A stretch of DNA of 64,000 nt from Candidatus Multivoradales bacterium (GCA_965223325.1 CBDCWI010000002.1:3712001-3776000), one strand, 5' to 3'; shown: positions 1 through 64,000, counted from the stretch's first letter. Notes: generated from the sequence alone by a model not told the origin. Made by a program: numbers and translations.

Positions 1-1446
1 GCCTACGACTCACGGCGTGTGCGAGTCGGCGATCTATTCGCTGCCTGGTGTGGTGAGCATGCCGACGGCCGGAGGTTCGCGCCGGCCGCGATCGAGGCCG
101 GGGCTTCAGCGGTGTTGTCTTTCGATCGCCCTCTCGACGATGCGCCGCCAGTCGACGTTCCATGGTTGGTCACCGAGCGCCCTCGCGCGTTGCTCGGTAT
201 TCTCGCGGCGCGCCTCACCGGCCACCCTGAACGAGCGCTCACCCTGCTTGCTGTGACCGGCACGAACGGCAAATCGACGACCGTCGAGATCGTGCGGCAG
301 ATCATGCAGGCCGCGGGATATCCGACCGGCACGATCGGAACCATGGGGTACCAGTTCGGAAATCGAATCCTGGAAGGTGAGCGCACAACTCCAGAGGGTT
401 CGGACTTCATCGCCGTCCTCGAGACGATGCGGGATGAGGGAGTGGCCGCGGTCGCCTTCGAAGCGTCTTCCCACGCCCTGGCCCAGGGCCGGCTGATGGG
501 TATCGAACCCACCGTTGGCGCCTTCTTGAACCTGACCCGTGATCATCTCGACTTCCACCCCGACCTCGAGGCCTACTGGAGAGCCAAGCGCTCGCTCTTC
601 TTCGGAGAGGCTTCTGCCCTTGCGAACTCTCCCTGCGCGGCGGTGGTCTCGATCGACGATCCCTGGGGTCGTCGCTTGGCGGACGAGATCGCCGCGGCCG
701 AGGGACCCGCCAGACAACTGCTGACTTTCGGTGAGGGGGCGGACGTCTGTGTCCACGAAGAGACCCTGGACACCGCCGGAATTCGCGCTGTGATCAAGAC
801 GCCGAGCGGCATGCTCCCGATCGAGAGCCGGCTTCTGGGACGCTTCAACCTGTCGAACATCCTGGCGGCGACGGCGATTGCAGAAGCGCTGTCGATAGAC
901 CACGAGGCGATCGCCGCCGGAATCGCCCTGGTCGAGCCGATTCCCGGCCGGATGGAAGCAATCAACGCGGGCCAGTCGTTTCCCGTCGTCGTCGACTACG
1001 CCCACACGCCGGGGGCACTCGAGGCGGCCCTCGAAGCGCTGCGCGAGCTGTCGGGCAAGAAGACCGTCCTGGTCTTTGGCTGCGGCGGCGAGCGTGACCC
1101 AGGCAAACGATCGTTGATGGGACGCGTTGCCGGGCAGCTGGCCGAGCAGCCGATCGTTACCGACGACAATCCGCGCGGCGAGGACCCCGCGCTCATTCAC
1201 GCCGCCATCGAAGAGGGGCTCGAGGAAGCTGGCTGCGAGAACTACCGGCGCGTTCCTGATCGGCGCGAAGCGATTCGCCGCGGCATCGCCTTTGCCGCCG
1301 CACGCTCTGATGGTTGGAGCGTGCTGGTTGCCGGCAAAGGGCACGAAGACACGCAGACCACGGCGAGCGGCGAGCGCCCGTTCTCGGATCGCGATGAGAT
1401 CCTCGAAGCACTGGAGGGTACCGGTGGTACGGCGGCGAATCGATGA
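1..1446 (+). CDS. murE: UDP-N-acetylmuramoyl-L-alanyl-D-glutamate--2,6-diaminopimelate ligase (5' end outside window)
   Basis: Frame open from base 1 (AYDSRRV...). P-loop VTGTNGKST, TTPE, EASSHALAQGR, FLNLTRDHLDFH, VDYAHTP, DDNPR (meso-DAP specificity motif), AGKGHE. Confidence 0.97.
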   Translation, partial: AYDSRRVRVGDLFAAWCGEHADGRRFAPAAIEAGASAVLSFDRPLDDAPPVDVPWLVTERPRALLGILAARLTGHPERALTLLAVTGTNGKSTTVEIVRQIMQAAGYPTGTIGTMGYQFGNRILEGERTTPEGSDFIAVLETMRDEGVAAVAFEASSHALAQGRLMGIEPTVGAFLNLTRDHLDFHPDLEAYWRAKRSLFFGEASALANSPCAAVVSIDDPWGRRLADEIAAAEGPARQLLTFGEGADVCVHEETLDTAGIRAVIKTPSGMLPIESRLLGRFNLSNILAATAIAEALSIDHEAIAAGIALVEPIPGRMEAINAGQSFPVVVDYAHTPGALEAALEALRELSGKKTVLVFGCGGERDPGKRSLMGRVAGQLAEQPIVTDDNPRGEDPALIHAAIEEGLEEAGCENYRRVPDRREAIRRGIAFAAARSDGWSVLVAGKGHEDTQTTASGERPFSDRDEILEALEGTGGTAANR

Positions 1447-3055
1447 AGCGGTGGATGCCATGAGCGGCACGATCCAGCTCTCAGGGGAGGCCACCTCCAC
1501 GAAGGCCCTCTCCGCGAAGGCTCAGGTGGTGGGTGCTTCGATGTGGAGCGGCGCCGAGATTGACTCGCGACGGATAGCGGGCAACGAGTTGTTCTTTGCG
1601 CTGCCCGGCGAACATACCGACGGCCATCACTTCGTCGGCGCGGCGCTCGAGGCAGGGGCGGCGGCGGCGGTGATCTCAGATCGATCGCTGCTCGATGAGT
1701 CCAGGGTCAGCGGTCCGTTGATCTCGGTGGCCGATGTGGCCAGGGGGCTGCATGACTTGACCCGGGCAGTGCGGCACACCGCGCCGGCGAATCTGGTCGC
1801 CATCACCGGTTCGGCCGGGAAGACCACCACCAAGGAATACCTGGCCGCGTTCCTGGCAGAAGACTTTCGTACCGCAGCGAGCCCAGGCAATTTCAACAAC
1901 CTGCTCGGCTTCCCGCTTTCTCTGCTTGCCATCGCCGACGATACCGAGTGGATGGTCGCCGAGATGGGAATGTCCGAGCCCGGCGAGCTCCGCCAGGTCT
2001 CCAGCCTCGGAAGGCCCGACGTCGCCGTGTTCACCAACGTGCGCCCGGCTCACCTGGCTGGCTTTGAAGGCGCTCGAGCCCCGGGTAGTGACCCTCTGCG
2101 CTCGATCGCCGAGGCGAAGTCGGAGCTGCTCCTCGGCCTGGCCGCCGGTGGTCTGATCGTTGCCAATGCCTCCGACCCGTGGGTGACCTGGTTGGTTCAT
2201 CGCTTTCGCACCACGATCGATCCATCGGTACGGGTCGCATGGTTCCGCCTGGCGGAGGAAGCCCGGGCCGAACCGGCGGCGGAGGTGAGCAGAGAGTCCG
2301 CCTGGCAGGTCGGCGACCGTGAGCTGGTGGCGGAACATCTCGAGCCCCTTCTGCCGATTGGTACGTCGTTTGTGCTGACGGCTGGTCTTCTAGGGACCGA
2401 CCGCTCCCAGGGGGCTGGCTCGCCCGCCAGCAGGAGCAGCGTCTCAGTTGAGCTTCCGGTTCATGGCGAAGTCAATGTGCGCAACCTGTTGGCTGCGGCG
2501 ACGGCGGCGCACGCCATCGGAATCGAGCTCGAGACGATCAGAGAGGTCGCGGCGACGTTTGAAGCTCCCAGTGGGCGTGGGCGGATGTGCGAGCGCAGCG
2601 GCATTTCGGTCATCGACGACACCTACAACGCCAATCCCGAAGCCACCGAGGCGGCGCTCGATGCGGCTCGTGCGCACTACCTGCGAGCCGGGAAGCGTGG
2701 TCGGTGCGCCTGTGTTCTGGGCGACATGCGTGAGCTCGGTTCCGAGAGTGAGCGTTACCACCGGCGAATCGGTGCGCAGGCGGCGCGCCTTCTCTTCGAA
2801 CCCATCGTGACGGTCGGCATCGAAGCGCGCGCGACCGCAGACGCGGCACGGGAAGAAGGCGCACCAACCGTTCTGTCCTATGACACGGCCGACAAAGCAG
2901 CCGACGCCCTTGCCGGCAGGTCGCGCCCCGGTGACCTCTGGCTGGTCAAAGGCTCGCGCGGCGTGGCCCTCGAGTCGATCGTGCCAGTTCTTCTCGGTGA
3001 GCCTGCCGGTGATGGCGACACCAGCACCGGCGATACCAGGAAGGAAGTGAACTAG
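1424..3055 (+). CDS. murF: UDP-N-acetylmuramoyl-tripeptide--D-Ala-D-Ala ligase
   Basis: IDSRRI, FFALPGEHTDGHHF, ITGSAGKTTTKE, NFNNLLGFPL, EMGM, IDDTYNANP, VLGDMRELG, LVKGSRG. Start set at GTG 1424 after GGAGGG, overlapping the murE end; the ORF-track start at 1127 is too long. Confidence 0.95.
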   Translation: MVRRRIDEAVDAMSGTIQLSGEATSTKALSAKAQVVGASMWSGAEIDSRRIAGNELFFALPGEHTDGHHFVGAALEAGAAAAVISDRSLLDESRVSGPLISVADVARGLHDLTRAVRHTAPANLVAITGSAGKTTTKEYLAAFLAEDFRTAASPGNFNNLLGFPLSLLAIADDTEWMVAEMGMSEPGELRQVSSLGRPDVAVFTNVRPAHLAGFEGARAPGSDPLRSIAEAKSELLLGLAAGGLIVANASDPWVTWLVHRFRTTIDPSVRVAWFRLAEEARAEPAAEVSRESAWQVGDRELVAEHLEPLLPIGTSFVLTAGLLGTDRSQGAGSPASRSSVSVELPVHGEVNVRNLLAAATAAHAIGIELETIREVAATFEAPSGRGRMCERSGISVIDDTYNANPEATEAALDAARAHYLRAGKRGRCACVLGDMRELGSESERYHRRIGAQAARLLFEPIVTVGIEARATADAAREEGAPTVLSYDTADKAADALAGRSRPGDLWLVKGSRGVALESIVPVLLGEPAGDGDTSTGDTRKEVN

Positions 3056-4131
3056 TGCTCTACCACTTCCTCTTTCCGCTCGCGGATCGCTTCGGTGCCT
3101 TGAACGTTTTTCAGTACATCACCTTCAGGACGGCGGGCTCGATCATGACGGCTCTCATCCTGAGTCTCTGGCTGGGCGGCCCCACGGTGCGGTGGCTAGA
3201 GCGTCTCTCGGTGGGCCAGAGCGTGCGTGAGGTCGGCCCCGAAAGCCATCTTGCCAAGACCGGAACGCCAACCATGGGTGGCGTCTTGATCTTGATGACG
3301 GTTCTTGCAGCGACTCTGTTGTGGGCCGATCCAACCAACCTCTACGTATGGGTCGCAGTCCTGGCAACCACCGGGTTCGGGGCGGTCGGCTTTCTCGATG
3401 ACTGGCTCAAGGTGACGCGTTCGTCGAGCGATGGCCTCTCGGCGCGCGCCAAGATGCTGGCGCTCTCGGTCGTAGCCGTCCTGGTGGGTGCGACTCTGGT
3501 CTACGCCAGTCCCTTCGACTCGTCGCTCGGCTTTCCGTTCTTCAAGAACGTCGTACTCGAGCTCGGGCCGCTCTACATCCTGCTCGTCGTCATTGTTCTG
3601 ACGGGTGCTTCGAATGCCGTCAACTTGACCGATGGTCTCGACGGGCTCGCGATTGGCGCCATCTTGATCGCTGCTGCGACCTATGCCGTCTTTGCCTACA
3701 TCGCCGGTAACTCTGTGGTGTCCGGGTACCTCCAGGTTCCCTACGTTGCCGGGGTCGGAGAGGTCGCGATTTTCTGTGGCGCGCTGGTGGGCGCGAGCCT
3801 CGGTTTCCTGTGGTTCAACTGTCACCCGGCCGAGGTCTTCATGGGCGACGTTGGGTCGCTAGGGCTCGGTGGTGCGATCGGTGTTGTCGCGGTGCTTTCT
3901 AAGCAGGAGATCGTGCTCGTTCTGGTTGGTGGGCTGTTCGTGATCGAGGCTCTGTCGGTGATCGTGCAGGTCATCTCCTACAAGACGACAGGGCGCCGCG
4001 TGCTGCGCATGGCGCCACTTCATCATCACTTTGAACTCGCTGGCTGGAAGGAGCCCAAGGTGATCGTTCGCCTGTGGATCATCGCGCTCCTGTTTGCGCT
4101 TGCGAGTCTTTCGACCTTGAAGCTGCGATGA
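3055..4131 (+). CDS. mraY: phospho-N-acetylmuramoyl-pentapeptide transferase
   Basis: KTGTPTMGG, GFLDD, SNAVNLTDGLDGLA, FMGDVGS, MAPLHHHFE; multiple TM segments. Confidence 0.98.
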   Translation: MLYHFLFPLADRFGALNVFQYITFRTAGSIMTALILSLWLGGPTVRWLERLSVGQSVREVGPESHLAKTGTPTMGGVLILMTVLAATLLWADPTNLYVWVAVLATTGFGAVGFLDDWLKVTRSSSDGLSARAKMLALSVVAVLVGATLVYASPFDSSLGFPFFKNVVLELGPLYILLVVIVLTGASNAVNLTDGLDGLAIGAILIAAATYAVFAYIAGNSVVSGYLQVPYVAGVGEVAIFCGALVGASLGFLWFNCHPAEVFMGDVGSLGLGGAIGVVAVLSKQEIVLVLVGGLFVIEALSVIVQVISYKTTGRRVLRMAPLHHHFELAGWKEPKVIVRLWIIALLFALASLSTLKLR

Positions 4132-5528
4132 CGAATCCATGCCCATGGCGCGTTGCGCTGGTCTATGGCTTCGGTCTTTCAGGTCGTGCCGCCGCGCGCT
4201 TGTTGTTGTCGCGCGGCGTACAAGTGATCGTGGTCGACGAACGTTCGCGAGAAGAACTCGAGACCTCAGCCGACGCGGAGGTACGTTCAGAACTGGACTC
4301 TCTTGCGGGTCAAGCGGCGGAGTTCCATCTCGGCGAGGTCCCGCAGTCTCTGCCAGCAGGCGTTGAAGTGGTGGTGGTAAGCCCGGGCGTTTCTCCCGAT
4401 CGACCCCTGCTCGTGGCTGCGCGTCGCGCCGGCGTCGCGGTGATCGCTGAAGTCGAGCTCGCCTGGCGGAATCTTTCCGGGTCCGACCGGGTGATTGCGA
4501 TTACCGGCTCGAACGGCAAGAGCACAACGACGGCGATGGTTGGGCACCTGCTCGACGAGGCAGGCGTGCCAGCTCTGGTGTGCGGAAACATTGGTCGACC
4601 GATGGCCGATGCGGTCCTCGAGGTAGCCGCCGATACGACTGCGCGGCCGGTCTTCGTTGTCGAGCTGTCGAGCTTTCAGCTCGAGACCACCGAGACCTTC
4701 CACCCGCAGGTGGCAGCGCTTCTGAACGTATCGCCCGATCATCTCGACCGTCATGGAACCGAAGAGCGCTACCGCGTTGCCAAGGAGCGAATCTTCGGGC
4801 GCCAGCAGGCTGATGACACCGCGGTCGTGCGCGCCGATGAAAGAGAAAAGATGCTGACTCCGATCGCGGCGCGCGTTCGTTCTTTCTCGATTCACCAGGA
4901 AGTCGACGACGGTTGCTTTCTCGCCGGTGATGAGGTTCGCGAACGGGTGGCAAGCTATGAGCACCTGCTCTTCCCCAGGCAGTCGGTTGCAGTGCCAGGC
5001 CTTCACAACCTCGAGAACGCCATGGCCGCAGCTCTCATGGCGGGCGCATTGGGCGTCGACAGAAAGGCAATCGCTGCGGGTCTCGAGAGCTTCGTCGGGC
5101 TGCCTCATCGCACCGAACGGGTGCGTGACATGGGCGGCGTGCTCTGGTTCGACGACTCCAAGGGCACCAACATGGACGCGACTGCCCGTTCGCTCGAAGG
5201 TTTCGAGGACAAGAGCGTGCACTTGATCCTCGGCGGGCGCAACAAAGACGCCGATCCGCTTCTGCTTGCCGATGCCGTCTCGGCCAAGGCCAAGCGCCTC
5301 TATCTGATCGGCGAAGCCGCGCCCCTCTTCGAGGCGGCGCTAGGGAACCTTGTTCCCGTCGAGTCTTGCGGTGACCTGCACAACGCGGTGAAACGAGCGG
5401 CGGAGTGCGCGTTGCCGGGAGAAGTCGTTCTGTTGTCGCCGGCCTGCGCGAGTTTCGACCAGTTCGATTCGTACGCCCACCGAGGCGAAGTCTTCCACCA
5501 GCTCGTTGAGCAGTTGGAGGCACGCTAG
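4128..5528 (+). CDS. murD: UDP-N-acetylmuramoyl-L-alanine--D-glutamate ligase
   Basis: GFGLSG, VVSPGV, ITGSNGKSTTT, VELSSFQLE, DHLDRH, DDSKGTN, LLSPACASFDQF. ATG 4128 overlaps the mraY stop (ATGA). Confidence 0.96.
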   Translation: MTNPCPWRVALVYGFGLSGRAAARLLLSRGVQVIVVDERSREELETSADAEVRSELDSLAGQAAEFHLGEVPQSLPAGVEVVVVSPGVSPDRPLLVAARRAGVAVIAEVELAWRNLSGSDRVIAITGSNGKSTTTAMVGHLLDEAGVPALVCGNIGRPMADAVLEVAADTTARPVFVVELSSFQLETTETFHPQVAALLNVSPDHLDRHGTEERYRVAKERIFGRQQADDTAVVRADEREKMLTPIAARVRSFSIHQEVDDGCFLAGDEVRERVASYEHLLFPRQSVAVPGLHNLENAMAAALMAGALGVDRKAIAAGLESFVGLPHRTERVRDMGGVLWFDDSKGTNMDATARSLEGFEDKSVHLILGGRNKDADPLLLADAVSAKAKRLYLIGEAAPLFEAALGNLVPVESCGDLHNAVKRAAECALPGEVVLLSPACASFDQFDSYAHRGEVFHQLVEQLEAR

Positions 5529-5530
5529 CG

Positions 5531-6622
5531 ATGCCTAAGAAACGCGCAGTCGATCGCGCTCTGTTCATCGGAATTGCCGCCCTCGTCGCCTTTGGTCTGG
5601 TGATGGTGTATTCGGCGAGCGGCATCGACACCCAGTCGTCAGACGCGCCGGTGTGGCAGGTGTCACCTCTGGCGCGGCAGCTGGTGGCCACTGCTGTCGG
5701 TGTGCTTGCGATGTTCGCTGCGATGCACCTCGACTACCACCACCTCAAAGAGCCATGGGTGGTCTACGTGCTCCTCCTGGGCGTGCTCGGCCTCCTGGTT
5801 GCGGTGCTCTTCATGCCGATGCTCAACAACGCGCGTCGCTGGCTCTTTCTGTTCGGGTTTTCGTTTCAACCCTCGGAACTGGCCAAGCTGGCACTGGTTG
5901 TCTTTCTCGCCTACCAGATCGACCGTAAGCGCGACCGGGTCAACACGCCAACGTTCCTGGTCCCCGCCTTGGCCACCCTGGTCATGCTGGCCGCACTGAT
6001 TCTTCTCGAGCCCGATCTCGGGACGACGGTCATGTTGGTGCTCTCGGGAGCGGCGCTTTTGTTTCTCGGTGGAGTCGCCTGGCGCTATGTGGCTGTTGCG
6101 GGCCTGCTCTCGGTTCCGGCAGTCCTTCTCCTGGCGGTGATCGAGCCGCGCCGTTGGCAGCGCATCACGACCTTTCTCGATTCGAGCGCCGATCCTCTAG
6201 GCGATGGCTGGCAGATCTCGCAATCGCTCATCGCGGTGGGTTCGGGAGGCCTGACCGGTGTGGGGCTCGGTGAGTCGGTGCAGAAGATGGCTTTCCTGCC
6301 CATGGCGAACTCGGACTTCATTTTCGCGGTTGTGTGCGAAGAACTCGGCCTGCTCGGCGGTGGAGCACTGCTCGGCCTGTTCGGCCTCTTCGCCTGGCGC
6401 GGTTTTCGGGTCGGCGAACTCGCACCGGACGCTTTCGGTCGCTTTCTCGCCTGGGGGATCACCATGACCCTCACCCTCCAGGCTCTGCTCCACATGAGCA
6501 TCGCGCTCAACCTCCTGCCGACGACCGGTATGACCTTGCCCTTCGTGTCGTCGGGCGGAACCTCACTGCTCATTACGCTCGCCGCCTGCGGTGTGCTCCT
6601 CAACGTTTCGCAACACGTCTGA
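5531..6622 (+). CDS. ftsW: SEDS peptidoglycan polymerase FtsW
   Basis: GLVMVYSAS, RRW...FQPSELAK, EPDLGT, SDFIFAVVCEELG, PTTGMTLPFVSSGGTS; position in dcw cluster. Confidence 0.96.
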   Translation: MPKKRAVDRALFIGIAALVAFGLVMVYSASGIDTQSSDAPVWQVSPLARQLVATAVGVLAMFAAMHLDYHHLKEPWVVYVLLLGVLGLLVAVLFMPMLNNARRWLFLFGFSFQPSELAKLALVVFLAYQIDRKRDRVNTPTFLVPALATLVMLAALILLEPDLGTTVMLVLSGAALLFLGGVAWRYVAVAGLLSVPAVLLLAVIEPRRWQRITTFLDSSADPLGDGWQISQSLIAVGSGGLTGVGLGESVQKMAFLPMANSDFIFAVVCEELGLLGGGALLGLFGLFAWRGFRVGELAPDAFGRFLAWGITMTLTLQALLHMSIALNLLPTTGMTLPFVSSGGTSLLITLAACGVLLNVSQHV

Positions 6623-7911
6623 TGAAGCTCAACTCGACATTCCTCTTCCAGTCGCTCCCGGTTCAGTGTGGCGTGCGCCTCTCAACCGCGTTTGCCGCCG
6701 GCAACTCGAGCACCGGGAATCCAGCCGTCAGAACCTCGAAGGCCACGCTTCCCCTCGTGCTGGTGGCGGGTGGCAAGAGCGGCGGCCACATCTTCCCGGC
6801 ACTGGCGGTGGCAGAAGAGCTGCGCACCCGCGGCTGGCGCGTCGAAATGGTTGGCGCCGAAGACAGCATGGAGAAGCGGCTTGCCGAGAAGAATGGGGTG
6901 CCCTTTCATGCGGTCGAAGCCAGGCCGCTGGTTGGTCGCGGGATGATCGCGAAGATTAAGGCGCTGATGGTTCTGGGCCGATCGGCCTTCCAGGCGCGAC
7001 GCTTGCTACGCAGGTTGCGCCCCGACGCCGTCTTGGGGACTGGAGGCTTCGTTTCGGCCCCCACGGTCCTGGGTGCCCGATTGGCCGGTGTGCCTTCTCT
7101 GTTGATCGAACCCAACGCCGAGGTCGGCGTCGCCAATCGTTGGCTATCGCTGTTTGCCACCGGCGCCGTGACCGCCTGGCCCGAGACCGTCGAGAGGCTG
7201 CACTGCATCACCGTGGCGACGGGAATTCCGGTGCGCACCGGCTTCTTTGCGGTTCCGGCCCTCGAGCCCAAAGCGAGCCGCGAGGAGACCAGGAGGGTTG
7301 TGGTCCTCGGGGGCAGCCAGGGCTCGCGTTCGCTGAACCTCAGTGTTCCGTTGGCCTTTGCCAGGCTGCGGGCTGAACGCGGGGAGGACCTGCCGCACAT
7401 TGAGCTTCTCCATCAGGCGGGCCGCGAAAGGAGCGAAGAAGCTTCGGCTGCCTATCGCGAAGCACTTGGTGACGGGCCCGCCGGAGGCCTCGAGTTGACG
7501 GTCACTCCGTTCCTCGATGACACGGTAAGTGCGATGGCCAGCGCCGATCTGGTGCTCTCACGCGCCGGTGCGATCACCCTTGCGGAGTTGCAAGCCGCGG
7601 GTCGCGGTGCTCTCCTGGTGCCGCTGCCGATCGCTGGTGGTCACCAAGAGGACAACGCACGTGCCGTTGCGAGCGCCGGTGCGGCGGTCGTCGTTCTAGA
7701 AGAGAGCACGTCGGCCGAGCCCGAAGTGCGAACGGAGCTGGCTGGCCGGATCGCCGCGGCGCTCGCTCGAGTTCTGGTCGACGAACCGACAGCACTCGCC
7801 GAGATGGGAGCGCGCGCGCGTGAGCTGGCGAAGCCCGAAGCATGTGCGGAGATCGCGTCGTTTCTCGAGGGCATTGCCAAGAGCAGGCCAGTAGCCGGGG
7901 AGGCGGCCTGA
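6622..7911 (+). CDS. murG: UDP-GlcNAc--lipid I N-acetylglucosaminyltransferase
   Basis: AGGKSGGHIFPALA, GTGGFVS, EPNA..GVANR, GIPVR, GGSQGS, SRAGA. Start uncertain: ATG 6622 coupled to the ftsW stop, or GTG near 6757. Confidence 0.93.
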   Translation: MKLNSTFLFQSLPVQCGVRLSTAFAAGNSSTGNPAVRTSKATLPLVLVAGGKSGGHIFPALAVAEELRTRGWRVEMVGAEDSMEKRLAEKNGVPFHAVEARPLVGRGMIAKIKALMVLGRSAFQARRLLRRLRPDAVLGTGGFVSAPTVLGARLAGVPSLLIEPNAEVGVANRWLSLFATGAVTAWPETVERLHCITVATGIPVRTGFFAVPALEPKASREETRRVVVLGGSQGSRSLNLSVPLAFARLRAERGEDLPHIELLHQAGRERSEEASAAYREALGDGPAGGLELTVTPFLDDTVSAMASADLVLSRAGAITLAELQAAGRGALLVPLPIAGGHQEDNARAVASAGAAVVVLEESTSAEPEVRTELAGRIAAALARVLVDEPTALAEMGARARELAKPEACAEIASFLEGIAKSRPVAGEAA

Positions 7912-7912
7912 C

Positions 7913-9325
7913 ATGTTTCAACATCTTGCAGGTCTCGATCACATTCATTTCGTTGGCATTGGCGGTGCCGGCATGAGTGGCATTGCCGAAGTGTTGCTCG
8001 ACTACGACCTCGAAGTGTCGGGCTCCGACCTCCAGTCGACCTCGGTCACCGAACGCCTCGCCAGCCTGGGTGCGACGATTCACCTGGGACACGACGCTGC
8101 GCAGGTTGGCGACGCGGATCTGGTGGTCGTGTCGTCGGCGGTCCCGGATGAGAACCCCGAGATCCTGGCAGCAGAGGCGGCTGGCATCACCGTCGTCCGG
8201 CGGGCCGAGATGCTCGGCGAACTCATGCGCCTCAAGTACGGCATCGCGGTCGCGGGGACGCACGGCAAGACCACCACGACCTCGTTGATTGGCACCGTCC
8301 TGACCGAGGCAGGGCTCGACCCGACGGTGATCGTCGGTGGACGCATGCGGGTGTCGGGTACCGGCGCTCGTCATGGCAAGAGCGACTTCCTGGTTGCCGA
8401 GGCGGATGAGTTCGACCGCAGCTTCCTTCGCCTTGCGCCGATTCTGGCGGTGATCACCAACATCGATGTCGAGCATCTCGATACCTACAGCGATCTCGAC
8501 GAGATCGTCGACGCCTTCGAGGCGTTCGCCTCCCGCGTACCGTTCTTCGGGCAGGTGATCCTGTGCCTCGACGACCCCAACGTGCAGCGCCTTCTGCCCC
8601 GGCTTGCCGACCGTCGGGTGGTGACCTACGGGCTATCTCCGCAAGCCGAGCTCTGTGCCTCCGACCTGGTCAATGAAGACGGCGGCGGCACTTCCTTTGC
8701 GGTGCGCCACGCGCGCCTTGGAGAACTCGGTCGCCTGACCATTCCGATGCCCGGCGAACACAACGTGTGCAACGCACTGGCAGCGGTTGCCACGGGAATG
8801 GCGCTTGGTCTCGAGTTCTGTGCAGCAGCGCGCGGTCTCGAAGACTTTCCGGGTGTCCACCGTCGTTTCGAACGCCTGGGCTTCTTTCATGGTGCCGAGG
8901 TCATCGACGATTACGCGCATCATCCGACTGAGGTCACCGCAACACTGCGTGCAGCGCGCCAGGTCTATCCTGCCGGTCAGATTCACGCGGTTTTTCAACC
9001 ACATCTGTTCAGTCGTACTCGCGATCACGCCGAGGGATTCGGGGCGGCGCTCCTGCTGGCCGACTCGGCGTGGATCACCGACATCTACCCATCGCGCGAG
9101 CAGGCGATCGAAGGTGTGACGTCGGAGCTGGTGCTCGATGCCGCCCGCCAGAGTGGCCATCGTCGCGTCGAGTGGGCCTCGGACTGGGAGGCCATGAAAG
9201 AGCGCCTGGCAGGCGAGGTTCGTTCAGGTGACGCGGTCATCACCCTTGGTGCTGGCGATATCTACAAATTCGCCCACGGTCTCGTCGAGCAGTCGACCGG
9301 AAGTGTGGCCCGAAGTCATGTTTGA
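7913..9325 (+). CDS. murC: UDP-N-acetylmuramate--L-alanine ligase
   Basis: HFVGIGGAGMSGIA, VAGTHGKTTTTS, EADEFD, DDYAHHPTE, FQPH, GAGDI. Confidence 0.98.
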   Translation: MFQHLAGLDHIHFVGIGGAGMSGIAEVLLDYDLEVSGSDLQSTSVTERLASLGATIHLGHDAAQVGDADLVVVSSAVPDENPEILAAEAAGITVVRRAEMLGELMRLKYGIAVAGTHGKTTTTSLIGTVLTEAGLDPTVIVGGRMRVSGTGARHGKSDFLVAEADEFDRSFLRLAPILAVITNIDVEHLDTYSDLDEIVDAFEAFASRVPFFGQVILCLDDPNVQRLLPRLADRRVVTYGLSPQAELCASDLVNEDGGGTSFAVRHARLGELGRLTIPMPGEHNVCNALAAVATGMALGLEFCAAARGLEDFPGVHRRFERLGFFHGAEVIDDYAHHPTEVTATLRAARQVYPAGQIHAVFQPHLFSRTRDHAEGFGAALLLADSAWITDIYPSREQAIEGVTSELVLDAARQSGHRRVEWASDWEAMKERLAGEVRSGDAVITLGAGDIYKFAHGLVEQSTGSVARSHV

Positions 9326-9340
9326 AGCACGGGTCCAGCG

Positions 9341-10306
9341 ATGATGGAGTATCGAGACCTCGAGCGCGAGCCTCCGTGGGTGAAGCCACCCGCCGAGAGA
9401 GTCCCGCTACCGCCGCCGCCGGCGGCCGGCGACGACCAGCGTGCCGGTCGGCGCCTCGAAGAACTCCTGCCGTCGCCGTTCAGGCGTCGGGTCGACGCAC
9501 CGCGTCGTCGTCGCTCGCGCCCCTGGTTGCGGCGCCTGCGTCGTCTCGCGGTGCTGTTGGCGATGCTGGTGCCACTGGCAGCGGCAGGCCTCTGGGCGCT
9601 GCGCTCACCGACCATGGCGCTGGCACGTCTCCAGGTGGAGGGTACGTCGAAAGTCGACCAACAGTGGATCGAAGAGCAGCTGCGCCCGGTGCGGCGTCAG
9701 AACCTTCTCCTGTTGCGGCTCGATCCGCTGCAGGCTGCGCTCGAAGCGCATCCTTGGGTGCGTTCGGTGGGCTTGCGCAAAGAACCGCCCGACCTGCTAA
9801 TCGTTGCCGTCGAAGAACATCAGTCGGTGGCGTGTGCGCGCTTCGCGGATGGGTGGTTCTGGCTGGCAGAGAGTGGCGAGGTCATCACTGGTTGTGGGGC
9901 AGAGCCGCCGGCCGACGCCTTGCAGCTGGAGGTCGCAGCTCTTCTCGGGCCCGGGGAGGCTTGGTTGGGCGACACGCCGCAACCGGTGAGATTGGCGTTG
10001 TCGGCGGTGGACGAACTGCGCGAAGTCCATCCGCCGTGGGGCGAACGGGTCGCCACCCTCCGTCTACTTGGCGAGGAAGATTTTGAGCTCTCGATCGAAG
10101 GAGTGCGCTTCGCTCTGCGGATGCGACCGGGGTCGGCGCGAGAGCGGCTGGACACGTTGCGCCAGCTGCTGCCGCAGGTGGCCTCGCGATACGAAGTCGT
10201 CGAGACGATCGATCTTCGCTTCGAACGCCGCATCGTGCTCGGCGGTGCCGAGCTCCACCCCGTCACAAAGGGCGACGGTGGAGGCGAGATGAGGGCATCT
10301 GGATGA
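9341..10306 (+). CDS. ftsQ: cell division protein FtsQ/DivIB
   Basis: Basic N-terminal region, single TM, POTRA-like segment (HPWVRSVGLRKEPPDLLIVAVEE), C-terminal IDLRF; lies between murC and ftsA. Confidence 0.88.
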   Translation: MMEYRDLEREPPWVKPPAERVPLPPPPAAGDDQRAGRRLEELLPSPFRRRVDAPRRRRSRPWLRRLRRLAVLLAMLVPLAAAGLWALRSPTMALARLQVEGTSKVDQQWIEEQLRPVRRQNLLLLRLDPLQAALEAHPWVRSVGLRKEPPDLLIVAVEEHQSVACARFADGWFWLAESGEVITGCGAEPPADALQLEVAALLGPGEAWLGDTPQPVRLALSAVDELREVHPPWGERVATLRLLGEEDFELSIEGVRFALRMRPGSARERLDTLRQLLPQVASRYEVVETIDLRFERRIVLGGAELHPVTKGDGGGEMRASG

Positions 10307-10393
10307 TGTGCGTGGATTTTTCGGAGTGCAACGGAACGGGCAGAAATGAGATGGTGGGAACGCTTCTCTTTGGGAAAGATTGGGGACTGACCT

Positions 10394-11632
10394 ATGGCTA
10401 GACCGGAAAAGTACTTCGTCGGAGTCGATGTCGGCTCCTCGAAGGTGGCAGTGCTGATCGGTCAGCGCGACGAGAGCGGCGAACTCGAAGTCGTCGGCAA
10501 GGGCATGGCCCCGCATCGTGGAACGCGCCGCGGCAACATCGTCAACGTCGAGGCCACCGTCGAGGCGTTGAAACAGGCGACGGAAGAGGCCGAGGTGATG
10601 GCCGGCGTCGAGGTGTCGCGGGCTTACGTTGGGGTCGCAGGCTCTGATGTGCGCAGCATCAACAGCCGAGGCATGGTCTACGTGTCGAGGAAGGATCGCG
10701 AGATCACCCGTCAGGACATCCAGCGTGTGCTGGAGGCGGCACGGTCGCCGGCGCTGCCGTCTGACCGCGAGATCCTGCACGCCATCCCGCAGGAGTTTGT
10801 CGTTGACGAGCAGGGTGGAATCGCCGAACCGCTAGGCATGCTGGGCAGTCGACTCGAAGTCGCGGTGCACCTGGTGACCGGCCACCAGACCCGCAACAAG
10901 ACGCTGCTCACCTGCGTCAATCGCGCCGGCATCGAGGTGATCGAGTTGGTGCTCGAGCCGCTGGCAACTGCCGAGGCACTCTTGACTCCAGATGAGCGTG
11001 AGCTCGGCTCTCTGTTGATCGACCTGGGGTGCGGCACGACCGGCGTGGCTGTATTCGGCGAGGGCGAGATTCAGCACAGCACGGTCATCCCGATTGGCGC
11101 CAGCCACTTCACCAATGACATCGCCCAGGTGTTGCGCACTCCGTTTGCGGAAGCTGAGCGCATCAAGGTGCGGCGCGGCTGTTGCTTGACCAACATGGTT
11201 GCCGACGACGAGGGGATTTCGGTTCCTGCAGTCGGCGGCGGCGGCTCGCGCGTCGTGCCCCGGCATGAGGTCTCCGACATTCTGCAACCGCGTGCCGAGG
11301 AGCTCTTCCAGCTGGTGCGCGAAGACCTGGCGCGCAACTCTGCTGAAGAGCAACTGCGCGGCGGAGTGATTCTCACCGGCGGCGGCGCACAGCTCGACGG
11401 TCTGCTCGAGCTCGCCGAGCAGGTCTTCGATGCCAGCGTCCGCTACGGCATGCCGCGCGGGCTGGGCGGCCTGGTCGACGTCATCAATTCACCCATCTGG
11501 GCGACTGCCGCCGGCCTTCTGCGCTACGGCCTGGCCAGCGAGAAGCTGCGGCGGCGCGGCCAGAAACGTTCGATCTGGAGCATGCGCAGCATGGTCGGCA
11601 ACCTGCGCGGCATGTTCCAGGACCTGTTGTAG
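10394..11632 (+). CDS. ftsA: cell division protein FtsA
   Basis: GVDVGSSKV, IDLGCGTT, ILTGGGAQL, C-terminal amphipathic helix; directly upstream of ftsZ. Confidence 0.97.
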   Translation: MARPEKYFVGVDVGSSKVAVLIGQRDESGELEVVGKGMAPHRGTRRGNIVNVEATVEALKQATEEAEVMAGVEVSRAYVGVAGSDVRSINSRGMVYVSRKDREITRQDIQRVLEAARSPALPSDREILHAIPQEFVVDEQGGIAEPLGMLGSRLEVAVHLVTGHQTRNKTLLTCVNRAGIEVIELVLEPLATAEALLTPDERELGSLLIDLGCGTTGVAVFGEGEIQHSTVIPIGASHFTNDIAQVLRTPFAEAERIKVRRGCCLTNMVADDEGISVPAVGGGGSRVVPRHEVSDILQPRAEELFQLVREDLARNSAEEQLRGGVILTGGGAQLDGLLELAEQVFDASVRYGMPRGLGGLVDVINSPIWATAAGLLRYGLASEKLRRRGQKRSIWSMRSMVGNLRGMFQDLL

Positions 11633-11732
11633 CCGCTGGCCGTCGAAACCAAACCAGCACGACTCATTTACACACCCACCAACCATCCCTCGAGTCTCCT
11701 GACTCTTTCCCTACGAACCGAGGACTGAACCC

Positions 11733-13073
11733 ATGATCCTTTTTGACGAAACCGAAGACACGACGACCGAAGGTCCCCGCATTACTTTCGATCAGGACCC
11801 GGTGAGCCCGGCTGTGATCAAGGTTCTGGGCATCGGCGGCGGCGGCGGGAACGCAGTGAATCGAATGATCGATGCCAACCTTCGCGGCATCGAGTTCATG
11901 GCCTGCAACACCGACCTGCAGGCGCTTTCCAACTGTCGCGCTCCCACCAAGTTGCAACTCGGTGTGCAGCTCACCCGCGGACTTGGCGCCGGCGCCGATC
12001 CGAGCATCGGTCGCGATGCAGCTCTCGAAGACACCGAGAACATTCTGCAGTTTCTAGAAGGCGCCGACATGGTCTTTCTAACCGCCGGGCTCGGCGGCGG
12101 CACGGGAACCGGAGCGGCGCCGATCATTGCGTCGCTCGCTTCTGAGATCGGTGCGTTGACGGTCGCGGTGGTGACCAAGCCGTTCGGTTTCGAAGGTCGG
12201 CGGCGGATGCAGATCGCCGAGATGGGCGTCGAGCACTTGCGCAGCGCCGTCGATACCGTCATCACCATTCCGAATCAGCGGCTGTTGAGTTTCGTCGATC
12301 GCGGAACCCCGCTCTCGGAAGCCTTCCTGATTGCCGATGATGTGCTGCGGCAGGCCGTCCAGGGAATCAGCGACCTGATCACGGTGCCTGGCGAAGTCAA
12401 CGCGGACTTTGCAGACGTCAAGACCATCATGTCGGGAATGGGCATGGCGCTCATGGGCACCGGAATCGCGTCGGGCGAGAACCGGGCCCTGGAGGCCGCG
12501 CAACGCGCCATCGCGTCGCCGCTTCTGGAGGACACGTCGATTCAGGGTGCCAAGGGCGTCCTGATCAACATTTCGGGTTCCAAGAACCTGACCCTGCACG
12601 AAGTCGCCGAAGCGGCGGATGTCATTGCAGAGGCTGTCGATCCAGACGCCAACATCATCTCGGGGCTGGTACTCGATCCGACCCTCGAAGACGACATGAA
12701 GGTGACCGTCATCGCCACCGGCTTCCCGTACACGCCAACCGAGCAGCCTGCCGTTCCGCAGCGCGAGCCCCTTGCTCCGCCTCGTCCGAAGCATCTAGAG
12801 CGCGAACCGGAGATCCGACGCTACGAGTCGCCGCGCGACCTGCCCGTCATGTCGTCGCCCCCGGCCCCGGAGTTGCCGATGTCATCGGAAACAAACAGTG
12901 ACGAGGAGATCGACCTGACTCTCGGCGGGGACGGTCGAGAAGAGACAGAGGTTCCCTTCTACAAGCGCGTCCTGGCCGAGCGCCACGGCGACGACAACGG
13001 TGGCTTCGGCCCCAACCAGCGCGATGTCGACGACTACGACATCCCGACGATTCTGCGCAAAGCCTCTGACTGA
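11733..13073 (+). CDS. ftsZ: cell division GTPase FtsZ
   Basis: [26 protein letters not shown] tubulin signature, NADFADV, C-terminal DIPTILRK peptide. Confidence 0.99.
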
Positions 13074-13080
13074 ACAGGTG

Positions 13081-13105
13081 GTGGGGGGCGGCCGCCGCCC
13101 CCCAC
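13081..13105 (+). terminator. GC-rich hairpin after ftsZ (probable terminator or transcript-end structure)
   Basis: GTGGGGGGCGG-ccg-CCGCCCCCCAC, an 11-bp stem starting 8 nt after the stop. Only a weak U-tract follows. Confidence 0.55.
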
Positions 13106-13283
13106 TCGTTCTCAGACGGCCTGAAGGGTTCCGGCGACGGTTTTCTGGGAAACCTCGTCGGAGCCGGCGTGCGAACTGGTGCCCAAGCAAAGAGGGGTTG
13201 ATACTCTTCTATGTCCGCCGCTCGGACAGTCTTCCTCTCGCCGGGCGATTCCCTGGACTCTGACTCCGAAGTCTGACGCACCC

Positions 13284-15302
13284 TTGAACCGCCTCGAGCC
13301 AGGTTCGGTCCTGGACAACAAGTACGAGATCCTCGCCTGTCTCAATGAGATCGGGCCGTCTGAGGTCTATCTAGCGCGCCACCTACACCTCGATGCACAG
13401 CGGGTGGTCAAGGTTCTGGGGAACGAGAACGCGCGCGACCCTGAGGTCCTGGCCCGGTTTCAACGCGAGGCGCTCACGGCGACGCAGATTCAGCACCCGC
13501 GCATCGCAACCCTCTACGACTATTCAGTGATCGGCGATGGTGACTTCTACATGGTTTGGGAGTACATCGAGGGTCGCGACCTCGCCAGTTGGCTCGACAG
13601 ACACGGGCGTGTTCCCTTGCTTCCGGGGGTCGAGTTGGCGATTCAGGGGCTCGAGGGTCTACTGGCTCTCCACGAGGCCGGCATCCTGCATCGTGACGTG
13701 AGCCCCGACAACATGATGCTGACCCGCGACGCAGCAGGTGCGGTTTGTCTAAAGCTCATCGACTTCGGCCTGGCCCGCACTACGGCTGACGCGGAGCTGG
13801 AGTCGGGGTTTTTCGGGGGTAAGTTCCTCTATTGCTCACCCGAGCAGGCTGGGGTCACAGAGGGCGGAACGGTCGACCACAGGAGCGACCTCTACTGCTT
13901 CGGTCTGGTGATCTACGAGATGCTGACGGGGCATCGACCTTGGACCAGCGGTCAGGAAGAGAGCCTCGAGGCGCGCTTTGGTAACCCGCCGCTCCCCATG
14001 CGTTCGCGTAACCCCGAAGTCGAGATTCCTGTTGAGTTGGATCGCACCGTCATGCGAGCGCTCTCGGCATCGCCCCAAGCGCGTCAGCAAGATGCCCGCG
14101 AGCTGCTCGCCGAGCTCGAGCGCGCCTTGCGCGGGCTGCGAGCCGAGGAACGGCTGCGCGACGAGCAGGTGCGGTTGTCAGGCTCCAGGCCCATCGAAGA
14201 CGACGAGGAACGTCGGCCCGACGCGGTGCCCGACGAGATCCGCGACGCGCCGAGCCTGGTTGGCATCGCCGAGCGCTCGCTGCGTGCCGGGCGGCTCGAG
14301 CTTGCCGAAAGCGCAATGCGCCGGCTACGAGCTCTCGAGCGACCACCGCTGGGGATGGCTGAACTCGAGCGTCGCCTAGAAGATTCGCGGGCGCGCCGCC
14401 TACGCATGCAGGTCATGCAAACCGAAGAGCTGCTGGAGCAACACATCCAGGAACGTCGCCAGGGTCTGGCCGAGCTGGCGCTCGAGGTGCTGGTCCAACT
14501 CGCCCCCGACCATCCGGAACGTGCAGCCCTCGAGTGGCGCGTCGAGTCGATCGGCTCGAAACTCGGTCCCGCCCATGACCCTCGCCGCATGTTCGAGGAA
14601 GGCCGTCGGCTGGCTGTGCGCGGTGATCTCGACGGTGCTAGGCGAATCGCCGACCAGCTCCGTCATGATCAACGTGGCGCACACTTCAGCCGCCAGCTCG
14701 ACCAGCAGGTCAAGGAGCTCGAAAAGGGTGAGAGATCAGATCGCGCCGCGCGCAAGCTCAAGGCGCAGGTCGAGAAACTGCTCGAAGTCGGTCGCATCGA
14801 TGAGGCCGAGCAGGAGATCAACAAGCTCAGCGCGCTCTCCGTCCCGCGCCTGGTGACCGACCTTTTGCGCCAACGGATCGACGAAAGTCGTGACGTTTCT
14901 CGTCGCCATTGGCAAGGTCGCATGATCGAAATGCGTTTCCCTCGACTGCTCGAGAATCGTGACTGGGAAGGCGCCCGCGGGGCAGCCCGCGAACTACGCG
15001 AGCTGCTTCCGGCAAGTGAACGCCCCGCCGAAATGCTCGCCGAGGTGGATCGGTGTGAGCGCGAAGAAGAACGGCAGGACGCACTCATTCACGGGCGCCA
15101 GTTGGTCGAGCAGTTTCTGGAGTCCGAGCGACTCAGTGAGGCAGAGACGGCCCTCGCCACCTTGATTCAACTCGATCCCGATCATCCCGATCGCGCTCGT
15201 CTCGAGAATGAACTCAAGGCATGCCAGTCCAATGAACTCGAGTACTCGCCCGATCAGGCGGTAGCCTCCGTCGAGGCGCAGACGTCCCAGTCGGCCGACT
15301 GA
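13284..15302 (+). CDS. Hanks-type Ser/Thr protein kinase with C-terminal helical (TPR-like) repeats
   Basis: VVKVL, RFQREA, HRDVSPDN, IDFGLA, YCSPEQ, DHRSDLY. C-terminal half has repeated 'LxxLxPDHP.RA.LE' helices. Start uncertain: TTG 13284 chosen, frame open from 13179. Confidence 0.88.
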   Translation: MNRLEPGSVLDNKYEILACLNEIGPSEVYLARHLHLDAQRVVKVLGNENARDPEVLARFQREALTATQIQHPRIATLYDYSVIGDGDFYMVWEYIEGRDLASWLDRHGRVPLLPGVELAIQGLEGLLALHEAGILHRDVSPDNMMLTRDAAGAVCLKLIDFGLARTTADAELESGFFGGKFLYCSPEQAGVTEGGTVDHRSDLYCFGLVIYEMLTGHRPWTSGQEESLEARFGNPPLPMRSRNPEVEIPVELDRTVMRALSASPQARQQDARELLAELERALRGLRAEERLRDEQVRLSGSRPIEDDEERRPDAVPDEIRDAPSLVGIAERSLRAGRLELAESAMRRLRALERPPLGMAELERRLEDSRARRLRMQVMQTEELLEQHIQERRQGLAELALEVLVQLAPDHPERAALEWRVESIGSKLGPAHDPRRMFEEGRRLAVRGDLDGARRIADQLRHDQRGAHFSRQLDQQVKELEKGERSDRAARKLKAQVEKLLEVGRIDEAEQEINKLSALSVPRLVTDLLRQRIDESRDVSRRHWQGRMIEMRFPRLLENRDWEGARGAARELRELLPASERPAEMLAEVDRCEREEERQDALIHGRQLVEQFLESERLSEAETALATLIQLDPDHPDRARLENELKACQSNELEYSPDQAVASVEAQTSQSAD

Positions 15303-15391
15303 GCTTCCGGCGCATACCCCATCAAGAAAGAACCACCCGTTGTGCCACTCGGCCAACGGGCGATGAGGCCTCATCCAGGCCACGAGGATGT

Positions 15392-17488
15392 ATGACTCGT
15401 TCTGCTACTGAACCCCGCTCGACGACCCCGGCCAAACGCTCTTCACCCGCCCTGCGCCTTGGCCTCATGTTGCTCTCACGGGCGCTCGACGAGCGCTTCG
15501 AGTCGCTGCGCCTCTCGGGTCGAGTCGCCAAGTGGTACAGCGCAATCGGTAACGAGGGCATCACCGTTCCGGCCGGTCTGGCACTCGATCAACGCGATGT
15601 CCTGGTGACGTTGCATCGCGACCTCGGGGCGATTCTGGGCGTCTATCTCGATCCAGCGCGCACCTTTCCGGGCCTGGGCCTGCCGGCTGAAGCACAGAAG
15701 CCAGAACCCGAGGCGATTCTCGAGCGCCTGGCCCGTCAGCTGCTCGGCCGCGCCGGCGGCTTCTCGGAGGGGATCGAGCGCTCGTATCACTACGGCTACT
15801 TCGACGAAGCTGCTGGTATTCAACACATCGGCATGATCAGCCACCTCGGCTCGATGATTCCGGTCACCGCCGGTGCGGCCTTCGCGCGCCAGCGCGAAGG
15901 GAACGGCGGCATCGCGATCAACTTCATCGGCGAAGGTGGAACCTCGACGGGCGACTTTCACGAGGCGCTCAATATCGCCTCGGTGTGGAAGCTACCGATG
16001 GTTCTTGTGGTTGAGAACAACCAGTTTGCCTTCTCTACGCCGGCGGCGGCGCAGTTCTCCTGTGAACGCCTTTCGGATCGTGCGCTCGGCTATGGCATGG
16101 CCGGAGAGACCATCGACGGCAACGACCCCGAGCGCATGCAGACCGCGGTCGAGGCGGCAGTGCGCCGCGCCCGCGAGGGGCGCGGGCCGACTTTGCTCGA
16201 GGCGGTCGTCGGTCGCATGCGAGGTCACGCCGAGGGGGACGACTCGCTGAAGGTGGTTCCCGAGGAAGATCTCGAGCGCTACCGCGCCGCCGACCCGGTG
16301 CCGGCCTACAGGACGCGCCTGATCTCAGGCGGCGTGCTTGACGAGGCCATCGTGAGGGCGCTCGAGGAGCGCGCCCATGAGCTCACCGAGCTGGCCCTCG
16401 ACCGTGCCCTCGAGGCGCCGCTACCCGACGCCTCGGTGGCCAGACGCCCGGTCCGTGCAGCGGCTTCCCCGGACAGGATCGCGATTCCCACCCCCACGAG
16501 CCGCGCGCCCGCGGATGATTCGACGTCGTACGTTGACGCGATTTCCCGCGCCCTCTCTGAAGCGATGGAGAGCGACCCTTCGGTGGTCCTCATGGGCCAG
16601 GACATCGGAGCTTTCGAAGGTGCGTTCCGTGTGACTCGCGGGCTCCACCAGCGCTGGCCCGAGCGTGTGCGTGACACCCCGATCGCCGAAAGCGGCACTC
16701 TCGGTCTCGCTGCCGGTGCGGCACTCCTCGGGCTGAAACCAATCGTCGAGATGCAGTTCGCCGACTTCGTCTCCTGCGGCTTCAACCAGATCGTCAATGT
16801 CATGGCCAAGCTCTACTACCGCTTCGAACGCCCCTGTCCGGTGGTCATACGCCTGCCTTCGGGGGGTGGCGTTGGCGCCGGCGCTTTCCATTCGCAAAAC
16901 CCTGAGGGTTGGTTCGCGCACACCGCAGGGCTCGAGGTGGTGTGCCCTGCCACCGCAGTCGACGCCTGGTCGCTGATGCACGCGGCGATACAGAGCCCCA
17001 ACCCGGTGATCTTCTGCGAGCACAAGTATCTCTATCGCCGGATCAAAGAGGTCCTGCCGATGGAGTGGGAGCCCGAGGTCCTCGGTCGCGCTGCGGTGCG
17101 TCGGCCGGGCTCTGACCTGACGCTGGTCGGCTATGGCGCGTCGGTCTGGACGTGCATCGACGTTGCGGAGGCACTCTCGGAAGCCGGCGTGGCGGAAGCA
17201 GAAGTCGTTGACCTGCGTACGCTCGTTCCGCTCGACGAGGAGACGCTTCTCGAGTCAGTCAAGAAAACCGGCCGCGCGATCGTCGTTCACGAAGCGCAGC
17301 GCACAGGTGGCTTCGGTGCCGAGATTGCAGCGCGCATTGCCGATTCAGCCTTCGCCTGGCTCGACGCGCCGGTCAAGCGCGTGGCCTATGCCGATCGCCC
17401 GGTTCCGTACCTGAAAGTGCTCGAGAAAGAGCTTCTACCTGACGTCGACCGAGTCACCGCCGTTGCCCGCGAGGTCCTGGCCTTCTAG
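15392..17488 (+). CDS. 2-oxoacid dehydrogenase E1, fused alpha+beta subunits (branched-chain/pyruvate type)
   Basis: TPP motif IGEGGTSTGDFHEALN...VVENN and RMRGH in the alpha part. DTPIAE, EMQFADF, HSQNPE, FCEHK, VDLRTLVPLD, VHEA in the beta part. Confidence 0.93.
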   Translation: MTRSATEPRSTTPAKRSSPALRLGLMLLSRALDERFESLRLSGRVAKWYSAIGNEGITVPAGLALDQRDVLVTLHRDLGAILGVYLDPARTFPGLGLPAEAQKPEPEAILERLARQLLGRAGGFSEGIERSYHYGYFDEAAGIQHIGMISHLGSMIPVTAGAAFARQREGNGGIAINFIGEGGTSTGDFHEALNIASVWKLPMVLVVENNQFAFSTPAAAQFSCERLSDRALGYGMAGETIDGNDPERMQTAVEAAVRRAREGRGPTLLEAVVGRMRGHAEGDDSLKVVPEEDLERYRAADPVPAYRTRLISGGVLDEAIVRALEERAHELTELALDRALEAPLPDASVARRPVRAAASPDRIAIPTPTSRAPADDSTSYVDAISRALSEAMESDPSVVLMGQDIGAFEGAFRVTRGLHQRWPERVRDTPIAESGTLGLAAGAALLGLKPIVEMQFADFVSCGFNQIVNVMAKLYYRFERPCPVVIRLPSGGGVGAGAFHSQNPEGWFAHTAGLEVVCPATAVDAWSLMHAAIQSPNPVIFCEHKYLYRRIKEVLPMEWEPEVLGRAAVRRPGSDLTLVGYGASVWTCIDVAEALSEAGVAEAEVVDLRTLVPLDEETLLESVKKTGRAIVVHEAQRTGGFGAEIAARIADSAFAWLDAPVKRVAYADRPVPYLKVLEKELLPDVDRVTAVAREVLAF

Positions 17489-17495
17489 GCGCCTT

Positions 17496-17660
17496 TCAGT
17501 CCTTCTTGGCCTCGAGCGCTGCCAGCCGGCGCTCGATCTCAGCCAGCTTGTAGAGGATCAGAACGTGAGTCTTCTTGGCGTCGATGCCCACCGGGCTTTG
17601 GTCGCTGTGGATGAGCGCTTCGATCTCTTTCTGCGCGTCTTTTGGGATCTCGAGGGCCAT
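17496..17660 (-). CDS. small hypothetical protein, 54 aa (MALEIPKDAQKEIEALIHSDQSPVGIDAKKTHVLILYKLAEIERRLAALEAKKD)
   Basis: Read manually; below the ORF-track cutoff. GGAGG RBS upstream of ATG, GC3-rich codons, C-terminal coiled coil, stop 7 nt from the convergent E1 stop. Confidence 0.75.
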   Translation of the reverse strand: MALEIPKDAQKEIEALIHSDQSPVGIDAKKTHVLILYKLAEIERRLAALEAKKD

Positions 17661-17921
17661 TGCGGTTTCGCCTCCAGGTTGTTTCGGTTGTTCGAATCGT
17701 TCTCCTTGAGCTGACTCCGGAGTGTGTCAAGAAACGCTCGCCCGGCGGGCCAGGAGCAGGCTTGGAAACAGGCTACGTAGTTACCCTTACGTGGACTGGT
17801 AGTTGCCCGACGTCACAGGTCTCGGCCACCTTTCTATGGTGAACCAGTCGTGGTTTTTGTGTCATCAATTCGGGGTCAAAGAACAAGGTTTCGGTAGCCG
17901 CCATCTAGAGGGAGGGAACTG

Positions 17922-19481
17922 TTGGCTGGTGTCAACCTGTCCCAGTGGGACATCGAGAACGAAGAGTTCTGGAGGGTAACCGGTCGCAGGATCGGGATGC
18001 GCAACCTCTGGATCTCGATTCCCTGTCTCCTGTGCGGCTTTGCGGTGTGGCTCTACTGGAGCATCATCACCACCGAGATGCTCAACCTGGGATTTCCCTT
18101 CACCCAGGCCCAGCTCTTTACCCTTGCCGGAATCGCTGGCGTCACCGGCGCCACTCTGCGCATTCCGAGCTCGTTTCTGATCCGCATCGCGGGCGGTCGC
18201 AACACGCTTTTCCTGACCACGTCGCTGCTGCTCCTTCCGGCGCTCGGAACGGGCCTCGCACTCCGTGATCCGGAGACGCCGCTGTGGGTCTTCTGGATGT
18301 TGGCGGCGCTCTCTGGCATCGGAGGCGGCAACTTCGCCTCTTCGATGTCGAACATCAGCTTCTTCTTTCCGAAGCGCATGCAGGGTCTCTCCCTGGGGCT
18401 CAACGCCGGCCTCGGCAATCTCGGGGTCAGCGTCATGCAGGTGCTCCTGCCCTACGTGATGACCTTCGGGTTGTTCGGTGCCGCCGCCGGAGAGCCACGA
18501 ACCAATCCCGCAACGGGTGCGCTGAGCTTCATTCAAAACGCCGGGTTCGTCTGGGTGCCGGTGCTCTTGTTGCTTGGCGTGCTGGCGTTTTTCGGTCTCA
18601 ACAACATCACCACAGAGTGGGTGTCGCCGGGTCTGGGCTCGACCCTGTCGAGTTTCGGCAAGGTGCTCTCGCTACTCCTCATCGGTCTCGTTGCCGCGTC
18701 GGCAGGGCTCTACCTCCTGCTAGTGCTCGGGGTCAGCAAGTGGATCGTGTTGCCGATGGTGATCGCTGCGACCGTCTTCGGGATGAAGCTCGTCCCAGGA
18801 GAAACCCGCGACGCACTCGACCGCCAGTACAAGATCTTTGGCAACAAACACACTTGGGTCATGACGGTCATCTACATCATGACCTTTGGCTCCTTCATCG
18901 GCTTCTCGGCGGCGTTTCCGCTCGCCATCAAGGTGATCTTCGGTTTTGCCCACAGCCCCACCGGCGCTGAGCTCGGTGTCAATCCGAATGCTCCGAACCC
19001 CTTCATGTACGCCTGGCTGGGTCCTCTGGTGGGCTCGTTGGCGCGCCCTGTCGGCGGCTGGGTGTCAGACATGAAGATTGGCGGCGCCAAGGTGACCCAG
19101 ATCATCACCTTGGTGATGATCTCTGCGGCCCTCGGGGTCTCGTACTTCATGGTGCAGGCCTACCGCTCCGAGACCCCTGAGGTCTTCTTTCTTCCCTTCC
19201 TGCTGCTCTTTCTCGCGCTGTTCACGGCGACCGGAGTCGGCAATGGCTCGACTTTTCGTTCGATGGGTGTGATGTTCGACAAAGAGCAGGCCGGCCCAGT
19301 CCTCGGGTGGACCTCGGCGGTTGCCGCCTACGGTGCCTACCTCATTCCGCAGATCCTCGGCGAGCAGATCCAGGCCGGAACACCCGAGCGTGCCCTGATG
19401 GGCTTTGCGGCTTTCTATACAGCTTGTCTGGTTCTAAACTGGTGGTACTACGCTAGGCGTAACGCCGAGATCAAGTGCTGA
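17922..19481 (+). CDS. narK: nitrate/nitrite MFS transporter, NarK2 (antiporter) type
   Basis: WDIENEEFW...RNLWISIP, GATLRIP, GIGGGNFASSMSNISFFFPK, MTFGSFIGFS, GVGNGSTF. TTG start after GGAGGG. Confidence 0.93.
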   Translation: MAGVNLSQWDIENEEFWRVTGRRIGMRNLWISIPCLLCGFAVWLYWSIITTEMLNLGFPFTQAQLFTLAGIAGVTGATLRIPSSFLIRIAGGRNTLFLTTSLLLLPALGTGLALRDPETPLWVFWMLAALSGIGGGNFASSMSNISFFFPKRMQGLSLGLNAGLGNLGVSVMQVLLPYVMTFGLFGAAAGEPRTNPATGALSFIQNAGFVWVPVLLLLGVLAFFGLNNITTEWVSPGLGSTLSSFGKVLSLLLIGLVAASAGLYLLLVLGVSKWIVLPMVIAATVFGMKLVPGETRDALDRQYKIFGNKHTWVMTVIYIMTFGSFIGFSAAFPLAIKVIFGFAHSPTGAELGVNPNAPNPFMYAWLGPLVGSLARPVGGWVSDMKIGGAKVTQIITLVMISAALGVSYFMVQAYRSETPEVFFLPFLLLFLALFTATGVGNGSTFRSMGVMFDKEQAGPVLGWTSAVAAYGAYLIPQILGEQIQAGTPERALMGFAAFYTACLVLNWWYYARRNAEIKC

Positions 19482-19534
19482 GCATGCCTGACGCTTTCAA
19501 CAACTCTCCAGCGCGACGCGCTTGAGGTGACTCG

Positions 19535-20374
19535 ATGAAGATGAAACGAAGTGCATGGCCGGCGCTCTTGCCGGCCGTCGTCATGTTGGTCGTGCCGCAG
19601 ATGGCGATCGGGCAGGAAACAAGTGACTACTTCCGCGCCAACTGCATGAGCTGTCACACCATCGGCGGCGGGCGCCTGGTCGGGCCTGACCTCAAAAACG
19701 TCGCCGAGCGCGCTGACCACGAGTGGCTGGTCAACTTCATCCTCAATCCGACCACGGTTCTCAACTCTGGCGACGCCTACGCCAAGAAGCTTCAGGATGA
19801 AGCGGGAGGTGCGGTGATGCCGGCGGTCATGGGAATGTCTCGCGATCAGGCAGAGCGACTGCTCGAGCTGATCGCCAGCGAGTCGCAACTCGACCAGTCT
19901 GCGTTCGCCGGTCTTTCGATTGGTGACGAGCCGTTCACCCAGGCCGACATCGATCGCGGAAAACGAATCTTCGAAGGGCGTCAACACCTGAGCAACGGGG
20001 GCCCGCCGTGCCTGTCGTGTCATACCGCCAGTGCTCTGGGTGGCTTCGGGGGCGGGCGCCTTGGTCCGGACCTGACCAGGGTGTACGAGCGCCTCGCCGG
20101 CCGCAAGAGCCTCGCCGCCTGGTTGCAAGCGCCGGCGACTGAAGTCATGCGGCCGGTCTACCGCGACCACACATTGACCAACGACGAGATCGTCGGCCTG
20201 GTTGCCTACCTCGAAGATCGCGCGCAAGCTGGCGGTGAAGCCTCGCAGACTTTCCAGGCGCTGTTGTTGGTACTCGGTCTCGTCGGTGTGGCGTTGACCT
20301 TCTTTTTGGCGGACACCCTCTGGAAGGGACGCTTTCGTGGAGTTAGAACCCCACTCGTGAAAGGTGAGCGATGA
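19535..20374 (+). CDS. membrane-anchored periplasmic dihaem cytochrome c (NarC-like)
   Basis: Signal peptide, two CxxCH motifs (CMSCH, CLSCH) each followed by GPDL and a distal Met, C-terminal TM helix; stop overlaps the narG start. Confidence 0.88.
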
Positions 20375-23300
20375 CCAAGATCAAGAGCAACAACCCGTGG
20401 ATCCAGGACGAGGTCGATCCACAGTCGCGCAGCTGGGAAGAGTTCTACCGCAACCGCTGGCAGCACGACAAGATCGTGCGCTCGACACACGGCGTCAACT
20501 GCACCGGTGGCTGCACCTGGCAGATCCACGTCAAGAACGGCATCGTCACATGGGAGATGCAGGGCCTCGACTACCCGTCGCTCCAGGCTGATCTGCCGCC
20601 CTACGAGCCGCGCGGTTGTCAGCGCGGGATCTCGTTCTCCTGGTACCTCTACAGCCCGCTGCGGGTGAAGTACCCCTACGCTCGCGGCGCCCTGCTCGAC
20701 CTCTGGCACGAGGCACGCAAGAAGCACGACGACCCGGTCGACGCCTGGAAGTCGTTGATGGACGACCCCACCAAACGCAGTCGCTTCCAGCGCGCCCGTG
20801 GCAAGGGCGGCTTCCGCCGCACCGACTGGGACACGGCGCTCGAGTTGATGGCGGCGGCCAACGTGCACACCATCAAAGAACACGGTCCCGACCGGGTCAA
20901 CGGCTTCTCGCCGATTCCCGCCATGTCGATGATCAGCTACGGCGGCGGTTCGCGCTTCCTACAGCTCGCCGGTGGTGTGTCGCTCTCCTTCTACGACTGG
21001 TACTGCGATTTGCCCAATGCGTCGCCCGAGACTTGGGGCGAACAAACCGACGTGCAGGAGTCGGCCGACTGGTTCAACGCCAAGCTTCTCGCCGTCATGG
21101 GCTCGAACCTCAACATGACCCGCACCCCCGACTGCCACTTCGCCGCCGAGGCGCGCCACAACGGTTCGAAGATGTGGGTCTTTGCGCCCGACTTCAACCA
21201 GGTCGCCAAGTATGCCGACGAGTGGGTGTCGATCAACGCGGGCCAGGACGGCGCCTGGTGGATGGCGGTCAACCATGTGCTTCTCAAGGAGTTCCACCAC
21301 GAGCGCCAGACCCCTTACTTTCTGAACTACGCCAAGCAGTACACCGACTGCACTCATCTGGTCGAGCTCCTGCCCGAGAACGGTCACTACAAGGCCGGGC
21401 AGATGCTGCGCGCCAACCGCCTGGCGACCTACCAGGACACCGAGAACGGTGACTGGAAGTTCCTCATGTGGGACAAGGGCGGCAAGCCCATGATGCCGAT
21501 GGGGAGCGCCGGCTTCCGGTGGGCAGACAAAAAGGGCCCGAACGGTGAGGGGCAGTGGAACCTCAAGCTCGAAGACGGTCAGACCGGGGAGAAGATCGAT
21601 CCCATCCTGAGTTTCCTCGAGGTCCAGAACGAAGGCTCGGTCGACCAACTGCAGGTCCGGCTGGACGACTTTGGCCAGGGCCGCACGATGACCAGGGGTG
21701 TGCCGGTGCAATACGTCGACACCATCGACGGTCCGGTTCCCTGTACCACGGTCTATGACTTGATGATGGCGCAGTACGGCGTCAACCGCGGTCTCGAGGG
21801 CGAGTACCCCGAAGACTACGATGCCGACAGCGCGTACACCCCGGCCTGGGCCGAGAAGTACACCGGCATGAGTCGCAAGATGGTGCTGCGATTCGCCCGC
21901 GAGTGGGGCGAGACCGCCGAGCGCACCGGTGGCGCCTGCACGATCATCATCGGTGCCGGCATCAACCACTGGTACCACGCCAACCTGATGTATCGCGCCG
22001 GCATTCACGCTCTCATGCTGTGCGGTTGCATCGGCGTCAACGGTGGTGGCCTGGCGCACTATGTCGGCCAGGAGAAGCTGGCACCCGGCGAGTCCTGGGG
22101 AGCACTGGCGATGGGTAAAGACTGGGCCCCGGCTTCGCGGCTCCAGAACGCACCCAGTTGGCACTACGTGCACACCGACCAGTGGCGCTACGAGAAGTCG
22201 TTCACCGACTACCACACGGTGCCCGAGGGGTCGCAGATGGCCCAAGGCCACACCATGGACATGCAGGTCAAGGCGGTGCGCAACGGCTGGTTGCCGTTCT
22301 ACCCGCAGTTCAACCGCAACAGTATCGACCTGGCGCGCGAAGCCCAGGAAGATGGTTGTGAGACCGATGAAGAGATCAGCGCCTGGTTGGTCGACAAGCT
22401 CAAAAACGACGAGGTTCAGTTCTCGATCGAGGATCCAGACGCTCCCGAGAACTGGCCGCGGGTCTGGTACATCTGGCGTGGCAATGCGCTGATGGCGAGT
22501 GCCAAGGGGCATGAGTACTTCCTCAAGCACTACCTCGGTACGCACACCAACACGATCTCCGAAGACATGGCTGAGGACTCGGTCGAAGACGTGCGCTGGC
22601 GCGACGCCCCGATCGGCAAGATGGACCTGGTGGTCGACATCAACTTCCGCATGGACACCTCGGCGCTCTACTCCGACATCGTCCTGCCGGCCGCCACCTG
22701 GTACGAGAAGGCCGACCTCAACTCGACCGACATGCACAGCTTCATTCACCCGCTGTCCAAGGCGGTGCCGCCGTGCTGGGAGTCGAAGAGCGACTGGCAG
22801 GCCTTCCGTGCTCTCGCCAAGAAGCAGGCCGAGCTCTCCGAGCGTCACTTCCCCGAACCCGTCAAGGACATCGTCGCGGTGCCGCTCGCCCACGACTCGA
22901 AGGCCGAGATTGCCCAGCGTCACATCCGCGATTGGAAAACGGGTGAGGTCGAGGCCATTCCGGGCAAGACCATGCCGGCCTTCAAGATCATGACCCGCGA
23001 CTACAAGAACCTCTACCGCCAGTTCTGCGCCTTCGGCCCCGGGCCGCGCAAGAACGGCCTCGGCGCTCACGGCACCCACTACGCAATTGAAGATTTCTAC
23101 GACGAGTTGGCAGCCAAGCAGCCGTCGAGAGAATGGCCGGGAGAGGCGTACCCGTCGGTCAAGGAAGACGAAGAAGCCTGCAACCTGATTCTCACCCTTG
23201 CTTCAGTAACCAATGGCGAACTGGCCTACCGCTCCTACAAGAACATGGAGAAGAGGACCGGCCTGCCCTTGGTACATCTCGCCGAGAAGAACCGCGGTTC

Positions 23301-24039
23301 GCGAGCGACCTACAAGGATCTCCAGAGCCAGGTGAAGCGCCTCCTCAACAGCCCGATGTGGTCGGGCCTGACCGAGAACGGTCGCGCCTACTCGCCATTC
23401 ACCTACAACGTCGAGACCCTGGTGCCTTGGCGCACGCTCACCGGCCGGCAGCACTTCTACCTCGATCACGAGATGTACATCGAATTCGGGGAGCACGTGC
23501 CGACCTACAAGCCGAAGCCCCTGCCCCACGAGTACGCCGACCTTGTGTATACCGAGGAACGCGGTGAGATCCCACACGAAGAGTCGATGATGCTCAACTA
23601 CCTCACCCCGCACGGGAAGTGGCACATTCACTCGACCTACGGCGACAACCAGCGCATGACGACCCTGTCGCGCGGCTGTGAGCCGCTGTGGATGAACCCG
23701 AAAGACGCAGCGCAAGTCGGAGTTGTCGACAACGACTGGGTCGAGGTCTTCAACGATCACGGCGTCGTTGCGACCCGCGCGGCCGTCTCGGCACGGATCC
23801 CGCCCGGCATCTGCATCCAATATCACTCGCCGGAGCGCACCTACTCGGTTCCCAAGTCTCCGCTACGTAAGAACAGGCGAGCCGGTGGCCACAACAGCCT
23901 CACCCGGACTCGCCTGAAGCCCAACCTGATGGCTGGTGGCTACGGCCAGTTCACGTTCCACTTCAACTACTGGGGCCCCACCGGCTGCAACCGTGACACG
24001 CACATCATGGTTCGCAAGATGCCCACCCTGAACTGGTAA
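20371..24039 (+). CDS. narG: respiratory nitrate reductase / cytoplasmic nitrite oxidoreductase alpha subunit (Mo-bisPGD)
   Basis: FS0 motif [11 protein letters not shown]...[27 protein letters not shown], Mo-ligand Asp in [23 protein letters not shown]; no Tat signal. Confidence 0.97.
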
Positions 24040-24073
24040 CCGAAGCACTGAAAGAAAAGGACGGAGACATTTC

Positions 24074-25567
24074 ATGAACGTACGCTCTCAAGTCTCGATG
24101 GTGTTTCACCTCGACAAGTGCATCGGTTGCCATACCTGCTCGATCGCCTGCAAGAACGTCTGGACGGACCGCCGTGGCACTGAGTACATGTGGTGGAACA
24201 ACGTCGAGACCAAGCCCGGTACTGGCTACCCCACCAAGTGGGAAGACCAGGAGAAGTACCAGGGCGGCTGGGAGGTCAAAGGTGACAAGGCGCAGCTCAA
24301 GTCGACCGGGCCCGCTCGGGTGGTGGCAAACATCTTCCACAACCCGCACCAGCCGTCGATGGACGACTACTACGAGCCATGGACGTACGACTACCAGAAC
24401 CTGTTCAACGCTCCCGAAGGTGACGATCAACCGGTGGCGCAGCCGATCTCGATGGTCACTGGCGAGCCGATGGACGTCGAAGCCGGGCCCAACTGGGATG
24501 ACGACCTCGGGGGTTCCGAGATCTACGCTGCCAACGACCCCAACCTCGACGGCCTGAGCCAACAGCAGCGCGACGAGTTGCAGGCCGTCGAGCGGCTGGT
24601 GTTCTTCTACTTCCCACGCATTTGCAACCACTGTCTGAACCCATCGTGCATTGCCTCGTGCCCGTCGGGTGCGCTTTATAAGCGCGGCGAAGACGGCATC
24701 GTTCTCATCGATCAGAAACGTTGTCGCGGTTGGCGCTCATGTGTCGCGGCCTGCCCCTACAAGAAGACCTTCTACAACTGGCAAACCGGCAAGTCCGAGA
24801 AGTGCATCTTGTGCTATCCGCGTCTCGAGACTGGCCAGGCGCCAGCCTGTTTCCACTCCTGCGTCGGCCGCATTCGCTATCTCGGCGTTCTGCTCTACGA
24901 CGCAGATCAGATCGAGGCTGCCGCCGCCCTTCCCGACGAAGAACTGGTCGAAGCGCAGCGCAACATGATCCTCGATCCGTTCGATCCCGAGGTCATCAAA
25001 GCGGCTCGCCGCGACGGTGTCCCCGACGACGTCATCGAGTCGGCCCAGAAGTCGCCGGTCTACCAGTTCGTCAAGGTGTGGAAGATCGCGCTTCCGCCAC
25101 ACGTCGAATACCGCACGTTCCCGATGCTCTTCTACGTGCCGCCGATGTCGCCGGTTCAGGCCAGCAAAGACGGCGACGTGGTGTTCCACATCAGCGGCAA
25201 CCTGTTTCACGACATCGACGAGGCGCGTGTGCCAATCGAGTACCTGGCGAATCTGTTCGGTGCGGGTGACGAAGGCGGTGTGCGCTACGCACTGCGTAAG
25301 CAGAAGGCGGTACGCATGTATCGACGGGCGCTCACGGTTGGCGATGTCGACGACGAGTGGGCAGCCCGCGCCCTGCGCGAGGCCGACTGCTCGCCCGAAG
25401 AGGCCGAGGCGATCTACAGGTTGACGGCGCTGTGCACCTTCGACGAGCGTTTCGTCATCCCGCCGATGCACCGTGAGGAAGCGCTGGCGATGATGGAAGA
25501 CGATCCGCACGAAACCAAGGCCTCGACCGGGTTCGGCTTCGTCCAGGCGCCACGAAGGGGTCTCTAG
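24074..25567 (+). CDS. narH: nitrate reductase / NXR beta subunit (Fe-S)
   Basis: LDKCIGCHTCSIACKN, CNHCLNPSCIASCP, CRGWRSCVAACPYKK, EKCILCYPR...CFHSCVGR. Confidence 0.97.
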   Translation: MNVRSQVSMVFHLDKCIGCHTCSIACKNVWTDRRGTEYMWWNNVETKPGTGYPTKWEDQEKYQGGWEVKGDKAQLKSTGPARVVANIFHNPHQPSMDDYYEPWTYDYQNLFNAPEGDDQPVAQPISMVTGEPMDVEAGPNWDDDLGGSEIYAANDPNLDGLSQQQRDELQAVERLVFFYFPRICNHCLNPSCIASCPSGALYKRGEDGIVLIDQKRCRGWRSCVAACPYKKTFYNWQTGKSEKCILCYPRLETGQAPACFHSCVGRIRYLGVLLYDADQIEAAAALPDEELVEAQRNMILDPFDPEVIKAARRDGVPDDVIESAQKSPVYQFVKVWKIALPPHVEYRTFPMLFYVPPMSPVQASKDGDVVFHISGNLFHDIDEARVPIEYLANLFGAGDEGGVRYALRKQKAVRMYRRALTVGDVDDEWAARALREADCSPEEAEAIYRLTALCTFDERFVIPPMHREEALAMMEDDPHETKASTGFGFVQAPRRGL

Positions 25568-26368
25568 ATGGGCACCGAGACACCAGCCAAGAGCACGGTG
25601 GACTGGAGTCCGCTAGCCCAGCTGGCGCCGCTTCTGGTGTACCCCACCCGGGAGCTGCCGAGCCAGTTACCTCTGTTGCGCGCGCTCTTCGAAGCGAGCG
25701 GTGAGCCGATGGCTCCTGAGCTCGAAGTGGCGCTGTCGCGACTCGCGGAGCTCACATTTCACGAGCTCGAAGAGCTGTACACCCAGATCTTCGACCTCAA
25801 TCCGGTGTGTACCCTCGAAGTCGGTTGGCACCTCTATGGAGAGCAGTACGAGCGCGGCCGCTTCCTGGTGCGCACCCGTGACCTCCTGATGAGTGTTGGC
25901 CAGGGCGAGGCCGGCGAGCTGCCGGACTTCTTGCCAACGCTGCTTCTGGCGCTGCCGCGCCTCGAGGCAGAGCGCGCCGTTGGGCTTGCGGCTTACCTGG
26001 TACCCGCACTACGAAAGATGTGTGATGCCTTCGGTGACGAAAAGCAGGCTGGCGAAGCCGCACAGCTCTATTTGCCGATCCTTCGCGCAGTGCGCGCTGG
26101 CCTCGAAGCGCGAGTACCGAAGGCTCTCGTCTCTGAAGTCGAAACGCGTTTCAGACCAGCAATGGTCGCGGGTCGAATGCGCGGTCTCGACCCTGGGCCG
26201 AACGGTGACTTCCCACTCGACATCGTTGGGGACACGGGCTTCTCCGGAAGAGCGGCGGCCGGACAGGACGGCATCGTGAAACTTGGGGTGGACAAGCCGC
26301 GCGGTCCGAAGGGCGCGGTGTCTGGCATTCCGATCAGCGAGATCCCGATGGAAGGAAAACCATCATGA
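25568..26368 (+). CDS. narJ: nitrate reductase molybdenum cofactor assembly chaperone
   Basis: LEELYTQIFDL, HLYGE..ERG, ELPDFLP; between narH and narI. Confidence 0.9.
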   Translation: MGTETPAKSTVDWSPLAQLAPLLVYPTRELPSQLPLLRALFEASGEPMAPELEVALSRLAELTFHELEELYTQIFDLNPVCTLEVGWHLYGEQYERGRFLVRTRDLLMSVGQGEAGELPDFLPTLLLALPRLEAERAVGLAAYLVPALRKMCDAFGDEKQAGEAAQLYLPILRAVRAGLEARVPKALVSEVETRFRPAMVAGRMRGLDPGPNGDFPLDIVGDTGFSGRAAAGQDGIVKLGVDKPRGPKGAVSGIPISEIPMEGKPS

Positions 26369-27075
26369 CCAACTGGGCTGCACAGCTCGACCTCTTTTTG
26401 TTCTCGGCCTTGCCATACATGGCGCTGGTGATCTTCTTCGTCGGCACCATCTACCGCTACCGGATGCAGGCCTTTACCTACTCGAGTCTGTCTTCGCAGT
26501 TCCTCGAGAACCGTCATCACTTCTGGGCGCTGGTGCCTTTCCACTACGGCATCCTGGTGGTGCTCGCCGGTCACATCCTGGCGTTTTTCCTCCCCAAGCA
26601 GATCCTGCTCTGGAACAGCGTGCCGGTGAGGCTATGGGCGCTCGAGATCACGGGACTGGTTTTTGGGCTCATGACCCTGGTGGGGCTCTTGGCGATCCTT
26701 GTGCGCCGCTGGACGACGTCGAAAGTCAAGATCGTGACCAGCACCGCCGACTGGGTTCTCTACCTGCTGCTCCTGGTCCAGGTGGCGACCGGTTTGTGGG
26801 TGGCGCTCGCCCACCCCTGGGGCTCGTCGTGGTTCGCCACGTCGATGACGCCCTATCTGTGGTCGATCGCCAAATTCTCACCCGCCGCCGAGTACATCGT
26901 GGGCATGCCATTCATCGTCAAGCTGCACGTCGTCAACGCGTTCGTTCTGATTCTGTTCTTCCCGTTCACTCGTCTGGTGCACGTCCTGGTGACGCCAAAC
27001 CACTACCTGTGGCGCAAGCGCCAGGTCGTCCGTTGGTATGCCAACCCCGCCGACCGGGCCGCGGCGCGGCGCTGA
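26365..27075 (+). CDS. narI: nitrate reductase gamma subunit (dihaem cytochrome b)
   Basis: SSLSSQFLE, FHYGIL...GH, KLH...FPFTRLVH: four haem-b His ligands and five TM helices. Confidence 0.95.
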   Translation: MTNWAAQLDLFLFSALPYMALVIFFVGTIYRYRMQAFTYSSLSSQFLENRHHFWALVPFHYGILVVLAGHILAFFLPKQILLWNSVPVRLWALEITGLVFGLMTLVGLLAILVRRWTTSKVKIVTSTADWVLYLLLLVQVATGLWVALAHPWGSSWFATSMTPYLWSIAKFSPAAEYIVGMPFIVKLHVVNAFVLILFFPFTRLVHVLVTPNHYLWRKRQVVRWYANPADRAAARR

Positions 27076-27098
27076 TGGTTGCTTAGGGGTAGACGCTC

Positions 27099-27764
27099 AT
27101 GAAGGGTCGAATCTTCACCTTGCTGTTGCTGGTGGGTGTGCTGTACGCGTTGCTCATTCTGGTGCCCAAGCTCGACGCTGTCCGCCTGCCCGACAACCAC
27201 CGAGGCTTCCAACCAGAGCAGCCCATCGCCTACTCCCATCGCCTCCACGCCGGTGAGCTCCAGATCGACTGCGAGTACTGCCACTCGGGGGCGCGCCGCA
27301 GTCGCCACGCCGGGATCCCAGCCGTCGAGGTGTGCATGAACTGCCACTCCTACGTCACCGCCACTCGCGCTCAAGTACGGGCGGCCGAAGCCGAGGCCGA
27401 ACAGAACGGCCAGCCGGCTCCAACCAGGGTCATGTCGCCCGAGATCTCCAAGCTCTACCGAGCGCTCGATCTTTCAGACGACGGCGATCCGTTGGGCGGT
27501 GAACCTTCGCCGGTCGAGTGGGTGCGGATTCACCAACTCCCCGACTTTGCCGCCTTCGACCATCGTCCCCACGTCGCTGCCGAGGTGCCGTGTCAGAGCT
27601 GTCACGGCGCGGTTGAATCGATGGAGCGGGTGCGCCAGGTCGAGTCGCTATCGATGGGCTTTTGCGTCAACTGCCATCGCCTGCCGGCGGCGGACGGTCG
27701 CACTCTCGCCGACGGTCAACCGCATCCGCAGGCGTCGACCGACTGCGCGACCTGTCACTACTGA
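27099..27764 (+). CDS. actA: Alternative Complex III pentahaem cytochrome c subunit
   Basis: N-terminal TM, PEQPIAYSHRLHAG, five CxxCH motifs (CEYCH, CMNCH, CQSCH, CVNCH, CATCH), WVRIHQLPDF..FDH. Confidence 0.92.
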   Translation: MKGRIFTLLLLVGVLYALLILVPKLDAVRLPDNHRGFQPEQPIAYSHRLHAGELQIDCEYCHSGARRSRHAGIPAVEVCMNCHSYVTATRAQVRAAEAEAEQNGQPAPTRVMSPEISKLYRALDLSDDGDPLGGEPSPVEWVRIHQLPDFAAFDHRPHVAAEVPCQSCHGAVESMERVRQVESLSMGFCVNCHRLPAADGRTLADGQPHPQASTDCATCHY

Positions 27765-27773
27765 GTTTCGATC

Positions 27774-30700
27774 ATGAAAGAAGTAGAACGACTCCCCATC
27801 CTCCAGCCCAACCCAACGGGGGAAACGACGCTCGAAGAAGTCCTCGAGCGGGAAGGTGTCCTGGGCATAGGCCGGCGCGGTTTTCTGCAATCGGCCGGCT
27901 TTGGCCTGGCCGCCACGGCACTCGCGGGCTGTTCACGTGCTCCGATCGAGAAGGCGATTCCCTACGCCACTCAGCCCGAAGGTCTGGTGCCGGGGCGCGC
28001 GGACTGGTACGCCTCGACGTGTGCTGGCTGCTCGGCCGGGTGTGGCGTTCTGGTCAAGACGCGCGAAGGTCGACCGATCAAGCTCGAAGGCAATCCTGAC
28101 CATCCGGTTTCGAAGGGTGGTCTGTGTGCGGTGGGCCAGGCCAGCCTGGTCGGGCTCTACGACTCGCTGCGCTTTCGGAGCCCGATGGTCGACGGATCAT
28201 CCTCGACCTGGCAAGAAGTCGACACCCGGGTCACGGCGGCGCTCGCCAATACGTCGGGAGGTCGAGTGCGGCTCTTGACCGGAACCCTGAACGGTCCCAC
28301 CGATCGCGCCTGGATCGAGCGCTTCGTCGCACGTTTTGCCAACGCCCGCCACGTAACCTACGACGCGCTCTCGTCGTCGGCGATTCAGAGCGCCCACCTG
28401 AAGAGTCACGGTGTGCGTGCGCTGCCGCGCTACTTCTTCGATCGCGCCGAGACGATCGTCAGCTTCGGTGCCGACTTCTTGGGCAGCTGGGTTTCGCCGG
28501 TTGGTGATACCGCTCGCTACGTCAAGGGGCGCAGTCTCGCGACCAGCCCACCGCGAATGAGCCATCACACCCAGTTCGAAGGCAGGCTTTCGCTCACCGG
28601 GGCGAACGCCGACGAGCGGGTCAAGGTCTCGCCGAGTCAGGCCAGTGCTGCGTTGGCGTGGCTGGCGGCGGATCTGGGTGCCCGGGCCGGTGCGTCGGGA
28701 CACACCAGGGCTCCGCTTCCGGCAGCGCTCGAAGCCGAGGTCAAAGACGTTGCCGATCGGCTCTGGCAGTCGCGAGGTCGAGGTCTGGTGGTGTCGGATT
28801 CACAGGGCGAAACCGACCAGCTCCTGTGCAACCAGATCAACCATGCCCTCGACAACTACGGCCACACGCTCGACCTCGATCGGCCCTCGTATCAACGACT
28901 GGGCAACGACGCAGCGCTCGAGGAGTTGCTCGCTGAGCTCGAGCGGGGCGACGTCGAGGTTTTGATTACCGCGGGCGTCAACCCGGTCTACGACCTGCCA
29001 GACGCCTCGGGCCTTGCTGCTGCTCTCGATCGGGTCCCGCTGGTGGTGGCCATCGCGCAGCGTGACGACGAGACCACGGCGCACGCCGGGGTTGTATGCC
29101 CGGAGGCCCATGAGCTCGAGAGTTGGCGTGACGCCGAGCCGGTGGCCGGGGTCGTTTCGCTTACTCAGCCGGCGATTCGCAACGTGTTCGACTCGCGCAC
29201 CTTGAGCGAATGTCTCGCCGCCTGGACCGGGACACCGGGCACCGCCCTCGACCTCATGCGGAAGACCTGGGAAGAGCGGGTGTTCCCGCGCGCCAGGGCC
29301 CAAGGGAACTTCAGCGCCTTCTGGGACTTAGCGGTTCACGACGGTTACGTCGAGCTGCCGGCAGTGGCTACGGGTGCGGCCTGGGCTGCCCCAGCGATCA
29401 ATCCGGCTGCGTCCGGAGGGTCATCATCTGGGGAGACAGTATCCGGGGAGACAGCGGGTTTGGCGCTCGTTCTCTATCCCAAGGTCGGTCTGCTCGATGG
29501 GCGGCACGCTCACAACCCCTGGCTGCAGGAACTTCCCGATCCGATCACCAAGGCCAGCTGGGACAACTACGCGTGCATCGCTCCGGAGACCGCACGTGAG
29601 CTCGGGATCGAAACCGGCGACATGGTGCGGGTCGAGATCGATGCCGACGCGATCGAGCTGCCGGCCTTCGTCCAGGAGGCTCAGCATCCTGAGGTGGTCG
29701 CGGTGGCGGTCGGCTACGGCCGCACGGGAACCGATCGTTTCGAGAAGGTCGGGCCGCAATGGCTCGAGGCGCGCCCTAGCGTTTCAGCCGGCGACACCGT
29801 CGGCGTGCGCGCTAACGGCCTGGCGCACTGGCAGGATTCCCAGCGTTCGATGACGCAGAGTGGTGCGAAGCTCACCAAGCTAGCCGGCTCCGTGCGATTG
29901 GCGCTTTCGCAGACCACGGCGTCGCTTACTCCCGACGGCTTCCGTGAGCCACTCGACAAGTCGCCGCGCCCGATCGTTCAGGACACCGTACTCGGCGCAT
30001 ACATCAAAGATCCTCATGCCGGTACACCGGCCGTCCATCATTTCGACTCCGACCTGTGGCCCGAGCACGAGCCGGGTCGGCACCATTGGGGCCTGGCCGT
30101 CGACCTCAATGCCTGCACAGGTTGCAGTGCCTGCGTCGTCGCCTGCCAGTCCGAGAACAACGTGCCGGTCGTCGGCCGCGATGAAGTGCGACGGCGTCGT
30201 GACATGCAGTGGATGCGCCTCGATCGCTACTACAACGAAGAAGGCGATGCGACGTTTCAACCGATGATGTGTCAGCAGTGCGACAACGCGCCGTGCGAGA
30301 CGGTGTGCCCGGTGGTGGCCACGGTGCACAGCGACGAAGGCCTCAACCAGCAGGTCTACAACCGTTGTGTCGGCACGCGCTACTGTGCCAACAACTGCCC
30401 CTACAAGGTGCGGCGCTTCAACTGGTTCAACTACCGCCACGACGACCTGCTCGCCAACCTCGCCCTCAACCCGGAGGTCGTCGTGCGCACCCGCGGGGTG
30501 ATGGAAAAGTGCACCTTCTGCGTCCAGCGCATCGAAGACCGGCGGGCGAACGCCAAGGCAGAGGGCCATGAGCTCGAAGACGGCGAGATCAAGACCGCCT
30601 GCCAGCAATCGTGCCCGGCGGGTGCGATCGTATTCGGCGACATGGCAGACCCCAACAGTCAGGTGTCGCAGATGGCCCAAAGCGGGCGGCACTTCCGCAT

Positions 30701-30845
30701 TCTGGAAGAGATGAACATCAAGCCTTCGGTGGCCTATTTGAGGAAGGTGCGCAACCGGCCGGCTGGTGGCAGTCACCGTGATGACAGTGCCGGTGACCAT
30801 GCAACCGACCATGCGCCTACAGAGGAGGAAGCCGCTCATGGCTGA
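27774..30845 (+). CDS. actB: Alternative Complex III ActB (molybdopterin-oxidoreductase-like domain fused to Fe-S domain)
   Basis: Tat RRGFL plus lipobox [33 protein letters not shown]-terminal [41 protein letters not shown]...CQQSCP. Confidence 0.93.
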
Positions 30846-32214
30846 GCCGTTCGTTCTGCGCCGTCCCTTGGTGACGGGCAACAAAGGGCCGGCCGAGGTT
30901 ACGGCCGACATCACCGACCCGCTCGAGCGTCAGCCGGGCGCGCTCTGGTGGGGCGCCTTTTTGACCGCGGTCGCCGCCTTACTGCTCGGCATCGCCGCGG
31001 TGACCTACCAGATCGGCACCGGGATCGGGGTCTGGGGCCTCAACAAGACGGTTGGTTGGGCTTTCGACATCACCAACTTCGTTTTCTGGGTCGGCATCGG
31101 TCATGCCGGAACCCTGATCTCGGCGGTGCTCTTTCTGTTGCGCCAGCGTTGGCGCACGGCGGTCAACCGGTCGGCCGAGGCGATGACTATCTTTGCGGTC
31201 ATCTGCGCGGGCATCTTCCCGATCATCCACATGGGGAGGCCGTGGTTGGCCTTCTGGATGCTGCCGTATCCCAACACGCGCGGGCCGTTGTGGGTGAACT
31301 TCCGGTCTCCGCTGCTCTGGGACGTGTTTGCGATCAGTGTCTATCTAACGATCTCGGCGGTGTTCTGGTACGTGGGCTTGATCCCGGATCTGGCGACGCT
31401 GCGCGATCGCTGGAAGGGTCGCAACACTCTGAGGCAGAAGCTCTACGGCATCTTCAGCCTCGGCTGGCGCGGTTCGGTGCGCGACTGGCAGCGTTACGAG
31501 AAGGTCTATCTCTTGCTCGCCGGGCTCGCGACGCCCCTCGTGCTCTCGGTGCACTCGATCGTTAGTTTCGACTTCGCCACCAGCGTGATTCCCGGCTGGC
31601 ATACGACGATCTTCCCGCCCTACTTTGTTGCCGGCGCGATCTTCTCGGGAATGGCTATGGTGCTGACCCTGATGATCATCGCGCGAGTGACAATGCGCCT
31701 CCAGGACTACGTCACCGTCGATCACATTGAAGTGATGTGCAAGCTGGTGCTGCTCACCTCTTGCATCGTCGGCCTAGCCTACGGTACCGAGTTCTTCATC
31801 GCCATGTACTCGGAGAACCGTTTCGAGCGTTTCGTATTTCTCAATCGCGCCAGCGGTCCGATGGCTTGGAGCTACTGGATCATGGTGAGCTGCAACGTTA
31901 TCGTGCCGCAGCTCCTATGGTTCAGAAGAGTACGGCGCTGGATCGCGGCGGTCTTCGTGATTTCGCTCCTGGTCAACGTGGGGATGTGGTTCGAGCGTTT
32001 CGTGATCATCGTCACGTCGCTCTACCAGGACTTTGTGCCGTCGAGCTGGGCGAGCTACGCCCCGACTCTGGTCGAGTGGGCGACCCTGATCGGTAGCTTC
32101 GGTCTGTTCTTCACCTGCTTCCTGCTGTTCTGCCGCTTCCTGCCGGTGATCGCCATGGCGGAGGTCAAGGGTGTATTACACGTCGGCCGTGAAGATGAGG
32201 AGCACCACTCATGA
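30838..32214 (+). CDS. actC: Alternative Complex III ActC (NrfD/PsrC-family quinol-binding membrane subunit)
   Basis: [87 protein letters not shown] 30838 overlaps the actB end. Confidence 0.94.
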
Positions 32215-32750
32215 GTCGCCAATTGATCAGTGCGGTCTTCGACAACGAGTCGGATCTGCTCACCGCAGTGCGTGAACTGCGTTCGCGAGCCGTGCGCATT
32301 GACGACGTCTTCACGCCCTACCCGGTACACGGTCTGGAGGACGCAGTGGGCCTCCGTCCGACGCGAATAGGCTGGGTCTGTGCAGTTCTCGGTCTCTCGG
32401 GCGCCGCCTTTGCCTACCTCTTCCAGGAATGGACTTCGGTCGTCAGTTGGGATCTCAACGTTGGCGGCAAGCCGTTCGACTCGTGGCCGGCTTTCGTACC
32501 GGTGATCTTCGAGGTCGGGGTGTTGTGCGGTGGCATCGGTTCGGTCCTGGCGCTCTTTTATCTTCTTGGCCTCTATCCGGGGAAGAAGGTCGAGCTGCCC
32601 ACCGACCGGGTCACTGACGATCAATTCGTGGTCGTCGTAGACGCCTCGCAGGCCAACTTCAACAAAACCGAGGTGCTCCGAGTCCTCGCGCAGCACAATG
32701 GGTTCGACGTTTTTGAGTCGATCGAGAAGAAGGCCAGGGAGGCGGCATGA
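32211..32750 (+). CDS. actD: Alternative Complex III ActD (DUF3341)
   Basis: [26 protein letters not shown], two TM helices. Confidence 0.92.
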
Positions 32751-33427
32751 GCGGTCGCTTGATCAATACCGTCCTGATTGTTCTGTTCGTCGTGTTTCTG
32801 GCGGCGAACCTTCTCCTCGGTCGTCGCGGCGAGGGCCGGCGCGGCTTCGAATTCCTTCCCACGATGGTGCACTCGGTGCCCTACGACGCCTACTCCGAGC
32901 ACCCTCTACTGCCCGGTGGAATGGCGATGCAGGAGCCGCCCGAAGGTGTGATTGCCCGTGGCCGGATGCCTTTGCATTACGGTGCGAGCCCGGAAGAGGC
33001 GCTGCGCGCGGGTCGCGACCTCAAGAACCCGATTGCGCTGGCCAGCGCCGAGCAAGTGGAAGCCGATCTCGCCCGAGGTCAGCACCTCTTCGGCATCTAC
33101 TGCCTCCTTTGCCACGGTCCGGAGGGGCGCGGTGACGGAACTGTTGCACAACGCGGCTTTCCAGCTCCCCCGGCCTTCAACAGCGAGACCTCGGTAGCGC
33201 TCCGCGACGGCCAGATTTTCCACATCATCACCTTCGGCCAGAACAACATGCCCGGGCACAAGGCGCAGATCGATCCCATCGATCGCTGGCGCATTGTGCA
33301 GTATGTGCGTCAACTGCGCCTCAATCTGGCTCCCACAGGCGAGCCCTCGTCGCCCTCAGTAGCAGCGGAACCCCTGGTCGCAGTGACCGAAGATGATGCA
33401 GGCGACGCGATGGAGGTGCAGCAGTGA
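32747..33427 (+). CDS. actE: Alternative Complex III ActE monohaem cytochrome c
   Basis: N-terminal TM, PPEGVIARG, NPI, CLLCHG, G.G.G, DGQIFHIIT.G.NNMP, DRWRIV.YVRQL. Confidence 0.9.
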   Translation: MSGRLINTVLIVLFVVFLAANLLLGRRGEGRRGFEFLPTMVHSVPYDAYSEHPLLPGGMAMQEPPEGVIARGRMPLHYGASPEEALRAGRDLKNPIALASAEQVEADLARGQHLFGIYCLLCHGPEGRGDGTVAQRGFPAPPAFNSETSVALRDGQIFHIITFGQNNMPGHKAQIDPIDRWRIVQYVRQLRLNLAPTGEPSSPSVAAEPLVAVTEDDAGDAMEVQQ

Positions 33428-34644
33428 CCGTGTCGACCGTCGATTCAATCTCAGAAGCCCGGCTCGACCTTCCCCCGGCGCTGGCGGCGTGGCTCCGCGT
33501 CCTCGCAATAGCCGGCGCGCTCTTGCTGGTTCTAGGAGCCTTCGCAGCTCCCGATCGTTTGTGGCCGAGCTTTCTGATCATGGGCTACTTCGTTTTCGGG
33601 ATCGGGGCCGGAGCGCTCTACTTCCTCGCGATGTTCCACGGCGCCAGTGGCGGCTGGGGAACGGTGTTCAAGCGCGTGCCCGAAGCGCTCTTGATTCTGG
33701 TGCCGGTCGGCGGTGGCTTGATTCTCGCGGGACTCGCTGGTGACTTCTTGATGGCGACGCTGTCTCAAGAGCCTCATCGCCTCTACCCCTGGATGGTGAC
33801 CAGCGAGGCCGCACACCACGGCCCCGAGGTCCACAGTTTCAAAGATGTCTGGCTACAGCCGATGTTCTTCTACGCCAGGGCGATCTTGATCATCGTGGGT
33901 GTTTCCTTGTTCGCCCGGTCGATTCGGATGCACTCGATCGAGCAGGATCGAGACGGTTCGACCGAGCACTCGGTGATCATCCGCCGGCGATCGATTCAGT
34001 TTCTGGTCTTCGGAACCCTCCTGTTGGCGTCGGCAGCCATCGACTGGTTCATGTCGCTCGAACCGGCCTGGTATTCGACGATGTACATCGTCTACCACTT
34101 TGCCGGCAACTTCGTGACCGCACTCGCCGTGGTGATTCTGATTCTCCTGGGACTGCGCGGCCTTGGCTTCATGCAGGGCTTCACTACGCATCACCTTCAC
34201 GACCTCGGCAAGCTCCTGTTCGGCATGTCCACCTTCTGGATGTACATCTGGTTCAGTCAGTTCATGCTGATCTGGTACACCAACATGCCCGAAGAGACGA
34301 TCTACTTCACCAACCGCCTCGGCGAGGGGCGCACCGCTTTTCTCGTCGCGCTACCGATCCTCATGTGGGTAATCCCGTTCTTTACCCTGCTCTCGCAGCG
34401 CGCCAAGAAATCGACCACCGTCATGAGTCGCATTTGCGTCGTGGTTCTGCTCGGGCACTGGCTCGACCTCTTCCTGATGGCAGGAGGGCAGGCGGCCAGC
34501 GGCGGCTTCGCGGTCGCAGAGGTTGGTGCCGGCCTCGCCGCGGTCGCGCTGGTTTTTCTGTTGCCCAGCAGGCAGCTGACCCGGGCGCCACTGGTCGCGA
34601 CCAAGGATCCCTATCTCAAAGAAAGCCTTCACCATCACGTCTGA
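33424..34644 (+). CDS. actF: Alternative Complex III ActF membrane subunit
   Basis: W...KRVPE, LYPW, DWFMSLEPAWYSTM, HDLGKLLFG...FWMYIWFSQFMLIWYTNMPEE, DPYLKES. Confidence 0.92.
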   Translation: MTVSTVDSISEARLDLPPALAAWLRVLAIAGALLLVLGAFAAPDRLWPSFLIMGYFVFGIGAGALYFLAMFHGASGGWGTVFKRVPEALLILVPVGGGLILAGLAGDFLMATLSQEPHRLYPWMVTSEAAHHGPEVHSFKDVWLQPMFFYARAILIIVGVSLFARSIRMHSIEQDRDGSTEHSVIIRRRSIQFLVFGTLLLASAAIDWFMSLEPAWYSTMYIVYHFAGNFVTALAVVILILLGLRGLGFMQGFTTHHLHDLGKLLFGMSTFWMYIWFSQFMLIWYTNMPEETIYFTNRLGEGRTAFLVALPILMWVIPFFTLLSQRAKKSTTVMSRICVVVLLGHWLDLFLMAGGQAASGGFAVAEVGAGLAAVALVFLLPSRQLTRAPLVATKDPYLKESLHHHV

Positions 34645-34720
34645 GCTCTGGTTCGGGCGATGATTCCACCGGGCGCGCATTCTCCTTGAGGCCTGCGAGC
34701 TCGGAAGCGAGATATAAACG

Positions 34721-36235
34721 ATGGAAGAGAAAGCTACCGTTGCTTCCCACAAAGCACTGACCCTCAACACCCTGGCGTTCACCGTCTGCTTCGGTGCCTG
34801 GATGCTCAACGGTGTCTTGGTGACCTTCCTGGTCGACAATCAGATCTTCGACTGGGGTCCGGTCAAGATCGGCTGGTTGATGGGTATTCCAGTCTTGACC
34901 GGCTCGGTTTTCCGGCTACCGGCCGGCATCCTCACCGACAAGTTCGGTGGCAAGCCCGTACTCGGTGCGCTGCTGGTCTTGTGTGCGATTCCAATGTATC
35001 TGCTGTCGTTTGCCAACAGCTACACGGACTTCGCGCTGGCCAGCTTCGGCTTCGGGTTTGCCGGCGTCAGCTTTGCCATCGGGATCGCCTACACTTCGGT
35101 GTGGTATCCGAAGCATCAACAGGGAACCGCGCTCGGCATCTTCGGAGCCGGTAACGCCGGCGCCGCACTGACCACTCTGTTTGCACCGACCGCCCTCGGC
35201 ATGCTTACCGACAACGGAGCCAACCTCGAAGGCTGGCGCAATCTACCGCGCATCTACGCTCTGATTCTCCTGGCCATGGGGATCATCTTCTTCCTGTTCA
35301 GCACCAACAAGAAGCCGGCGACCAGCGCTCGCACGTTGCCTCAGATGCTCAGCCCGCTGCGCGATATTCGCGTGTGGCGCTTCGGCCTCTACTACTTCTT
35401 GGTCTTTGGTTGTTTCGTGGCCTTCTCTCAGTGGCTGGTGCCCTACTTCGTGAACGTCTACTACCTGCCGCTGGTCACGGCTGGCATTTTCGCCGCGCTG
35501 TTCAGCTTTCCTTCCGGGGTCATACGAGCCCTCGGTGGTTGGATGTCTGACAAGTGGGGCGCGCGCCGTGTCATGTACTGGGTGCTCGGGTCGTCGGTCT
35601 TGATCAGCTTGATGCTCACCGTGCCGCGCATGGAGATCATGTCGCCGGGTCGCGGCATCATGGCCAAGCGCGCCGGTACCGTATCGGCAGTCTCGGGTAG
35701 CGAGATCACGGTCGATGGCGTCAACTACGCCTTGATCGACAAGAGCGGCGTGCCTAGCGAAGACGTACTCAACCAGGGCGTGATGTTCCTACCTCGCAAG
35801 GCCGTGTGGCAGGAGCCGGTAGTGACTGCGGGTGATGCGGTTGCCAAGAAGCAACTGCTCGCGAAAGGCGTGACGCGAATTTCCTTCCAGGCCAACGTCT
35901 GGGTGTTTGCCGTTCTGGTGATTCTGATCGGCAGCATCTGGGGGATCGGCAAGGCGGCGGTCTACAAACACATTCCGGACTACTTCCCCGAAGAGGTGGG
36001 TGTCGTCGGTGGCATGGTGGGTGTTCTCGGCGGACTCGGTGGGTTCTTCTGCCCGATCATCTTCGGCTATCTGCTGGAGGGCACCGGGTTGTGGACCAGT
36101 TGTTGGATGTTCATGCTCGCGCTTTCTGCCTTCTGCCTGATTTGGATGCACCGGGTCATCGAGCGCATGCTGCGCGAGCAGAGTCCAGATCTGATGCGGG
36201 AAATCGAACACCGCGAGGGCGCCGTAGCACCCTGA
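34721..36235 (+). CDS. narK: nitrate/nitrite MFS transporter, NarK1 (symporter) type, with inserted domain
   Basis: NTLAFTVCF..W, PVLTGSVFRLP.G.LTDKFGG, GIFGAGNAG, YYFLVFGCFVAF, RALGGWMSDKWG, GIGKAAVYKHIPDYFP, GGMVG..GGLGGFF. Confidence 0.92.
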   Translation: MEEKATVASHKALTLNTLAFTVCFGAWMLNGVLVTFLVDNQIFDWGPVKIGWLMGIPVLTGSVFRLPAGILTDKFGGKPVLGALLVLCAIPMYLLSFANSYTDFALASFGFGFAGVSFAIGIAYTSVWYPKHQQGTALGIFGAGNAGAALTTLFAPTALGMLTDNGANLEGWRNLPRIYALILLAMGIIFFLFSTNKKPATSARTLPQMLSPLRDIRVWRFGLYYFLVFGCFVAFSQWLVPYFVNVYYLPLVTAGIFAALFSFPSGVIRALGGWMSDKWGARRVMYWVLGSSVLISLMLTVPRMEIMSPGRGIMAKRAGTVSAVSGSEITVDGVNYALIDKSGVPSEDVLNQGVMFLPRKAVWQEPVVTAGDAVAKKQLLAKGVTRISFQANVWVFAVLVILIGSIWGIGKAAVYKHIPDYFPEEVGVVGGMVGVLGGLGGFFCPIIFGYLLEGTGLWTSCWMFMLALSAFCLIWMHRVIERMLREQSPDLMREIEHREGAVAP

Positions 36236-36263
36236 GAGTACCCACGCTGAGGATGACGAATCG

Positions 36264-38351
36264 ATGACGACGAAGCCGCTTCCTACCCAATCTCCGGCGA
36301 TTCTCGCCGAGCGGGGTTGGGCCTCGCGATTGGCGGCCGCAGTAGGCGCCTTTCTGCTCTTCGCAGGCCTTTCTGGGCTAGTGGTGTATCTGGTTCCCTT
36401 CTCGGAGGGAACCCAGATCGCGTTGCTGGTGCATGTCGTCCTTGGCCTGATTCTCGCCCTGCCGGTTCTGTTCTATGCCTGGGGACACATGCGCACCTGG
36501 ATGAAGCAGAGGGTCACCGCTTCGATGTTTCTGGGTTACGCGCTGCTGGTTGCCGTCCTGGTTGCGATCACTACCGGGTTCATCGGCACCGGCTTCGCCC
36601 TTTTCGCGAGCCGGCTTCCTCCGTTCGTCGACCTGGTCCATCTGGTCTCGGGCATTGCTGGGTTGGCCCTGGTAGCGAGCCACTTGGCGTCGGCGCTGTT
36701 GCGTCGGCTGCCGGCGGCCCGCCGCTCCACTCCGCTCAGCGGAGCCATGAGGAGCTTCGGGCGACGGACTGCGATTCTGGTGGGCGCCTTGGTATTGGCC
36801 GTCGGGCTGGCCTGGATTCTGTGGCCGCAGCACAACTACCGCTTCCCGGTTCCAGACGACTACTCCCTGCCGTCGTACGCGCAACAGTTCGAGGAGTATC
36901 GCGGCAACCCTTTCGCTCCCACCTTCGCACGCACCGTCGACTTCGAGATGGTCGAGCCGGCTCTTTTGGCGAACTCGGCGTCTTGCGGAACCAGCCGCTG
37001 CCATGAACAGATCCTTGCCGAGTGGCAGCCGAGTGCGCACCGCTTCTCGGCGATGAACCAGCCCTTCCAGGAGATTCAGAAGCGCTTTGCCGCCGACCGA
37101 GAGCCGGCCGAGACCCGCTACTGCGCCGGTTGTCACGACCCGATCTCGCTGTTCGCCGGAGCGAAAGATCTGCACCAGATGGACCTTTCGTCAGCGGGTG
37201 TCGACGAGGGGATCTCGTGCGCCAGCTGCCATTCGATTTCACAGGTCGACCAGCGCGGTAACGCCGACTATGTTCTGACCCCGCCCGAGAAGTATCTCTG
37301 GGAAGCGACCACCGGTTGGACCAAACTGGTTTCGGACTTCCTGGTTCGTGCCTATCCGCGCCAGCACCTCGCCGACTACGACCGCGCCCTCCTCCGCACG
37401 CCCGAGTTCTGTGCGACCTGCCACAAACAGTTCATTCCCGAAGCGCTCAACCGCTTTGGCATGGTGACCAGCCAGAACCAGTACGACGAATGGAAGAACG
37501 GCCGCTGGCATTCCGACGACCCCGAGGTCGATCTCTCCTGCCGCGACTGTCACATGCGTTTGGTTCCGTCGACCGATCCAGGCCGTGGTGAGGCCGGTGA
37601 TGTGCGGCGCTCCCCTTCCGATCGGTCGCACCGCCACCACGGAACGATTGCCACCAACAACTTCATGCCCGCAGTCCTCGACCTGCCGAACTGGCAAGAG
37701 CACGTACGCCTGACCAACGAGTGGATGCGGGGCGAGACCGTGTTGCCTGAGATAGCCGACATCTTCCCTCTAGGTCCGGTGTCGAGCGTCACCCTGGCCG
37801 CTCCCGACGAGGCCGCTCCCGGTGAGGAGATCGAGTTGCGGGTCGTGGTCTCGAATCGCAAGGCGGGGCACAACTTCATCACCGGCCCGCTGGACTTTGT
37901 GCGCTCCTGGGTCCACTTGCGACTCCGCGACGAGAGCGGAAACCTGATCGCCGAGTTCGGATCGATGGATCCGGTGACCCGCCGCATTCTCGATCGCGAA
38001 GACACGCCGCATGTGAGCGCCAACGCTCGAGACGAGGGGACGCTGGTTCTCGAGTCGATGCCCATCGACGAGGACGGTGAGATTCTTCGCCAGCACGAGT
38101 TGTGGCGCAAGGCTGGCGGTACCGGCAAACGCGTCATTTTCCCCGGTCACTCCGATTCCCAGCTCTACCGCGTGACGGTTCCCGAGACAGCCTCCGGCGA
38201 GATCACCATTGAAGCCGACTTGAACTATCGTCGCTACCGACAGGAGTTCCTCGAGTTGGTGGTGCCGGAGCTCGAAGAAACGAGCGGCGTGATTCAGCCG
38301 GTCGTTACGCAGAGTCACGCCGCCGCGACGCTTCTCGTGCGCGGTCCCTGA
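36264..38351 (+). CDS. membrane multihaem cytochrome: N-terminal His-containing TM region, c554-like multihaem domain, C-terminal beta domain
   Basis: About five TM helices with four His. Haem motifs CGTSRCH (CX4CH), CAGCH, CASCH, CATCH, CRDCH; W..SAH, QYDEWK, GHNF.TG. Confidence 0.82.
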   Translation: MTTKPLPTQSPAILAERGWASRLAAAVGAFLLFAGLSGLVVYLVPFSEGTQIALLVHVVLGLILALPVLFYAWGHMRTWMKQRVTASMFLGYALLVAVLVAITTGFIGTGFALFASRLPPFVDLVHLVSGIAGLALVASHLASALLRRLPAARRSTPLSGAMRSFGRRTAILVGALVLAVGLAWILWPQHNYRFPVPDDYSLPSYAQQFEEYRGNPFAPTFARTVDFEMVEPALLANSASCGTSRCHEQILAEWQPSAHRFSAMNQPFQEIQKRFAADREPAETRYCAGCHDPISLFAGAKDLHQMDLSSAGVDEGISCASCHSISQVDQRGNADYVLTPPEKYLWEATTGWTKLVSDFLVRAYPRQHLADYDRALLRTPEFCATCHKQFIPEALNRFGMVTSQNQYDEWKNGRWHSDDPEVDLSCRDCHMRLVPSTDPGRGEAGDVRRSPSDRSHRHHGTIATNNFMPAVLDLPNWQEHVRLTNEWMRGETVLPEIADIFPLGPVSSVTLAAPDEAAPGEEIELRVVVSNRKAGHNFITGPLDFVRSWVHLRLRDESGNLIAEFGSMDPVTRRILDREDTPHVSANARDEGTLVLESMPIDEDGEILRQHELWRKAGGTGKRVIFPGHSDSQLYRVTVPETASGEITIEADLNYRRYRQEFLELVVPELEETSGVIQPVVTQSHAAATLLVRGP

Positions 38352-40139
38352 GTGGCAACCAAGAGAGAGCGTCGGCTGTGGACATCGGTCGTTCTGACCG
38401 TTCTGGGGGTCGCTGTCCTGGTGGCCCTGGGGCTCTTGCGATCGATGCGCGAAGACACCGACCTCGCCGACCCCGAGGCCTCGGTGACCACCGAGTTCCA
38501 GCATGCGACCTCGAGCGAAGCTCCCGAGCTCGCCTTTCGTGATGTGGCAGTCGAGCTCGGAGTCGACTTTCGTCACGGTCCGGGAAGGCGGACCCGATTG
38601 CTGCCCGAAGACACCGGTTCGGGAGTTGCCTGGGGAGACTACGACGGCGACGGGGACGACGATCTCTACCTGGTGAACTTCCCGAACCCCGAAGACCCGC
38701 TGGACCCGACGGGTAACAATCGGCTGTGGCGCAACGACGGCGGACGTTTCTACGACGTGACCGAGCGCGCTGGCGTGGCTGATCTGGGAGGTAACGGAAT
38801 GGGCGCCGGCTTTGCCGACTTCGACGGTGACTCCGATCTCGATCTGTTCGTCGCCAATTACGGTGCCGACAGGCTGTTCGAGAACCGTGGCGATGGCACC
38901 TTCCGCGACCTGGCCCCAGCGCTGGGGCTCGCCGGAGACGGTTGGTCGATCTCCCCTGTGTGGGGTGATGTCGATCGGGATGGGCGGCTCGACCTCTATG
39001 TGACGCGCTATGTGAAGTACGACGCCCCCGCTCCTGAGCCGGTAGCGACCGACCCCAATTGGGAGTCGGTTCCGTTCTCGCTCAACCCGAACTCGTTCGA
39101 CTCGCTGCCCAACCGCCTGTACCTGCAGCAGCCGGATGGCACTTTCGAAGAGTCGGCGCTCGTTCTGGGCGTGGCCAACGCGGGCGGGCGCACCCTGGGC
39201 GCAAGCTTTGTCGACGTCGATGGAGACGGCTGGCTCGATCTTTACGTTGCCAACGATGTGTCGCCCAATGCCCTGTTCAGGAACCTCGGTGGCGACGAGG
39301 GGTACCTGACCTTCGACGACTGGAGTGCGGTGACTGGCACTGCCGATGAGCGTGGATCGATGGGCATCTCGGTGGCCGATTTGTTCAGCTCGAGCGGTGG
39401 TCCCGACGGCCGACCCGACCTGTTCATCAGCCACTGGGTTGCGCAGGAGAACGCCCTCTATGTCTCGACTCTCACCGAGACCGGGAGGCTCGAGTACCGC
39501 GATCGCATTCGCCAGTACCGGTTGGGCGAGGTGTCCACCGATCGGGTGGGCTGGGGGACGGCGTTCGTCGACTTCGATCTCGACGGTCGCCTGGACATCG
39601 CAGTCGCCAATGGCAGCACCCTCGAGGTGAGACCCTCAGAGGAGCGGGCGCCGAAACTCGAGGCGCAACCCGCGTTTTTCTTCTGGAACGGTGGCGACCG
39701 TTTCTACGACGTGACGACGAGCGCCGGAGCCGACGCGGGTACGGCTCGCGTCGCACGAGGACTGGCCACCAGCGACTTCGACCTCGATGGTGACAGCGAC
39801 CTGGCGATTTCCGTCAACCGGGGAGCGTTCGTCTTGCTGCGCAACGAGAGCGAGCACGAGGCCGGCGCTTCGGGGGGGAGCTGGTTGGCCGTGCGCCTGG
39901 CGACGACAGACGCCTTGGCGATCGGGAGTCGTATCGAGGTCAGAACCGGTGAGACGCTGGACACCCGGTTCGTCGGCGCCGACGCCTCGTACGCTTCTCT
40001 TCACAGTCGAGAGCAGGTTTTCGGCCTGGGTGAAGACAGTCGCGCTACCGTGTCGATCAAGCTGGCCGGAAGTCCGAGCCTGCGGTTCCTGGAGGTGCCG
40101 GCAGGCCACCGTATGATCGTTCCAGTGCGCTCCCTCTAA
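38352..40139 (+). CDS. CRTAC1-family FG-GAP beta-propeller protein with ASPIC/UnbV C-terminal domain
   Basis: N-terminal TM anchor, seven D-x-D-x-D-G-x-x-D-like repeats, AIGSRIEV...SYAS...FGLG C-terminus. GTG start directly after the upstream stop. Confidence 0.88.
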   Translation: MATKRERRLWTSVVLTVLGVAVLVALGLLRSMREDTDLADPEASVTTEFQHATSSEAPELAFRDVAVELGVDFRHGPGRRTRLLPEDTGSGVAWGDYDGDGDDDLYLVNFPNPEDPLDPTGNNRLWRNDGGRFYDVTERAGVADLGGNGMGAGFADFDGDSDLDLFVANYGADRLFENRGDGTFRDLAPALGLAGDGWSISPVWGDVDRDGRLDLYVTRYVKYDAPAPEPVATDPNWESVPFSLNPNSFDSLPNRLYLQQPDGTFEESALVLGVANAGGRTLGASFVDVDGDGWLDLYVANDVSPNALFRNLGGDEGYLTFDDWSAVTGTADERGSMGISVADLFSSSGGPDGRPDLFISHWVAQENALYVSTLTETGRLEYRDRIRQYRLGEVSTDRVGWGTAFVDFDLDGRLDIAVANGSTLEVRPSEERAPKLEAQPAFFFWNGGDRFYDVTTSAGADAGTARVARGLATSDFDLDGDSDLAISVNRGAFVLLRNESEHEAGASGGSWLAVRLATTDALAIGSRIEVRTGETLDTRFVGADASYASLHSREQVFGLGEDSRATVSIKLAGSPSLRFLEVPAGHRMIVPVRSL

Positions 40140-40262
40140 GCCCTGTTCGAGCGCCGGCGCGGTGGTCACCGCTTCTGGAACCAACGAAACGGGTCGTATT
40201 GATCGCATTGATAGGGTGGTGCCCGATCGACGAGGTACCAGCCAACAAGAGGAGAGCGTGCC

Positions 40263-40832
40263 ATGAAGTACACGGTTCCCGGCCCTACGAACACTCTGGT
40301 GACGATCGCTTTCGCGGCAATCGCGGTTCTGGCGCTGCCCGCCCTCTCGGCTGGCGGCTCTGATGCGACATCGACCAGCCACGACGCGCATTCGGCGTTC
40401 GAAGCCCTCAAGGCCATGGAGGGCACCTGGGTTGGCACCGTCCAGACGAATCGTTCGGACGAGCCCCGCGAAACCAAGATCACCTTCAAGGTCTCGGCCG
40501 GAGGTCACTCCGTCATTCAGACCTTCGCCCCCGGTAGCCCAATGGAGATGTTCTCGGTCTACCACATGGACGGTGACGAGCTCCTGATGACGCACTACTG
40601 CGCGATCGGAAACGCGCCGAAGATGAAGTTCGCCGCCTCCGACGAGGCGGGTGTCGTTGCCTTCGACTTCAACGGCGGCACCAACATGGATCCCGCCAAA
40701 GACGCTCACGCTCACGAGGGCACGATGCGGCTGCTCAGCCCGGATCGCTACGAGAGCCGATCCGTCGGTTTCGCCGACGGCGAGCCCTCGCTGGTGCAGA
40801 ACTTCAAGATGGAGCGCATCGCAGTCGACTGA
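40263..40832 (+). CDS. exported hypothetical protein with THYC motif
   Basis: GAGGAG RBS, signal peptide, LKAMEGTWVG...SVYHMDGDELLMTHYCAIGNAPKM; strongly biased codons. Confidence 0.75.
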   Translation: MKYTVPGPTNTLVTIAFAAIAVLALPALSAGGSDATSTSHDAHSAFEALKAMEGTWVGTVQTNRSDEPRETKITFKVSAGGHSVIQTFAPGSPMEMFSVYHMDGDELLMTHYCAIGNAPKMKFAASDEAGVVAFDFNGGTNMDPAKDAHAHEGTMRLLSPDRYESRSVGFADGEPSLVQNFKMERIAVD

Positions 40833-40872
40833 ACGGGGCCCCGAGCTCGCCCAAGCAAGTGGAGGACCTTGG

Positions 40873-42051
40873 ATGCTTTCGAGATGGCGGCGGACTGCGA
40901 TCGCGGGGGCGACTTTTCTGGTCGCGGTAGTGTGTCTGGGGCAGGCGGAGGAACGGCCGCGCGCGCGCGACATCGGTCTTGTTGTTGGCACCTTCGAAAC
41001 CGGTGCCCTGAACGCGATCACTGACGTCACCGGCGTCAAGGTAGGCCATCACACGGTTCATCGTGGCGATGACGTTCGCACCGGCGTGACGGCAATCGTT
41101 CCGGCTCCTGGCAACCTCTACACCCACCCGGTTCCAGCCTGGATTCACGTTGGCAATGGCTACGGCAAGCTCATCGGTGAGACCCAGGTGCGTGAGTTTG
41201 GCGAGATCGAGACCCCGATTCTGCTCACCTGCACGCTTTGTGTATGGAGCGCCGCGAATGCCCTCAAGGAGTGGATGTACGAGCAGCCAGGTATGGGGGA
41301 ACACACCCTCAACCCGGTGGTCGGTGAAACCAACGATGCTCGAGTCAACAACATGTGGTCCGACCCGATCGGCCGCGCCGAGGTCTTTCTTGCACTGGCC
41401 GATGCCAGGAGCGGCCCGGTCGCCGAAGGCAGCGTGGGGGCTGGGGCCGGGACGCAGGCCTTCGCGTGGAAGGGCGGCATCGGCACCAGTTCCCGCGTCC
41501 TGCCCCAGGAGCTTGGCGGCTACACCCTGGGCGTTCTGGTGCAAACGAACTTCGGCGGCACCCTTTCGGTGAACGGGGCGCCGGTCGGTCGCGAGCTCGG
41601 CCGCTACGCCTACCAGCGGCAGCTCGAGGGTCAATCGGCCGACGACGCCGAGGACGGTTCGATCATGATGGTGGTGGCCACCGATGCCCCACTGAACGCT
41701 CGCAGTCTCGACCGCCTCGCTCAGCGAGCCATGCTCGGGCTCGCGCGAACCGGCTCGTTCGCCCACAACGGATCCGGCGACTACGTCATTGCCTTTTCGA
41801 CCCATCCCCGCGTTCGCCGTCCGCGCCAGAGCCGCGGGCCATTTGAAACCGAAATGCTGACCAACGAGGCCATGTCGCCGCTGTTCGCGGCCGCTGTCGA
41901 GGTCACCGAGGAGGCGATCTACAACGCCATTCTGAAAGCCACCACGGTGACCAGCTCACGGGGAACTCTCGAAGCGATTCCACTCGACCCGCTCATCGAG
42001 GTCCTCGAGAAATACAGGGTGCTCGGTTGGGACAAGAGCCTCCGGCCCTAG
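40873..42051 (+). CDS. P1/DmpA family aminopeptidase (peptidase S58), exported
   Basis: RPRARD.G...G.LNAITDV.GV.VGH, RTGVTAI, NGYGK, PVVGETND, GAGAGT, KGGIGTSSR, autocleavage DG|SIMMVVATDAP, NGSGD. ATG 40873 after GGAGG. Confidence 0.92.
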   Translation: MLSRWRRTAIAGATFLVAVVCLGQAEERPRARDIGLVVGTFETGALNAITDVTGVKVGHHTVHRGDDVRTGVTAIVPAPGNLYTHPVPAWIHVGNGYGKLIGETQVREFGEIETPILLTCTLCVWSAANALKEWMYEQPGMGEHTLNPVVGETNDARVNNMWSDPIGRAEVFLALADARSGPVAEGSVGAGAGTQAFAWKGGIGTSSRVLPQELGGYTLGVLVQTNFGGTLSVNGAPVGRELGRYAYQRQLEGQSADDAEDGSIMMVVATDAPLNARSLDRLAQRAMLGLARTGSFAHNGSGDYVIAFSTHPRVRRPRQSRGPFETEMLTNEAMSPLFAAAVEVTEEAIYNAILKATTVTSSRGTLEAIPLDPLIEVLEKYRVLGWDKSLRP

Positions 42052-42168
42052 CGGCGCATCACGGAGGCGGCGTTCGAGCGCCCAGGAACTCGCTTTTCTA
42101 GCCCCTCCGAGGAGCGGGATTCTCCCGCCCATTCGACGGGCAATCCGGGAACTGCCGCACTCCCACCC

Positions 42169-42196
42169 CCAGTGAACAATCTTTCACTGGTAAAAT
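42169..42196 (+). promoter_or_regulatory. palindromic putative operator abutting a -10-like element upstream of the S8 peptidase
   Basis: CCAGTGAA-caatct-TTCACTGG perfect 8-bp inverted repeat immediately followed by TAAAAT. Confidence 0.4.
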
Positions 42197-42267
42197 GGCG
42201 GTCTTCCCCGTTCCTGCTTTTGTCGGTTCGCTGAGGACCGCTGCCATTCCTCTTGCCCGGAGTTCTC

Positions 42268-45200
42268 ATGCGCGCTGCCTCTGTGTTCGCTTTCGCCCTC
42301 GTTTGCCTACTGAGAAGACACCCGAGACGCCGCGTCTGCTTGGCGCCAGTCCTCGTTCTAGCTCTCGCCACTGTCTTGGCCGGCCCCCTTCTGGCCCAGC
42401 AAGGCACGACGAAGGTCTTGGCGCCCGCCGGCTCGTTGGACGGCCAGGCCGGAGCCCTGCGCCTGGCGACCTATGGCTCGCGGGCTCTCTACCTGCTCGA
42501 CCAGGCGGCGCTGGGTCGCGCAGCAGGCGTCGAAGGAGTTCGGGTGCTTCCCGATGCCGACCGTTTGTTGATCGAGGCGGCACCGTTCGATACCCAGCGT
42601 GAGCGGCCCCAAGTGCCGGCGGGTCTACGGGCTCTCGACTTCGAAGGTCCTGCTCTTCATGTCGTGCAGTTCGTTGGACCTGTGCAACAGGCGTGGCTCG
42701 ACGACCTGCGCTCAGAGGGAATCCAGCCCATCCATGCCGTGGCACGGCATGGCTACCTCGTCCTTGCCGACGGGGCGGCACGACGCGCCCTGCAGTTGCG
42801 CGCTTCAGGAAGGGGAGCAAGCGGCGATCCGCTTCAGTACGTGGGTGCTTGGGAGCCGTTCTGGAAACTCGGCGCGTCCTTGCGTGCTCGTAGCCGTGGC
42901 AAGGGCTCGTCTTCATCGGGCACGATTCTGGTGACCGTTCAGATGGTGCGGCATGCGGGCCGCGCGGCCTCAGAGAACCGCATCAGCGCCCTGGCGACTC
43001 GGGTCGTCAGTACCTGGCAGCCGATCCTCGCCTTCCAGAACGCGCTTGTTGAGATCGACGCGGCAATCGCGGTCGAGATCGCCCGCCTGCCAGACGTGAC
43101 CTACGTCGGCGAGCGCGGCGAACGCACCATGGACGACGAGCTGCAGGGGCAGATCATGGCCGGACAACTGACTGCCGACGGAGCGCAGCCGACCGGGCCG
43201 GGTTACGCGGCGTACCTGACGAGTCTGGGCATGAGCACCGATCCGCTCGCCTATCCGCTGGTCGATATCACCGATGACGGGATTGGAACCGGTGATGTCG
43301 ACTCGGGCGATCCGACGCTCTATGAGTTCGGCGATGCGTCGAACCCCTCGCGGCTTTCCTATGTGCAGAACTGTACGGGCGCTGCCAACGGTGGCAGCCT
43401 CGGTGGCCACGGTCATATCAACACCAGCATCGTCGGCAGCTTCGATGATCGCCTCGGCTTCCCCTACCAGGATCTCGACGGGTACCAGCGCGGCCTCGGG
43501 ATCAGCCCGTTCGGTCGCGTCTCTGGAACCCGGGTGTTCGGGCCGTCGTTTGACCTGACGGGCTGTGGCGGCACCGATGTCGGCTTGATTCGCGCCATCC
43601 AGGACGCTGGCGCAGACATCAGCACCAACTCTTGGGGCTGCTCGGGTTGCGCCGGCAGCTACGACGAGAGTTCACAGGCCTGGGATGTTGGTACCCGCGA
43701 CGCCGACCTCACCGAGGCCGGCAACCAGGAGCTCACCTTCATCTTCTCGGCTGGCAACTCGGGGCCGGTCGCCGCGACCATTGGTTCGCCGGGCAACGCC
43801 AAGAATGTGATTACGGTTGGCGCTTCGGAGAGCTATCGTCCGGCAGACGACGACGGGCCGTGGACAGACGGCTGCAACATCGGGCCTGGCGGCGCGGACT
43901 CGGCGATGGACGTGATCGGCTTCTCGAGTCGTGGTCCCGCACCGGGTAACCGCACCAAGCCCGAGGTCATCGCGCCCGGGACCCACATCCAGGGAACCGC
44001 CAGCACCAACTCCGGGTTCAATGGCAACGGAGTCTGCGACCAGTATCGCCCTGGCGACCAGACGGTTTTCGCGGCCTCCTCGGGCACCAGCCACTCCGCC
44101 CCTGCGATCGCCGGCCTCACGTCCCTGGTTCATCACTGGGTCGACAGTCGCCTCGAGCGCTTGGGCGACTCGACTCACGCGTTGAGCCCAGCGCTTATGA
44201 AGGCGTACCTGATGGCACACCCTGCCTACCTGACAGGCGTGGACGCGGGCGATGACCTGCCGAGCAACAACCAGGGCTATGGCATGCCAACCCACCAGCT
44301 CCTGTTCGACGACGCCGCGCGCGTGCTGCTCGACCAGACGGTCGTGTTCGACGCGGTCGGCGAGGAATGGACCTGGCAAGGCTCAGCCGCCGACCCGGCA
44401 CGGCCGGTGCGCATCGTCATGGTGTATACCGACCAGGCCGGTGCGATCGGGACCAGCCCTCAGGTCAATGATCTCGATCTCGAGGTGCGAGCAGACAACG
44501 TGATCTACCGCGGCAACAACATGAGTGGCGCTGTGAGCGTTCGAGGTGGAGTGTTTGACGCAACCAATAACTACGAGGCCGTGTTCCTGGCTAGCGGTGT
44601 CGGAGCGATCGAAATCACCGTTGGAGCGGTCGACATCGCGGGCGATGGCGTTCCCAACACCGGCGACGAAACCGATCAGGACTTCGCCCTGGTTTGCTAC
44701 AACTGCGCCGCGGAACCGACCTTTGCGCTCGAGGTCACACCGCGCGAACTGGCGATCTGTGCACCCGAAGACGCGTCGTTCAACGTTCAGGTCGCTTCGA
44801 TCCTCGGCTTTTCCGACGCCGTCGACCTCGACTCGAGCGGTGTGCCCGCTGGCGTGTCGGCTGTGTTCTCGAGCTCGTCGGTGATTCCGGGTGATTCGGC
44901 GACCCTCACCTTGAGCGGGACGGGCGCGGCCGAGTCGGGACGCTATGACCTCGTGGTCACCGGAACCTCCGGTTCGCAGAGTCGCACTGCACACGTCGCC
45001 CTCGATCTCTTCGATACGAGTCCGGGTAGCGTCGTGCTCGAAGCCCCTCTAGACGATGCAGCTCTGGTCGACTCGCCGGTGACCTTCAGTTGGAGCGCAC
45101 CTCCTGGCGGTGGTACGGCAACCCTCGAGGTAGCGACCGACTCGTCGTTCCAGGATCTGGTCGCTGAAGTAACGGAGATCACCGGAAGCACCTACACGGC

Positions 45201-45960
45201 AGCCAGCCTCGAGAGCGGCACTCGCTACTACTGGCGTGTCAGGCACCGCAACGCCTGTGGCACCGCCGACTGGTCGGAGACCCGCACGTTCGAGACCACG
45301 CCGCTCCCGGGTGATTGCCCCGCGGGCAGTGAGAAGACCACGTTCTTCCTCGACGACTTCGAGACTGACGTTTCAGGTTGGGAGACCGACGGTCCAGGCG
45401 CGACCTGGTCGGTCGAGCCGGGACGCGCCCACAGCGGCAGCAGAGCTTTTCACGCCGCCAACGTTTCAACGGTCTCCGATCAGCGCCTGGTGACACCGGC
45501 GGTGACCCTGCCGACCGGAATGACATCGCTGTCCTTTGTCTTCTGGCAGTACCAGGCAATGGAGAGCGCCGGCAGCCAGTCGTGCTTCGATGGTGGCGTT
45601 GTCGAGGTCTCGACCGATGGTGGCGACTCCTGGTCGGCAGTCGACAACGAGATCATTCTGACCCAGGCCTATGACGGACCGCTGGCGGGTTCGCACGGCA
45701 ATCCACTCGGGGGCCGCGATGCCTGGTGCGGAGATCCGCGTGACTGGATGCGTTCGGTGATCGCGCTCGACGAGTTTGCGGGGTCTTCGGTTCAGCTGCG
45801 ATTCCGGCTCGCAACCGACGCGTCGATCGGTCGCGAGGGTTGGTTTGTCGATGATGTCGAGGTGCGCGGTTGCCGGGTCACCGACCCCCATATCGAGTCC
45901 CTGTTCGAGGACGACTTCGAAAGTGGCAACGCTTCGTCCTGGTCTTCCGAGACTCCCTGA
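42268..45960 (+). CDS. secreted S8 (subtilisin-like) serine peptidase with C-terminal Ig/FN3-like and immune-inhibitor-A-like domains
   Basis: Catalytic motifs ITDDGI (D), GHGHIN (H), FSAGNSG (oxyanion N), SGTSHSAP (S). YYWRV FN3-like segment, DGGVVEVSTDGG...FRLATD...GWFVDDV, terminal LFEDDFESG. Start uncertain by a few codons. Confidence 0.9.
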   Translation: MRAASVFAFALVCLLRRHPRRRVCLAPVLVLALATVLAGPLLAQQGTTKVLAPAGSLDGQAGALRLATYGSRALYLLDQAALGRAAGVEGVRVLPDADRLLIEAAPFDTQRERPQVPAGLRALDFEGPALHVVQFVGPVQQAWLDDLRSEGIQPIHAVARHGYLVLADGAARRALQLRASGRGASGDPLQYVGAWEPFWKLGASLRARSRGKGSSSSGTILVTVQMVRHAGRAASENRISALATRVVSTWQPILAFQNALVEIDAAIAVEIARLPDVTYVGERGERTMDDELQGQIMAGQLTADGAQPTGPGYAAYLTSLGMSTDPLAYPLVDITDDGIGTGDVDSGDPTLYEFGDASNPSRLSYVQNCTGAANGGSLGGHGHINTSIVGSFDDRLGFPYQDLDGYQRGLGISPFGRVSGTRVFGPSFDLTGCGGTDVGLIRAIQDAGADISTNSWGCSGCAGSYDESSQAWDVGTRDADLTEAGNQELTFIFSAGNSGPVAATIGSPGNAKNVITVGASESYRPADDDGPWTDGCNIGPGGADSAMDVIGFSSRGPAPGNRTKPEVIAPGTHIQGTASTNSGFNGNGVCDQYRPGDQTVFAASSGTSHSAPAIAGLTSLVHHWVDSRLERLGDSTHALSPALMKAYLMAHPAYLTGVDAGDDLPSNNQGYGMPTHQLLFDDAARVLLDQTVVFDAVGEEWTWQGSAADPARPVRIVMVYTDQAGAIGTSPQVNDLDLEVRADNVIYRGNNMSGAVSVRGGVFDATNNYEAVFLASGVGAIEITVGAVDIAGDGVPNTGDETDQDFALVCYNCAAEPTFALEVTPRELAICAPEDASFNVQVASILGFSDAVDLDSSGVPAGVSAVFSSSSVIPGDSATLTLSGTGAAESGRYDLVVTGTSGSQSRTAHVALDLFDTSPGSVVLEAPLDDAALVDSPVTFSWSAPPGGGTATLEVATDSSFQDLVAEVTEITGSTYTAASLESGTRYYWRVRHRNACGTADWSETRTFETTPLPGDCPAGSEKTTFFLDDFETDVSGWETDGPGATWSVEPGRAHSGSRAFHAANVSTVSDQRLVTPAVTLPTGMTSLSFVFWQYQAMESAGSQSCFDGGVVEVSTDGGDSWSAVDNEIILTQAYDGPLAGSHGNPLGGRDAWCGDPRDWMRSVIALDEFAGSSVQLRFRLATDASIGREGWFVDDVEVRGCRVTDPHIESLFEDDFESGNASSWSSETP

Positions 45961-46001
45961 GCGCGCGGCAGTCGCTCCCGCTCCTTCTGCTGGAGTGGGG
46001 G

Positions 46002-47543
46002 CTACTGGAGTCGAGCGTTCCTCTCGCCATCGATGACGACGGGCCATCCGCAGGCGTCCTGTTCGCATAGTGCGCTCAGGGTGTCTCGGTCTTCGATGTT
46101 CGCCCAGGTACGTGAACCGTCAGGCAGGCGACAGGCGAGATGGGCGACCGTTGGCTCGTTGCCGACCTCGGCGGCTTTGCCGTAGAGATCGGTGTAGGAC
46201 TTCGTGGGCTTCGGCGGGTTGTGGCCGAACATGACGGTATACGCCTCGATCTCGGCCGTGGCGCGGTGTGACGCCTCGACCCTACGTTTCGGCAGGGCGT
46301 CGACCTCCCGCTGCAGGTTCTGTTGGCGAAACGGGTGCGAGGGTTGTCGACGCGTGTAGACGCCAAACGCGTGCTTGGTGAGCATGCCGCCATTGGCGGT
46401 GACCAGGGCACGGCCGTCGGAGGTTTCGCGCAAGAGCTCGACCGTTCGTGCGATCGAGTGCATGACGTAGTTGTTGAGCGGGCCGCCGCCAAACGTGAGC
46501 CCCCCGGTGACCGTCAGCGGCCGATCGAGGGCGAGACCGAGCTCGGCAGCCGCGACCTGAACCGCACTCGGGAAGCAGCTGTACAGGTCGATGAAGTCGA
46601 GCTCGCTGGCCTCGACCTCGGCGAGCTCGAGCACGCGCTGACCGGCGAGGCGGATGGCTGGTGAACGGTGAAGGTCGTTGCGCTCGGAGACGTAGTAGTG
46701 GTCGTAGGCGTCGGTACCGCTGGCCGGAAAGACGATGCGCTCCTCTGGTACGCCCAGCCTTCGTGCCGTCTCGAGCGAGCACATGATGAGGGCGGCGCCC
46801 ATGTCGACGCGCATGTTGGCCATCATCAACTTGGGGTAAGGGTAGGAGATCAAACGGTTCGAGGCAGCAGGCGTAGCGATTTCTTCCGCTGTGACGGGTC
46901 GTCGGATCCAGGCGTTGGGGTTCTTTTGAGCAACCTCGCTGAAGCTCGCCCACAAGCGGGCGACGCGCTCGCGGTGCTCACGCGGGGTCTCGCCGCGTTG
47001 GTGGCGTAGTGCGGTTTCGAACATCGCGTAGTACTGCGCCGGGCGTGCGATCCCGCAAGCCATTTCCTCCTCGTGACGAGTCCACTTCTGGTCGCCGTAG
47101 GTGACATCGGCATCCGGCAGGAAGTCGTTGCCCTTGCGTTCGAGCCAGTCAACGTCGAGACCGGCTTTCTGGGCACGTCCCAGGGTGCGCCCACACTCGG
47201 CTCCGGTGATCACGATCACATCGCGGTCACCGCTTTGGATTTCAGCTGCGCTCTGGTTGACGATCCACTGCACGTGGTTGCCGCCCAGCACCGAGAGGCC
47301 AGTTTCGACGTTGGTGAGACCGAGCTTCTCGGCGATCTCGAGGGCGGGGTTCGCATACCCCCAGATGCCCTGGATGACTCGCACCGAAGAAGCGTGCCTG
47401 ATGAGATCGGGCGCGTCGCTATCGATCGACGCCCGCTCGATCGCATCGATCATCAGCTCGAGCGGCGGCCTGGCGGCTCGCGGGTCGTCTTCGTGCTGGA
47501 GAACTTGCGAGACGCCAACAAGAACAGGCGTGGCTTGGTTCAT
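46002..47543 (-). CDS. thiolase-like protein (acetyl-CoA acetyltransferase superfamily, TLP1-like)
   Basis: PVLVGV.Q, GGN..Q, GAE, YPYPKLM.AN..VDMGAA, DLYSCFPSAVQ, LTVTGGL.FGGGPLNNY..H, TANGG.LTKH. Start moved to ATG 47543, 13 nt after the upstream stop. Confidence 0.88.
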   Translation of the reverse strand: MNQATPVLVGVSQVLQHEDDPRAARPPLELMIDAIERASIDSDAPDLIRHASSVRVIQGIWGYANPALEIAEKLGLTNVETGLSVLGGNHVQWIVNQSAAEIQSGDRDVIVITGAECGRTLGRAQKAGLDVDWLERKGNDFLPDADVTYGDQKWTRHEEEMACGIARPAQYYAMFETALRHQRGETPREHRERVARLWASFSEVAQKNPNAWIRRPVTAEEIATPAASNRLISYPYPKLMMANMRVDMGAALIMCSLETARRLGVPEERIVFPASGTDAYDHYYVSERNDLHRSPAIRLAGQRVLELAEVEASELDFIDLYSCFPSAVQVAAAELGLALDRPLTVTGGLTFGGGPLNNYVMHSIARTVELLRETSDGRALVTANGGMLTKHAFGVYTRRQPSHPFRQQNLQREVDALPKRRVEASHRATAEIEAYTVMFGHNPPKPTKSYTDLYGKAAEVGNEPTVAHLACRLPDGSRTWANIEDRDTLSALCEQDACGWPVVIDGERNARLQ

Positions 47544-47556
47544 CGGCGGCTGGTCC

Positions 47557-48585
47557 TCAGTCGGCGAGGCGATAGATGCGGCGAGCGTTGCGGTAGAACA
47601 TCGCGTCGCGCTCGTCAGCCGAGTACTGTGCGGCGATCTTCTTGAGGCCGTTCCACAGCACCCGGTAGGACAGCGACCAGCGATCGACCGGGAAGTTGCT
47701 CTCGAACATGCACCGACGCGGACCGAAACACTCGATAGTGTGGTGGTAGTAGCGCGCCTGTGCGGCAACGAACTCATCAGACGTTGGCGGTCGCTTCTGG
47801 GTGTGCCAGCCGAAGCCGTTGTCGGGCATGGCCAGCCCACCGAGCTTGGCGACGACGTTGGGACAAGCGGCGATGCTTTCGATGTCCTTGGTCCAGGTCT
47901 TGAAGATCTGTTCGCGCAGCCCGGCGTAGGGCCCCACCCCGAGCGGAGTGCCGAAGTGGTCGAGGACCATGATGGTGTCGGGCACCGCCTCGGCGAGGCC
48001 ACGAAAAGCCGCGTTCTGATGGTGGTAGTGCCAGGTGTCGTAGGTGTAGCCGAGCTCACCGAGCTTCCGGACCCCGGTGCGAAATGCCGGATCTTCGTAG
48101 AGGCCCAGAGGAGCCCGCCCCGGGATCGTCAGCGCTTCGGGATGAGGGTCGCGCGCGCCTGAGTGCCGAATGCCTCGGAAGAGCCCATCACCGGCTTCTT
48201 CATGCGCAGCGAGGATGCGCTCGAGCTGAGGGTGCCTCAAGTCGGCACGAGAGACACAGCCGGCGATCACCGCTTGTGTACTCGCGCCCTTTCGACTGGC
48301 TGCGGCTTGTAGGGCTACAAAGGCGGTTTCGCCCACCGAGCGCAGTTCTTCGGGACCATCGGTGTGGTAGGCCTCGCCGCACTCGAGAAACACCGTCTTC
48401 GAGACCTTGTGGCCGGCGCCGGTGTCTCGCCAGAGCTCAGGGAGCAGGTAGCGGCTTCCGCGACGGTCTGCCCACAGGTGATGGTGCGGATCGATGATGC
48501 GCTGTTCTGGATCGATGACGTCTTCGTCGACGAGCGCCAGCCACTTCTCACGGTCGCTGAGTGGAGCGTGTCGTTCATGCGTCAC
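47557..48585 (-). CDS. amidohydrolase family protein (lactonase-like, Amidohydro_2)
   Basis: IIDPHHHLW, GIRH, LDHFG, KLGGL, CMFESNFPVD, FYRNARRIYRL. Confidence 0.88.
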   Translation of the reverse strand: MTHERHAPLSDREKWLALVDEDVIDPEQRIIDPHHHLWADRRGSRYLLPELWRDTGAGHKVSKTVFLECGEAYHTDGPEELRSVGETAFVALQAAASRKGASTQAVIAGCVSRADLRHPQLERILAAHEEAGDGLFRGIRHSGARDPHPEALTIPGRAPLGLYEDPAFRTGVRKLGELGYTYDTWHYHHQNAAFRGLAEAVPDTIMVLDHFGTPLGVGPYAGLREQIFKTWTKDIESIAACPNVVAKLGGLAMPDNGFGWHTQKRPPTSDEFVAAQARYYHHTIECFGPRRCMFESNFPVDRWSLSYRVLWNGLKKIAAQYSADERDAMFYRNARRIYRLAD

Positions 48586-48828
48586 GGCACGTTCTCCGGG
48601 GTGTGAGCGTCATATGAGCGCAAGCGAAAAATTGGGAATTCTCGGGTGGTTGGTGATTCGCGCGATGAAAGCTAGAGTGTCGGCAACATCCAACACAGTG
48701 TCTTGAGATCGTAGCGTGAACAACCAGCGCTAGAGATCCCGAAGGCACCGTCATGACCGAAGCGCCCCTCGTCGGGGGCGGTTGGTCCCGTTTTCGTAGC
48801 GAGTCCTTCACTTCCCGGGAGTTCCAAC

Positions 48829-51800
48829 ATGAAGAAGACCCTCCTACTGATCGCGATCGCGCTCCTTCTGAGCCCGAACGTGCTGCTCGCCGACGGTCCC
48901 GAGACGGGCGTCGTCAGTGGCACCGTTACCGACCCGAGTGGCGCTCCGCTGCCGGGCGTGACGGTGACCCTCACTGGTGACCGCGGAGAGAAGAGCGCAA
49001 TCACCGAGAACGACGGTGCATATGTTTTCGCGCTGGTGACGCCGGGAGACTACGTCGTGCGTGCCGTGCTCGAAGGCATGGGCGAAGCACAGTCTGCGGC
49101 GCTTGTCACCGCCGGCGCGCGCGCGTCCATCGATCTCAAGCTCGCGCCGTCGACTTCAGAGGAGATCACGGTCACCTCCGAGGCGCCGATGGTCGACAAG
49201 TTCAACACCGCCGCCGGCCAGACGATGCAGTCCGAGGTCGGGACCGAGGTCACCGGTGAGAACCGCACGTACTACGGGGTGATCAACTTCATGCCGGGTG
49301 TGACCAACGACGACGAGAACGCCGATCTTTCGAGCAGCCGTCCGAACATCAACGGTTCGACCTGGGCCGACTCAACGGTCTATATCGATGGCGTCGACAC
49401 GACGTTTGCACGCTACGGCGGTTCGCGCGTCTTCCTGCCGTCGTCGGCGACCACCGCGGTCAGCCTCGAATCGGGTGGTCTTTCGGCTGAGTACGGCCGC
49501 ACGATCGGCTCGGCGACCAACGTCATCGTCAAGTCGGGTACCAACACCTTCCACGCCGAGGCGGTCTATGGTCGGACGGACGAGGAATGGAACTCAGAGT
49601 TCGATAGCCATCCCGAGCTCGAGCAGCGCCAGAGCGATACGCGCCCGGCTGATTTCTTCAAGCGCACCGAGCAGGAGAAGGCTTCTAACGACAACCAATA
49701 CGAGATTGCTCTCGGTGGTCCGCTCAAGCGCGACAAGGCGTGGTTCTTCATCTCTGCCAACGAGTTGAACTCGAACCGCACCGGCAAGACGATCAACGGC
49801 GATGCGGTCGACGAAAGCGGCATCACCGAGTCGCGGATCATCAAACTGAACTTCCAGCCGACCCAGCGACAGTCCTTCTCGCTCAGCTGGATCGATACTC
49901 CGGTGTTCCGGAACTTCCGCCTCGAACCAGTTTACGACCGCTATGCGATGACGCCGCATGACATTTCAGGCGAGCTCTTCTCTCTGAGTTACAACAACTC
50001 GCTGTCGAGCAAGGTTTTCCTCGAGCTCAAGCTCGCCGACCAGACGTCGAACGAGAACAAGCTCCTCGCCTTTGGCGGACTCGACATTGCTGCCGCGACC
50101 GCGGTCAAGCAGCAGGATCCGCGTTTCCCGGCGAACCCCGCCGGCGGGCCCGCCTGGCCAGGCAACAACTTCAGCCCCTACCTCGACGGTGACGGTTGGC
50201 ATAACGGTTGGTTGCTCGATAACGGTTATGGCCTCAACGAGTTTCCGCGCGAGCAACTGAACCTGGCGTTCACTCAGTTCGCCGGCCAGAACCACGAGCT
50301 GAAGTATGGCCTCGATGCGCAACAGGTCGAGTGGCTGGGCGACGTCCGGCGAGAGAACCTCTACAGTGGTCAAGGTGACAACCAGTTCGAAGCGTTGAGT
50401 CCTTCAGGGTTCCGCAACGACTTCTCCCTCAACCCGTGGGGAGTCGCCTGCGACTTCACAACCGGCGACAGCTGCATCATTCAGGACTACAACCACCCGG
50501 CCCTGCTGGCTGATCTGGGCTCGAACGACACCAAGAGCCAGAACGTGGCGCTCTACCTCCGCGATCGCTTCACCGTCGGTGACAAGTGGGTGTTCAACTT
50601 CGGTGCCCGGGTCGAGAACCAGGTGCACGAGAACGACATCGGTCGTGAAGTCATGGACTCGACCGACATTTCGCCACGCCTGAGCTTGAGCTACGACCTG
50701 AGCGGCGACGGCAGCAAGCTGATCTCGTTCTTCGCTGGCCGGTCCTACAACCAGCTTCCGCAGCAGGCGATCAACGAGTACCTGCAGGATCAGTTCAACG
50801 GCTACAACGGCTACGAGCGGAGGCTCTTCCTCGACTGTGCGTTCATCAACTGCGGTTTTGGCACGGGTGCCTTCCCGGCTCCGCTTGGCTACAGCGTTCC
50901 GGGCTCGAGCCTCGGCTTCATTCGCCCGGGCGGGCAGTGGGACCTGGTCGATGCCGGGGTATTCCAGTCCGACATCGAGCCGTACCACAAGGACGAAGCG
51001 ATTCTGGGCTACGAGTGGCAGTTCTCTCGCAACTGGGCGTTCGACGCCAAGGGGATCTACTGGAAGGTCGATAATCTGATTGGCTCGACGTGGCAGCTGG
51101 CGGAGTTGAACGGCCGGTTGGAGATTTTCCGGCTGACCGCGAACCACGGTGACTATCCGTCGATCCTGAACGCGGTGCGCGAAGCCGCTTCACCTTCGGT
51201 TCAGCCTCGTCTGGCCCAGGCCGATACGCTGGCGCAATATCGCGAGCCAGATCGCGACTACAAGGCTCTGCAGCTGCAGATCAACCGCCGCTTCTCGAAC
51301 GGGTGGGGATTGTTCAACAACGTGACTTGGAGCCGCGCCGGCGGTTCGTCGCACGGTGATGTGTTCAACAACACCAACGACACCTACGGCGAACAGCTCG
51401 AGCAGGTCATGACCCAAGTCGATATCGACAACTGCCAGGCACGTCAGGCCGCACGCAACTTCCCCGTCGACTGCCAGGCGGCCTGGGGTCCCTTCCTTGG
51501 TCAACCGCTGTCGATCATCAACCGCGATGGCCGCGCGTCGTTTGACCGCGAGATCATCGCTAAATCGAGTGGTTGGAAGGTCTTCGACTTGAGTGCCCGG
51601 CAGACGCTCACGATCGGTGGGCATTTCACATACCAGTCAGGCAAGCCCTGGAACCGCTCCGAAGGCGCTGGGGGCAGCAACATCACGATTGGTGACGGAA
51701 TCCCACAAAGCACCGGAGTTTCGGTTGCGCTCGAGGATCGCGGCGCGCGCCAGATCGGTTCGCACTGGTGGGTCAACGCCTCAGCGGCCTACGGTTTCCC

Positions 51801-51960
51801 CCTGGGAGGCAAGCTGCTTGGTGAGCTGCGCCTCGAGGTGCAGAACGTGACCGACAACCAGGATCAGGTCGGCGTGACCAGTCGCGGCGAGGTGCGTCCT
51901 TTGCGGCGCGGTTTCCAACGGCCGCGGCGGATGCGGGTCCTGGCCTCGATCAAGTTCTGA
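48829..51960 (+). CDS. TonB-dependent receptor with N-terminal carboxypeptidase-regulatory-like domain (Oar-like)
   Basis: Signal peptide, GTVTDPSGAPLPGVTVTL, EEITVT, IDGVD, SAEYGR..G...NVIVKSGTNTFH, GGPL.RDKAWFF, SPRL, C-terminal Phe. Confidence 0.92.
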   Translation: MKKTLLLIAIALLLSPNVLLADGPETGVVSGTVTDPSGAPLPGVTVTLTGDRGEKSAITENDGAYVFALVTPGDYVVRAVLEGMGEAQSAALVTAGARASIDLKLAPSTSEEITVTSEAPMVDKFNTAAGQTMQSEVGTEVTGENRTYYGVINFMPGVTNDDENADLSSSRPNINGSTWADSTVYIDGVDTTFARYGGSRVFLPSSATTAVSLESGGLSAEYGRTIGSATNVIVKSGTNTFHAEAVYGRTDEEWNSEFDSHPELEQRQSDTRPADFFKRTEQEKASNDNQYEIALGGPLKRDKAWFFISANELNSNRTGKTINGDAVDESGITESRIIKLNFQPTQRQSFSLSWIDTPVFRNFRLEPVYDRYAMTPHDISGELFSLSYNNSLSSKVFLELKLADQTSNENKLLAFGGLDIAAATAVKQQDPRFPANPAGGPAWPGNNFSPYLDGDGWHNGWLLDNGYGLNEFPREQLNLAFTQFAGQNHELKYGLDAQQVEWLGDVRRENLYSGQGDNQFEALSPSGFRNDFSLNPWGVACDFTTGDSCIIQDYNHPALLADLGSNDTKSQNVALYLRDRFTVGDKWVFNFGARVENQVHENDIGREVMDSTDISPRLSLSYDLSGDGSKLISFFAGRSYNQLPQQAINEYLQDQFNGYNGYERRLFLDCAFINCGFGTGAFPAPLGYSVPGSSLGFIRPGGQWDLVDAGVFQSDIEPYHKDEAILGYEWQFSRNWAFDAKGIYWKVDNLIGSTWQLAELNGRLEIFRLTANHGDYPSILNAVREAASPSVQPRLAQADTLAQYREPDRDYKALQLQINRRFSNGWGLFNNVTWSRAGGSSHGDVFNNTNDTYGEQLEQVMTQVDIDNCQARQAARNFPVDCQAAWGPFLGQPLSIINRDGRASFDREIIAKSSGWKVFDLSARQTLTIGGHFTYQSGKPWNRSEGAGGSNITIGDGIPQSTGVSVALEDRGARQIGSHWWVNASAAYGFPLGGKLLGELRLEVQNVTDNQDQVGVTSRGEVRPLRRGFQRPRRMRVLASIKF

Positions 51961-52013
51961 TCTGAGGTAACGGTGCCGCCCCAGCGCAGACTGAGGGCAC
52001 ACCCCGAGGCGAG

Positions 52014-52047
52014 AAGCGCCGGTTCCGTATGGAGCCGGCGCTTTCTT
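52014..52047. terminator. intrinsic terminator between convergent genes
   Basis: AAGCGCCGGTTCC-gtat-GGAGCCGGCGCTT followed by TCTT. Confidence 0.7.
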
Positions 52048-52064
52048 GATGGCGCGAACGAACC

Positions 52065-53513
52065 TCAGCGTTCGGGCGGACGGAAGCGGCGCGGGCGCTC
52101 GAGAAACTTCCAGTACTCCTGCGGCACCGTGAACTTGTCTGGCTGGTGGCGCGTGCCGCGCACGCACACATAGGGGAAGTACTCGGCCTCGAAAGTGCGT
52201 GGGTAGATGTGCCCGGCGCGGACATAGAACGACAGCGCGTAGTCCGACCCCTGCAGGCTCGCACTCCACATGCAGCAGCCGTCGAGTGACAAGAGCGCCG
52301 CCAGGCGCTCGGGGTGGTTGTCGTCGTAGAGCAAGTTGATCTCGTCGATGTCGGCGAGGCGCCAGTCGCGGTGGCCGTCGCGTTCGAGTTGCTCACAGCG
52401 TTCAACGGCAAGGCCGTGATGGACGGGCTCCGGTGCCCTGGGATCAGCGGGTGCTGGTGTCCAGGTAAGGCCCGTGTGCAGGTCTTCGACGAGACCGCTG
52501 GCAAGGCGGCGAAAACGGTCGTCGCTATCGATGACTACGGCGGGGTCACCAGCCTCGAGCGTGCGCTCGAGAAGCGCGGTGGTGCCTGCCAGTGAGAGCA
52601 CCAGGAGGCTCGCGGAGTCGTTCTGCCACGTCTCGGTGGCGAGAGTGAGTTGTTCGCCGAAGGTGAGCTGGCCGGCGTGGTTGCCATCGATGAGGACCTG
52701 GCAGGGGATCTCAGCCCGAATTGTCACGCCCGTGCGCGTGGCGGTTGCGGCCGACCGGTTGGCTTCGCCTGGCTTGTCGTCGCTCCCGCAGTGCAACGTC
52801 AAGCGGCGGTCGTGGCGCGCCATGATCAGAGGCTCCCTCCACTCCACCGGCTCACATCCCTCGTGGATCGCGCGCAGGCCAAGGGTCGCGGGCCGGCTTG
52901 TGGGGTCGGGCCTGACCTGACGAAGAACGAGTGCGCCGTTCTCATCGGTGGTGCCGAGATCCTCATCGGTACGCGTTGAGGCAATGCGGACGCCGGCGAG
53001 ACGGTTGCCATGGTCGTCTGACACTTCGATCTCGAGGTCGTGGGCGCGACCTCGAGGCAAAGCATCTTCACCGCAGCGACTCCGCGGGTCACGCCCCAGG
53101 GTGTCGATGTTGTTCGATTCATCGGCTTCGCTGACCTCGTTCTCAGTGTCGAGGCTGATCACCAGGTGGTGCAGGCCTGGCCCAGCGAGTTCAACGCTCG
53201 GGAACCACAGCCGGCCCTCACCGCCGGCGGCCAGACCGGGGTGACGGGCGACGTAAGGCTCGCTCTGCCAGCCACCGCGCGTGATGCGAAGCTCGACAGC
53301 GAAGCCCGGCGCGGCTTCCTCGCCAACGTTGGCGAAGCGCGCCCCAACGCGGTTGCAGTCTCCGATCTGCGAGAGACCGATGGTGTGAATCTCGCGAACA
53401 ACCAGGTCGGGCTGCTCCGCCTGGAGGGGCGCGGCGCCGAAGGCGACCGCCTGCGCCAGGGCAAGAAGCCCTGTCGTCAAAGCGACGGATGCTGCGCTCT
53501 GAGAGAGGGTCAT
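52065..53513 (-). CDS. exported multidomain protein: CARDB, beta-sandwich modules, DUF1566 (Lcl C-terminal-like)
   Basis: Signal peptide, PDLVV...N.G...D.ENEV.EADESNN (CARDB), D..TGL.W...C..L..DG..DWRL....E...W.....CVRG (DUF1566). ATG 53513 chosen as start. Confidence 0.72.
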   Translation of the reverse strand: MTLSQSAASVALTTGLLALAQAVAFGAAPLQAEQPDLVVREIHTIGLSQIGDCNRVGARFANVGEEAAPGFAVELRITRGGWQSEPYVARHPGLAAGGEGRLWFPSVELAGPGLHHLVISLDTENEVSEADESNNIDTLGRDPRSRCGEDALPRGRAHDLEIEVSDDHGNRLAGVRIASTRTDEDLGTTDENGALVLRQVRPDPTSRPATLGLRAIHEGCEPVEWREPLIMARHDRRLTLHCGSDDKPGEANRSAATATRTGVTIRAEIPCQVLIDGNHAGQLTFGEQLTLATETWQNDSASLLVLSLAGTTALLERTLEAGDPAVVIDSDDRFRRLASGLVEDLHTGLTWTPAPADPRAPEPVHHGLAVERCEQLERDGHRDWRLADIDEINLLYDDNHPERLAALLSLDGCCMWSASLQGSDYALSFYVRAGHIYPRTFEAEYFPYVCVRGTRHQPDKFTVPQEYWKFLERPRRFRPPER

Positions 53514-53647
53514 GCGAGGAACTCTAATGCTCTCGGAAAGCACCGCCCAGAAGCACCGCTGCATGCTTCTACCGAACGGTTGGTTGGTGCGCTAGAATCA
53601 CCCTTCACCTTGGACTGATTCAAGCAACCCGGGACGGCGTGGGAGCG

Positions 53648-53681
53648 CTCTGAGCGGCACTCTCTGAGCGCCACTCTGAGC
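53648..53681 (+). repeat. three CTCTGAGC direct repeats upstream of isocitrate lyase
   Basis: CTCTGAGC at 53648, 53662 and 53674. Confidence 0.5.
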
Positions 53682-53752
53682 AAGACGACGAGCAGCCAGC
53701 TCTCCGTCGGCGGGACACTGGACGCTCTCGAAAAGCTCTGGAGACAACGACG

Positions 53753-56011
53753 ATGGACGTTTTGAAAGCGCAGATCGAACAGGCCGGGCAGTGGTTCGAA
53801 CGGGACCGCTTCCGTGGAATCCAACGACTCTACTCAGCACGCCAGGTCGCCGAGCAGCAAGGTGCGATCAGTGCCGACTACACGGTTGCGCGCGAGGCCG
53901 CCGAGGCTTTCTACAGCCGCCTTCGCGAGCTCTTCGACGCCAAGAAGTCGATCACCACCTTCGGCCCCTACACCCCGGGTCAAGCGGTCACCATGAAGCG
54001 GCTCGGGATCGAGGGCATCTACCTCGGTGGTTGGGCAACGTCTGCCAAGGGCTCGCGCGATGAGGACCCGGGCGCCGACCTCGCCAGCTATCCGCTCAGC
54101 CAGGTACCGGACGAGGCCGCACCCATCGTGCGCGCCCTGCTCGCCGCTGATCGCAACCAGCACTTCGCGCGCGCCCGCATGACTGGAGCCGAGCGCGCGG
54201 CGACTCCGGTCGCCGACTTCCGGCCGTTCATCATCGCCGATGCGGATACCGGCCATGGCGGAGATGCCCACGTGCGCAACCTGGTACGCCGTTTCGTCGA
54301 GGCGGGTGTTCCCGGCTATCACATCGAAGACCAGAAGCCCGGTCTCAAGAAGTGTGGCCATCAGGGCGGCAAGGTCCTGGTGTCGATCGAGGAGCAGATC
54401 AAGCGCCTGAGCGCTGCCCGCCTACAGCTCGACGTCATGCGGGTGCCGGGCATCATCGTGGCCCGCACCGACGCCGAGGCAGCGTCTCTGCTCGACAACA
54501 ACTCTGACGAGCGCGACCACCCCTTCATTCTCGGCGTCACCAACGGTGATGTGCCGAGCTACCGCGCTACTACCTTGACCATTCTGCGCGCCATGGCCGA
54601 AGCCGGCGTTGACGAGATATTCGGTCACAACCTCTACAGCACATCGCCGGCCGACGCCGAGGCAGCCGAACAGTGGCTGAACAAGCATGGCATCGACGAG
54701 CTCATCAAGGAGAATGCCTCCGCCTGGAAGAGTGATCCTGATCTCGGCGCGGACAAGGCGCTCAACACAGTGCTCGATCGCTTCGTCGAGGTATGGCAGG
54801 AGGATGCCGGCCTGGTTACCTTCCCGACTGCGGTTGCCAACGTGCTCGAGCAGCGCATCGGAGCGGGCGAAGAAGTTGGAATCTCGGTTTCAGACTGGCG
54901 TCAGTTGGCCGGCGGGGTGTCGTTCTTCGAGGCGCGTGAGAAGGCGCGCTCTCTAGGCGTTGATATTCATTGGGATTGGGAGCGCGCGCGCACTCCCGAG
55001 GGCTTCTACCAGATCGAGAGCGGCATTCCCTACGCCACTGCCAAGTCGCTGGCGGTCGCACCCTTCTGCGACATCCTGTGGATGGAGACCAAGACCGCCG
55101 ACCTGCACGAGGCGAAGATCTTCCAGGAGGCGATCCACAAGGTCTATCCCGACAAGATGCTGGCCTACAACCTCTCGCCGTCGTTCAACTGGGACACCAC
55201 CGGCATGAGCGATGCGGAGATGACCCGCTTCCCTGAAGAGCTCGGCAAGCTCGGTTTCGTCTTCAACTTCATTACCTATGGCGGCCACCAGGTCGACGGC
55301 ATGGCTGGCGGTGAGTTCGCCCGTGCCCTCATCGAAGACGGCATGCTGGCCCTCGCTCGCCTGCAGCGTAAGCTGCGCCTCGTCGAGTCGCCCTACAAGA
55401 CGCCACAGACTCTCGTGGGCGGTCCGCGTCTGGACGGTGCCCTCATGGCGGCCTCTGGGCGCACCGCGACCACCAAGGCGATGGGTAAGGGCTCAACCCA
55501 GTTCCAGCACGTCATGCAGACCGAGGTGCCTACCAAGCTGCTCGAAGAGTGGCTGGACTACTGGACCGACCACTACGACCTCGACACCACGCTCGGCATT
55601 CTCCTGCGGCCAGCAACCGCTGGCCACGAGCTTCTCGAACTCAGCGTGACGTCGCCGTCCGGTGACCGCGAGGCGAACGTTGTTTTTCAACCGATGGAAG
55701 ACCGTCAGGGCAAGCGCATCCTGTCGGTGCGTGATCAGAACACCTTCGATGAGAAGTTGCGCAAGAAGCGTTTGATGACCCTCACCCACCTGTGGCTCAT
55801 CCACCGCTACCGCGCCGACCAGGTGCACTACGTGTCACCAACGGAAGACAACCAGTACCAGACGCAGAAGATGAAGGCGCACGGCCTATTCGGCGACGTC
55901 TACGACGAGGTCGGCCAGATCATCGTGGCGAGTGTCGACCAGGAGCGCGTCGCCGAGCTGCTGGCGGCCGATCGTAAGGCGCTCGGCAAGCTCATTCGCA
56001 AAGAAGCCTAA
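53753..56011 (+). CDS. aceA: isocitrate lyase, long ICL2 type with C-terminal extra domain
   Basis: [51 protein letters not shown], plus about 160 extra C-terminal residues (SVRDQNTF...RKKRLMTL...YVSPTEDN). Confidence 0.95.
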
Positions 56012-56017
56012 GCGGCT

Positions 56018-57586
56018 TCAGGGCTCCTCGGTCGCTTCGTCAGTCGTTACCTCAGCGGGCGGTTCGGACGAGTCCCGGGTCGGCAGTTCCTGGTCTGTGC
56101 GGCCGCCCTCCAGGTGGATCAAGCGATCGACCGGTGCGTAGGCGTCGGTCAGGATGAGCAGCTCGTTGGTGTCCAGGTCAACCTCGAACAGGCGGCTGGC
56201 AACCTCGGTGAATGGCGGGTTGAACGCCATCCGGGCGTCGAGCTCCCGAGCGCGGTCGGTCAGCATCTCCCGAGTCGCACGAACTGGTCGATCGGTGCCG
56301 ATCAAAACGCTGTTGGAGGTCTGTGGCACGTCGAAGAGATATGTATGCCGATAGACCTCACCAATGGTTGCGTAGAGCGCTTCGGTAAACGGGTTCTTGA
56401 GGCCGGCGGCGAAGTTGACCATCAAGACACCGTCGTCGTTCAGGCGTTCTCGGGTGAGTTGGAAGAACTCGAGGGTGGTGTTCTGGAAGGGGACTGAAAG
56501 GCCGAGGTAGGTGTCGCAGAAGATCAAGTCCCACTTGCGACCGGCCGCTTCGGCCAGGTAGCGGCGCCCGTCCTGGATGTGGAGGCGCCGGGTCGGCCCA
56601 GGTTCGAACCCCATCCATTCCTGTGCCTCCTCGGCTACGGCGGGGTCGATCTCGATGAAGTCGATTTCGAGATCAGGCAAGCGCTTCTGCACGTAGCGCC
56701 CGAACGTTCCGGCGCCGAGGCCGAGGACCACGGCGCTCTCGGGCGAATCGTCGAAGAGCAGGGAAGCGATGGAGTAGCGCGGGTAGATGAGAGCGGGCTC
56801 GAGCGTATCGAGCCAGATCGCCGACTGAAGTTGCCCGTCGCTGGTGAGGATGCGGCGCCCGCTGCGTTCTCTGATCTCGAGCGTCTGGTAGGGCGTAATG
56901 CGGTTGACCAGGCGCTCGCTGCCGGCCTTTTCGCGCGGTGGGCCGATGATCGCGAAGGCGAGCAAGAGGGCGGTGAGTGCAAAGGCGAAGTGATGTTCGG
57001 AGAACTTGCCGCTCATCGCAACGGCGGCCGTCAGGGCGGTGGCACCCAGAAGAAGGCCGAGAATGGTGTCGAGTTCGAGCCAGGGAATCAAGACGAAGGT
57101 CGCGCCCAGCGAACCCAAGAGGCTGCCGGCGCTCGAGAGAGCATAGAGGCGTCCGGCGACATTGCCGAGCTGTTCGAGGTCTCGGGCGGCTAGCCTTACC
57201 GCATACGGTGAAACCGTCGCCAAGAGCACCGTCACCGGCCCGAAGAGGAAGGTCGATGCGAGCAGCGGCCCGTAGCGCGTCGAGCCAGCCCAGCCCCCTA
57301 CCCACTCTGCCATCGGTCGGGCTCCGTAGAGAAGAACGGCGAGCGCCACTCCGGCGAGGGCTAGCAGCTGCCCTACCGCTTCCAGGGTTGGGCGCCGATC
57401 GGCAAGGTGGCCGCCGAGCACATAGCCGAGCGCTAGGGCACCCAGAAAGACACTGATGACCGAGCCCCAGACATAGACACTCGATCCGAAGATCGGCGAG
57501 AGGATTCGCGCCGAGAGGATCTCGAGCGCCATGATGATCGCACCCGCGGCGGTGACCACCCAGTAGAAGCGCAGTTTGGCAAGCAT
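56018..57586 (-). CDS. fused membrane domain / spermidine-synthase-like SAM methyltransferase-fold protein
   Basis: MALEILSARILSP.FGSS..VWG, GRLYALS..GSL.G, VLGLGAG, EIDPAV, DGR, DLIFCD, LTDAYAPV. Confidence 0.85.
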   Translation of the reverse strand: MLAKLRFYWVVTAAGAIIMALEILSARILSPIFGSSVYVWGSVISVFLGALALGYVLGGHLADRRPTLEAVGQLLALAGVALAVLLYGARPMAEWVGGWAGSTRYGPLLASTFLFGPVTVLLATVSPYAVRLAARDLEQLGNVAGRLYALSSAGSLLGSLGATFVLIPWLELDTILGLLLGATALTAAVAMSGKFSEHHFAFALTALLLAFAIIGPPREKAGSERLVNRITPYQTLEIRERSGRRILTSDGQLQSAIWLDTLEPALIYPRYSIASLLFDDSPESAVVLGLGAGTFGRYVQKRLPDLEIDFIEIDPAVAEEAQEWMGFEPGPTRRLHIQDGRRYLAEAAGRKWDLIFCDTYLGLSVPFQNTTLEFFQLTRERLNDDGVLMVNFAAGLKNPFTEALYATIGEVYRHTYLFDVPQTSNSVLIGTDRPVRATREMLTDRARELDARMAFNPPFTEVASRLFEVDLDTNELLILTDAYAPVDRLIHLEGGRTDQELPTRDSSEPPAEVTTDEATEEP

Positions 57587-57597
57587 GGTCGGCAGGC

Positions 57598-59562
57598 CTA
57601 CATGCGAGCCGGCTCGGGGACGCCGAGCAGGCCGCAGAGTTCTCGGAGCCCGCGCTGGAAGATCTGGGTCGCTCCGAGTCGCACCGCGCGCAGGCGCTCA
57701 TCCTCCTCGTGCAGGATGTTGTGCTTGTTGTAGACGCCGTGGAATGCCTGCGCCAATTCGAAAGCATGGCGCGCGAGGAGCGAGATCTCGAGCGTGGCGG
57801 CGGCGCGTTCGACTGTCTCGCCGATGCGTGCTGCGGTCAAGACGAGGTCCCACAGGTCGTCAGACCATAGTTCCCGTGAACCCTCGAGGTCCGCGGCTGC
57901 CACCTCTGAGTCGATACCGGCGGCCTCGAGCTTGCGTTGGATGTTCTTGGCACGGACCAGCGAATACTGGAGGTATGGCCCGGAATCCCCCTCGAAACTC
58001 ATGGCTTCGTCGAGGTCGAAGGCGATCACCCGGGTCGTCGTCGCGCGGGTCATGAAGTAGCGCAGGGCGGCCACCGAAATCTGCCGCGCCAGCTCCGTCA
58101 CATCGTCCTCGGACAAGGCGTCGTTCGGGCGCTCTTCCTGGCGCTTTCCGATCTCAGAGCGGCTGTGAGCGATGAGCTGGTCGAGCAGGTCATCGGCCTT
58201 GACGCCGATTCCTTTGCGGCCCGACATCTCGAGCGACGCTTTCTCGCCGTCAGCTTCGGCTTCGGTATCGAGGAAGCCGAGCTTCTCTGCAGTTGCTCGC
58301 GACAGAGAGACCATCTCGTAGGCGAAGTGCACACTGCGCTCGGCCTCATCGTGATGACCGAGTGCCTGAAGACCTGCCTTGACGATCTTCTGCAGGTAGC
58401 TCTGCCGGGCGTCAATCACGTTTACCACCCGGTACGCGCCGCCGAACTCAGGCGGTGTGCCTGCTTTGGGGTGGTTGGTTTCCCAGAGCGAATCTCTCGC
58501 CCGCGCCGGTGGGAAAGGGCGGTACTCGAAGTCTCGCCCCAGCAACCCGAACTTCCACAGTTGGTAGGCAATGTCCTTGCCGACGTAGGTGACCGTACCG
58601 TCGGAGCGCACGATGACCTTGTCTGGGTCTTCGAGCCCCTGGAACTCCTCCGACTCAGAGAGCGGCATGACCCAGCAGCCCCTGTTCTTGCCATCGGTCT
58701 CGAGGCGCACGGCACCGCTTTCTTTGAGGCGCTCGAACGCGGCGCTCCAGAAGTCGAGGCGCAGGATCTCGCTCTCGCGGGTCAGCACGTCGTAGCCGAT
58801 GTCGAGGCGCGCCATGGTCGCAAGATGGCACTCGACGATGCGTCGAGCGACCATGCGGCCGAGCTCGGCGCGCTCGCCTTCACCGGCCTCGAGCTGGTGC
58901 AGGGTGCTGCGTCGCAGTTCGCGCCTCGTTTCGTCTTCTTCGTACCATCGCCCGACCTCGGAGTACAGGTCCCAGCAGTAGTAGTCGAAGGGTGCTGGCA
59001 CTTCGGCCACCTCGTCAGCGGTCATACCGCGCAGGTCGAGGAAGCCCACCACGACGTCGGCAACCTGGACGCCGGTGTCATCGATGTAGTTCTGGATCTC
59101 AGTTGGGTGACCGAGGCGTCGAAAGGAGCGCACCAGGACATCGCCTAGAACGGCGTTCCGCAAGTGGCCGATGTGGGCCGCTTTGTTGGGGTTGATGTTG
59201 GTGTGTTCGACGACGACCTTCTTCTGCCGGTCGTTGGCGGCGACAAACTCTGTGCCGAGCATCTCGCTCGCAAACCGCTCGCGGTTCAAGAAGACATTCA
59301 GGTAGCCGGGTCCTTCAACGGTGACGCGCTCGATGGACGGGTCCTCGGCGAAGCGTTTCAGGAGGACCTCGTGGGTGCGCATGGCGATTTCGCGGGGCGC
59401 CTTCCTCAGTTCTTTCGCCAGGTGGAGCGGCGTGGGCGAAGCGAGATCGCCGAGCTCTCGACGGGGTGGAACCTCGATGAGCGGACTCTGCTGGATGCCC
59501 CAGGCCTCCTCTAGAGCGTCCTGGATCTCTCCCGCGATACGGGCTTTCACACGGTCGAGCAT
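57598..59562 (-). CDS. argS: arginine--tRNA ligase
   Basis: GPGYLN, EHTNINPNKAAHIGHLRN, YIDDTG.QVAD, RSDGTVTYVGKDIAY, MSGRKG, FEGDSGPYLQY, P.RM C-terminus. Confidence 0.97.
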   Translation of the reverse strand: MLDRVKARIAGEIQDALEEAWGIQQSPLIEVPPRRELGDLASPTPLHLAKELRKAPREIAMRTHEVLLKRFAEDPSIERVTVEGPGYLNVFLNRERFASEMLGTEFVAANDRQKKVVVEHTNINPNKAAHIGHLRNAVLGDVLVRSFRRLGHPTEIQNYIDDTGVQVADVVVGFLDLRGMTADEVAEVPAPFDYYCWDLYSEVGRWYEEDETRRELRRSTLHQLEAGEGERAELGRMVARRIVECHLATMARLDIGYDVLTRESEILRLDFWSAAFERLKESGAVRLETDGKNRGCWVMPLSESEEFQGLEDPDKVIVRSDGTVTYVGKDIAYQLWKFGLLGRDFEYRPFPPARARDSLWETNHPKAGTPPEFGGAYRVVNVIDARQSYLQKIVKAGLQALGHHDEAERSVHFAYEMVSLSRATAEKLGFLDTEAEADGEKASLEMSGRKGIGVKADDLLDQLIAHSRSEIGKRQEERPNDALSEDDVTELARQISVAALRYFMTRATTTRVIAFDLDEAMSFEGDSGPYLQYSLVRAKNIQRKLEAAGIDSEVAAADLEGSRELWSDDLWDLVLTAARIGETVERAAATLEISLLARHAFELAQAFHGVYNKHNILHEEDERLRAVRLGATQIFQRGLRELCGLLGVPEPARM

Positions 59563-59762
59563 GGCGGCGGGAGCATATACCACGAATTCTATTCCCGCCT
59601 GGCCGGTCGGTAAGTCGCCCGGATCGGCCTAAGCGCTTTATTCTCAGCTAGTTAGCAATATTCCCCCGTCGAGTCTCTCGCAGCGAGGTAGCGAAGTGCG
59701 CTAAAATACGCCTTCCGGACACACAACGGCACTGGGAAAGGAGAGGCGCCCTGGCTGTCAAG

Positions 59763-60278
59763 ATGAATGACACCCTCCTCGAATTGATCGAGGGTGATAT
59801 CACTGAACTCGAAGTAGAAGCGATCGTTAATCCCAACAACGATAGGTTGAAGAACGCCTCTGGAGTCGGCGCGAAGATCAAGCAGAAGGGTGGTCCAACC
59901 ATCCAGAAGGAATGTGACCGCATCGGCGGGAGCGAAGTCGGCACAGCGGTCATGACTGGTGCAGGCGAGCTGACCGTCAAGCAGGTGATTCACGCCGTCG
60001 GCCCCACCATGGGCGAGGGCGATGAAGATCGCAAGCTCGCATCAGCGGTGCGTTCTTCGCTGGCCCTTGCAGACCGCAACGGCCTGCGCTCGATCGCCAT
60101 TCCGGCGATCTCGACCGATGGTTCGGGCTTCCCGCTCGACCGGTGTGCGCGCATTCTCCTCACCGAGGTGCATCGCTACCTGCAGGGCGGTACCAAGCTC
60201 GAGAAGGTCGTCGTCTGCCTGCACGACAACGATGAGTACAAGACCTTCCGCAAGGAGCTCCGTCGCGGTTTCCGATAG
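59763..60278 (+). CDS. macro domain protein (MacroD/YmdB-like, divergent)
   Basis: IEGDIT, AIVN, G.AV.T.AG.L, VIHAVGP, SIAIPAIST. Confidence 0.88.
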   Translation: MNDTLLELIEGDITELEVEAIVNPNNDRLKNASGVGAKIKQKGGPTIQKECDRIGGSEVGTAVMTGAGELTVKQVIHAVGPTMGEGDEDRKLASAVRSSLALADRNGLRSIAIPAISTDGSGFPLDRCARILLTEVHRYLQGGTKLEKVVVCLHDNDEYKTFRKELRRGFR

Positions 60279-60312
60279 AAGCTTCCCGAGGTTTTAGAGG
60301 AGCAGGACCTCA

Positions 60313-60349
60313 GATGCCCCCTTTGGTGACATAGGGGGCATCGTTGTTT
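60313..60349. terminator. intrinsic terminator between convergent macrodomain and DUF2853 genes
   Basis: GATGCCCCCT...AGGGGGCATC 10-bp stem followed by GTTGTTT. Confidence 0.65.
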
Positions 60350-60386
60350 CTGGCCTCAACGGCCGGGGCGTTTGGTCGACCCCGGC

Positions 60387-60725
60387 CTACCTGAACTTGG
60401 ACTCCTTGCCGAGATCCTTGACCAGAAGGTAGTAGAACACCGGGCGAAGCTTGTGGCGGTTCGACGGGCCGATCTTCTTGATCGCCTTGGCGATTGCTCT
60501 GTCGAGCTTTGCGTCGTTCTTACAGCCGAGCTTCTTGATCAGAAAGTTCTTCTTGATCGTTTCGAGCTCGGACTTCTGGCCCGCAGCAACGGTTCGTGAG
60601 TCGCGCCTGTAGAGCGACGGGCCAAGCGACTTGGCGATGTTCCTAAGCAGAGCTTCGTTGCAAGGGATCTTGCAGGCTTTCATTTGCGCCTTGCACGACG
60701 CCACGGCGTTGTCGAGTTTGCTCAT
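60387..60725 (-). CDS. DUF2853 family protein
   Basis: LGPSLY..DS.TVA...SELETIKKNFLIKKLG...K.R.VFYYLL; start set at ATG 60725. Confidence 0.8.
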   Translation of the reverse strand: MSKLDNAVASCKAQMKACKIPCNEALLRNIAKSLGPSLYRRDSRTVAAGQKSELETIKKNFLIKKLGCKNDAKLDRAIAKAIKKIGPSNRHKLRPVFYYLLVKDLGKESKFR

Positions 60726-60912
60726 GATGAGTCTCCATCGTGATTTGGTTGTGGGGAGAGTGCAGGGACATCGAGTCTCTCCGGGAGAACAGCAGTGCTC
60801 CAGCGCTCGACGTCTCGGGATCTTCAGCAGCCTACAGGGAGTGCCGGGCTGAAGACAGCATCTCATGGTGAAGGGGCGAAGACGCTCCCGAGGTCGGACA
60901 CGAGGTTCCGCC

Positions 60913-62163
60913 TCAGGCGCCGTACTTGGCGAGTTTCCCTGCGTTGGCCAGCATCAACCCCATCAAGTCACACGACCGAAGCGTTCCCAAATGCCCCTTG
61001 ATCACCTGCAGCTCATCGAAACGTTCGGTCTCATCGATGAAGCAGTGCGATCCGTGCAGCAGAAGCGGGATGGGGTGCCAGCTGTGGGCTTTCATCGGCG
61101 CTGGAGTCGAGTGATCACCAGTGATCGCCATGACGTCCGGGTCGAGGGCCAGAAGGCGTGGCAGGTCACGGTCGACCTCTTCGAGCACCGCCACCTTGGC
61201 GGCGATGTCTCCATCTTCACCGGCCTGGTCGGTTTGTTTGACGTGCAGAAAGAGGAAGTCGAAATCTTTCCAGCGTGGCTCGACGGCATCGACCAGGTTG
61301 GAGAAGCGCTTGCCGCAGTCGACGACTTCCATGCCGCAGGCGCCGGCGACACCCCGATAGAGCGGGTAGCCCGCGAAGCAGCCCGGGCGCAGTTTGTAGA
61401 GCTCGGGAAAGGACGCCAGATGAGGCGGCTTGGAAAAGCCCCGCAACAAAAAGCTGTTGGCAGCCGCTTCGTCGGCAAGCGTTTCGCGCATCAGCTCGAT
61501 GACGGGAGCGAGGCGCCGGACGGTCTGTGCGGCGGTTTCCTCCGACTCCTCTTCAGCACGGATGGGAAGCGGCGCGAACCCGGTGCGCTGGGGGTCGGTG
61601 TCTGCCAGCGCGGCCGAAAGCTCGGCTTCCGGGTGGGAGATCAACAAGACAAACCGATAGCCCTCGCCGGAATGGATGTCGACCTCGAGGCCATCGGAAA
61701 CCGCGGAGGCGCGCTCGGCGAGAATCGGGCGAAGCTTGTTGCAGAGGCGGACGCACTCTTCAGTTGGTATCCGCCCGGCGCGGCGATCGGTCAACTTGCC
61801 TTCGGCATCGACGGTGGCGAAGTTGCCGCGCGCTGCGACCGTGTCTCTGGCAACCTCGAGTCCGAGACCGAGGGCTTCGAGAACGCCGCGCCCGATGTCG
61901 ACCTCTGGACGCGTCGGGTCGTAGCCGAAGAGTCCGAGATGACCGGGGCCGCTACCTGGAGTCACCCCGGCCTGGACGGCTTCGAGACGCCCGAGCGCCG
62001 AGCGTTTTGCGAGGGCGTCGAGGTTGGGGGTGTTGGCCGTCTCGAGCGCAGTCTTGGGCTGCGTGGCGCTACGCAGGTCACCAACACCGTCGAGAACCAG
62101 GAGAACGATGCGACTGTCGGTCTGGCGGGCAAGGCCGGCGAGGAGTTCGTGTCGAGGGTCCAT
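60913..62163 (-). CDS. apgM: 2,3-bisphosphoglycerate-independent phosphoglycerate mutase, archaeal/ApgM type
   Basis: VLDGVGD, TALE.A.TPNLD, TPGSGPGHL.LFGYDP, GRGVLEALG, RGNFAT, DRRAGRI, HVK.TD.AGEDG, TGDHSTP, HSWHP. Confidence 0.9.
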   Translation of the reverse strand: MDPRHELLAGLARQTDSRIVLLVLDGVGDLRSATQPKTALETANTPNLDALAKRSALGRLEAVQAGVTPGSGPGHLGLFGYDPTRPEVDIGRGVLEALGLGLEVARDTVAARGNFATVDAEGKLTDRRAGRIPTEECVRLCNKLRPILAERASAVSDGLEVDIHSGEGYRFVLLISHPEAELSAALADTDPQRTGFAPLPIRAEEESEETAAQTVRRLAPVIELMRETLADEAAANSFLLRGFSKPPHLASFPELYKLRPGCFAGYPLYRGVAGACGMEVVDCGKRFSNLVDAVEPRWKDFDFLFLHVKQTDQAGEDGDIAAKVAVLEEVDRDLPRLLALDPDVMAITGDHSTPAPMKAHSWHPIPLLLHGSHCFIDETERFDELQVIKGHLGTLRSCDLMGLMLANAGKLAKYGA

Positions 62164-62190
62164 GGGCTCTTTCTCTGGGGAGCGAAGGTC

Positions 62191-62625
62191 TCAGGAAACG
62201 AAGTAGGCGTGGCAGCGCACCTGGACCCGGGTCCGCGGTTCGAGCCCTGCTCCACACAGGGCAAGCGCAGTCGACTCGGCCAGTACGGGAAGCAGCACCC
62301 AGCCGTCGAAGCGACCATCGGAGCTGTAGGGCGGAACGACCGGCTCGACCTCGGACACCCGCATCCAATGCTCGCCCTTTGGGTCGAACGAGGCATGAAG
62401 CTCGATGTAGGCGCGGTCGAGATCGATTGCCTTCTCGGCTGACGGGTGCCATACCGAACAGGCGAAACGGTACTCGTCCCACTTTGCAGTTTCGATTCGT
62501 GCCTTTCCGCCGGCCAGGAGCGGTAAACGGAAGTTGCCCCGCGCGTCGGTCGCGAAGACTTCGCTCGTGCGGTCGAAGTCGACCTGGTGAGGAGGGGCAG
62601 CATTGGCTGGGCGGTTTGGCATCAA
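62191..62625 (-). CDS. hypothetical protein
   Basis: 144-aa ORF overlapping the aldolase stop and filling the gap to apgM on the same strand; no recognised motif. Confidence 0.55.
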   Translation of the reverse strand: MMPNRPANAAPPHQVDFDRTSEVFATDARGNFRLPLLAGGKARIETAKWDEYRFACSVWHPSAEKAIDLDRAYIELHASFDPKGEHWMRVSEVEPVVPPYSSDGRFDGWVLLPVLAESTALALCGAGLEPRTRVQVRCHAYFVS

Positions 62626-63296
62626 CGCGCACTCACCTCCGAGACGGCGCCGCGTGCGAGGCTGAGCGCTCGTCTGATGCGGCTGAGACTCTCGTCTTCG
62701 GTTGCGCCGAGGAGCGGTCCTCCGATGCCGAAAGCCCGGGCGCCGGCGTCACGATAGGCAGGAACGTCCTCAATGTCGAAACCGCCTCCGGCGAGCATCG
62801 GCACGTCGAGGTCTCCCAGGGGTTGGCGGACGACCGATAGGTAGCCCGGCCCGCCGACGGGTGGCAAAGGATAGACCTTGATGAGGTCGGCGCCGAGCTC
62901 CCAGGCGTTGACGATCTCGGTGGCAGAAAGCGCCCCCATCACCAGATAGAGGTCGTGGCTCTTGGCCACTTCGGCGACGCCCGCATGAGTGTTGGGCGAG
63001 ACGATGAACTCGGAACCGACGCCCGCAGTTGCCTCGGCTCGCGCTCGCGTGGTCACGGTGCCCATGCCGATGTAGGGTGGCCCGTCGCCTTCGCGCTCGC
63101 CGAGTAGTTCCCCTACGACCTCGAGCGCTCCAGGAACCGACCAGGTGACTTCGATGATCTCGAGACCACCGCGCACGAACAGGCGCGCCTGCCTGAGCGC
63201 CTCTTCCGCGGTTTCGGTGCGAACGACGGCACAAATCGGTGAACGCTCGACCGCGTTGCGCACGGCACTTCGGCGCACGGCGTTCGCAAGCTTCAT
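62622..63296 (-). CDS. eda: KDPG/KHG aldolase family protein
   Basis: AVVR, IEVT, G.GTV, FIVSP, GALSATE, IKVYP (Schiff-base Lys), GPGYL, GG. Confidence 0.82.
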   Translation of the reverse strand: MKLANAVRRSAVRNAVERSPICAVVRTETAEEALRQARLFVRGGLEIIEVTWSVPGALEVVGELLGEREGDGPPYIGMGTVTTRARAEATAGVGSEFIVSPNTHAGVAEVAKSHDLYLVMGALSATEIVNAWELGADLIKVYPLPPVGGPGYLSVVRQPLGDLDVPMLAGGGFDIEDVPAYRDAGARAFGIGGPLLGATEDESLSRIRRALSLARGAVSEVSAR

Positions 63297-63415
63297 CGAG
63301 ATGTCAGGCTCCGGTTCGAAGGGGAGTTCAGGAGCGGCTGTTTGTGCGCTTCCGGGGGTGCTCTGGGGAACGCGAGTGTATCATCGGGGTTCTGTTTCAC
63401 TGACCCCGATTTGCG

Positions 63416-63718
63416 TTGACCAACCTTCCCCAACATGTCTTTTTGATCGTCAGTGGCAGCGGTCCGCTGCTCATCTTGACGACCTACCCGGAAGCGGGAG
63501 ATCCGCATCTGAAGAGCAAGTTGTCGTCGCGCGGCATCGAGCATTACCTCGCCTACGAGATCGATCCAGCGGTCGCCGCCGAGCGCTACACCACAACCTG
63601 GGACGCGGTGGCGAAGGATCTCGGAACCGTCGAAGACATCAGAGTGCTCGACTTCAATGGCCACCAGATCATGGCCAACTTCGCCCTCTCCGAGCTCGGT
63701 GAACCAACGAAGGCCTAG
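63416..63718 (+). CDS. small hypothetical protein
   Basis: [12 protein letters not shown]...KL...GI...AYE......ERY......DL....[10 protein letters not shown] pattern, resembling a small conserved cytosolic family; TTG start uncertain. Confidence 0.7.
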
Positions 63719-64000
63719 GTGATCGCTTCGGCGATCGGATCCAGGCCGGCCCAGGCGAGCAGTTCGCGCACCAGGGGTAGCGGAAGCCCGACGACGTTCG
63801 AGTAGTTGCCTTCGATGCTCTCGATGAAGAGGGCGGCCTTGCCCTGGATGCCGTAGGCGCCGGCCTTGTCGGCCGGCTCACCGGTGGTGATGTACCAATC
63901 GATTTCGTTCCGCGTCAGGGCCTTGAACCACACTCCGGTCGTCGCGACGGCGCTGTTGGACGTACCACTCGTTTCGCCCCAGGCCGAGCACACCGACACC
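63715..64000 (-). CDS. maf: Maf family nucleoside triphosphate pyrophosphatase (5' end outside window)
   Basis: [20 protein letters not shown]...[12 protein letters not shown]. Confidence 0.92.

What the first reader, a model, noticed from the sequence alone, without database searches (positions are those of the whole stretch)
17922..40139. Alternative Complex III nested inside a nitrate reductase/NXR operon: a ~22 kb Nar-ACIII respiratory gene cluster
Seen: 15 co-oriented genes with overlapping or very short junctions. Order and gaps: narK2, cytochrome c (ATGA overlap) narG, narH, narJ (overlap) narI, 23 bp, actA, 9 bp, actB/C/D/E/F (all overlapping), 76 bp, narK1, 28 bp, multihaem protein, 0 bp, CRTAC1-like gene. 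I saw no terminator inside. Established: NarI oxidises quinol directly for NarGH, so Nar needs no complex III. ACIII is a quinol:cytochrome c oxidoreductase whose genes usually neighbour haem-copper oxygen reductases; none is in this window. Inference: co-regulation, and possibly a Nar/NXR-ACIII supercomplex. It could branch quinol electrons to periplasmic cytochromes and downstream N-oxide reductases during nitrate respiration. Alternatively ACIII could run in reverse with nitrite as donor. This is the best candidate for an undescribed system here, though I cannot verify novelty without a search.
Basis: partly seen in the sequence, partly recalled or inferred. Interest (0 to 1): 0.88.

Follow-up and report, generated by a model that had tools for sequence, protein, structure and literature searches.

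The report
Nitrate reductase wired to alternative complex III
A membrane nitrate reductase with an extra cytochrome c subunit is encoded in one tight gene block with a full alternative complex III, an arrangement that recurs across at least three bacterial phyla and suggests the two work as one respiratory machine rather than as separate enzymes.

Summary
The window holds 15 co-oriented genes: narK, a Thermus-type narC, narGHJI, actABCDEF, narK, a multihaem protein and an FG-GAP protein.

The arrangement is not an assembly artefact. Contigs from four other runs bridge both key junctions.

It is not rare. In samples of 301 Acidobacteriota and 301 Planctomycetota genomes, 57 of 63 informative narI loci are followed by actABCDEF. 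NarC lies upstream of narG in nearly all.

Two findings argue for physical coupling. NarI-like::ActA fusion proteins form a recurrent family (54 of the best 120 hit clusters). Many nar-less Planctomycetota ACIII loci keep a NarC-like and a NarI-like gene directly before actA. These NarI-like proteins retain only the periplasmic-side haem ligands.

Only 5 of 43 carrier genomes have NirK, NirS or NosZ.

My best reading, still an inference, is a composite Nar–ACIII complex wired like DsrMKJOP: quinol to ActC, ActB, the c haems, NarI, then NarGH.

One 2023 paper saw the synteny in Planctomycetota MAGs but did not recognise ACIII. I rate it a new variant of known kinds, of high interest and untested.

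The parts
   Evidence: NCBIfam NarU-like 302 bits and TIGR00886 266 bits, both below their cut-offs. Relatives lie in the same module in many loci.
19535..20374 (+). narC: membrane-anchored dihaem cytochrome c, overlapping narG by 4 bp
   Evidence: Signal peptide, CXXCH at residues 37 and 159, and a C-terminal hydrophobic helix. PF00034. 42% identity over 103 residues, E 3e-18, to the c-type cytochrome directly upstream of narG on a Thermus thermophilus plasmid.
20371..24039 (+). narG, catalytic molybdenum subunit, facing the cytoplasm
   Evidence: TIGR01580 1467 bits, over its cut-off. The N-terminus has no Tat signal and carries an HGVNCTGGC motif.
24074..25567 (+). narH, iron-sulfur subunit
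   Evidence: TIGR01660 665 bits, over its cut-off.
25568..26368 (+). narJ-like chaperone
   Evidence: TIGR00684 49 bits, below its cut-off of 59. Its position between narH and narI is conserved.
26365..27075 (+). narI, dihaem cytochrome b membrane subunit
   Evidence: PF02665 206 bits. The alignment to E. coli NarI keeps all four haem histidines and has Arg at the Lys86 position. H60, H70, H188, H206, R89 and E94 are invariant in 28 module NarI sequences.
27099..27764 (+). actA, pentahaem cytochrome c with an N-terminal membrane helix, 23 bp after narI
   Evidence: Five CXXCH motifs, all invariant in 28 sequences. Cytochrome c7/c3 Pfam hits.
27774..30845 (+). actB, cofactor-less molybdopterin-like domain fused to an iron-sulfur domain, exported
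   Evidence: 632 bits to 6BTM_B and 592 to 6F0K_B. Twin-arginine motif RRGFLQ followed by LAGC.
30838..32214 (+). actC, NrfD-like quinol-binding membrane subunit (ORF opens at 30766; likely ATG at 30838)
   Evidence: 614 bits to 6BTM_C and 597 to 6F0K_C, aligned from residue 31. PF03916.
32211..32750 (+). actD
   Evidence: PF11821 177 bits.
32747..33427 (+). actE, monohaem cytochrome c
   Evidence: One CXXCH at residue 119. PF13442.
33424..34644 (+). actF, second NrfD-like membrane subunit
   Evidence: 164 bits to 6BTM_F and 142 to 6F0K_F.
   Evidence: PF07690 150 bits; TIGR00886 188 bits, below its cut-off.
36264..38351 (+). membrane multihaem cytochrome; membership in the unit is uncertain
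   Evidence: Four CXXCH motifs plus one longer motif, and an N-terminal hydrophobic region. PF13435. Found downstream of the module only in the same-family genome G010 (L051, 73% identity; L008 is the same genome) among the loci compared.
38352..40139 (+). FG-GAP/ASPIC-like protein; membership in the unit is uncertain
   Evidence: PF13517 135 bits. Seen after the module only in L051, at 61% identity.

Best explanation
The block encodes one composite respiratory unit. It combines a Thermus-type four-subunit nitrate reductase (NarC-NarGHI, catalytic site in the cytoplasm) with a complete alternative complex III (ActABCDEF).

Shown: the gene content, the tight co-oriented build, and the recurrence of the arrangement across phyla.

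Inferred, step 1: the two complexes touch in the membrane. The contact would run through NarI and NarC on one side and the ActA haem subunit on the other.

Inferred, step 2, the most likely electron route:
- Quinol is oxidised at ActC.
- Electrons pass through the ActB iron-sulfur clusters to the c haems of ActA, ActE and NarC.
- They enter the periplasmic-side haem of NarI and cross the membrane to its inner haem.
- They reach nitrate through NarH and NarG.

This wiring matches what a 2026 cryo-EM preprint proposes for DsrMKJOP: DsrP to DsrO to DsrJ to DsrM to DsrK. If ACIII moves protons, this would add a coupling site in front of the Nar redox loop.

NarI appears to keep its own quinol site. 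Direct quinol oxidation, and electron exit through NarC to periplasmic acceptors, may therefore coexist with this route.
For: (1) Synteny.
- actABCDEF follows narI, with 0-2 narK genes between, in 11 of 11 informative loci from Acidobacteriota, Planctomycetota and Gammaproteobacteria.
- The same holds in 23 of 25 informative loci of a 301-genome Acidobacteriota sample.
- It holds in 34 of 38 informative loci of a 301-genome Planctomycetota sample.
- In 12 of 14 loci where no narK intervenes, my ORF calls put the narI-actA gap between -4 and +36 bp.

(2) Fusions.
- In G027 a NarI-like domain is fused in frame to ActA, after a NarC-like gene and before actBCDEF, with no narGH nearby.
- 54 of the best 120 hit clusters carry PF02665 plus multihaem domains in one 380-460 aa protein.

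(3) NarGH-less loci.
- 12 ACIII loci in Planctomycetota had sequence upstream of actA: 10 from genomes with no NarI-gene match, 2 from genomes whose nar operon has no ACIII beside it.
- 8 of the 12 have a NarC-like and a NarI-like gene directly before actA, with no narGH beside them.
- Pfam confirmed the NarI-like gene in 6 of 6 checked.

(4) Haem ligands.
- The fused and the NarGH-less NarI-like proteins keep only the two histidines that ligate the periplasmic-side haem in E. coli NarI (that assignment is recalled, not seen here).
- Module NarI keeps all four.

(5) NarC precedent. NarC is homologous to Thermus NarC. Passages of PMC7694296 say that protein binds NarI and carries electrons.

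(6) Distinct paralogues.
- ActC from 11 ACIII loci with no nar beside them form one clade, apart from the nar-linked ones of the same genomes. At least 9 of the 11 lie within about 6 kb of a COX1 gene.
- Identity to this ActC is 58-87% for the nar-, NarC- or NarI-associated loci, with one outlier at 48% (L049).
- It is 43-64% for the others.

(7) Gene inventories. Only 5 of 43 carrier genomes have a cytochrome-c-dependent N-oxide reductase (NirK 1, NirS 1, NosZ 3). A purely 'downstream' role does not explain the linkage.

(8) Structural precedent. This is the DsrMKJOP wiring (bioRxiv 10.64898/2026.08.25.746951; abstract, section 5 and discussion passages read).
Against: - NarI keeps all four haem histidines and an invariant Arg at the E. 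coli Lys86 position. Its own quinol site is probably intact, so ACIII input is not needed for activity.
- ActA is also found fused to an MFS transporter and to a TehA-like permease. Fusion may partly reflect mere adjacency of membrane-protein genes.
- In 23 of 43 carrier genomes the nar-linked ACIII is the only ActD match, and 42 of 43 have COX1-family genes. In many organisms this ACIII probably also serves oxidases.
- NarGH-less versions show that the ACIII, NarC-like and NarI-like core works without nitrate reduction.
- Thermus has NarC but no ACIII next to nar.
- Proton pumping by ACIII is itself unproven. The preprint read says the same of DsrP.
- I have no expression, biochemical or structural data for any carrier.
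Confidence: 0.45

Rival explanations
1. Branching, or general complex III. The ACIII with its NarC-like and NarI-like subunits is simply the organism's quinol:cytochrome c oxidoreductase. NarGH is an optional plug-in on the NarI subunit. Under nitrate, quinol is oxidised at NarI as in E. coli. ACIII and NarC send electrons outward to periplasmic cytochromes, oxidases or other acceptors, as proposed for Thermus NarC.
For: - The nar-linked ACIII is the sole ActD match in 19 of 22 Planctomycetota carriers and 4 of 19 Acidobacteriota carriers, while 42 of 43 carriers have COX1-family genes.
- NarGH-less loci keep the NarC-like, NarI-like and ACIII core.
- NarI retains its likely quinol-site residue.
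- Thermus NarC is described as an electron bridge to Nir and Nor that replaces complex III (passages of PMC7694296).
Against: - This genome has a separate ACIII 5 kb from a COX1 gene, plus a cytochrome b gene. A second general complex III is therefore redundant here.
- Only 5 of 43 carriers have NirK, NirS or NosZ.
- It does not explain why narGHJ sits between narC and narI-actA in 57 of 63 loci.
Confidence: 0.3
2. Co-regulation only. Nar and ACIII are separate complexes that are merely transcribed together, for example as an anaerobically expressed complex III isoform, and were transferred together as a gene block. They make no direct contact.
For: - The block is tight and co-oriented, and no intergenic terminator-like site was found.
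- The module has a patchy, cross-phylum distribution. It is absent from the same-genus genome G001.
- Phyla are mixed in the ActC tree.
Against: - NarI-like::ActA fusions form a recurrent family.
- NarI-like and NarC-like genes persist next to actA where narGH is absent, with selective loss of the inner-haem ligands.
- Both points are hard to explain without physical association.
Confidence: 0.12
3. Nitrite oxidoreductase with reverse electron flow. The NarG-type enzyme oxidises nitrite. Electrons leave through NarI and NarC to cytochrome c and an oxidase. ACIII runs backwards to reduce quinone.
For: - The review passages note that Nitrobacter has a very similar narC-containing cluster working as a nitrite oxidoreductase.
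- 42 of 43 carriers have COX1-family genes.
- PMC10732223 states that the direction cannot be read from NarG/NxrA sequences of this clade.
Against: - No RuBisCO large subunit was found in G000, G010, G036 or G027. G032 has only a weak match that contains a stop codon.
- 22 of 43 carriers have NrfA, which suggests nitrate reduction onward to ammonium.
- Carriers come from lineages labelled Pirellulales, Bryobacteraceae, Holophagae, Thermoanaerobaculia and similar, not from known nitrite oxidisers (recalled).
- Other carbon-fixation routes were not searched.
Confidence: 0.05

Closest known systems
Thermus thermophilus NarCGHI (narCGHJIK operon)
   Same: A dihaem, membrane-anchored cytochrome c gene sits directly upstream of narG. 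Order narC-narG-narH-narJ-narI-narK is shared. Sequence similarity is 42% over 103 residues. NarG faces the cytoplasm.
   Different: Thermus has no act genes after narI or narK on the plasmid examined. Here, and in 57 of 63 informative loci, a full ACIII follows.
Alternative complex III of Flavobacterium johnsoniae, Rhodothermus marinus and Roseiflexus castenholzii (PDB 6BTM, 6F0K, 6LOD)
   Same: All six core subunits are present with strong matches: ActB 632, ActC 614 and ActF 164 bits to 6BTM. ActD is in Pfam. ActA has five haems and ActE has one.
   Different: The solved and classically described ACIIIs neighbour or bind haem-copper oxidases or photosynthetic partners (6BTM's paper title seen; the rest recalled). 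This one follows narI. Its relatives carry NarC-like and NarI-like subunits that no paper I saw lists as ACIII subunits. PMC10100899 even states that the ActB family takes part exclusively in aerobic respiration.
DsrMKJOP (and, from recall, HmcABCDEF) of sulfate reducers
   Same: The building blocks are the same: a NarI-family cytochrome b, an NrfD-like quinol subunit, a periplasmic iron-sulfur protein, c haems and a cytoplasmic catalytic module. NCBIfam places NarI near DsrM, HmcE and TmcC. It places ActB near DsrO, QrcC and HmcB, and ActC near DsrP. The preprint's proposed route from DsrP to DsrM to DsrK is the route proposed here.
   Different: The catalytic module is NarGH rather than the HdrD-like DsrK. 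Two NrfD-like subunits plus ActD and ActE are present. Whether NarI's quinol site is occluded as in DsrM-2 could not be mapped, because the relevant supplementary figures are closed.
The 'six-gene cluster downstream of Nar' in Planctomycetota and KSB1 MAGs (PMC10732223, FEMS Microbiol Lett 2023)
   Same: The synteny is the same: nar genes followed by a five-haem cytochrome, a fused FeS/molybdopterin protein, NrfD, actD, 'ccoP' and 'quinone-binding subunit 2'. The paper reports 13 instances (section 10 read).
   Different: The authors said it matched no described complex. They proposed a novel NrfAH-like nitrite reductase or an electron-transport role. They did not identify ACIII, NarC, the NarI-like subunits or the fusions, and did not report Acidobacteriota or Gammaproteobacteria. 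I did not open their Supplementary Table 1.

Membership tests
Alternative complex III (ActABCDEF) | NrfD-like quinol subunit ActC and its paralogue ActF | tested here: met
   ActC scores 614 bits to 6BTM_C and 597 bits to 6F0K_C. ActF scores 164 bits to 6BTM_F and 142 bits to 6F0K_F.
Alternative complex III (ActABCDEF) | ActB: a molybdopterin-like domain fused to an iron-sulfur domain, exported by Tat | tested here: met
   632 bits to 6BTM_B. Pfam finds Molybdop_Fe4S4, Molydop_binding and Fer4 domains. An RRGFLQ motif is present. Absence of the molybdenum cofactor was not tested.
Alternative complex III (ActABCDEF) | Pentahaem ActA, monohaem ActE and ActD | tested here: met
   ActA has 5 CXXCH motifs and ActE has 1. 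ActD scores 177 bits to PF11821.
Alternative complex III (ActABCDEF) | Quinol:cytochrome c (or auracyanin) oxidoreductase activity | not testable with these tools
   This needs enzyme assays.
Alternative complex III (ActABCDEF) | Usual genomic partner: a haem-copper oxidase next to the act genes (typical, not defining) | tested here: not met
   The window holds no COX1 gene. The genome's COX1 matches lie at other sites, one of them 5 kb from the other ACIII.
Respiratory nitrate reductase NarGHI | NarG, NarH and NarI equivalog scores over the curated cut-offs | tested here: met
   NarG 1467 vs 1084, NarH 665 vs 524, NarI 132 vs 106 bits. NarJ, at 49 vs 59 bits, is below its cut-off.
Respiratory nitrate reductase NarGHI | Two b haems in NarI (four His ligands) and a quinol-site cationic residue | tested here: met
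   All four His align with the E. coli NarI ligands, and Lys86 is replaced by Arg. These residues are invariant in 28 sequences. The roles of the residues are recalled, not taken from a call.
Respiratory nitrate reductase NarGHI | Cytoplasm-facing catalytic subunit with nitrate import | tested here: met
   NarG has no N-terminal signal. Two NarK-family genes lie in the block.
NarC-type (Thermus-type) four-subunit Nar | Dihaem cytochrome c with a membrane anchor, encoded directly upstream of narG, homologous to Thermus NarC | tested here: met
   The similarity covers the second haem domain only (103 residues, E 3e-18).
NarC-type (Thermus-type) four-subunit Nar | NarC binds NarI and is needed for Nar maturation | not testable with these tools
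   This is known for Thermus only, from passages of PMC7694296 and PMC10609526.
Nitrite oxidoreductase (cytoplasmic, Nitrobacter type) | Physiological direction nitrite to nitrate in an autotrophic nitrite oxidiser | tested here: inconclusive
   Sequence cannot give the direction (PMC10732223). RuBisCO large subunit was not found in 4 of 5 carriers. Other carbon-fixation pathways were not searched.
DsrMKJOP/Hmc-type two-module membrane complexes (works-like comparison, not membership) | A NarI-family cytochrome b and an NrfD-like subunit in one complex, linked by periplasmic FeS clusters and c haems to a cytoplasmic catalytic module | tested here: inconclusive
   All module types are encoded together. 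NarI-like::ActA fusions exist. Physical assembly has not been shown.

The most novel reading that the evidence does not exclude
NarC-NarGHI and ACIII form an obligate supercomplex. In it ACIII is the quinol-oxidising, proton-translocating front end of nitrate reduction. Electrons reach NarI's outer haem through c haems rather than from quinol bound to NarI. Nitrate respiration in Acidobacteriota and Planctomycetota would then conserve more energy per electron than the textbook NarGHI redox loop. The NarI-family subunit would be an ancestral, integral part of a whole ACIII subfamily, and the NarGH-less forms would be its oxidase-serving derivatives.
Probability: 0.3. Interest if true: 0.9.

Novelty: new variant of a known kind. 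Interest (0 to 1): 0.8.

Why it matters
Textbook NarGHI takes electrons straight from quinol and is taken to need no complex III. ACIII is treated as a partner of oxygen reductases or photosystems. One paper I read states that the ActB family takes part exclusively in aerobic respiration (PMC10100899).

Here, in two large and environmentally abundant phyla, nearly every membrane nitrate reductase sampled is encoded together with an ACIII and a NarC cytochrome. If the two form one complex, several things follow:
- The energy yield of nitrate respiration in soils, sediments and wastewater may be underestimated for these groups.
- The role of NarC, still called 'not well defined' in the Thermus review, gains a general explanation.
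- ACIII acquires a second, anaerobic physiological partner.
- The long-open question of whether NrfD-type subunits pump protons gets a new test system with an easily measured reaction.

The NarI-like subunits and fusions also widen the known composition of ACIII. They link it in evolution to the DsrMKJOP/Hmc family of sulfate reducers.

Tried and rejected
- Complex prediction of NarI, NarC (residues 27-279) and ActA, using my own alignments: score 0.00, no verdict. It is not used as evidence either way.
- Public runs: no RNA holder is listed, so co-transcription could not be examined.
- FNR-type box TTGAT-N4-ATCAA (a recalled consensus), up to 2 mismatches: 22 matches in the window, none in the 17489-17921 region upstream of the first narK. 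No regulatory conclusion is drawn.
- Sigma-70 scan: one promoter-like site inside narG and none upstream of the block. This is uninformative for this phylum.
- Mapping the DsrM-2 'occluded quinol site' features onto this NarI: the residues appear only in supplementary figures of the preprint, which are closed. No DsrM chain is in the PDB copy searched.
- Using ActD bit-score classes as a marker of 'nar-type' ACIII: rejected. Planctomycetota genomes without NarI also have ActD in the 150-185 bit range.
- L049 at first looked like a cytochrome c fused to a molybdoenzyme. The two lie in different reading frames, so it is not a fusion.
- The ORF I took for the L049 NarI-like gene (7416-8258) gave no Pfam hit and aligned poorly. 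I draw nothing from it.
- Literature searches for a printed link between Nar and ACIII found only PMC10732223. One search returned mostly unrelated papers because 'ActB' is also a human gene name.

Full report
**What is in the window**

Profile scans name them:
- Two NarK-family MFS transporters.
- A cytochrome c.
- NarG: TIGR01580, 1467 bits (cut-off 1084).
- NarH: 665 bits (cut-off 524).
- A NarJ-like chaperone: 49 bits, below its cut-off of 59.
- NarI: PF02665, 206 bits.
- ActA to ActF.

ActB, ActC and ActF match chains B, C and F of the solved ACIII 6BTM at 632, 614 and 164 bits. ActD is a Pfam ActD at 177 bits. ActA has five CXXCH motifs and ActE has one. ActB carries a twin-arginine motif, whereas NarG has no signal. 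So ACIII's iron-sulfur subunit faces the periplasm and the nitrate site faces the cytoplasm. The two NarK genes fit that arrangement.

The junctions are 53, -4, 34, 0, -4, 23, 9, -80, -4, -4, -4, 76, 28 and 0 bp. The -80 becomes -8 if actC starts at the ATG at 30838. Simple scans show no terminator-like site in any intergenic gap.

The flanks are ordinary chromosome. A cell-division and cell-wall (dcw) cluster, a kinase and a dehydrogenase lie upstream. Peptidases lie downstream.

**The cytochrome c is NarC**

It has a signal peptide, two CXXCH motifs and a C-terminal hydrophobic helix. Its best plasmid matches are 14 Thermus records. On the one Thermus plasmid I opened, the match is the c-type cytochrome directly upstream of narG. 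Identity there is 42% over 103 residues, E 3e-18.

Passages of the Thermus review PMC7694296 describe NarC in four ways:
- It is a fourth Nar subunit.
- It binds NarI.
- It is needed for NarG maturation.
- It is thought to bridge electrons to periplasmic reductases in place of complex III.

The same passages note a similar cluster in Nitrobacter.

**Not an artefact, and not the genome's only complex III**

Contigs of four other runs (three samples, one study) cover 25600-30382 and 32127-35500 without a mismatch. They bridge both narI-actA and actF-narK.

The 6.69 Mb genome has three ActD matches. One lies 5 kb from a COX1 gene. It also has three COX1-family genes and one cytochrome b.

A related-locus search identifies a same-family genome as a Candidatus Multivoraceae MAG of the Thermoanaerobaculia, Acidobacteriota.

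**How general the arrangement is**

- *NarI query.* It returned 15 loci. Eleven have enough sequence after narI, and all 11 carry act genes there, with 0-2 narK genes between. Their record titles name Acidobacteriota (five lineages), Planctomycetota and two Gammaproteobacteria. Four contigs were too short, three of them Bacteroidota. NarC lies upstream of narG in 7 of the 7 loci that reach that far.
- *Nearest relatives.* Among 41 genomes including this one, the four with a true NarI each have ActD about 5 kb downstream. The same-genus genome G001 has neither.
- *Acidobacteriota sample.* In 301 genomes, 25 hold 28 NarI loci. Three end too soon. Of the other 25, 23 are followed by actABCDEF. 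One of the 23 sits beside a divergent molybdoenzyme rather than NarG. The two exceptions are extra nar paralogues (57-58% NarG identity) in genomes that also have the module.
- *Planctomycetota sample.* In 301 genomes, 41 hold one NarI locus each. Three end too soon. Of the other 38, 34 are followed by act genes.
- *Together:* 57 of 63 informative loci.

The denominators include three genomes flagged as unpublished (G063, G088, G189). No locus from them was fetched and no specific claim rests on them.

**Evidence that the two complexes touch**

In G027 the gene after a NarC-like cytochrome encodes a NarI-like domain fused in frame to ActA. ActBCDEF follows, and no narGH lies within 6.6 kb upstream.

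This is not a sequencing slip. In a search of the large protein collection, 54 of the best 120 hit clusters carry PF02665 plus multihaem-c domains in one 380-460 aa protein, and they come from several sources.

I then examined 14 ACIII loci in Planctomycetota. Twelve came from genomes with no NarI-gene match, picked by intermediate ActD scores. Two came from genomes whose nar operon has no ACIII beside it. Two loci were cut off by a contig end within actB, so 12 had upstream sequence. Among those 12:
- Eight have a NarC-like and a NarI-like gene directly before actA, with no narGH beside them. Pfam confirmed the NarI-like gene in 6 of 6 checked.
- Two have a ferredoxin followed by a cytochrome c::ActA fusion.
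- Two have neither, and one of those is followed by cox genes.

The fused and the NarGH-less NarI-like proteins keep only two of the four haem histidines. By recalled E. coli assignments, those two bind the periplasmic-side haem. The 28 NarI proteins of full modules keep all four. So the inner haem, whose only known job is to feed NarH, is lost exactly where NarGH is absent. The outer haem stays with ACIII.

An ActC tree of 47 rows (quick method, rooted on a long branch) puts the 11 ACIII copies that have no nar beside them in one clade. At least 9 of the 11 lie within about 6 kb of a COX1 gene. The tree mixes the nar-linked copies of the different phyla. The nar-linked set is not resolved as a single clade.

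**What it is probably not for**

I checked 43 carrier genomes:
- 19 of 24 known Acidobacteriota carriers, with same-genus duplicates dropped.
- 22 Planctomycetota, 21 of which are among the 34 sample carriers.
- 2 Gammaproteobacteria.

| Gene family | Genomes with a match (of 43) |
|---|---|
| NirK | 1 |
| NirS | 1 |
| NosZ | 3 |
| NrfA | 22 |
| None of the four | 17 |

This genome has NosZ only. NOR and unusual nitrite reductases were not searched, and MAGs can be incomplete. Even so, supplying downstream denitrification enzymes cannot be the general reason for the linkage.

The nitrite-oxidiser reading has no positive support. RuBisCO large subunit is missing from four of five carriers checked.

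**What complicates the 'dedicated to Nar' reading**

- The nar-linked ACIII is the only ActD match in 23 of 43 carriers (19 of 22 Planctomycetota), and 42 of 43 have COX1-family genes.
- In the Planctomycetota sample ActD occurs in 146 of 301 genomes. That covers all 41 with NarI and 105 of the 260 without.
- NarI keeps an invariant Arg at the position of E. coli Lys86, so it can probably still oxidise quinol itself.
- ActA is also found fused to an MFS transporter and to a TehA-like permease.

**Mechanism**

The closest worked example is DsrMKJOP. A 2026 cryo-EM preprint (abstract, section 5 and discussion passages read) concludes two things:
- Quinol is oxidised at DsrP, the ActC homologue.
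- Electrons then run through DsrO and the c haems of DsrJ into DsrM, the NarI homologue, and on to the cytoplasmic catalytic subunit.

NCBIfam places the proteins here next to those families. By analogy, and by analogy with ACIII donating to the cytochrome c domain of an oxidase, I propose this route: ActC to ActB to ActA/ActE to NarC to NarI to NarH to NarG.

With textbook potentials (recalled), a menaquinol-to-nitrate span of about 0.5 V leaves room for a coupling site beyond the 2 H+/2e- of the Nar loop. Whether ACIII pumps is itself unproven. A branched complex that can also send electrons outward is equally compatible with much of the data, so I give the series route 0.45.

**What is in print**

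Six full-text searches found one paper with the synteny: PMC10732223 (section 10 read; Supplementary Table 1 not opened). It reports 13 instances in Planctomycetota and KSB1 MAGs and says the six-gene cluster matches no described complex. It suggests a novel NrfAH-like nitrite reductase or an electron-transport role.

Seven papers hold both 'alternative complex III' and 'NarI'. I read passages of four and saw the listing of the rest. None links the two. Subscription journals are not covered by the library.

**Verdict**

This is a widespread composite of known parts that has been noticed once but not understood, and it now comes with concrete, testable wiring.

Noticed in passing
window 36264-40139: A membrane multihaem cytochrome (4 CXXCH plus one longer motif, N-terminal hydrophobic region) abuts an FG-GAP/ASPIC-like protein with a 0 bp gap, directly after the second narK. 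Among all loci compared, the pair follows the module only in the same-family genome G010 (73% and 61% identity). Its function is unknown.
   Followed up: partly
L049 (G072:C1:129428-149075): A second module in one Acidobacteriota genome. It has a NarC-like cytochrome (51% identity), a divergent molybdopterin enzyme (26-30% identity to NarG), an iron-sulfur subunit, a NarI-family gene (122 bits) and a full ACIII. A different molybdoenzyme appears to be plugged into the same scaffold.
   Followed up: partly
P0110 and P0082: ActA-like multihaem domains are fused to an MFS transporter (628 aa, PF07690) and to a TehA-like permease (558 aa, PF03595). Many Bacteroidota proteins fuse ActA to a further cytochrome c domain.
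   Followed up: no
L107:12352-14051 and L115:5747-7518: In two Planctomycetota ACIII loci a 205-208 aa 4Fe-4S ferredoxin precedes a cytochrome c::ActA fusion (358-385 aa), in place of the separate NarC-like and NarI-like genes.
   Followed up: partly
G000:C2:1290478-1293497 (L006, L007): The genome's only cytochrome b gene lies directly beside a divergent COX1-family gene (314 bits). This may be a bc-type complex paired with an oxidase or NO reductase.
   Followed up: no
G000:C1:1103692-1104165 (L003, L065): A third, distant ActD-like match (65 bits) lies in an ACIII-like locus whose ActC is only 43% identical to the one in the window. The same weak class recurs in most relatives.
   Followed up: no
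L047 and L036 (G122:C40): Two nar operons lie in tandem. A divergent narC-narGHJI (58% NarG identity) without ACIII sits 7 kb upstream of a full narC-narGHJI-actABCDEF module.
   Followed up: no
G001 (same genus): The same-genus genome (99% complete) has no true NarI and no nar-type ActD. The module is therefore patchy even between close relatives, which is consistent with gain or loss as a block.
   Followed up: partly
window 1-13073: A complete cell-division and cell-wall (dcw) cluster (mur ligases, mraY-like, ftsW, murG, ftsQ, ftsA, ftsZ) lies upstream on the same strand. The nar-act block therefore sits in core chromosome.
   Followed up: no
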